32,000 nt of DNA from Mucisphaera calidilacus (GTDB lineage: Bacteria; Planctomycetota; Phycisphaerae; Phycisphaerales; Phycisphaeraceae): NCBI RefSeq assembly GCF_007748075.1, contig NZ_CP036280.1, positions 450,001 to 482,000 of the forward strand, written 5' to 3'. The notes beneath the pieces were generated by a model. It saw only the letters and a list, made by a program, of their open reading frames with translations. It was not told the DNA's origin and searched no databases. The stretch's first letter is position 1; each line of letters starts with the position of its first letter. The translations under genes and the position numbers were made by a program. Shown here one piece after another: positions 1 to 32,000 of the stretch.

Positions 1-1
1 G

Positions 2-337
2 ATCCCTTCCATCCAGGCTGATGTCGTGGACCACGACGAACTCCAGACCGGTGAGCGACGCGAGGGCGCCTTCGCCTCCATCTTCTCGTGGACCCTCAAG
101 CTCGGACTGTCGCTGGCGTACGGGCTGTCGGGACCGATACTCGCGATGACCGGTTTTGACATCGAGTTGGAGTCCAATCAGGCAGAAGGCGTGATGCTGA
201 ATCTCCGCCTTGCGTTCTGCCTGGTGCCGACAATCGCGATGCTGGTCACGGCCTACTTGCTCTATATCTTCCCGCTGACGCCGGCGCGGTCGGCAGAGAT
301 CCGTGAGCAGCTCGAGGCTCGGCGTGGGAAGGTCTGA
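2..337 (+). CDS. C-terminal fragment of a GPH-family (glycoside-pentoside-hexuronide:cation symporter, MelB/XylP-like) sugar transporter; the 5' end lies outside the window
   Basis: The frame is open from position 2 with no upstream stop. The sequence ...DHDELQTGERREGAFASIFSWTLKLGLSLAYG... followed by hydrophobic helices is typical of the GPH loop and last TM segments. Stop at 335-337. Confidence 0.65.
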   Translation: MPSIQADVVDHDELQTGERREGAFASIFSWTLKLGLSLAYGLSGPILAMTGFDIELESNQAEGVMLNLRLAFCLVPTIAMLVTAYLLYIFPLTPARSAEIREQLEARRGKV

Positions 338-347
338 CTCGACGACG

Positions 348-1049
348 ATGTTTGAGGTTGACGGCGTACGACTGGCGGCCCGTTGGCTGGGCCGCCGCGA
401 GCAACCCGCAGACGCTCGTCTGTTGTTCGCGGTTCACGGAACGGGCGGTTGCGGGGACGAACTCATGGCGGAGCTGAGACCGTCGCTGGATGTGATCGAG
501 CGTCCAACGCTGGTGGTTTGCCCGAGTTTCGAGACGCCTTATCAGTACCTCGTGGATGATCTCGGGACACGCGTTTCGGGGTTGATGTCGGGGCTGCGTG
601 AACGCTTTGACCTGGCCGCGGGGAGCGTGCTGTTCGGTTTCTCGGGAGGCGCGCAGTTCGTGCACCGGTACGCCTTGCGTTACCCCGATGGCGTCTCGGG
701 GTGTGTGGCGTTGGCCGCGGGTTGCTGGACGCTGCTGTCGGGGCAGGCGATCGGGATGCAGGTGGACGAGGGGTGGTTTGAGCGGACGCCCTGGTCTATG
801 CCGGAGGTGCTGCGGTCGAGGGATCACGCCGTGAGGCTGACCGATCGGCATCGTTCGACGTATTGGGTGGTCGGTTGTGGCTCGGAGGACCACCCGAGTC
901 GGATCGAGAGCGCGGAGCGTTTCAGGAAGTCGCTGGTCGGCGCGGGACTGCTCGCCAAAGGGTGCACGTGGTCGGGCGGGCACGACCTGCCCGGAGCAGA
1001 GCACCTCGGACCTGTGCTGAAACAGGTGCTGAGCGACGCCTGTCAGTAG
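348..1049 (+). CDS. alpha/beta-hydrolase fold esterase (putative carbohydrate esterase), no signal peptide
   Basis: GxSxG nucleophile elbow in FGFSGGAQF, HGTGG oxyanion-type motif, and a C-terminal GGHD histidine. I chose the ATG at 348, just after the upstream stop; the track ORF begins at 303 and overlaps the transporter. Confidence 0.65.
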   Translation: MFEVDGVRLAARWLGRREQPADARLLFAVHGTGGCGDELMAELRPSLDVIERPTLVVCPSFETPYQYLVDDLGTRVSGLMSGLRERFDLAAGSVLFGFSGGAQFVHRYALRYPDGVSGCVALAAGCWTLLSGQAIGMQVDEGWFERTPWSMPEVLRSRDHAVRLTDRHRSTYWVVGCGSEDHPSRIESAERFRKSLVGAGLLAKGCTWSGGHDLPGAEHLGPVLKQVLSDACQ

Positions 1050-2467
1050 GGCCAGACGCGTGGGGCGGGACGCTCTTTCTCCAGAAGCCGGAGCGCGAGG
1101 CGATGCCGCATCGCAGCAAGTGTTTCACGAGCGTCGGGATCCCGGCTGATGTCGTGGTACTCGCCGTGCTCCGCGTTCACGTCGTAGAGCTCCTCGCTGC
1201 CGTCGCGGTGGAGCAGATAACGGTGATTACGGGTGCGGAGGTGTTTCCACTCGGCGTCTTCGCAGAGCGCGGATTCGCTGGGGTCCGATTCGGCGGGGTG
1301 CCGTTGCAGGAGGCTGAGTCGTGAGCAGCCTTCGGCCTGCGGCGGAGTCGGGACGGCGAGCCAGTCGGTGATGGTCGGAAAGATGTCGACGGCTTCGATG
1401 ATGGTGTCAACGGCGGACGGTCCCGGAGCGACGCCCGGGCCGGCCATGATGCAGGGGACACGGAGAACGCAGTCGGGTGCCGGGTACCCCTTGCCCCAGC
1501 GAAGGTGCTCTCCCAGAAACTCGCCGTGGTCGCTGGTGAAGATCACCAGTGTGTTGTCGCTGAGGCCCCCGGCGTCGAGGGCATCGATGATCTGTCCGAC
1601 GTAGTGGTCGACCTCGCTGATCATGGCGTAGTAGCCGCGCATCGCCTGCACGAGGTAGTCGTCGTCCCAGCCGCGTGCTTTTCGTTCGGCGTCCTCGGCT
1701 TCCGGGAAGCAGGGGGGGGTGATGGACCGGTCGGCGTAGAGATCGAGGAAGCGCTGGGGCGCGACGAGCGGGCTGTGGGGGTTGTAGAAGCTGCTGATGC
1801 AGAAGAAGGGTTCGCGGTCGCTGGCGCGTCGCCGGAGGTAATCGATGGAACGTTCGGCGACGAACGCGCTGTGGGTGGAATCGTCAGACCCCTCGTAGAC
1901 GCGTGTGCGGTAGGGGTCGAGGTTCTCCGGGTGTCGGATGCCGTCGTCCTGACCCAAGACACGCTGCCACGCCTCCCAGGCCGGCGGGTGCGCAACCTGC
2001 GCTGAGGCCTCAAGGTCGTCGGGGTGATGCCGCTGGACCCAGGCGCGGTAGGCGTCGGGGTAGACACCCGGTTCGTCAGAGATCTCGGCGTGCTCAAAGC
2101 CGTAGGCGGGATGGGCCTCGCGGTGGTCGCGGTTGGCGTGGGGAAGGAAGTGGAGCTTGCCGATGTTGGCGGTGCGGTAGCCGAAGCGCGCGAGGACACA
2201 CGAGAGCACCTCGGCGTCCTCGGGCACCGGGACACCCATGTGCGTGACGCCCAGACTCGACGGATACCGGCCCGACAGCATGCTGTAGCGCGACGGCATG
2301 CAGAGCGGGTGCTGCACGAAGCAGTGCGAGAAACGCGTTCCACGCACCGCCAAAGCGTCAAGGTTCGGCGTCTGAACAACCGGATGACCCGCACACCCCA
2401 GAGCGTCGTACCGCCACTGGTCGGTGTAGATGAGGAGGACATTACGGTTGGGGCGTGTTGCGATCAT
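1043..2467 (-). CDS. Cys-type (formylglycine-dependent) sulfatase, leaderless
   Basis: NVLLIYTDQWRYDALG metal-binding N-terminus and the C-x-P-x-R signature in PLCMPSRYSMLSGRY. Downstream motifs are FTSDHGE and GKG. I chose the start at M44 (ATG 2467), 16 nt after the GH130 stop; the longer track ORF would overlap GH130. No signal peptide (MIATRPNRNVLL...). Confidence 0.9.
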   Translation of the reverse strand: MIATRPNRNVLLIYTDQWRYDALGCAGHPVVQTPNLDALAVRGTRFSHCFVQHPLCMPSRYSMLSGRYPSSLGVTHMGVPVPEDAEVLSCVLARFGYRTANIGKLHFLPHANRDHREAHPAYGFEHAEISDEPGVYPDAYRAWVQRHHPDDLEASAQVAHPPAWEAWQRVLGQDDGIRHPENLDPYRTRVYEGSDDSTHSAFVAERSIDYLRRRASDREPFFCISSFYNPHSPLVAPQRFLDLYADRSITPPCFPEAEDAERKARGWDDDYLVQAMRGYYAMISEVDHYVGQIIDALDAGGLSDNTLVIFTSDHGEFLGEHLRWGKGYPAPDCVLRVPCIMAGPGVAPGPSAVDTIIEAVDIFPTITDWLAVPTPPQAEGCSRLSLLQRHPAESDPSESALCEDAEWKHLRTRNHRYLLHRDGSEELYDVNAEHGEYHDISRDPDARETLAAMRHRLALRLLEKERPAPRVWPY

Positions 2468-2483
2468 GTCGATCTCGTGGTGC

Positions 2484-3422
2484 TTACGGCTCGTCGCAGA
2501 TGGCGAGCAGCCGGTCGATGGTGGTGAAGCCCACGCACTGCACCGTGTCCGCACCACCGTAATACACCTTGATCGAACCGTCATCCTCGACGACACACCC
2601 GGCGGTGAAGACGACGCTGGGCGTCTGGCCGTGGAGCTCGTAATCCATCGTCGGCGTCAGGATCGGCTTGCGACTCAGCTTGATGATCTTCGACGGGTCG
2701 TTGAGGTCGTGGAGGCAGACGCCGAGCTGGTAGATGAGGTGTGCCTTGGCCTGACTACGCACGCCGTGGAAAATGTTGAGCCACCCCTGATCGGTCTTGA
2801 TGGGCACGGCACCGGCGCCGACCTTGCTCCACGCCCAGGGAACGTCCGACTTCGGCATGATGCAGTCGCCACGCCCCCAGTGGATCAGGTCCGGCGAATA
2901 GCTGATCCACATGTCGCCCGAGTCCCACGTCGTCAGCGGACGGTCGAGACGGACGTACAGATCGTTGAACTTCTCGGGGAAGAGAACGCAGTTGCGGTTG
3001 CCCGCGTCGGTGACGAAGCCGTGCCACGTGAAGGTCTCGAAGTCCTTCGTGCTCTGCAGGGCGCCGCGGCAGTCGTACCGGCTGTGGGCCGCGTGCATGA
3101 GGTAATACGTATCGCCGATCTGCGTAACACGGGGGTCATAGATATTGATCTCGGCGTACTTCTGGTAGTCGGCGTCCTGCTCGGGCATGGGGATGGGCTT
3201 GGGACGCGGCGTGAAGATCAGCCCGTCGTCGCTCTCCGCAATCCAGAAGTAAGCCTTCAGACCCGCGTCCTCGCAACGACACACCATCAGGTACTTCCCT
3301 CGGTACTTGATGATGCCCGAGTTGAAGACGTGGATGATGTGGTACGCGTCCGGGAAATCCTTCCCGGTCAGGATCGGGTTGCCCTCGTAGCGTTCGACGA
3401 CGTTGTAATTATGGAAGCGCAT
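2484..3422 (-). CDS. GH130 family glycoside phosphorylase/hydrolase (beta-mannoside phosphorylase-like)
   Basis: Family-typical segments: NPILTG, VFNSGIIKYRGKYLMVCR, YDPRVTQIGDTYYL, NRNCVLFPEKFNDLYVRLDRP, KVGAGAVPIKTDQGWLNIFHGV, YYGGADT. GAGGAAA RBS upstream of the ATG at 3422. Confidence 0.88.
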   Translation of the reverse strand: MRFHNYNVVERYEGNPILTGKDFPDAYHIIHVFNSGIIKYRGKYLMVCRCEDAGLKAYFWIAESDDGLIFTPRPKPIPMPEQDADYQKYAEINIYDPRVTQIGDTYYLMHAAHSRYDCRGALQSTKDFETFTWHGFVTDAGNRNCVLFPEKFNDLYVRLDRPLTTWDSGDMWISYSPDLIHWGRGDCIMPKSDVPWAWSKVGAGAVPIKTDQGWLNIFHGVRSQAKAHLIYQLGVCLHDLNDPSKIIKLSRKPILTPTMDYELHGQTPSVVFTAGCVVEDDGSIKVYYGGADTVQCVGFTTIDRLLAICDEP

Positions 3423-3443
3423 GCGGTTTCCTCGGTTGGTCGG

Positions 3444-5459
3444 TCAGGCGTAGTTCAGTTCGACCATCTGGTGGCCATCGATGACCGGCACGGTCATGGC
3501 GATCGTCGTGTCCACTTGCGTGATCTCGAGGGGCTGGTCCTGAGGGACGAGTCGGGCTGATTTCACCGCGCGGTCGGGGGTGAGCGTGAAGGTACGGTTG
3601 TAGAGAGGGATCTTGTCCTCGACGACATCGAAACGCTCACCGCGCCGCTCGGGGATGTAGTGCTGCAGGTGCAGGACGAGTCGCTGCTGATCGGACTGCT
3701 CGTTGAGGGTTGCGATCAGACTCGACGGCCCGTCGTGACGGACGAGACGCGTGGGCATGAGCAGATCGATCGCGTTGCGGACCAGTCGCTTGACCCAGCG
3801 GCAAGCCTCGTAGTCGTACATGCGGAACACAGGATGGGCGAAGTAGATGACCGATCCGCTGCGGATGACGGAGGGATAGACAAACTCGCCGCTCGTCGGT
3901 GCGTACTGATGCGAACAGAAGTGCTCACGCGTCCGGTTGAAGTAAGGCCGCTCGGTGCGGGCAAGGACTTCGGCACCGGCCTCGGGCTTGACCTCCATAG
4001 CGGTCTGGATCATGACGTAGCGCGTGTCGGCCAGCCCCTCGCGGAGCGGTGCTTCGGGCCGGAGGAAGTCGGGGCAGAAGGGCGCTTCGCCGACGAGGGT
4101 GGCGTTGAGACCGAGATCGGCGAAGGCGTCGCCCTCGGGCGTGAGACCGGAGCGGTGGCTAAGCAGGAGTGACCCGCCCTGAGCCACATAAGCCTTGAGC
4201 TTCTTCGCCAGCTCGGGACTCACGGGGATCTCGTCGGGGAGGACGACGAGCTTGTAGGGAGAAAAGTCACGGTCGGAGGAGACCATGTCAAACTGATGCC
4301 CCAGCTCCTGAAGCATCCGGACGACGCCGAAGTCGGTGCGTCCCTGAGACTCTTCCTGGTCGTGGAAGACCCCCTCGCCGCGTTGGAATTCCTCGGGGAT
4401 CATGACGGCGATGTCGGTGACGGGGCTGGCGTCGTGGCACCAGGGTTCTTTCTCCTCGATCTGTTCGAAGACGCCTCCAATAAGCTCGTAGGTGGTCGGG
4501 TCCAGCACGCCGCGAGGCGGGAGCTGATCGCCGATGCACGTGGTTGCGCCGAGGGCGAGCATGTTGAAGACCTCGAACTCAAGCGAGGCCTCGTTCTTGT
4601 AGCCGTGGAAATCGCCCCACGAGGAGTGGAACTTCCCGGTCATCCCGAGGGTGGGAAGTCCGAGTCCGCGAGCGTAGCGTTGCGCGACCGGAAAGTGCAT
4701 GTAACCCCACCCGCCGCCGGGCAGGGATTCCAGCTCGAAGTGGGTGTAGGCCTCTTTGCAGTCGCGGTGCCGGGGACCGACGTGACCGGCGTTGTAGAAA
4801 ATGGTGCAGTCTTCGTTGTACTCGGGCAGGGAGCGGACGAACTCGGTCATGCGTGACTTGAAGCGTCGGATGACTTCGCGCGAGTAACGCGTGCGGTCCT
4901 CGGCCCGTTCGACATCCAGCCCTTCGCGGTCCATGGCATCGAGCCAGTGTTTGGCGTACGAGAAGTAGGGGACGACGATGTCGAACCAGAGCCCGTCGAC
5001 GGGCATGGTGGCGAGGACCTCGCGGACGTGGTTCTCAAGGAATTCGATGTAGCTCGGGTGTGAAACATCGAGCCGCCGGTAGAAGCCGGCCTCCATGGGA
5101 CCATTGCCGTACGGCTTGGCGTTCTCGTCGATGAGCAGCCAGTCGCGGTGCTCGTCCGAGGTAAACTGGTCCCACTGAACCGTGATGTAGATGGGGGCGC
5201 GGATGCCTTGCTTGTGGCACGCCTCAATCTGCTCGGGCAGCAGGTTCGGACGCTCGAGATGGGGGTGGATCCGCTCAGGGTTCACCTTCGAGGGGTAGTA
5301 GACATACCCATGGTGGCACCGCGCAAACAGGTTGATCGAGCTGACGTGCGCCTGCTTCAGGGTCCTGGCGAAGTCGGCGGGGTCGAAATCGGCACCGATG
5401 CCCTCAATGTCGGGTGAGGTGTGGAAATCGAGGTGGATATGTCGGTAGCTGAGTTTCAT
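3444..5459 (-). CDS. GHL6-type putative glycoside hydrolase with a C-terminal GH42M-like (beta-galactosidase trimerisation / class-I GATase-like) domain, leaderless
   Basis: N-terminal YRHIHLDFHTSPDIEGIG... TIM-barrel signature of the hypothetical glycosyl hydrolase 6 family. A later segment, KLVVLPDEIPVSPELAKKLKAYVAQGGSLLLSH, resembles GH42 middle domains. Start taken at M47 (ATG 5459); the upstream 46 codons look non-coding. Confidence 0.75.
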   Translation of the reverse strand: MKLSYRHIHLDFHTSPDIEGIGADFDPADFARTLKQAHVSSINLFARCHHGYVYYPSKVNPERIHPHLERPNLLPEQIEACHKQGIRAPIYITVQWDQFTSDEHRDWLLIDENAKPYGNGPMEAGFYRRLDVSHPSYIEFLENHVREVLATMPVDGLWFDIVVPYFSYAKHWLDAMDREGLDVERAEDRTRYSREVIRRFKSRMTEFVRSLPEYNEDCTIFYNAGHVGPRHRDCKEAYTHFELESLPGGGWGYMHFPVAQRYARGLGLPTLGMTGKFHSSWGDFHGYKNEASLEFEVFNMLALGATTCIGDQLPPRGVLDPTTYELIGGVFEQIEEKEPWCHDASPVTDIAVMIPEEFQRGEGVFHDQEESQGRTDFGVVRMLQELGHQFDMVSSDRDFSPYKLVVLPDEIPVSPELAKKLKAYVAQGGSLLLSHRSGLTPEGDAFADLGLNATLVGEAPFCPDFLRPEAPLREGLADTRYVMIQTAMEVKPEAGAEVLARTERPYFNRTREHFCSHQYAPTSGEFVYPSVIRSGSVIYFAHPVFRMYDYEACRWVKRLVRNAIDLLMPTRLVRHDGPSSLIATLNEQSDQQRLVLHLQHYIPERRGERFDVVEDKIPLYNRTFTLTPDRAVKSARLVPQDQPLEITQVDTTIAMTVPVIDGHQMVELNYA

Positions 5460-5576
5460 GGCGATCCTGACGGGGTAAAACTGAATACTGGCCAGTGAAT
5501 CTTGTTCGATTGATGCGTGACTCGGGCCTGAAAAAAGTCCTTGCATCGCGGTCGTGAGAGTGTACACTACCAAAAG

Positions 5577-5618
5577 TTCAACGATAAACAAACTCATCGT
5601 TGAATTAGTTAATCGTTG
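5577..5618. promoter_or_regulatory. candidate operator: perfect 9-bp inverted repeat TTCAACGAT-N10-ATCGTTGAA plus a third AATCGTTG copy, in the divergent GHL6/LacI intergenic region
   Basis: Read directly: TTCAACGAT 5577-5585, ATCGTTGAA 5596-5604, AATCGTTG 5611-5618. The site lies in the AT-richer 204-bp divergent intergenic region beside a LacI-family gene. Confidence 0.4.
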
Positions 5619-5663
5619 TCAGACTCGCAGGTTTTCGCTCATCGGATCTCACTCGAGGCTTGC

Positions 5664-6722
5664 ATGGCCACCCTTCAAGACATCGCAGACGTCGTTGGCG
5701 TTTCAACCGTGACGGTCTCCAAAGTCCTTCGCGGCAAAGTGAAAGGAAGCTGGCCGCGGTCGGCAGCGCAAGTCAAGCGTATTCATCAAGTTGCAGATGA
5801 ACTCGGCTACCGCGTCGACTGGCGCGCCCGGGCCCTCAAGAACAAGCGGACGCAGATGATTGGCATTCTCAGCACCGACAAGCCCGAGACCCGGACGCAT
5901 GATCAGCAGATGCTTGATGGCCTGATCGCGACCCTGGGCGAGGCGGGTTACCACCTCGTCTTCGTCCGAATCCGCAAGGGCGCACGCGGCCGCGATTTCG
6001 CGGACGCTCGTTTCGACGGGCTGGTGATCGATTACCACATCGAGAGCGAAGAGCTCGAGATGATCCATCAGGCGAAGCTGCCCGCGGTCATCATCAACGC
6101 CCCCGCGACGCCCGGCACGCTCTCGGTGATGCCGGATCACCGGCTGGCCGGTGCCCTGGCGGCTCGCCACGCTCTGCAACTCGGCCACCGGAGGCTGGGT
6201 TTTATTCAGGCATCCGGTTCGGAGCAGATCCGCTGGCCCAACCACATGGTCAACATGTGGCGCGAGGGCATCGACGCCGAACTGCGCGACGCGGGGATCA
6301 GCGGCGGCATCGTGGACCTCTCGCCGCAGACGGACGAGATTGCCGGCGAGGGGGGGTATCTCTCCATGCTCCGTGAGGTGTTGTCCAGCGAGGATCGGCC
6401 GACGTTCCTGATCGGCAACAACCCCTACCGCACCGTGGAGTGCACGCTCCAGCAGCTCGCGTCCCTCGGGCTCAGCTGCCCCGATGACCTCAGCGTGCTG
6501 TCGATGGGCGATGAAGGCTCGCTCCGGTGGTGCCAGCCGACCGTGTCAAGCATCCGGCTGCCCTACGCAACGCTCGGGAAGACGGCGGCTCAGGTCTTGC
6601 TCAGACAGATCGAGGAGGGTGCGTCGGGGCAGGACGAAGAATTGATTCTTGAAGAAAAGCCCGGGCTGGTCGTGCGGGATTCAACCCGCCGAGCACCCGA
6701 ACAGGTCAGGACCGCTCGCTGA
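5664..6722 (+). CDS. LacI-family transcriptional regulator
   Basis: N-terminal HTH ATLQDIADVVGVSTVTVSKVLRG followed by a periplasmic-binding-protein-like sugar-binding core. ATG at 5664 chosen; the track start at 5616 is TTG. Confidence 0.9.
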   Translation: MATLQDIADVVGVSTVTVSKVLRGKVKGSWPRSAAQVKRIHQVADELGYRVDWRARALKNKRTQMIGILSTDKPETRTHDQQMLDGLIATLGEAGYHLVFVRIRKGARGRDFADARFDGLVIDYHIESEELEMIHQAKLPAVIINAPATPGTLSVMPDHRLAGALAARHALQLGHRRLGFIQASGSEQIRWPNHMVNMWREGIDAELRDAGISGGIVDLSPQTDEIAGEGGYLSMLREVLSSEDRPTFLIGNNPYRTVECTLQQLASLGLSCPDDLSVLSMGDEGSLRWCQPTVSSIRLPYATLGKTAAQVLLRQIEEGASGQDEELILEEKPGLVVRDSTRRAPEQVRTAR

Positions 6723-6843
6723 ATCCGAGCGGATCATCGTGTTCAGTCAGCTCGAGTCACACGCGTTGTGTCGGCTCGGATCGGAGTCACTTGTGGATCG
6801 CATCGTTTCACATCGAGAACCTGGTTCTCAGGAGGAGAAAGCT

Positions 6844-7485
6844 ATGTTGAAGAGAATCCTTGCCCCCTCATTGTTGGCCGCATTGGCCATCGTGCCCGTT
6901 GCGTCGGGCGCGGCACTCTACTCGTTTGAAGACCTCCCCGTCGGCAGTCCGGCCGCCGGCAACGGCCTGATTGTTGACAGCGGCGACGGTATCACCGATG
7001 GCGTTCAGGCGCTGAGACTGTCGGACTCGTCCGGCTGGTACGACAAGCTCGGCCACGTCCGGCTCGATGGCCTGATCGATCCCGCTACGCCGGTGAGCAT
7101 GTTCACGGTCGACTGGTATTTCGAGGCGGGACCGAACAGTGCCGGCAGCTACAACGGCCTGACAGCGGCCTTCTTCAACCAGACCACGAGCACCTTCCTC
7201 CAGCTCAACAACGTGACGGGGCAGTACATCGGGTCGGACGCCGGCGCAAACGGCGCATACACCCCGGTCTACAACCTGAGCGCTGCCGAGCAGAGCTTCC
7301 TCATGGGGGCCTTGCAATCGGGCGAGGCGATCGCCTTCGAGCTGTATTCCAACAAAGACGGCAGCGGCGTGAACGGGACCTACACCGTCGACAACATCCG
7401 GTTTGACGGCGCCCTGGTGCCGACTCCTACCGCTGCGTCGATGACGCTGCTGGGGCTTGCCGGGATGGCGCTTCGCCGCCGCTGA
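6844..7485 (+). CDS. secreted PEP-CTERM-type (PTP variant) anchored protein carrying one copy of an unassigned ~170-aa lectin-like domain
   Basis: AGGAGGAG RBS at 6830-6837 and ATG at 6844. Signal peptide [24 protein letters not shown]-terminus [22 protein letters not shown] (P-x-P, hydrophobic helix, Arg cluster). The domain is paralogous to two domains in the 8697-10067 protein. Confidence 0.8.
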
Positions 7486-7500
7486 ACACGTTCTTCTCCC

Positions 7501-7530
7501 CCGCCTGCCGGATCAGCGTCCGGCGGGCGG
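7501..7530 (+). terminator. strong GC-rich hairpin (12-bp stem with one G-U, 6-nt loop) downstream of the PEP-CTERM gene; possible terminator, attenuator or RNA stabiliser without a U-tract
   Basis: CCGCCTGCCGGA tcagcg TCCGGCGGGCGG read directly, 16 nt after the stop codon. No T-run follows, so this is not a canonical intrinsic terminator. Confidence 0.35.
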
Positions 7531-7604
7531 CTTCGAGGTCCTGTCGAGGCACGGGACGCCACGAGCCACACAAGCGCCGCATGCGGCGCCGGACGGAGTC
7601 TGAC

Positions 7605-8510
7605 ATGAAAACCACAGGTCGTGCCTTCACGCTCATCGAGCTTCTTGTCGTTATCTCGATCATCGCGTTGCTGATCGGCATCCTCCTGCCGGCACTCGGC
7701 GCGGCACGCGAGACGGCTCGAAGGGCGGCGTGCATGAGCAACGTCCGCCAGCTCAACGTCGGCTGCATGACCTACGCCGCCGACCACGATGACTACGTCC
7801 CCTACAACTCGATGGGCGGTGCCTGGGGCCTGACCACCGGCGAGATGCTGACGTTCGACGACCTGATCGCCGAGTACATCGGCAACGCCATGCCCGAGAA
7901 CATCAAGAGGCTGCCGAACCTCAGCTTCGATCCGGCACAGCAGTATCAGGCGCCGATCCTCGCCTGCCCGTCGGACGACATCGAGCGGTACCCCGACAGC
8001 AGCCGCGACTACGGCATCCGCAGCTACCTGATGGTGACCGGCACGGAGGACCTCGAATCAACGAGCACCACGCACAAGGTGTTCCTCGGCGTGGCGGGCA
8101 GCCTGTGGGGACCGAACACCCCGGGCCTGCGTGTCTGGCAGGGCAACCTCTCGTCCAACATCCAGTCTCCTTCCAACACCCTCATGCTCAGCGAGCAGCA
8201 CAACGACCTCAACGTGCCCGGCGGAAACGAGGGCGACTCCAACTGGCTGCGCAACCCGAGCTGGCAGTACTTTAACCGCCGACTCTCCACCTCGGGGCCC
8301 TCGAACCCCGTGGAGCACCTGCCTCACGGTGGCGGGAACATCGGCGATCCGCTCGATCAGGTCAACGGCAACTTCGCCTATGCCTACGCCGATGGCCACG
8401 CCAAGATGCAGGGCGCCCGCGAGACCTACGACGACGAGGCGATGAAAGACACGCCCATCCTGCCCTACACCAACGTCGGCGGCGACTGGACCCGCAAGAC
8501 AGGGGACTAA
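7605..8510 (+). CDS. DUF1559-type protein with a prepilin-type N-terminal cleavage/methylation domain (pseudopilin-like), copy 1
   Basis: MKTTGRA|[43 protein letters not shown], with Glu at +5. C-terminal ...[12 protein letters not shown] motif is typical of the family. GGAG RBS at 7595-7598. Confidence 0.9.
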
Positions 8511-8696
8511 CAAAGATGGCGTAAAGCCATGTCAGTAGTGTTTGATTTGGGTACGCGTTGCCGGTCGTGCGGTTCTCAAGACCTCGGGCCCGCATGAGAT
8601 TCAGAGCGGGGCGCGTCCGTCGGACGCGTCTCAAGAAACAACCGATTCACCGTTGGCCGCGTATCGGCCGACAGGCTCTTCACCAGGAGGATTCAC

Positions 8697-10067
8697 ATGG
8701 TCTGCCGTATCAGTCTGACAACCGGAATTGTGGCTCTCGCGTTCAGTGTCCCTGCTCAAGCGGGCCTGCTCTATTCTTTCGAGGACGTCGCCGTCGGAGA
8801 GATGCTCAATGGCGATGGCGTGATCGTGGACACCGGAAGCGGCATCACGGATGGCGTACAGGCCCTGCGGCTGGCCGGGTCGGCCGGCGGCTACGACAAG
8901 CTGGGGCACATCGTCTTGAATGATCTCGTCGACACCAGTGTTGATATCACGACGTTCCAGGCCGACTGGGCGTTCGATGCGGTACCGGGCAGCGCGGGCG
9001 GCTACAACGGCTTGACGCTCGCCATGTACAACCAGACCACCGCGACCTTCCGCCAGATCGGTGGCGGCGGGAGTGACAGCAACACCGTTGGCGAATACAT
9101 CGGATCGAGTAGTTCCACAACCACCACCGTCAGCTACAACCTCGGCCCCAACGACCAGGCGTTCCTCAACAGCGGCCTGGACGCCGGAGACCCCATCGAA
9201 CTCGGCTTCTACTCAAACAAAGCCATCGGAGTCGTCGGCGACTACACCATCGACAACCTGCAGTTCAACGGCTCACTCGTCGGCGGCCCGGGCCAGCCGG
9301 TCCTGCTGGGCTCGTTCGAGGACGCGACCCCGGGCGATCAGCTCGGAGGCACCGGTTTTGTGGTCGATTCAGGACCGGGTATCACCGAAGGCCTTCAGGC
9401 GCTGCGTGGCACACTCACGGCAGACAACAGCTACCAGAAGATCGGTGAGATCAGCCTGCCGACACCTACCAATGACGTCTACAGCTCATTCAGCGTCGAC
9501 TGGTATCACGAGTTCGCCGGCTTCAGCTTTGGTTATCTCGAACTCATCGCGGCCATCTTCACCGAAGACGGCGGCTTCACCCAGCTCTCCGGGGCCAAGA
9601 CCGTTGGCAATCCCGACGCATTCATCGGCTTCGAGGACAGCCAGTTCACGGTGGAGTACGAGCTGACCGAGGCGCAGGCGGCGCAGCTGTCGGCGGCTCA
9701 GTCGGTCGGTCTCGGAGCCACGATCGAGTTCTTCGCGAACAAGGCAACAGACCGAGGCGGCATCCTGACCGTCGACAACGTCATCGCCACGCTCGAGGAA
9801 GTCGACCTGATCGAGGGTGACATCAATGGCGACGGCTCGGTCGATCTGCTCGACCTTTCGATCCTGGCCACGAACTTCCAGGGCACGGACACCCCTTACG
9901 CACGCGAAGAGGGCGACCTCACCGGCGACGGGCTGGTTGACCTGCTCGACCTCTCCGTGCTGGCGTCGAACTTCAACGCAACAGCGGTTCCCGAGCCGGC
10001 CGGGCTGGCCCTGCTCGGCCTGACGGGCGTGCTGATCAGTCAGCGGCGCAACGGCATCGGGGCGTAA
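8697..10067 (+). CDS. secreted protein: two tandem copies of the unassigned lectin-like domain, then a dockerin-type repeat pair, then a PEP-CTERM anchor
   Basis: AGGAGGA RBS and ATG at 8697. Signal peptide ...ALAFSVPAQAG. Domains span about 8766-9272 and 9300-9800. The repeats are DINGDGSVDLLDLSILATNF and DLTGDGLVDLLDLSVLASNF. C-terminus VPEPAGLALLGLTGVLISQRRNG. Confidence 0.85.
   Translation: MVCRISLTTGIVALAFSVPAQAGLLYSFEDVAVGEMLNGDGVIVDTGSGITDGVQALRLAGSAGGYDKLGHIVLNDLVDTSVDITTFQADWAFDAVPGSAGGYNGLTLAMYNQTTATFRQIGGGGSDSNTVGEYIGSSSSTTTTVSYNLGPNDQAFLNSGLDAGDPIELGFYSNKAIGVVGDYTIDNLQFNGSLVGGPGQPVLLGSFEDATPGDQLGGTGFVVDSGPGITEGLQALRGTLTADNSYQKIGEISLPTPTNDVYSSFSVDWYHEFAGFSFGYLELIAAIFTEDGGFTQLSGAKTVGNPDAFIGFEDSQFTVEYELTEAQAAQLSAAQSVGLGATIEFFANKATDRGGILTVDNVIATLEEVDLIEGDINGDGSVDLLDLSILATNFQGTDTPYAREEGDLTGDGLVDLLDLSVLASNFNATAVPEPAGLALLGLTGVLISQRRNGIGA
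9819..9986 (+). repeat. coding segment for a pair of dockerin-type (EF-hand-like Ca-binding) repeats; nucleotide-level relatives at 17383-17547
   Basis: The D-x-N/T-x-D-G-x-V-D-LLDLS-x-LA-x-NF motif occurs twice. It shares the GACCTGCTCGACCTCTC core (9939-9955) with 17410-17430 and 17497-17517. Confidence 0.75.
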
Positions 10068-10085
10068 CGTGATCCTCCGCGGTGA

Positions 10086-10117
10086 GGCCCGTCGGAAGGC
10101 GGGTCCACCGGTTTTCC
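10086..10117 (+). terminator. possible intrinsic terminator (8-bp stem with two G-U pairs, GGAA tetraloop, short T-run 6 nt downstream)
   Basis: GGCCCGTC ggaa GGCGGGTC, then caccggTTTTcc. Lies between the 8697-10067 stop and the GH10 start. Confidence 0.3.
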
Positions 10118-10159
10118 AACCTCTTCATTCAGGCACAACGAACAGGAGCGATCAACGCG

Positions 10160-12010
10160 ATGGCGATCACGGCATCTCGTGGGGTAGTCACAACGTGGTT
10201 GTTGGTGGTGATGGCAGTCTGCCTGTCGGCGGTGCAGGGCGTGGAGGCCCAACCCAACCCGCTGCCCGATGACCTCATCCAACAGCTCGGGCCCGACGCC
10301 CGACTGATCATCCACGGCAACCGGCCCGACGCGTTCAACGGCCCCGGCGACACCGACCACGCCCGCATGGAAACCGTCCGCGTCGACGGCCAGCCCTTAC
10401 ACACCGCCGCACGCATCCACGTCCTCCGCAAGACCGACCCGGTCTGGGACGCCTCGCTGACCTCGCCATGGACCACCGCACCGATCAGGAAGGGCGACAC
10501 CCTCTTCGGCTACATCGACATCCGCGCCGAATCCGAGAAAGAGTCCGGCGGGGGCCAGTTCACCGGGTGGCTCCAGGGCAACCGCTCCGGATGGTCCGGA
10601 CTCAGACAGGTCGACGGTGCCCCGGGCGGCCAATGGTCACGACGCTACTTCACGACCGTCGCCACCCGCGACTACGACAAGGGTGAAGTCAACTTTGTCC
10701 TCCACCTCGGCATCATCCCCCAGACTGTCGACGTCGCCAATATCCTCGTCTGGAACCTCGGGCCCGACGCCGATATCGCCAGCCTACCGAGCAGCCGGCT
10801 GACCTACGAGGGCCAGGAACCCGACGCCCTCTGGCGGGTCGAAGCGATGCAACGCATTGATCGCTACCGCAAGTCGGACCTGGAGGTACGCGTGGTCGAT
10901 GCGCGCGGACGCGGCGTGGCAGGAGCGGAGGTCGAGGTGGCACTCGAACGACACGCCTTCGGCTTCGGCACCTTCATCGGCAACGGTCCCGTGCTTCAGG
11001 ACAGCCCCGACGGCGAACGCTTCCGCAACACCCTCCATCGCTACTTCAACCGTATCACCTGCCCCGCCTACAACGCCCAGACATGGGGCTGGCCAAACCC
11101 GGCCACCGCCAACAACTACATCAGGCAGATCGAGTGGTCCCGGCGGGACGGCTACACGACCAAGGCACACCCCGTGCTCTGGTCACGCTTCGACTGGTCA
11201 CCCGACGCCTGGGTCGCCCTCCGTGGCGACCCGCCAGCCCTCCGGCGAGCCATCGAGGACTACATCCGCAAGACAATGACCCTGCTGAGCGAACTCGGCG
11301 TTGAAGAGGTGGATTTCTTCAACGAGCCCGACCAGTTCGACGAGTACAACCAGGTCATCCGCGCCCAAAACCTCACGGCAGACTGGTTCAAGCTCGCCCA
11401 CGAGACCGCACCCAACATCCGCCTCGGCATCAACGAAAAACGCATCCTCTCCGCAGGCGGACGCGACACCGACAAGCACGACAACTACTTCGCCACCATC
11501 CAGCACCTCCTCGACGAGGGCGTGCCGCTGCGCGCCATCGGCTTTCAGGGGCACATGGGCGAGGACTTCACCCCGCCGACACGGCTCTGGACGATCCTCG
11601 ACCGGTTCGCCGCCTTCGGCATCCCCCTCCACGTCACCGAGTTCGACGTCAACACCGAAGACGAGCAAACCCAGGCCGACTACACACGCGACTTCCTCCT
11701 CGCCATGATGGCCCACCCCGCCGTCGACTCCGTCACCCTCTGGGGATTCTGGGGCGGCGATATGTGGATCCCCCAGGCCGCACTCTGGCAGAAAAACTGG
11801 CAGCCGCGCCCGAACGGCGAGGCTTACATCGACTTGATGACCAAGACACTGAACACCCACGAGCGTCTGCGCACGGACACGTCGGGGCGTGTGGCGGCAC
11901 GCGCGTTCAAGGGAGACTACGTGGTGCGTGTCCGTGTCGACGAGAAGCGTGGCGAGGTCCGGGTGCGGCTGGGTGACGAGCCGGGTGTCGTGCAGGTGAC
12001 GGTCCGTTAG
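10160..12010 (+). CDS. secreted GH10 family glycoside hydrolase (endo-beta-1,4-xylanase-like) with an N-terminal CBM4/9/22-like domain
   Basis: AGGAG RBS and ATG at 10160. Signal peptide MAITASRGVVTTWLLVVMAVCLSAVQGVEA. The acid/base motif FFNEP and the nucleophile motif LHVTEFDV are about 105 aa apart, as in GH10. IGFQGHM motif also present. Confidence 0.82.
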   Translation: MAITASRGVVTTWLLVVMAVCLSAVQGVEAQPNPLPDDLIQQLGPDARLIIHGNRPDAFNGPGDTDHARMETVRVDGQPLHTAARIHVLRKTDPVWDASLTSPWTTAPIRKGDTLFGYIDIRAESEKESGGGQFTGWLQGNRSGWSGLRQVDGAPGGQWSRRYFTTVATRDYDKGEVNFVLHLGIIPQTVDVANILVWNLGPDADIASLPSSRLTYEGQEPDALWRVEAMQRIDRYRKSDLEVRVVDARGRGVAGAEVEVALERHAFGFGTFIGNGPVLQDSPDGERFRNTLHRYFNRITCPAYNAQTWGWPNPATANNYIRQIEWSRRDGYTTKAHPVLWSRFDWSPDAWVALRGDPPALRRAIEDYIRKTMTLLSELGVEEVDFFNEPDQFDEYNQVIRAQNLTADWFKLAHETAPNIRLGINEKRILSAGGRDTDKHDNYFATIQHLLDEGVPLRAIGFQGHMGEDFTPPTRLWTILDRFAAFGIPLHVTEFDVNTEDEQTQADYTRDFLLAMMAHPAVDSVTLWGFWGGDMWIPQAALWQKNWQPRPNGEAYIDLMTKTLNTHERLRTDTSGRVAARAFKGDYVVRVRVDEKRGEVRVRLGDEPGVVQVTVR

Positions 12011-12011
12011 G

Positions 12012-12050
12012 CGATACTGTGGACGTATCGGTCTTGTTTCCCTTTTCTCT
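12012..12050 (+). terminator. weak intrinsic-terminator-like hairpin (6-bp stem CGATAC/GTATCG, 7-nt loop) followed by a T-rich tract
   Basis: CGATAC tgtggac GTATCG then gtcttgtttcccttttctct, immediately after the GH10 stop (TAG 12008-12010). Confidence 0.4.
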
Positions 12051-12070
12051 GAAAGCAGGCGTGCTTCGCG

Positions 12071-13753
12071 ATGACAGCTTACGACTTACCCCAATCGGTC
12101 CGTCCAGAACCTGTGGCTCCCCGAACTGCGGTGCTGGTCGCCAACGGCGATCTGCGTGCGTCGGCGAACGCGACGTGCTGGCCGGCGCAGCAGGCGATGG
12201 AAAAGGAGGCCGCTGAGGCGTTCGGTTCACTGGGCTGGAAACTCGAGCGCGCGCACGGCGAGGTCGATTCACCCGAGGGCCCACACGGCTTCATCGACAG
12301 CCAGAAGCGTGGCCGTGAGGTCTTCGCAGACGTTGATCCAGCGGCGCCGCTGGTAGTCGCGGAGGCGGTCTGGCAGTACAGCCACCACCTGCTCCCCGGG
12401 CTGCTGCGGCACACCGGCCCGATCCTCATCCTGGCCAACTGGTCGGGCACATGGCCCGGACTGGTCGGGGCGTTGAACCTGCGCGGATCGCTGACCAAGG
12501 CCGGGCGCGACCACGCGATCCTGTGGGGTGAAGACTTTGCGGACCCCGCCTTCCGAGCAAAGCTCAAGGCGTGGTGCGAGCGCGGGACGATCGAGCACGA
12601 CACCTCGCACGTGGCGAAACTGACGCCGGACACGCTGCCGCCAGCAGAGCGTGAACTGGGCGCTGCGCTGGCCGAACAGCTTCAGAACCAGCCCGCGATC
12701 CTCGGCGTCTTCGACGAGGGCTGCATGGGCATGTTCAACGCCATCATCCCGGATCACCTGCTCAACCCCACGGGCGTCTACAAGGAACGACTGTCGCAGT
12801 CGGCGCTCTACTACGCCATGACACAGGTCTCGGATGACGAAGCCAAGGCCGTGCGTGCCTGGTACGGCAACGCCGGGATCAGCTTCCAGATCGGCACCTC
12901 CGAAGAGAGCGACCTGACCGAGTCTCAGATCCTCGATCAGTGCCGGATGTACATCGCCGCGGTCCGACTGGCCGACGAGTTCGGCTGCGACGCGATCGGC
13001 ATCCAGTACCAGCAGGGTTTGAAAGATCTTGCCCCCGCGAGTGACCTGGTGGAAGGAACGCTCAACTGCAGCATTCGGCCGCCGGTGCGTGACGACGCGG
13101 GCCGGGTGATCCGTGAGGGCGAGGCCATCACCCACTTCAACGAGGTCGACGAGTGCGCCGGGCTGGACGGCCTGATCACACATCACGTCTGGCGTGCCAT
13201 GGGCATGCAGCCGGACAACACCCTGCACGACCTGCGCTGGGGTGATCCCGACCGCAGCGGCACGACCGACGACTACGTGTGGGTCTTCGAGATCTCGGGC
13301 AGCGTTCCGCCGACGCACTTCGCCAACGGCTGGGCCGACGCCACCAGCGAACGTCAGCCGCCGATGTACTTCCGGCTGGGAGGCGGGACGATCAAGGGCA
13401 TCTCCAGACCGGGCGAGTGCGTCTGGTCGCGTGTCTATATTCAGGACGGCCGCCTGCACATGGACCTCGGCCGCAGCAAAGCCATCGAACTACCACTGGC
13501 GGAGACGCAGCGACGCTGGGACAGCACCACCAGCCAGTGGCCGATCATGCATGGCGTCACCTACGGCGTCTCTCGCGACCAGATGATGGCCCGCCACCAG
13601 AGCAATCACATCCAACTCGTCTATGCCGATGATGCCGAGTCGGCCAACCGGGCCACAGCGGCGAAGGCCGCGATGGCCCACCACATGGGCATCGAGGTGC
13701 ACCTCTGCGGCACCGATCACACCGGCAAGCCCTTGGCCGAAGCGCTGGTGTGA
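12071..13753 (+). CDS. L-fucose isomerase (FucI) family sugar isomerase, divergent member
   Basis: Length of about 560 aa. By-eye collinearity with E. coli FucI: [17 protein letters not shown] vs IWGFNGTERPGAVYLAA; FNEVDE vs ATENDS; LHDLRWGD vs FADVRTYW; YFRLGGGT vs YFRGGGYS; QSNHIQLVY vs GANHGVLTI. Confidence 0.7.
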
Positions 13754-13773
13754 TAGATGCATACGGAAACTGT

Positions 13774-14628
13774 TTACTCGAGAAAGGATTTCATCTTGTC
13801 CGGCTGATCTGTGTTGATCAGTTGCATACGCGCATCGCGCATCAGTCGCCATGTACTCTGGTTGTCAGGCGTGCCCCAGACGCGGGCCAGGCGGCCCTGC
13901 TCGGCGGTGGCGCGGGCGAAACGATTCAGCACGGGGCGAAGATTATCGACGCGGTTCCCGCCTGCCTTGCGCGAAAGCGTAGAAAAGGAACAGGAGACCA
14001 TGGGCATCAGATGCGCTGGACGGTTCGAGTTGAGGTCATCGGGGAAGCGACCATCGATCCCGGAGTAGCGACCGACGGCGTTGGTCATCATCTCAATGGG
14101 CCGCTTGCCCGAGACGGCGACGATGACGGGACCGGGCGTGATACTGACGCTGCCGTCGGTATGGGTGGCGACGTGTCGAATCATGCCCGGGTATTGAGCG
14201 AGTTGCTGTTCGAGTACCGGCCAGGTCGTGCTGCCTTCTGACTTGAAATCGACCATCAGCACAATCGGTGTGCCCGACGGCCGGACCGACCCACCGAACG
14301 GGGCATCGGTCTGTTTACCACCACGCTGTTCGAAGCGTGTGTAAAGTGGGTCGAGATAGAGCCTGCGGAGTGTGCGGTGGCTCCGAATTTCGTGCTCGTC
14401 GTGTGCGACGAAAAGCTCGTCACCTCGCACGAAGACATCGGCTTCAATGGATAGCATCTCCGCATCAAGGGCGAGGGTCAGCGGCTGACGCTGATAGTAG
14501 TCGTTGTGACTGTGCCCCATGCTGGCCGTTAGCCTGAGCTGACCATCGGGGGTTGTGGTGACTTCCGCTGCGGCGAGCGATGCGATTGAAAACAGCACGA
14601 CCAGGGTGGTGTTGATCACGAAGCGCAT
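13774..14628 (-). CDS. secreted PLC-like phosphodiesterase superfamily protein (HSHNDY motif; Ca-dependent PI-PLC / AIM6 / GDPD-like)
   Basis: Signal peptide MRFVINTTLVVLFSIASLAAAEV, then the GHSHNDYYQRQPL and SIEADVF motifs characteristic of this fold. GGAG RBS 6 nt upstream of the ATG at 14628; the track start at 14667 is less likely. Confidence 0.7.
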   Translation of the reverse strand: MRFVINTTLVVLFSIASLAAAEVTTTPDGQLRLTASMGHSHNDYYQRQPLTLALDAEMLSIEADVFVRGDELFVAHDEHEIRSHRTLRRLYLDPLYTRFEQRGGKQTDAPFGGSVRPSGTPIVLMVDFKSEGSTTWPVLEQQLAQYPGMIRHVATHTDGSVSITPGPVIVAVSGKRPIEMMTNAVGRYSGIDGRFPDDLNSNRPAHLMPMVSCSFSTLSRKAGGNRVDNLRPVLNRFARATAEQGRLARVWGTPDNQSTWRLMRDARMQLINTDQPDKMKSFLE

Positions 14629-14835
14629 GACAGATCTCCGTCGAAACGTTTGAGGTTGGCGGGACATTACGCAACGACGTGGGTGATGACAAGCGTGCGA
14701 TTGTTAAAACGCTTCTTGCACCTTTCTCACGGTTTCCTCATGTATCGCGCTCGCTGATTTATGGCGTAATGCTACTGAGGCCCGCGCGGTGTGCGGGTCA
14801 CGCAAGAAGAGAACGTCATCAAACAGGAGAGCATC

Positions 14836-17619
14836 ATGAGAAGCGATCGTCAGCAGACACGTCGGATGTTGCAGGGGGCTCTGGCCCTCGGCTTGCTTGG
14901 GGCCGCAGTGACCAGCGCTCACGCCGATCTCACGTCGGATTACCAGAACCTGATCAACAGCGATTCGGGGCTGATCAACTACTGGACCTTTGAAGATGTC
15001 GCTCCGGGCGGCAGTTTCACCACCGTTGCCGACGTTGTCGGCGGCCAGCACGGCACGGTCATCGGCACCGTGGATGCGCAGGCCGGACTCGTCGGCACCG
15101 CGGGCTTTTTCCCGGGCGACACAGACGGAGACATGATCAATAACGTCGTCGAGATCGTCGGCTCCGACACCAATGGATTGTTTGATCTTCAGGGTTCCTT
15201 CACGATCGAGGCGCTGGTCAAGACGGATCAGCTCTCGGCAGACAACTGGTCGGGCATTGTCTCGAAGGGTGATAGCGCGTGGCGTATCGCGCGCAACCGT
15301 GGTGACGACTTCATCCAGGGCGGAGCGAACGGGCTGGCCGGCGGCGTCACCAACGGCTTTCACGATCTGGATAACAGCATCTGGCACTACGTCGCACTGA
15401 GCTACGACCAGACCACGGGCGTGCAGACGGTCTACTTCGATGACTCGGCAACCTCCAGCACAACAACCCCGGGCAACAGCGTCGATATCAACGCTTTCAC
15501 GGTGATGATCGGCGGCAACGCCGAGAAGCCCGAGCGCGAGTGGCTCGGCCTGATCGATGAAGTGGCCATCTACAACAACTCACTCTCCCAGGCCGATGTC
15601 AACAGCCGCCTCACCATCCTCGACGCCGATCCGGGCGCGATCGACGCGGTCAAAATCGCCTACTGGACGGGCGCGCAGGCGTCGGGCTCTTTCGGGGCAG
15701 GCGCGGGCTGGGACAATGGCAACCAGGCGCCGCAAACACTCGACGCCGTCATCATCGGCCAGAACGGCGACGTCTCGTTCAACCAGACCCTCGAGATCGA
15801 CTCACTCGAGGTCGGCACGACACAGGACATCCTCAGCAACCCGAGCAGCGGCGAGGGCAAGCTGACCATCAACGGCGGTGAGTTGTACGTCAGCGGTGGC
15901 GCAGACGGCACGGTCGGTCGTGGCACGAAGGGTGAAGTCCTCCAGACCGGCGGCAAGCTGCACTTCGCCGGTGAAGATTTCGAGATCGGTGAAGACCCCA
16001 ACGGCGACGGCACCTACACCATGACCGGTGGCATCCTGCAGATCGGCTACTGGGTCGAGGCACCTCAGTTCGACAACGGTTGGTGGATGACCAACGACAG
16101 CAGCGCCGGCGACGACCTCGCCATCGGACGTGACCGGACCGTCGACGAGCAGGGTAACTCCAGCGACGTCGCGAGCGGCGTGCTGGATATGTCTGGTGAT
16201 TCCGAGGTTCGCGTCGCAAACGACGTCTTCCTCGACGTTGGTTATGCCGAGGTTCACATGACCGACAACGCAACCATGCGCGTCGGTGACGATCTGCGTG
16301 CGGCTTCCGCCGACCGCGGTGAAGGCTTCATGGACATCCGTGGCAACGCCCTGGTCCAGGTCGAGGGCCGCTTCTCGATCGCTGACTCGAACCTCTCGAC
16401 AATGGACGTCACCGTCGCAGGTGACGCGACCGTTGAGGTCGGCATGTACCTGGTCGTTTCGGGTCAGGACAGCCTGAACGAGGCAGGCGTCGGCACCCTG
16501 ACCATCGAGGACAACGCCACCATCAATGTCGGCTCGATCATCTACCGTGGTGATACCAACGGCGAGCCCGGACTGCCGACCGAAGAGACGCCCGCTGCGG
16601 ACCGCGTGGCGGACGAACACGCCTTCTTTGTGGGCACCGGCAACAGCAGCCAGGGCAGCGGCGCGGTTTACCAGAACGGTGCCGGCAGCCTCATGACCAT
16701 CGGGCGGATCGCCAACATCGGCTTCCGCACGATCGGCGACTACACCATCACGGCCGGCACCTTCGAAGTGCGTGGCGACGCCCCGATCAGCGGAGTCGAT
16801 TTCGAAACGGGCCTCAGCGACGACGACGGATTTGTCGACGGCGGCGGCGACGTGATCATCGGCGTGCAGGGTGGCTCCGTCGGCAGCTTCACCTACGAGG
16901 GTGGAACGGTCGATGTCTTCCGCGATTTCACCGTCGGTCTCGGCGGCGAAGGCACGCTCAAGATCGTCTCGGGCGAATCGGGCGACGCGGACGCCACCGG
17001 TTCCTTCACCATCGGCGGCGACCTGGGCTTCGGCGGGGACTTCGCCGGATCCGAGGGCGGCACGGGCTCGCTCGTCGCCGTGCTCAACGGCGGTGAGTTC
17101 ACCACCATCGATGTCACCGGCTCTAACCCCGAGACGGTTGGCGATCTCTATATCTACGACGGCGCGACGTTTGACCTCGAACTCGAAGGCGTTGCCGAGG
17201 TCGGCCGCTACCTGCTCATCAGCTACGCCGGCGACCGCTACGCCTCAGACACCTCTGCAGCCGACACCGGCGAGTTCATCGAGACCGACGTTCTCCAGAC
17301 GCTAGGCATCGAGTACTACCTCGATTACTCAGTGGCCGGTGAGGTCGCGCTGGTGATCGAGTCCGTAGACCAGTTGCTCCTCGATGGCGACTTCAACTTC
17401 GATGGAAACGTCGACCTGCTCGACCTCTCGATCCTCGCCGCCAACTTCAACCAGTCGGCCGGCGTGTCGGGTGGTGACGCCAACGGCGACGGGATCGTCG
17501 ACCTGCTCGACCTCTCGCTGCTCGCAAGCAACTTCGGCTCGTCCTCGGTCCCCGAACCCGCGGCCGCCGTGCTTGGCCTCCTCGGCTTGGGCGTCGTGAC
17601 ACGCCGCCGTTCTGCCTGA
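14836..17619 (+). CDS. large secreted surface protein: LamG (concanavalin-A-like) domain, long beta-helix-like repeat region, dockerin-type repeat pair, PEP-CTERM anchor
   Basis: AGGAG RBS and ATG at 14836. Signal peptide ...LGLLGAAVTSAHA. LamG_3-type segments: LINYWTFEDV, FTIEALVK, WHYVALSYD, LIDEVAIYNNSLSQADV. Periodic (G/D)(D/N)(A/S)x-h-xV units. Dockerin-type repeats DFNFDGNVDLLDLSILAANF and DANGDGIVDLLDLSLLASNF. C-terminus VPEPAAAVLGLLGLGVVTRRRSA. Confidence 0.88.
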   Translation: MRSDRQQTRRMLQGALALGLLGAAVTSAHADLTSDYQNLINSDSGLINYWTFEDVAPGGSFTTVADVVGGQHGTVIGTVDAQAGLVGTAGFFPGDTDGDMINNVVEIVGSDTNGLFDLQGSFTIEALVKTDQLSADNWSGIVSKGDSAWRIARNRGDDFIQGGANGLAGGVTNGFHDLDNSIWHYVALSYDQTTGVQTVYFDDSATSSTTTPGNSVDINAFTVMIGGNAEKPEREWLGLIDEVAIYNNSLSQADVNSRLTILDADPGAIDAVKIAYWTGAQASGSFGAGAGWDNGNQAPQTLDAVIIGQNGDVSFNQTLEIDSLEVGTTQDILSNPSSGEGKLTINGGELYVSGGADGTVGRGTKGEVLQTGGKLHFAGEDFEIGEDPNGDGTYTMTGGILQIGYWVEAPQFDNGWWMTNDSSAGDDLAIGRDRTVDEQGNSSDVASGVLDMSGDSEVRVANDVFLDVGYAEVHMTDNATMRVGDDLRAASADRGEGFMDIRGNALVQVEGRFSIADSNLSTMDVTVAGDATVEVGMYLVVSGQDSLNEAGVGTLTIEDNATINVGSIIYRGDTNGEPGLPTEETPAADRVADEHAFFVGTGNSSQGSGAVYQNGAGSLMTIGRIANIGFRTIGDYTITAGTFEVRGDAPISGVDFETGLSDDDGFVDGGGDVIIGVQGGSVGSFTYEGGTVDVFRDFTVGLGGEGTLKIVSGESGDADATGSFTIGGDLGFGGDFAGSEGGTGSLVAVLNGGEFTTIDVTGSNPETVGDLYIYDGATFDLELEGVAEVGRYLLISYAGDRYASDTSAADTGEFIETDVLQTLGIEYYLDYSVAGEVALVIESVDQLLLDGDFNFDGNVDLLDLSILAANFNQSAGVSGGDANGDGIVDLLDLSLLASNFGSSSVPEPAAAVLGLLGLGVVTRRRSA
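17383..17547 (+). repeat. coding segment for a pair of dockerin-type repeats (partner of 9819-9986)
   Basis: The exact 21-nt string GTCGACCTGCTCGACCTCTCG occurs at 17410-17430 and again at 17497-17517. Confidence 0.75.
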
Positions 17620-17639
17620 TGTCTCGCCCCTCCTGTGTT

Positions 17640-17680
17640 CCGGCCGGCGAGAGCCGGTCGGGACGCTTATTTCTCTTTGT
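17640..17680 (+). terminator. intrinsic-terminator-like hairpin (9-bp GC stem with one G-U, GAGA tetraloop) followed by a T-rich tract
   Basis: CCGGCCGGC gaga GCCGGTCGG (17640-17661), then gacgCTTATTTCTCTTTGT. Sits 21 nt after the stop of the large surface-protein gene and before the DUF1559 gene. Confidence 0.55.
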
Positions 17681-17692
17681 CAGGAAGGACCC

Positions 17693-18547
17693 ATGAACGA
17701 ACACGGACGACAACAGGCGTTCACACTCATCGAGTTACTGGTGGTGATCTCCATCCTCGCGCTGCTGATCGGGCTGCTGCTGCCGGCGCTGGGCAAGGCA
17801 CGCGCACGAGCGCAGGATCTGCAGTGTGTGACGGGCATTCGGAGCCTCGGCCAGTCCCTGATGGTCTACACCATGGATTACGACGGATATTTCGGCAGGT
17901 ATGACCACCTGCTCAATGGCAACTGGAACAATGAACCCGTAGGCGGTTCGCGTCGCAACCCCGGTGCTCTGCCCATCGAGAACAGCGTGCTCATCCCTTA
18001 CCTTGGCATCGACCGCGAGCAGGCCTATGTCTGCCCCGTCTTCGAACGCTGGGTGATGGACGAATACGACGACATGATTCCCGATGAGGGGGTTTCGTAC
18101 ACTTACACCTACAACGCCGTTATATGCTGGTTGACGGCGATCGAGAGCAGCGGACAACCCAGGTACAAGCCTTACGATAACCGCCCCGTGAAGGTGGACA
18201 TGGTGGCCAACGCGAGCGCCATGGCGATGTTTGTCGAGGAGAACCCGTGGGGCCATCCACGCTACGGACCGACGCCGATGAACGACGGGCGGTTCGTGCC
18301 CGACCGTTGGCCGAATCAGGACACCCTCGCAACGTTTCACCAGGCAGACATGCCCTCTCGATACAGTTCGGGGCCCTATCCCTACAAATACGACGCTTCA
18401 GACGAAGGCGGCGTTCTGAATACGGGCATCTCGAACGTTGTCTTCGTCGACGGCCACGTCAGTCAGCACAAGACCACGGAGAGCGAGTATGTTGTCTATG
18501 GGGGCAACAAGAAGTACGCGAACGTGCCGGAATACTGGCCGAACTGA
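17693..18547 (+). CDS. DUF1559-type prepilin-like protein, copy 2
   Basis: MNEHGRQQA|[36 protein letters not shown]; C-terminal NVVFVDGHVSQHK motif. Confidence 0.9.
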   Translation: MNEHGRQQAFTLIELLVVISILALLIGLLLPALGKARARAQDLQCVTGIRSLGQSLMVYTMDYDGYFGRYDHLLNGNWNNEPVGGSRRNPGALPIENSVLIPYLGIDREQAYVCPVFERWVMDEYDDMIPDEGVSYTYTYNAVICWLTAIESSGQPRYKPYDNRPVKVDMVANASAMAMFVEENPWGHPRYGPTPMNDGRFVPDRWPNQDTLATFHQADMPSRYSSGPYPYKYDASDEGGVLNTGISNVVFVDGHVSQHKTTESEYVVYGGNKKYANVPEYWPN

Positions 18548-18588
18548 ACCGGTGGTTGAAGGGATTCTGATTGGACCAAGAGCGTGCA

Positions 18589-19104
18589 ATGCGACAGTTT
18601 CTGGGGCAGCGGACGGCGCTATATGCATATATCCGATCGGTACTCCGTGACGATCACCGTGCCGAAGACGTCCTGCAGAATGTCTGCCTCGTCCTCTTGC
18701 GCAAGCACGATGAGATTCAGTCGGAGGATCACATGCGTAAATGGCTGCGGACGACGGCGCGTTACGAATCACTACGCGTGATCCGGGAAGGCAAAACGCA
18801 GTCAACAGGCCTGAGTGATGAGGTACTCAACGCGCTCGAGTCAGAGTGGGATACGGCCTTCGAGGTCGAGCGTGGCGAGACGATCGAAGCGCTCAAGGCC
18901 TGTATCGAGCGACTGACGCCTTATGCAAAACAACTGATAACGCTGCGTTATCACGAAGGGCTGACAGGCAAGGACCTGGCCGATCGGGTGGGTCGCAGGA
19001 TCAACACGATTTACGTAGCACTGACACGAGCCCATCGTCACCTGTCCGAATGCGTGACCTATTCGTTGCGCGAATCGACAGCTACCGGGCGTGCTCATGA
19101 GTAA
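18589..19104 (+). CDS. ECF-type sigma-70 family RNA polymerase sigma factor
   Basis: Region 2: AEDVLQNVCLVLLRK...WLRTTARYESLRV. Region 4 HTH: LTPYAKQLITLRYHEGLTGKDLADRVGRRINTIYVALTRAHRHL. Start is either the ATG at 18589 or the TTG at 18571. Confidence 0.88.
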   Translation: MRQFLGQRTALYAYIRSVLRDDHRAEDVLQNVCLVLLRKHDEIQSEDHMRKWLRTTARYESLRVIREGKTQSTGLSDEVLNALESEWDTAFEVERGETIEALKACIERLTPYAKQLITLRYHEGLTGKDLADRVGRRINTIYVALTRAHRHLSECVTYSLRESTATGRAHE

Positions 19105-20650
19105 GAAAGGCGCCGCATTGACGCCCGAGTCCGATGCCTTTGTCGAACGTTCTCTGCGTGTGCTCGATGGCATTGCGCGAGACTCCGAGCGTGCTCGGCT
19201 CGAGCAGGAACTGCTCACCTCGGCCGAACGCAGGACGCTGTTCGTGCGACTGAACCTGCATCGGACAGAAGTCATCGCCGCCTGCGGCAGGCTCGATGCC
19301 GAGCGATCACAAGCCGAGAAACTCAAGGGGGACGTGCTCGCACGCATCGGCTGGGGTGGGGCCGGATCACTGGCCGCGATACTACTGCTCGGACTGTGGC
19401 TCGGATGGCTGCTGACGGGGAACGAGGGGCCGAAGCGTGAAATCACGCAGTGGACACAGGGGCAACTGGCCGCACTGACACTGACCGTCGACGACAGCGG
19501 CCTGATGAATGCATCGACACGATTCTTCCGGTCGGGGCAAACCCTGCGCCTCGACCAAGGAGTGGCACGGCTTGAGACGCCAGCAGGTGTCGAGATGATC
19601 GTCGATGGCCCGGCAACGATAGGCTTTGAGCGTGCCCGCAGCGTCCGGCTGAATGCAGGCCGGATGGTCGCCTGGGTACCCGACGGCGCAGAAGGCTTCG
19701 CTATCGAGGTCAAGGGAGGACGCGTGGTGGACCTCGGCACACGATTTGGTGTTGATGTTGATGCCGTCACCGGTGAGATCCTGACACACGTCTTTGACGG
19801 ACGTGTGTGCGTGGAGTCGGGTGCCTCCGAGATCGAGCTGACAGGCGGTCAGGAGGTCAGGTTGATGCCCGGCGGTCTGTTTACGGGCATTTCATCCGGC
19901 AGCGGGCTGGTGGGATTTGTGCGCGAGGTCCCGCGCACACAACTCGCCGCCGTCATTGCGGGTTTCGCTCCACTGCTTTATTACAGCTTCGACGATCAGG
20001 GCAAGAGTGGCTCCTTGAACATGTTCGATGCCGACCGATCGCCGCTGGCGTTCGGCACGGGTGGGCGTCGTGATGAGCGTGAGGGCAGGACGTTCCTGAG
20101 ACTCAGCGGTCAGCCTGAAGGGTGCTACGCAAAGGGTGTTCTCAGTCCATGGTCACGGGACGCTTCAGGCTACACGGTGCTGCTGCGTGTACGGCCGATC
20201 GAGCCGGGCAGCCAGAACATCCTCACCGCAACAAACACGCTCGGCCCGGATCGCCTGTTCGGACCGCAGCTGCGCATCCGTCCCGACGGGCAGTTGGAAC
20301 ACGTCACCGTAGTTCGTGGCCCCGCGGGACCGGCTGGCGAAGTCGTGCAGTCCTCGGACATCAGGATCTCACAAGGCCAATGGGTGACGCTGGCGATCAC
20401 GGCCGCGAGCGAGGGCATAATGCGACTCTACGTCGATGGTCAGGAGGCAGCCTCGCCGGTCGATCTGGACGCCTCGCTCTATCTCGGTTACCCGGATCTG
20501 GTGGTGGGGGGGTCCGCGGGGCGTGTACGGCGTGACGTTATGCACCACGTCGCGGGTTTCTCCGGCGAGGTGGATGATCTTGTGGTGATCGCCAGGCAGC
20601 TCACAGACGCCGATCTTGCCAAGATTCACGGCTATATGAATCCGGGATGA
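19097..20650 (+). CDS. membrane-spanning anti-sigma factor: N-terminal anti-sigma region, one TM helix, FecR domain, C-terminal LamG domain
   Basis: The ATG at 19097 overlaps the sigma stop (ATGAGTAA, 8-nt overlap). TM helix SLAAILLLGLWLGWLLTG. FecR-like segment RLNAGRMVAWVPDGAEGFAIEVKGGRVVDLGTRFGVDV. LamG_3-like C-terminus: LLYYSFDD, GYTVLLRVRP, GQWVTLAITA, FSGEVDDLVVIARQLTDADL. Confidence 0.85.
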   Translation: MSKKGAALTPESDAFVERSLRVLDGIARDSERARLEQELLTSAERRTLFVRLNLHRTEVIAACGRLDAERSQAEKLKGDVLARIGWGGAGSLAAILLLGLWLGWLLTGNEGPKREITQWTQGQLAALTLTVDDSGLMNASTRFFRSGQTLRLDQGVARLETPAGVEMIVDGPATIGFERARSVRLNAGRMVAWVPDGAEGFAIEVKGGRVVDLGTRFGVDVDAVTGEILTHVFDGRVCVESGASEIELTGGQEVRLMPGGLFTGISSGSGLVGFVREVPRTQLAAVIAGFAPLLYYSFDDQGKSGSLNMFDADRSPLAFGTGGRRDEREGRTFLRLSGQPEGCYAKGVLSPWSRDASGYTVLLRVRPIEPGSQNILTATNTLGPDRLFGPQLRIRPDGQLEHVTVVRGPAGPAGEVVQSSDIRISQGQWVTLAITAASEGIMRLYVDGQEAASPVDLDASLYLGYPDLVVGGSAGRVRRDVMHHVAGFSGEVDDLVVIARQLTDADLAKIHGYMNPG

Positions 20651-20732
20651 GAAATCAGTGAACACGATCGGGATCGGAGGAGTGTTGGTTACACTCGCCT
20701 CTGTGTAGTCGAACGGCCCTTAGGGAACGACG

Positions 20733-21524
20733 ATGGTCACTGGGCGTGTAAATCGCGGTCTGTCCATGCTGGAACTGCTGACGGTGCTCGCGATTTCCAC
20801 CGTGATGGTGGGGCTCTTGGTGCCCACGCTCTCTTGGTCCCGATCGGTTGCTCGGGAAACGCTCTGCGCAAGCCACGCCCGACAGTTGCATCTGCTGATG
20901 GTAAGTTTTGCTCAGGACGATGATTACAGCCGCTACGCGCCGACCATCGAGGTCGGCCACGACGACCTGAGTTATCTCTGGACCGGAGGCTATCTCCACA
21001 CGACCGATATCACCGTATGCCCAGCCACGCTGAACCAGGTTACGGTACAACGCGACGATTACGAAGAACTCCAGCGAGCATCACGCCATGCCTATGATGA
21101 AGAGGGTGGACACAGCTACGAAACCTTTCATCATGTGAGCCCGGGTGAGTTCCCCGGCGGGCTGGTGATCAATCAGCACCGGCAGTTGTCACTCAAGGAC
21201 CCCATGCGTCCCGCCGACACCTTCATCGTTCTCGACAGCGACAACGACCCCGACGCGGGTGGTATGAATGACGGGTTGTTCGGCTACAACAACCTGCCCG
21301 ATGCGGCGACAAACAACCACGGCGAGCGTGGCCTGAACGTTGCTTTTCTCGACGGTCGCATCCGCTTCGTCACCGCGTCGCAGTGGGTCGAGGTCATGCT
21401 CCGATCAGCCCACCTCAACGCCGACTCGATCGACCTCGTCCGCGCTCGTGCACTGTATGAACCCAGAATTCAGTGGGGACTGCGACAGGATGGCAATGAC
21501 GGTCTGCGTTACTGGCTGGAATGA
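20733..21524 (+). CDS. divergent prepilin-like / DUF1559-related protein, copy 3 (degenerate N-terminal motif)
   Basis: MVTGRVNRG|LSMLELLTVLAISTVMVGLLVPTL keeps Gly at -1 and Glu at +5, but F-T-L-I is replaced by L-S-M-L. C-terminal HGERGLNVAFLDGRIRFV resembles the family H-x(9-10)-DG segment. Confidence 0.65.
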   Translation: MVTGRVNRGLSMLELLTVLAISTVMVGLLVPTLSWSRSVARETLCASHARQLHLLMVSFAQDDDYSRYAPTIEVGHDDLSYLWTGGYLHTTDITVCPATLNQVTVQRDDYEELQRASRHAYDEEGGHSYETFHHVSPGEFPGGLVINQHRQLSLKDPMRPADTFIVLDSDNDPDAGGMNDGLFGYNNLPDAATNNHGERGLNVAFLDGRIRFVTASQWVEVMLRSAHLNADSIDLVRARALYEPRIQWGLRQDGNDGLRYWLE

Positions 21525-21530
21525 AACCGC

Positions 21531-22358
21531 TCAATCACGATTCACGAGCAACGCACGACTCGCACGGATCGTCTCCTCCAGAAACGCGGACGCGGCCTCG
21601 ACGCCATAAATGAACAGCGACTCGCCGAGAAGCACCGCGCCCATCCACTCCTCAGTCCAAAAGCCATCGACGGGTAGAAGTGGAAGCGTATCAGGACGTG
21701 ACTCGAGCCCGTAGGGATTCACATAGAAGTAAGGCTGACTGTAGGTCGCGTCGCCCAGAGACAGTCCGAGACCGATGGACGGGTCCATGGCAGGATTGTC
21801 GCCAGCGTTGAGAAGCACAATCCCGCCAAAATCCAGGTGGTGTGGCCAGAGCCGTATCGGTCCAGCGTCCGGTCTTTCGCTCAGAGCCCTGGTCAGGCAA
21901 GCGTGACCCAACGCACACCACGCATCGATCCGACTTAACGCCTCCGCATTGGATAATTCGAACGAACTGCCATCGGCGACGGGGTGCGACGGCATGTCGT
22001 AGTCGCGCAGCCTGATATCAGGACCGCTTCCCGGCAGACGTTGATTCACCCACGACAGGAGGTCCTCAAGCGAACATTCGTCCAGTGGCAGTAGTTCACC
22101 CGGACTGCCGTCCGATTGGATCCTCATGAATACGGCATCGGTGAAACGCAAGGCGAACGCCGAGCCATCCGGCAGTTGTCGGCCGGCAAGTCCGTGCAGC
22201 GCGTGGTCGTAGCCAAGGTTGCTGTGACTGTCGTCCTCCGCGTGTTCGAGTCGCGCGTCAGCGGCCGCGGAAATCGCCTGCAAGGCCCAGTGCACCTGCA
22301 GGCGTGTGCCAATCAGGCAATCCCTGTCGCTGTATTGAAGATCATCGACTGAAATCAC
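21531..22358 (-). CDS. hypothetical protein (275 aa, acidic, no lysine), start/stop overlap with egtD
   Basis: GTG start at 22358-22356 overlaps the egtD TGA stop (GTGA). Codon third positions are GC-biased like the neighbouring genes. No family confidently recognised. Start codon is uncertain: the next in-frame Met is around residue 78. Confidence 0.55.
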   Translation of the reverse strand: MISVDDLQYSDRDCLIGTRLQVHWALQAISAAADARLEHAEDDSHSNLGYDHALHGLAGRQLPDGSAFALRFTDAVFMRIQSDGSPGELLPLDECSLEDLLSWVNQRLPGSGPDIRLRDYDMPSHPVADGSSFELSNAEALSRIDAWCALGHACLTRALSERPDAGPIRLWPHHLDFGGIVLLNAGDNPAMDPSIGLGLSLGDATYSQPYFYVNPYGLESRPDTLPLLPVDGFWTEEWMGAVLLGESLFIYGVEAASAFLEETIRASRALLVNRD

Positions 22359-23350
22359 CCTTGTTCCTTATCAACGCGTAGACCGCTGACCTCGAGATAA
22401 GCCATGGCACACCACGAGCGATCGTCGGTCCAATGTTCGCGCAGACTGAAGTCTTGTGCCAGCGCCATCAATGACGCCAGCGAATACTTCTGCGATTGCT
22501 CGGTCCACACCGCTTCGCCGGCAGAGAAGGCAAACCGTCGCCCGGCGAGGTGAACCTCCTGATCGCGGGTGCTGACCAGGTAGGACTCCATGCGCGCTTC
22601 CCGCTTGTTCCAGACGGCCCGGTGCTCCCACAGCTGTCGATCAAAATCGGCCCCCGCCTCACGGTTGAGCCTGTCGAGCAGATTCAGGTTGAAGGCCGCG
22701 GTGATACCCGCCGCGTCGTCATACGCGGGTACCAGCAGGTCCGGCGACTTGATCAGATCAACACCAATCAACAACCCCCCACCCGGGCCGACCCATCTCG
22801 CCAATCGACGCAGTAAAGCCCTCGACGCGTCTGCACCCAGATTCCCGATCGTCGAACCGGGAAAGAACACCACACGCCTGCTGCCGGGCGTTTCAGGGAG
22901 GTTCAGGTCGTGCGTGAAGTCGCCACAGACCGCCTGAACATCGAGGCCGGGCATCTCGGTCTGGATCGCATCAAGAGATGCATCCAGGGCCGCTTTGGAG
23001 ATCTCAATCGGCGTATAACCCGCGGGCTCCCTCATCGCCTGCAGCAGCCGCAGGGTTTTGGTCCCGGCACCCGAGCCGAGCTCGATCAACCAGACGTCGC
23101 TGCCCATCGCCGCGGCCATGTCGTCGAGGTGGTCGTCAAAGATCGACATCTCGGTGCGCGTGAGATAGTACTCCGGCAGATGTGTGATACGCTCGAACAA
23201 TTCCGAACCCTTCGCATCGTAGAGGTACTGAGTCGGCAACGTGCGCGGCGTGCTACTCAGACCCTCGATGACTTGACGGACCATGCGTGAGTCGTAGCGT
23301 TGGGCGTGATGAACAGAAACCGTCGCGGCTGATGGGCGGTCCAGGGGCAT
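22355..23350 (-). CDS. egtD: L-histidine N-alpha-methyltransferase (ergothioneine biosynthesis EgtD)
   Basis: YLYDAKGSELFERITHLPEYYLTRTEMSIF, the SAM-binding LIELGSGAGTKT, YTPIEISKAAL and FFPGSTIGN all match EgtD family signatures. Adjacent to egtB. Confidence 0.9.
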   Translation of the reverse strand: MPLDRPSAATVSVHHAQRYDSRMVRQVIEGLSSTPRTLPTQYLYDAKGSELFERITHLPEYYLTRTEMSIFDDHLDDMAAAMGSDVWLIELGSGAGTKTLRLLQAMREPAGYTPIEISKAALDASLDAIQTEMPGLDVQAVCGDFTHDLNLPETPGSRRVVFFPGSTIGNLGADASRALLRRLARWVGPGGGLLIGVDLIKSPDLLVPAYDDAAGITAAFNLNLLDRLNREAGADFDRQLWEHRAVWNKREARMESYLVSTRDQEVHLAGRRFAFSAGEAVWTEQSQKYSLASLMALAQDFSLREHWTDDRSWCAMAYLEVSGLRVDKEQG

Positions 23351-23375
23351 AAATAGCTTTCAGTAAAAGGAAGTG

Positions 23376-24695
23376 TCAGGCGGCGAGCGTACGTGCCAGC
23401 CTCAGGCCGGCAAACTGCCATCGTGATTCGGGAGGGAAGAAGTTGCGGTAGGTCAGACGGGCCTGCGAACGCGCCGTAGCACAGGACCCGCCTCGCAACA
23501 CATACTGATTGCACATGAACTTGCCGTTGTACTCGCCGAGCGCCCCATCGGGCGGCCGGTAGCCCGGGTAAGGGGTGTAGCTGCTGCCGGTCCACTCCCA
23601 GACATCTCCGAAAAAGCGTGTGGGCTGGGTCTCACGCGGGTCGAGTGGCGCCGGATGGTATCTCTGTTCGTCGGCGATCACGCCATCCAGTGCCTGGTCC
23701 GCCGCCGCCTGCTCCCACTCGAACTCGGTCGGCAGGCGCGCCCCAACCCATCGCGCGTAGGCGTCGGCCTCAAAATAGGAGAGGTGGCACACCGGCTCAT
23801 CGAGACGCAGATCCACCGGACCGTGCAGCGTGTATTGACGCCAACGACCGTCCTCACGGTACCAGTAGATCGGATGCCGCCAGCCCTGATCCTGTACCGT
23901 CGCCCAACCCATCGACAGCCAGTGTTGATGCTGCTCGTAGCCGCCCGACTCAACAAACGCGAGATACTCGTGATTGGTCACGGGACGGTCGGCGATCTCG
24001 AAAGGCTCGAGAAAGACCCGGTGACGCGGGCACTCGTTGTCAAAGCGGAATCCATCATCAGGATTGGCGCCCACACGCACCACGCCCGCATTAAAACGCC
24101 TCCAGCCTGTTTCAGGAATCGTGCCGATCGCAGTGCCGTCACGCGGCGACGGATACACAGCGGGCAGAAGCGGGTTGCCCGAGAGCACGTGTTTAACATC
24201 GGTCAGCATCAACTCCTGATGCTGCTGCTCGTGGTTCAGGCCGATGGTCATGATACGCCGAAGCTCCACATCCTCATCGCAGCGCTCAAGAAGTTTGATC
24301 ACCGCGTCGTCAACGAAACGGCGGTAGGCGAACACCTGCTCGACGGTCGGACGCGAGAGCATGCCGCGTCGCGGACGACAGTGCTGGGGTCCCACCGTGT
24401 TGTAGTAGGAGTTGAAGAGGTAGTCGTAGGTCTCTTCGGGTGAAACGTAACCATGGACGAAGTCGCGGAGCACAAACCGCTCGAAAAACCAACTCGTATG
24501 CGCCAGGTGCCACTTCATCGGGCTGGCTTCCGTCATCGACTGGATCACCATGTCCTCGGGAGCGAGTGGTTCGGCGATAGCCTGAGTTTGCTGACGGACC
24601 GCCCGGAATGGCTCGATCATCGATGGTCGGGTGGACCCCCCATCCGATGACATGCGTCGGGCTGTCGTCTGCCTGATTGATGTGGGTTTGGTCAT
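23376..24695 (-). CDS. egtB: hercynine-dependent sulfoxide synthase (ergothioneine biosynthesis EgtB; DinB-like N-domain plus FGE-like C-domain)
   Basis: [62 protein letters not shown] and [12 protein letters not shown]...[23 protein letters not shown]. Start taken at the ATG at 24695; the track start at 24740 is also possible. Confidence 0.9.
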
Positions 24696-24749
24696 GGTGT
24701 CACCTGCACGGTTTGACGGGCGGTGCGCATGGCAGAACACACGTAGGTA

Positions 24750-26213
24750 TCAGTGAACGCTTGAGTGTGTAGGGAGCTTCTCCATCGCTTCGGCCGCACG
24801 CTTCATCTCCCTGAGCATACCGCTGAACACGATGTGATGAAAGGGTAAAACTGAATACCAGTAAGCAAGACCAAACAATCCCTTGGGCATGAAGCGAGCG
24901 GACATGAGCAACCGTTGCCGATCGCCCTCCGGTTCGATGTCGAACGCGAGTTCGGCAACCCCCGGGAGCTTCATCTCAGCACGCAGTTCCAGTCGTGCAT
25001 TGCGTCGAACATCAGTCACACGCCAGAAATCGAGCGCCTCGCCATAACTCACGGTCTCGGGGTGTCGACGCCCGCGACGCAGCCCCGGCCCACCAACGAG
25101 CTGATCCATCCACCCACGCAAGCGCCACAGGTAGTCCGCCGCGTACCAGCCATGCCCGCCACCCACACGGCAGACCGCAGCAAACACGGTGGACGCCGAG
25201 GCATCGATCACCACCGACCGTGTGTCCTCAAACACTTTGCCTCCCGCCCAGTCGGGATCGCCCGGGACCACGCCCGCCGCCGACCACGTCGTCATCACCT
25301 GCCCCGAGCGGGTCCGATCCAGTGCGCGTTCGATCGCCTCGCGAGGCGGGATGGTCTGTCTTGGGAACAACTGCTGCACGGTGTCGTCGTGCACGATCAC
25401 TTCGTTTCGCAAACCCTCTGCCAAAGGCCGGGCAATCGCCGCACTCACGGGCGTGACCAGACCGAGCCAGAGCGAACTGAGCTTCGGACTGAGAATCGGC
25501 AGCGGGATCACCCAACGCCTGCGGAAACCCATCGCCTCGGCCATCTGCCTCATTAATTCCCTGTAGGACAGAACTTCGGGCCCGCCGATCTCCAACGACC
25601 GATCGATCGGCTCTTCGATCTCCAGCACATCGATCAGGTAGGCCAGCACATCAATCACGCTGATCGGCTGGCAACGCGTCTTGACCCAGCGCGGCGTGAT
25701 CATCACGGGCAGACGCTCAACGAGGTAACGCAGAATCTCAAACGAGGCCGAGCCCGAACCGAGGATCATCGCGGCACGCAGCACAGTGACAGGCACGCCC
25801 GAGTCACGGAGAATCTGTTCCACCTCCTGACGCGAACGCAGGTGCTTGCTGAGTCCTGCCCCTAGCTCTCCGAGCCCGCCCAGGTAGACAATCCGTTGCA
25901 CCGAGGTATCACGCACCGCCGACGCGAACGAGGCCGCCAGCCGACGGTCACGCTCCACAAAATCATCATTCCCCGCCTCCATCGCGTGGATCAGGTAGTA
26001 AGCCGCGTCGCACGTACTTGCCGCTTCACGCACCGCCTGCTCATCAAGAGCATCCGCCTCGATCACGGTCACGCCCGGGTTCCGCACCCAATCACGCTCG
26101 CTGAGTTTGCGCTTCGAACGCACCAGACAGACCAGACTGTGCCCACGCTTGAGCAACTCCGGTGCCAGCCTGCCACCGATGTATCCGGTCGCTCCCGTCA
26201 GCAGAACACGCAT
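24750..26213 (-). CDS. atypical SDR (NAD(P)-binding, NmrA-like) fused to a DUF2867-like C-terminal domain
   Basis: MRVLLTGATGYIGGRL Rossmann motif. C-terminal half has WRLRGWMDQLVGGPGLRRGRRHP...ALDFWRV, typical of DUF2867. An alternative ATG lies at 26231, 6 codons upstream. Confidence 0.8.
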   Translation of the reverse strand: MRVLLTGATGYIGGRLAPELLKRGHSLVCLVRSKRKLSERDWVRNPGVTVIEADALDEQAVREAASTCDAAYYLIHAMEAGNDDFVERDRRLAASFASAVRDTSVQRIVYLGGLGELGAGLSKHLRSRQEVEQILRDSGVPVTVLRAAMILGSGSASFEILRYLVERLPVMITPRWVKTRCQPISVIDVLAYLIDVLEIEEPIDRSLEIGGPEVLSYRELMRQMAEAMGFRRRWVIPLPILSPKLSSLWLGLVTPVSAAIARPLAEGLRNEVIVHDDTVQQLFPRQTIPPREAIERALDRTRSGQVMTTWSAAGVVPGDPDWAGGKVFEDTRSVVIDASASTVFAAVCRVGGGHGWYAADYLWRLRGWMDQLVGGPGLRRGRRHPETVSYGEALDFWRVTDVRRNARLELRAEMKLPGVAELAFDIEPEGDRQRLLMSARFMPKGLFGLAYWYSVLPFHHIVFSGMLREMKRAAEAMEKLPTHSSVH

Positions 26214-26442
26214 GGGCCGGACTGACGTCATAGCAACATCCTCTTCACGCGAAACCCAGCAATCAAAACCTCAATTGAAAAAAAGGGTTGCTGCCGACGG
26301 GTCTCCAAGACCACGCGACGAAGGCCCCACAGCGTTCGAACCGAACGAAGCGAGAGCGGAAAGTGAAGTGAGATCCTTTGGTCAGCCGCTTTAACCTCGA
26401 TAGGCAGGCCATTGATACGCGCCTGAAAGCGGCCAACCGTGG

Positions 26443-26649
26443 TCAGTTTGGGGAGACGTTGTCCTGCGTCCGAATCTTGACGATGCCGTTGAGATGCCAC
26501 TCGGCGTGCTCCGCATCCGGCCCCGTCCCGCTGGGAATCTTGATTTGCATGTCCTGAAAATCATAGGTGATCTCGGCGTTGCGACCGGTCAGACGCTCGT
26601 ACAGGCCGATCGCGAGATCAGGCCAGGTTTTCGTGTGTTCATCGGACAT
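26443..26649 (-). CDS. small hypothetical protein (68 aa)
   Basis: ATG at 26649 is preceded by an AGGAGA RBS at about 7 nt spacing. No overlap with other credible CDS. No family recognised. Confidence 0.5.
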   Translation of the reverse strand: MSDEHTKTWPDLAIGLYERLTGRNAEITYDFQDMQIKIPSGTGPDAEHAEWHLNGIVKIRTQDNVSPN

Positions 26650-26877
26650 GGTGCATCTCCTGTATGGATTGTTACTGCAATCGGACTCTTAACATGACGT
26701 GTAATCAAGCAACGACTAATAGTCATATTAGCGCCGTCAGACCGCCGGGCTACGCCTCGCAGAGAAACCGTGAAAAACCATACGCAGCACCATCGACCGG
26801 TCTGAACGATATGCGCCGCCCAAGCATCCCAGGGAGCATCCTTTACACTGAGTCTCGCAGACGACCGCACGCGTTAC

Positions 26878-28094
26878 ATGGAGACCCCCGTGTTCCGATC
26901 GAGGCACCTGATTCCGCTGATCCTGACGGGGATCCTTCTTGCCGCAGCAGCACTGTTTTTCCTGCCAAACAATGTCGGACCAGCCGATCAAAGCCCCGGA
27001 GGCGATGGGCCGGCGCTCGCTGTCCCGGTTGAAGTCGCGCGGATCCAGCGCGGCAGCATCGAGCTGCGCAGGACGTTTACCGGCAGCCTCGAAGCGCGCA
27101 GCACGATGGCCGTCGCGGCGAAGATCAGCGGACGCGTAGCCTCCATCGAGGTCGACTTGGCCGACCCCGTGACCAACGGTGCCGAAGTGGTGATTCTCGA
27201 CGACGACGAGGAACAGCAGGCGTTGGTTCAGGCCGAGGCCGAGCTGGCTGTCGCCGAGGCGGGGCTGACCGAGGCGAGAGACGCACTGGAGATCGCGGAA
27301 CGCAAGATGCAACGACAGACCCTCCTCCGCGAGAGGGGGGTTGCCTCGGAAGCGCAGATGGACACCGTCCGCGCCGAGCAGCTGGCCGCCCGTTCGCGCG
27401 TCGCCGTGGCGGAGGCTCAACGCGAACGCGCACGCGCTACCCTGCAGACCGCACGCATCCGACTCGGTTACACACGCGTTATGGCGGCATGGGAAGCGGG
27501 TGATGACCGGCGGGTCGTTGCGCAACGCTACGTCGAGCAGGGGGACACCGTCGCGGCCAACACGACCCTCCTGACCATCGTTGAACTCGACCCCATCAAA
27601 GCTGTCGTCTTCGTCACCGAGCGTGACTACGCACGACTCCGCCCCGGCCAGCACGTCACCATCAGTACCGACAGCTACGAGGACCGCGTCTTTACCGGAA
27701 AGGTGGCCCGCGTTTCTCCGGTCTTCGAATCAAGCTCGCGTCAGGCGCGTGTCGAGCTGCTCGTCCCGAACCCCGGGCGTCTGCTCAAACCCGGTATGTT
27801 CGTTCGCGCCGAGACGATTCTCGACGCGGCCCAGGACGCAACCATCGTGCCCTCCGGCGCACTGGTCCGCAGGGCCGATCGCCCCGTCCTCTTCCTCCTC
27901 GACGAACAGGCGATGCGGGTCCGCATGTCGCCCGTCGAGACGGGCATCGAGAGCGGCGGACGCGTTCAGATCCTCACCAGCGACCTGAGCGGGCGTGTTG
28001 TCACACTCGGGCACCAGCTTCTTGACGATGGGTCGAGCGTGACCGTCCCGGCCGACGAGAAACCCGTGACGCCACCGGAGGATCCGACCGGCTC

Positions 28095-28098
<4 letters not shown>
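26878..28098 (+). CDS. RND efflux periplasmic adaptor (membrane fusion protein, HlyD family)
   Basis: N-terminal TM anchor, then lipoyl/coiled-coil/beta-barrel pattern: [19 protein letters not shown], the coiled coil [13 protein letters not shown]...[17 protein letters not shown], and KPGMFVRAE. An alternative in-frame GTG at 26890 has a GGAGA RBS. Confidence 0.88.
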
Positions 28099-31141
<3,043 letters not shown>

Positions 31142-31145
<4 letters not shown>

Positions 31146-32000
31146 GCCACCAGCCGACACACCGCGCAGCCGTAATCCTGCTCTGTCTCGCACTCGGCGG
31201 ATGCCTCCAGTCCGAGGACACACCCTTCCTGCAACCCGACTGGGAACAGGCCCTGCGTGAGGCGGACCGCGACGAGGACGCGACGCAGCAGCCGACGAGC
31301 ATCCGAAACGAGGAACAAACCAGACTCACCGCCACCTCGCTGCTCCGAGACGACGGGGTGCTGGGCCTCTCCATCGAACACGCCGCGATGCTCGCCCTGT
31401 CGGGCAACCGCGACCTCGCCGTGCAGCAGTTCCAGCCCGTCATCGTCGGCGCCAACGAGCGGATCGAGCGTGGCGTCTTCGACCCCGAATTCTTCGCCTC
31501 GGCCGACTTCTCCGAAGAACGCGCCTCCGAGGTCAACCGCGCCACCGGCACACGGTTCAACGTCGAAGGCGAGGACACCACCGCCCAGGCCGGCATCCGC
31601 CAGACGCTGCCAACCGGCACCGACATCGAACTCGACGCCAGCTTCGACCGCGAGGTCTCCAACCGGACGCCCAAGCAGCAGGAGACCCGTATCGGCCTGA
31701 CCGTCACCCAGCAACTGCTCCGCGACGCCGGCCCCGCCGTCAACCTCGCACGCATCCGACAGGCACGCATCGACACCCGAGCCTCGGTCTTCGAGCTCCG
31801 AGGCTACGCCGAGACCCTCCTCGCGGAGGTCGAGTCCGCCTACTGGCGATACGTCCTCGCACGCGAGCGCATCGCCATCTTCCAACGCTCCGTCGACGTG
31901 GCCCGACAGCAACGCGACGAGGTCGAGCAGCGTATCGAGGTCGGCGTCCTCGCCGAAACCCTCGGCGCCGCCGCCCGCGCCGAGGTCGCACTCCGCGAGC
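31142..32000 (+). CDS. TolC-family outer-membrane efflux protein (lipoprotein-type signal), 3' end outside the window
   Basis: Not in the ORF track because no stop occurs in the window; I translated it by hand. [24 protein letters not shown] (lipobox LGGC) ...[21 protein letters not shown]...[32 protein letters not shown]. The ATG at 31142 overlaps the RND stop (ATGA). Confidence 0.8.

What the first reader, a model, noticed from the sequence alone, without database searches (positions are those of the whole stretch)
6844..21524. Candidate undescribed glycan capture/sensing locus: PEP-CTERM lectin-like proteins paired with DUF1559 pilin-like genes around an ECF sigma / FecR-LamG switch
A gene syntax recurs on the + strand: a secreted lectin-like protein with a PEP-CTERM sorting signal is followed by a DUF1559 prepilin-like gene. 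It appears as 6844-7485 then 7605-8510, and as 14836-17619 then 17693-18547. A third, degenerate pilin-like gene (20733-21524) directly follows an ECF sigma / FecR-LamG anti-sigma pair. Interleaved are a secreted CBM-GH10, a FucI-family isomerase and a secreted PLC-like phosphodiesterase. The neighbouring block encodes a sugar symporter, an esterase, GH130, GHL6, a sulfatase and a LacI regulator. DUF1559 is a very large planctomycetal paralogue family with no experimentally assigned function (established). I hypothesise a surface apparatus analogous in logic to Bacteroidota PULs, which combine binding proteins with trans-envelope ECF signalling. Here it would be built from exosortase-sorted lectins and type-IV-pilin-like subunits. 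That interpretation is inference only. No exosortase, prepilin peptidase or pilus ATPase is in the window.
Basis: partly seen in the sequence, partly recalled or inferred. Interest (0 to 1): 0.75.

Follow-up and report, generated by a model that had tools for sequence, protein, structure and literature searches.

The report
Conserved pilin-like / PEP-CTERM envelope gene modules
In a marine planctomycete, secreted sugar-binding-type proteins with a PEP-CTERM sorting tail sit next to pilin-like genes, and one such set, with its own sigma/anti-sigma switch and a phosphodiesterase, is kept together in several related genomes, which makes it a concrete but still untested candidate for how these bacteria sense and grab polymers.

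Summary
The window comes from Mucisphaera calidilacus (Phycisphaerae).

There are two separable units, not one apparatus.

Unit B (13774-21524) runs: a PLC-like phosphodiesterase, a LamG-dockerin-PEP-CTERM protein, a prepilin, an ECF sigma factor, a FecR-LamG anti-sigma factor, and a second prepilin.

Unit B recurs with all or part of its genes, in permuted order and with unrelated flanks, in four other Phycisphaerae loci. The core of unit A recurs in two. So the pairing is not chance.

It is also not a general rule. Across 79 PVC loci, neighbours of pilin-like genes are heterogeneous, and only about 3% are PEP-CTERM proteins.

A stable stem-loop follows each PEP-CTERM gene, so co-transcription with the pilin-like gene is uncertain.

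The function is inferred. My reading is that the prepilins are module-specific accessory subunits for PEP-CTERM surface proteins, under ECF control. Unit B looks linked to a phosphodiester substrate rather than to CAZymes.

I found no description of this arrangement in the literature I searched. Interest is moderate.

The parts
5664..6722 (+). LacI-family regulator at the head of unit A. The ORF opens at 5616; the likely start is 5664, by alignment to the L001 orthologue.
   Evidence: Pfam LacI + Peripla_BP_3. 64% identical to the L001 orthologue in the same position.
6844..7485 (+). P1: a 213-aa secreted single-domain protein with a CBM-like beta-sandwich and a PEP-CTERM-like tail (VPTP...RRR).
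   Evidence: No Pfam hit. AF2 model pLDDT 76; best PDB folds are CBM22, CBM28, CBM16 and CBM15 at E about 3e-4. The family has 61 representatives, which sources name 'PEP-CTERM sorting domain-containing protein [Planctomycetota]'.
7503..7529 (+). GC-rich stem-loop just after P1, with no U-tract.
   Evidence: strand folding on 7486-7604. A stem-loop also follows the L001 orthologue.
7605..8510 (+). P2: a prepilin-type DUF1559 protein with leader ...GR-A|FTLIELLVV.
   Evidence: PF07963 at 22.8 bits and PF07596 at 48.5 bits. N-terminal match to GspG/ComGC. 57% identical orthologue after the P1 orthologue in L001.
8697..10067 (+). P3: two tandem P1-type domains + dockerin repeats (9816-10000) + PEP-CTERM (VPEP...RR).
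   Evidence: Pfam Dockerin_1 at 34.8 bits. TIGR02595 at 15.2 bits against a cut-off of 16. Alignment A7. DNA repeats D1-D3.
10160..12010 (+). Secreted GH10 glycoside hydrolase. The N-terminal ~240 aa are unassigned.
   Evidence: PF00331 at 104 bits. Best PDB match is 7d88 beta-xylanase at 3.5e-30. No CBM found.
12071..13753 (+). Cytoplasmic FucI-like sugar isomerase.
   Evidence: Weak hits to Fucose_iso_N1 and Fucose_iso_C. 60% identical orthologue next to an FGGY kinase in L003. No PDB relative by sequence.
13774..14667 (-). Secreted PLC-like/GDPD_2-like phosphodiesterase, divergent from P7. Conserved member of unit B.
   Evidence: PF13653 at 26.1 bits against a cut-off of 27. Orthologues 48-49% identical beside P8 orthologues in L083, L084 and L091, with true GDPD genes or fusions there. 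Invariant HSHNDY...EAD...H.
14836..17619 (+). P7: secreted LamG_3 + ~580-aa unassigned region with no Pfam match + dockerin repeats (17386-17561) + PEP-CTERM.
   Evidence: Pfam. The unassigned middle region 15640-17380 gave no Pfam match. Orthologues 41-53% identical in L083, L084 and L093.
17635..17666 (+). 14-bp stem-loop followed by a U-rich tract between P7 and P8 (terminator or attenuator).
   Evidence: Free energy -33 kcal/mol, z = -2.9. A canonical terminator sits at the same place in L083 (z = -5.8) and a stem-loop in L084 (z = -2.3; 7 of 200 shuffles fold at least as well, so weaker).
17693..18547 (+). P8: prepilin-type protein with leader QQ-A|[10 protein letters not shown] divergent DUF1559/H-X9-DG relative.
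   Evidence: PF07963 at 31 bits. AF2 pLDDT 89.8 with a 51-residue alpha-1 helix plus a small sheet. No PDB fold hit. hhalign to DUF1559 gives 88% probability over the C-terminal NxxFxDGH region only. Orthologues.
18571..19104 (+). ECF sigma factor.
   Evidence: Sigma70_r2 + r4_2. 42-43% identical orthologues in L084 and L093.
19091..20650 (+). FecR-type anti-sigma factor with one TM segment and a C-terminal LamG sensor domain. It overlaps the sigma gene by 14 nt.
   Evidence: PF04773 at 26.5 bits and PF13385 at 46.8 bits. Orthologues 30-32% identical in L084 and L093.
20733..21524 (+). P11: divergent prepilin-type protein (leader NR-G|LSMLELL) directly after the anti-sigma gene.
   Evidence: N_methyl at 15.5 bits, below cut-off. 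Orthologues 44-52% identical directly after FecR-LamG in L084 and L093-96. Distant homologues carry PF07596.

Best explanation
The span holds two independent, vertically conserved envelope modules of a Phycisphaerae planctomycete.

Each module combines Sec-exported, PEP-CTERM-sorted binding proteins (CBM-like or LamG) with a dedicated prepilin-type protein of the DUF1559/H-X9-DG superfamily.
- Unit A is a LacI-controlled hemicellulose-type (GH10) utilisation cluster.
- Unit B is a self-contained ECF-sigma / FecR-LamG anti-sigma unit. Its likely regulon is the LamG-dockerin-PEP-CTERM protein, two non-interchangeable prepilins and a secreted PLC-like phosphodiesterase. I read it as sensing and attacking a phosphodiester-bearing polymer or lipid head-group.

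Shown here: gene content, domain make-up, the leader motifs, and conservation of the sets.

Inferred mechanism:
1. The prepilins are cleaved by a prepilin peptidase encoded elsewhere.
2. They sit in the inner membrane or assemble into a short pseudopilus.
3. There they act as low-abundance, module-specific accessory subunits that help export or display the abundantly expressed neighbouring PEP-CTERM protein.
4. In the case of P11, the prepilin couples that surface complex to the periplasmic LamG/FecR domain of the anti-sigma factor. This would take the place that a TonB-dependent transducer has in classical FecIR signalling.
For: The three window prepilins share a processing motif ([GA]|[FL]xxxE, P22), a conserved Cys, a CP motif and a C-terminal DG.

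Unit B is conserved as a set, with permuted order and unrelated flanks:
- L084: ECF, FecR-LamG, P11, P7, P8, GDPD::PLC.
- L093-96: ECF, FecR-LamG, P11, P7.
- P. corsica (L083): ECF, anti-sigma, P7, P8, GDPD, PLC.
- L091: P8, PLC.

Orthologues are 41-57% identical. The P8 and P11 paralogues resemble each other only in the leader, which argues for distinct, retained roles.

Unit A's core recurs in L001. In L003 it recurs with a non-orthologous DUF1559 gene.

Independent examples with unrelated PEP-CTERM proteins occur in L017, L025 and L069. The adjacency permutation test gives p = 0.018.

Two upstream neighbours of pilin-like genes in the survey are T2SS platform proteins (GspF).

A stem-loop after each PEP-CTERM gene fits a high-to-low expression ratio.

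P1 models as a CBM-like fold.
Against: - No experiment of any kind supports this, and no interaction could be modelled.
- The stem-loops, one of them a canonical terminator, may mean the PEP-CTERM genes are single-gene operons, as in Proteobacteria (PMC1569441), and are not co-expressed with the prepilins.
- PVC-wide, the prepilin family has very mixed neighbours. A Mucisphaera sp. paralogue sits among housekeeping genes.
- The P8-like subgroup in L085, L090 and L092 pairs with a ~900-aa protein that has no PEP-CTERM.
- P8's globular domain has no solved-structure relative, so even its pilin fold rests on secondary-structure topology.
- The P. corsica sigma/anti-sigma pair is barely related or unrelated (26% identity for the sigma; no FecR or LamG hit).
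- The phosphodiesterase assignment is weak.
Confidence: 0.4

Rival explanations
1. The whole span 6844-21524 is one PUL-like glycan capture and sensing apparatus. Type-IV-like pili built from DUF1559 subunits carry exosortase-sorted lectins, fish for xylan or sulfated glycans, and report to the ECF/FecR-LamG switch, which controls the flanking CAZymes.
For: - Lectin-type folds: LamG and the CBM-like P1 domain.
- GH10, GHL6, GH130 and a sulfatase lie nearby.
- 5 of 106 upstream neighbours of pilin-like genes PVC-wide are LacI sugar regulators.
- There is a published 'fishing-rod' hypothesis, and the uptake players are still unknown (PMC12078418, PMC12673574).
- Fimbriae were observed on strain Pan265 (PMC8882080).
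Against: - Units A and B separate in other genomes.
- Unit B travels with PLC-like/GDPD genes, and in L084 with an alkaline-phosphatase fragment, rather than with CAZymes.
- Unit A has its own LacI or AraC regulator.
- Crateriform structures were not observed in this strain.
- No pilus machinery is in the window.
Confidence: 0.2
2. The prepilin-type proteins do not form filaments. The class-III leader is only an inner-membrane anchor, and the globular DUF1559-type domain is a periplasmic ligand- or partner-binding protein, as its Pfam name SBP_bac_10 suggests. It would hand breakdown products to transporters or to the FecR-LamG sensor.
For: - The family has dozens of paralogues per genome: 68-91 in Planctomycetia (PMC10632474, PMC8567305).
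- Tuwongella members fractionate with membranes.
- P11 always follows the anti-sigma gene.
- The globular domains are large (~220 aa), diverse, and unlike solved pilins.
- The conserved His/Asp/Glu residues could form a ligand or metal site.
Against: - The leader and alpha-1 helix keep every assembly-related feature of T4a pilins and GspG: E5, P22 and a ~50-residue helix.
- Some family members sit beside GspF.
- No similarity to periplasmic binding-protein folds was found.
Confidence: 0.2
3. There is no functional coupling. Prepilin-type and PEP-CTERM genes are both abundant in these genomes, and adjacency reflects chance plus shared descent. The PEP-CTERM genes are independent single-gene operons.
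For: - Terminator-like stem-loops follow each PEP-CTERM gene.
- Haft 2006 found most PEP-CTERM genes to be single-gene operons.
- Neighbourhoods are heterogeneous PVC-wide.
- L001 is a close relative (GH130 88% identical), so its synteny is weak evidence.
- The permutation p is only 0.018 and is not independent.
Against: - Unit B keeps the same genes across different genera. M. calidilacus is 63.9% GC and P. corsica 48.7% GC. Protein identity is only 41-54%, the order is permuted and the flanks are unrelated.
- That pattern is characteristic of functionally linked genes.
- In L003 a non-orthologous DUF1559 gene fills the slot.
Confidence: 0.12

Closest known systems
FecI/FecR-type cell-surface signalling (ECF sigma, FecR anti-sigma, TonB-dependent transducer), including the Bacteroidota PUL variant with SusC-like transducers
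   Same: An ECF sigma gene overlaps a single-pass anti-sigma gene with a periplasmic FecR domain, followed directly by envelope genes that are the likely regulon.
   Different: No TonB-dependent transducer or SusC/SusD is present. The anti-sigma factor carries its own C-terminal LamG domain. The gene that follows it is a prepilin-type protein. The ECF classification paper gives no such context.
Clostridial SigI/RsgI system, in which anti-sigma factors with extracellular CBM sensors control dockerin-bearing cellulosomal proteins (my own knowledge, not tested here)
   Same: An anti-sigma factor is fused to a carbohydrate-binding-type sensor domain, and its regulon includes dockerin-carrying secreted proteins.
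   Different: The sigma family and the anti-sigma fold differ. The organism is Gram-negative. The dockerin repeats sit immediately before a PEP-CTERM signal. No cohesin was found in the window.
Type IV pilus minor-pilin/PilY1 tip complexes and T2SS pseudopilus tip complexes (my own knowledge)
   Same: Prepilin-type proteins are encoded beside a large non-pilin adhesin or cargo protein that they present or export. The leader and alpha-1 features are shared.
   Different: There is a single prepilin per partner rather than a 4-gene minor-pilin set. The partner is exosortase-sorted. No ATPase, platform or secretin is nearby. The globular domain has no relative among solved pilins.
PEP-CTERM/exosortase (EpsH) protein sorting (Haft 2006, PMC1569441)
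   Same: Signal peptide, C-terminal P-E-P + TM + Arg cluster, several copies per locus, and a stem-loop after the gene that fits single-gene transcription.
   Different: These are regulated here by LacI or ECF rather than by sigma-54 PrsK/PrsR. They carry a dockerin-PEP-CTERM cassette and show recurrent adjacency to prepilin genes, neither of which that paper describes.
DUF1559 / SBP_bac_10 / H-X9-DG prepilin paralogue families of PVC bacteria, including the Verru_Chthon cassettes
   Same: P2 is a clear member. P8 and P11 are divergent relatives. The function is unknown, and Tuwongella members were already noted to be 'often flanked by genes with signal peptides'.
   Different: Here specific subfamilies are fixed in a conserved regulatory and enzymatic module. 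Hits to the Verru_Chthon cassette models cover only the leader.

Membership tests
Prepilin-type (class III signal peptide) proteins, PF07963/TIGR02532 | N-terminal [GA]|[FLM]xxxE leader followed by a hydrophobic alpha-1 helix | tested here: met
   P2 scores 22.8 bits and P8 31 bits, both above the 21.2 cut-off. P11 scores 15.5 bits, below cut-off, but the G|LSMLE motif is readable and aligned orthologues have A|FTLLE. The P8 model has a helix at residues 12-62.
DUF1559 (PF07596, SBP_bac_10) | Match to the PF07596 domain after the leader | tested here: inconclusive
   P2 is met (48.5 bits against 23.3). P8 and P11 have no direct hit. Support is by transitivity: P0005 (54% identical to P8) and P0134/P0135 (35-36% identical to P11) carry PF07596. 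hhalign gives P8 88% probability over the last ~41 columns only, and P11 22%.
H-X9-DG prepilin-associated domain (TIGR04294) | C-terminal H-X9-DG motif above the curated score | tested here: not met
   P8 scores 16.4 bits against a cut-off of 19. P2 and P11 give no hit at E <= 0.1. A conserved NxxFxDG[HR] is present in all three, and P11 has H-X10-DG.
PEP-CTERM sorting signal (TIGR02595/PF07589) | C-terminal P-E-P, TM helix and basic cluster, plus an N-terminal signal peptide | tested here: inconclusive
   The motif is visible in P3 and P7 (VPEP...RR). P1 has VPTP. Scores sit just under the cut-offs: P7 18.2 against 20.7, P3 15.2 against 16, and P1 matches only NF038120 weakly. Orthologues of P1 carry canonical VPEP/IPEP and PF07589.
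PEP-CTERM/exosortase system | An EpsH-type exosortase in the same genome | not testable with these tools
   None of the large window ORFs scanned matched an exosortase family. The rest of genome CP036280 could not be fetched, because look-ups by exact protein failed.
FecIR cell-surface signalling | ECF sigma plus FecR-domain anti-sigma | tested here: met
   Sigma70_r2/r4_2, and FecR at 26.5 bits against a cut-off of 24.
FecIR cell-surface signalling / Bacteroidota PUL | TonB-dependent transducer (or a SusC/SusD pair) encoded with the pair | tested here: not met
   No TonB_dep_Rec, Plug or SusD hit in any large ORF of the window scanned, nor among the called genes of L083, L084 and L093.
Type IV pilus / T2SS gene cluster | Assembly ATPase, platform protein, secretin and prepilin peptidase | tested here: not met
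   Absent from the window ORFs scanned. Not testable genome-wide. GspF is adjacent to 2 of 106 family members elsewhere.
Cellulosome-type dockerin/cohesin | Dockerin type I repeats and a cohesin partner | tested here: inconclusive
   Dockerin_1 is met in P3 (34.8 bits) and P7 (25.4 bits). The PDB hit 2y3n matches the dockerin. No cohesin is in the window, and the genome could not be tested.
GH10 | PF00331 catalytic domain | tested here: met
   104 bits. 7d88 beta-xylanase at 3.5e-30. Substrate not tested.
GDPD / PLC-like phosphodiesterase | GDPD catalytic domain with His/His and Glu/Asp metal ligands | tested here: inconclusive
   PF13653 scores 26.1 bits against a cut-off of 27, over the last 30 aa only. 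A profile search of the PDB gives 3no3 GDPD at E = 0.036. HSHNDY/EAD/H are invariant. Bona fide GDPD genes are adjacent or fused in L083 and L084.

The most novel reading that the evidence does not exclude
The expanded DUF1559/H-X9-DG prepilin families of PVC bacteria would be cognate trans-envelope adaptors. Each paralogue links one exosortase-sorted surface binding protein to a pseudopilus/T4P-type machine and, where a FecR-LamG anti-sigma factor is present, relays substrate capture to an ECF sigma factor. This would be a TonB-independent counterpart of SusC/FecA-type capture and signalling. It would explain why these bacteria carry 50-100 pilin-like paralogues, and it would name the missing players of planctomycetal polymer uptake.
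Probability: 0.12. Interest if true: 0.85.

Novelty: new variant of a known kind. Interest (0 to 1): 0.55.

Why it matters
DUF1559-type prepilins are among the largest paralogue families in Planctomycetota, and no function has been assigned to them. Reviews from 2025 still call the players of polymer uptake unknown.

A compact module conserved across genera ties two specific prepilins to a PEP-CTERM LamG protein, a sigma/anti-sigma switch and an enzyme. It is present in two cultured strains, M. calidilacus Pan265 and P. corsica KS4. That gives a defined, small target for transcriptomics, proteomics and interaction tests.

It would also be the first genetic link between the exosortase and prepilin sorting pathways.

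Tried and rejected
- Fetching the source genome by exact protein failed twice, so no genome-wide count in M. calidilacus was possible.
- The first 5-sequence pilin alignment was too divergent to use as a locus search.
It returned a PVC-wide sample rather than Mucisphaera paralogues.
- The metagenome scan with the P8 globular domain found a single locus, which looks like a near-duplicate of L085 (similar contig length and coordinates; not compared directly).
- Foldseek of the confident P8 model against the PDB gave nothing better than E = 2.
- Sequence searches of the PDB for the PLC-like, FucI-like and P7 proteins were uninformative.
- The LamG domains of the anti-sigma factor and of P7 are not close paralogues (23% identity, E = 0.006). 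I dropped the idea that sensor and effector share one recently duplicated binding module.
- I inspected the intergenic regions by eye for a shared ECF-type promoter, but with three genomes I could not define one.
- Rfam and tRNA scans were empty.
- I considered and rejected membership in the Verru_Chthon cassette families, because the hits cover the leader only. I also rejected filing this as a Bacteroidota-type PUL or a classical FecIRA system, because there is no transducer.

Full report
**Source and gene map**

The 213-aa product of 6844-7485 is 100% identical to a protein of Mucisphaera calidilacus on a 3,486,541-bp contig. This is strain Pan265, class Phycisphaerae, genome CP036280.

ORF listing, Pfam and NCBIfam give the following map.
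- 26-337 (+): C-terminal end of an MFS_2 transporter.
- 303-1049 (+): weak alpha/beta-hydrolase.
- 1043-2596 (-): sulfatase.
- 2484-3422 (-): GH130.
- 3444-5597 (-): GHL6.
- 5616/5664-6722 (+): LacI.
- 6844-7485 (+): P1.
- 7605-8510 (+): P2.
- 8697-10067 (+): P3.
- 10160-12010 (+): GH10.
- 12071-13753 (+): FucI-like isomerase.
- 13774-14667 (-): PLC/GDPD_2-like phosphodiesterase.
- 14836-17619 (+): P7.
- 17693-18547 (+): P8.
- 18571-19104 (+): ECF sigma factor.
- 19091-20650 (+): FecR + LamG anti-sigma factor.
- 20733-21524 (+): P11.
- Beyond that: unrelated genes (ergothioneine EgtD/EgtB-like, an NAD-binding protein, RND efflux).

**Check of the observation**

1. Only P2 hits DUF1559 (PF07596, 48.5 bits). 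P8 has a strong prepilin leader (31 bits) but no PF07596 hit. P11 has a sub-threshold leader (15.5 bits) with a readable G|LSMLE motif.
2. The PEP-CTERM tails of P7 and P3 score just below the curated cut-offs, although VPEP + TM + Arg is obvious. P1 has VPTP.
3. It has two tandem copies of the P1 domain (alignment A7; 75% DNA identity) plus dockerin and PEP-CTERM. Unit A therefore reads PEP-CTERM / prepilin / PEP-CTERM.
4. No CBM is detectable on the GH10 protein.

An alignment of the three window prepilins with two relatives shows a shared leader, E5, P22, one Cys after alpha-1, a CP motif and a C-terminal DG.

P8's 54%-identical orthologue in Poriferisphaera corsica, and homologues of P11 at 35-36% identity, carry PF07963+PF07596. 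Profile-profile comparison supports homology of P8 to DUF1559 only over the C-terminal NxxFxDGH stretch (88% probability). For P11 the support is poor (22%).

I therefore call P8 and P11 divergent relatives of the DUF1559/H-X9-DG superfamily, not clear members.

**Is the adjacency more than chance?**

*Orthologous loci, unit A.*
- L001 (GCA_964544195.1) has sulfatases, GH130, GHL6, LacI, a P1 orthologue (48% identical), a P2 orthologue (57%), and a dockerin/PEP-CTERM protein.
- L003 is more distant (GHL6 31% identical, GH10 35%). It has FucI-like, FGGY, GHL6, AraC, then P1-like, a dockerin/PEP-CTERM protein, a non-orthologous DUF1559, a 154-aa lipoprotein, and GH10.

*Orthologous loci, unit B.*
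- L084: ECF (43% identical), FecR-LamG (32%), P11 orthologue (44%), P7 orthologue (53%), P8 orthologue (53%), a GDPD::PLC-like fusion (48%), and further downstream a second PLC-like gene.
- P. corsica (L083): ECF, an anti-sigma-like protein, P7 (41%), P8 (54%), GDPD, PLC-like (49%).
- L091: P8 orthologue followed by a PLC-like gene.
- L093-96: ECF (42%), FecR-LamG (30%), P11 orthologue (52%), P7 orthologue (49%) whose C-terminus is cut by an IS.

The flanks differ in every case, and gene order is cyclically permuted relative to the window. The P8 and P11 lineages resemble each other only in the leader. Both have therefore been retained as distinct components.

*Independent sample.* A leader-anchored search returned 79 loci from across the PVC group, 1.05 Mb with 114 prepilin-like genes.
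- Pfam of 106 upstream neighbours: N_methyl 12, LacI-type 5, T2SSF 2, PEP-CTERM 2.
- Pfam of 102 downstream neighbours: N_methyl 16, DUF1559 8.
- Pfam of 100 control genes 5 kb away: N_methyl 4, and neither LacI nor PEP-CTERM among the 25 families shown.

PEP-CTERM followed by a prepilin is therefore not a general rule of the family.

Looked at from the PEP-CTERM side, about 10 credible PEP-CTERM ORFs occur in these loci and 5 touch a prepilin gene. These are L017, L069, two in L025, and one divergent in L005. A slot permutation expects 1.9, giving p = 0.018. The numbers are small and not fully independent.

The partner proteins in these loci are unrelated in sequence. They are again small secreted beta-sandwich-type or dockerin-bearing proteins. 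One matches the HpiC1-like (PF22825) family just below its cut-off, and one is BNR-like.

Counter-examples exist.
- A Mucisphaera sp. paralogue sits among housekeeping genes.
- A P8-like subgroup (42-46% identical) is divergent from a ~900-aa protein without PEP-CTERM (the L085 member gives a sub-threshold Beta_helix hit) and sits beside ECF/anti-sigma arrays.

**Nature of the parts**

- **P1 domain.** The AF2 model has pLDDT 76. It is a beta-sandwich whose best PDB matches are xylan- or cellulose-binding CBMs: CBM22 (4xup/4xuo), CBM28, CBM16 and CBM15, at E about 3e-4 and TM about 0.46-0.53. This is a fold-level resemblance only.
- **P1 family.** The family is small: 61 representatives among 1.84 billion proteins. 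Most are 210-235 aa, and sources name them only as Planctomycetota PEP-CTERM proteins.
- **P8.** The model is confident (pLDDT 89.8). It has a 51-residue N-terminal helix and a small sheet. Foldseek finds no solved relative. Sequence matches to solved pilins and GspG cover the helix only.
- **P7.** LamG_3, ~580 unassigned residues with no Pfam match, two dockerin repeats, and PEP-CTERM. The dockerin + PEP-CTERM cassette is shared with P3 and with partner proteins in L001, L003 and L025.
- **PLC-like protein.** It keeps HSHNDY...EAD...H invariant. It matches GDPD models only weakly. Its assignment rests largely on its fixed company with true GDPD genes.
- **Stem-loops.** A stable stem-loop starts a few bases after the stop codon of every PEP-CTERM gene that precedes a prepilin gene. 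Examples are window 17635-17666 with a U-tract, a canonical terminator in L083, and stem-loops in L084, in window 7486-7604 and in L001.

**How it most likely works**

Shown:
- Two conserved gene sets.
- All non-regulatory products of unit B are extracytoplasmic.
- The sigma and anti-sigma genes overlap.
- P11 follows the anti-sigma gene in all three lineages that have FecR-LamG.

Inferred:
- Unit B is an ECF-controlled sense-and-respond unit. The anti-sigma factor's own LamG domain, with or without P11, detects a ligand in the periplasm.
- The regulon would be P7 (abundant, surface-sorted by exosortase), the two prepilins (lower level, read-through of the hairpin or their own promoters) and the phosphodiesterase.
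- The prepilins, after PilD-type processing, would act as module-specific accessory pseudopilin-like subunits for export, display or signal relay.
- The company of PLC-like/GDPD genes, and an alkaline-phosphatase fragment in L084, points to a phosphodiester-bearing substrate rather than a plain glycan.
- Unit A is a LacI-controlled GH10 cluster using the same design with CBM-like proteins.

I put 0.4 on this. The rivals are: one integrated PUL-like 'fishing-rod' apparatus (0.2), membrane-anchored periplasmic binding proteins with no filament (0.2), and no functional coupling (0.12).

**Comparison with what is known**

- The regulatory pair is FecIR-like but lacks the defining TonB-dependent transducer.
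- There is no SusC/SusD pair, so this is not a Bacteroidota-type PUL.
- An anti-sigma factor fused to a sugar-binding-type sensor that controls dockerin proteins is reminiscent of clostridial SigI/RsgI (my own knowledge).
- A prepilin beside a large presented protein is reminiscent of minor-pilin/PilY1 sets (my own knowledge).
- PEP-CTERM genes were described as mostly single-gene operons under sigma-54 control in Proteobacteria.
- DUF1559 remains of unknown function. Its neighbours in Tuwongella were noted to be often signal-peptide proteins.
- The pili-as-fishing-rods idea, with 'dedicated pilin-like proteins', is already published, and the players are still unknown.
- Searches for DUF1559, H-X9-DG, FecR + LamG, or prepilin + ECF contexts found no description of this module.
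- A 2024 survey states that planctomycetal CAZyme clusters are functionally uncharacterised.

**Verdict**

This is a new variant of known kinds: ECF/FecR signalling, PEP-CTERM sorting and prepilin families combined in one conserved module. It is not a demonstrated new system.

Interest is 0.55. The conservation is solid and bears on an open question, but every functional step is inference, and the association is lineage-restricted rather than a general rule.

Noticed in passing
It has two tandem copies of the P1 CBM-like domain plus dockerin repeats and a PEP-CTERM tail. Parts are 75% identical to P1 at the DNA level.
   Followed up: yes
window 20733-21524: The public annotation of this gene is a 208-aa 'hypothetical protein' covering 79% of the ORF. 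The annotated start skips the prepilin leader, so the protein is not recognised as pilin-like.
   Followed up: partly
window 17635-17666 and 7503-7529; L083 9923-9950; L084 9825-9872; L001 10656-10683: A stable stem-loop lies immediately after each PEP-CTERM gene that precedes a prepilin gene. The L083 one is a canonical terminator and the window 17635 one is followed by a U-tract. This suggests differential expression or separate transcripts.
   Followed up: partly
window 21531-24740 (- strand): An EgtD-like histidine methyltransferase (22355-23350) and an EgtB-like DinB_2 + FGE-sulfatase protein (23376-24740) suggest ergothioneine synthesis. The 275-aa protein at 21531-22358 has no Pfam match.
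   Followed up: no
L090 2556-11647: About six ECF sigma genes in a row, most followed by a candidate anti-sigma gene, sit next to a P8-like prepilin gene in a metagenomic Phycisphaerae-like contig.
   Followed up: no
L093 8492-9541: A DDE_3 transposase sits right after the P7 orthologue, which lacks its dockerin/PEP-CTERM end. An IS has apparently truncated the module there.
   Followed up: partly
survey loci L004-L082: LacI-type regulators are the immediate upstream neighbour of prepilin-like genes in 5 of 106 cases, and are absent from the 25 families shown for the 100 controls. Prepilin-like genes are often in tandem (12-16% against 4%). GspF is adjacent twice.
   Followed up: partly
P0156: A 6335-aa protein has 36 separate stretches matching positions ~117-179 of the P1-domain profile. 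This part of the fold also occurs as a repeat in a giant protein.
   Followed up: no
window 12071-13753: The FucI-like isomerase has only sub-threshold Pfam matches and no solved relative by sequence. It is 60% conserved in L003, next to an FGGY kinase. It may be an uncharacterised sugar isomerase family.
   Followed up: no
window 17693-18547 (model md8a2b66600ff): A confident model (pLDDT 89.8) of the DUF1559-like protein finds no PDB fold match better than E = 2. No experimental structure seems to represent this very large family.
   Followed up: partly
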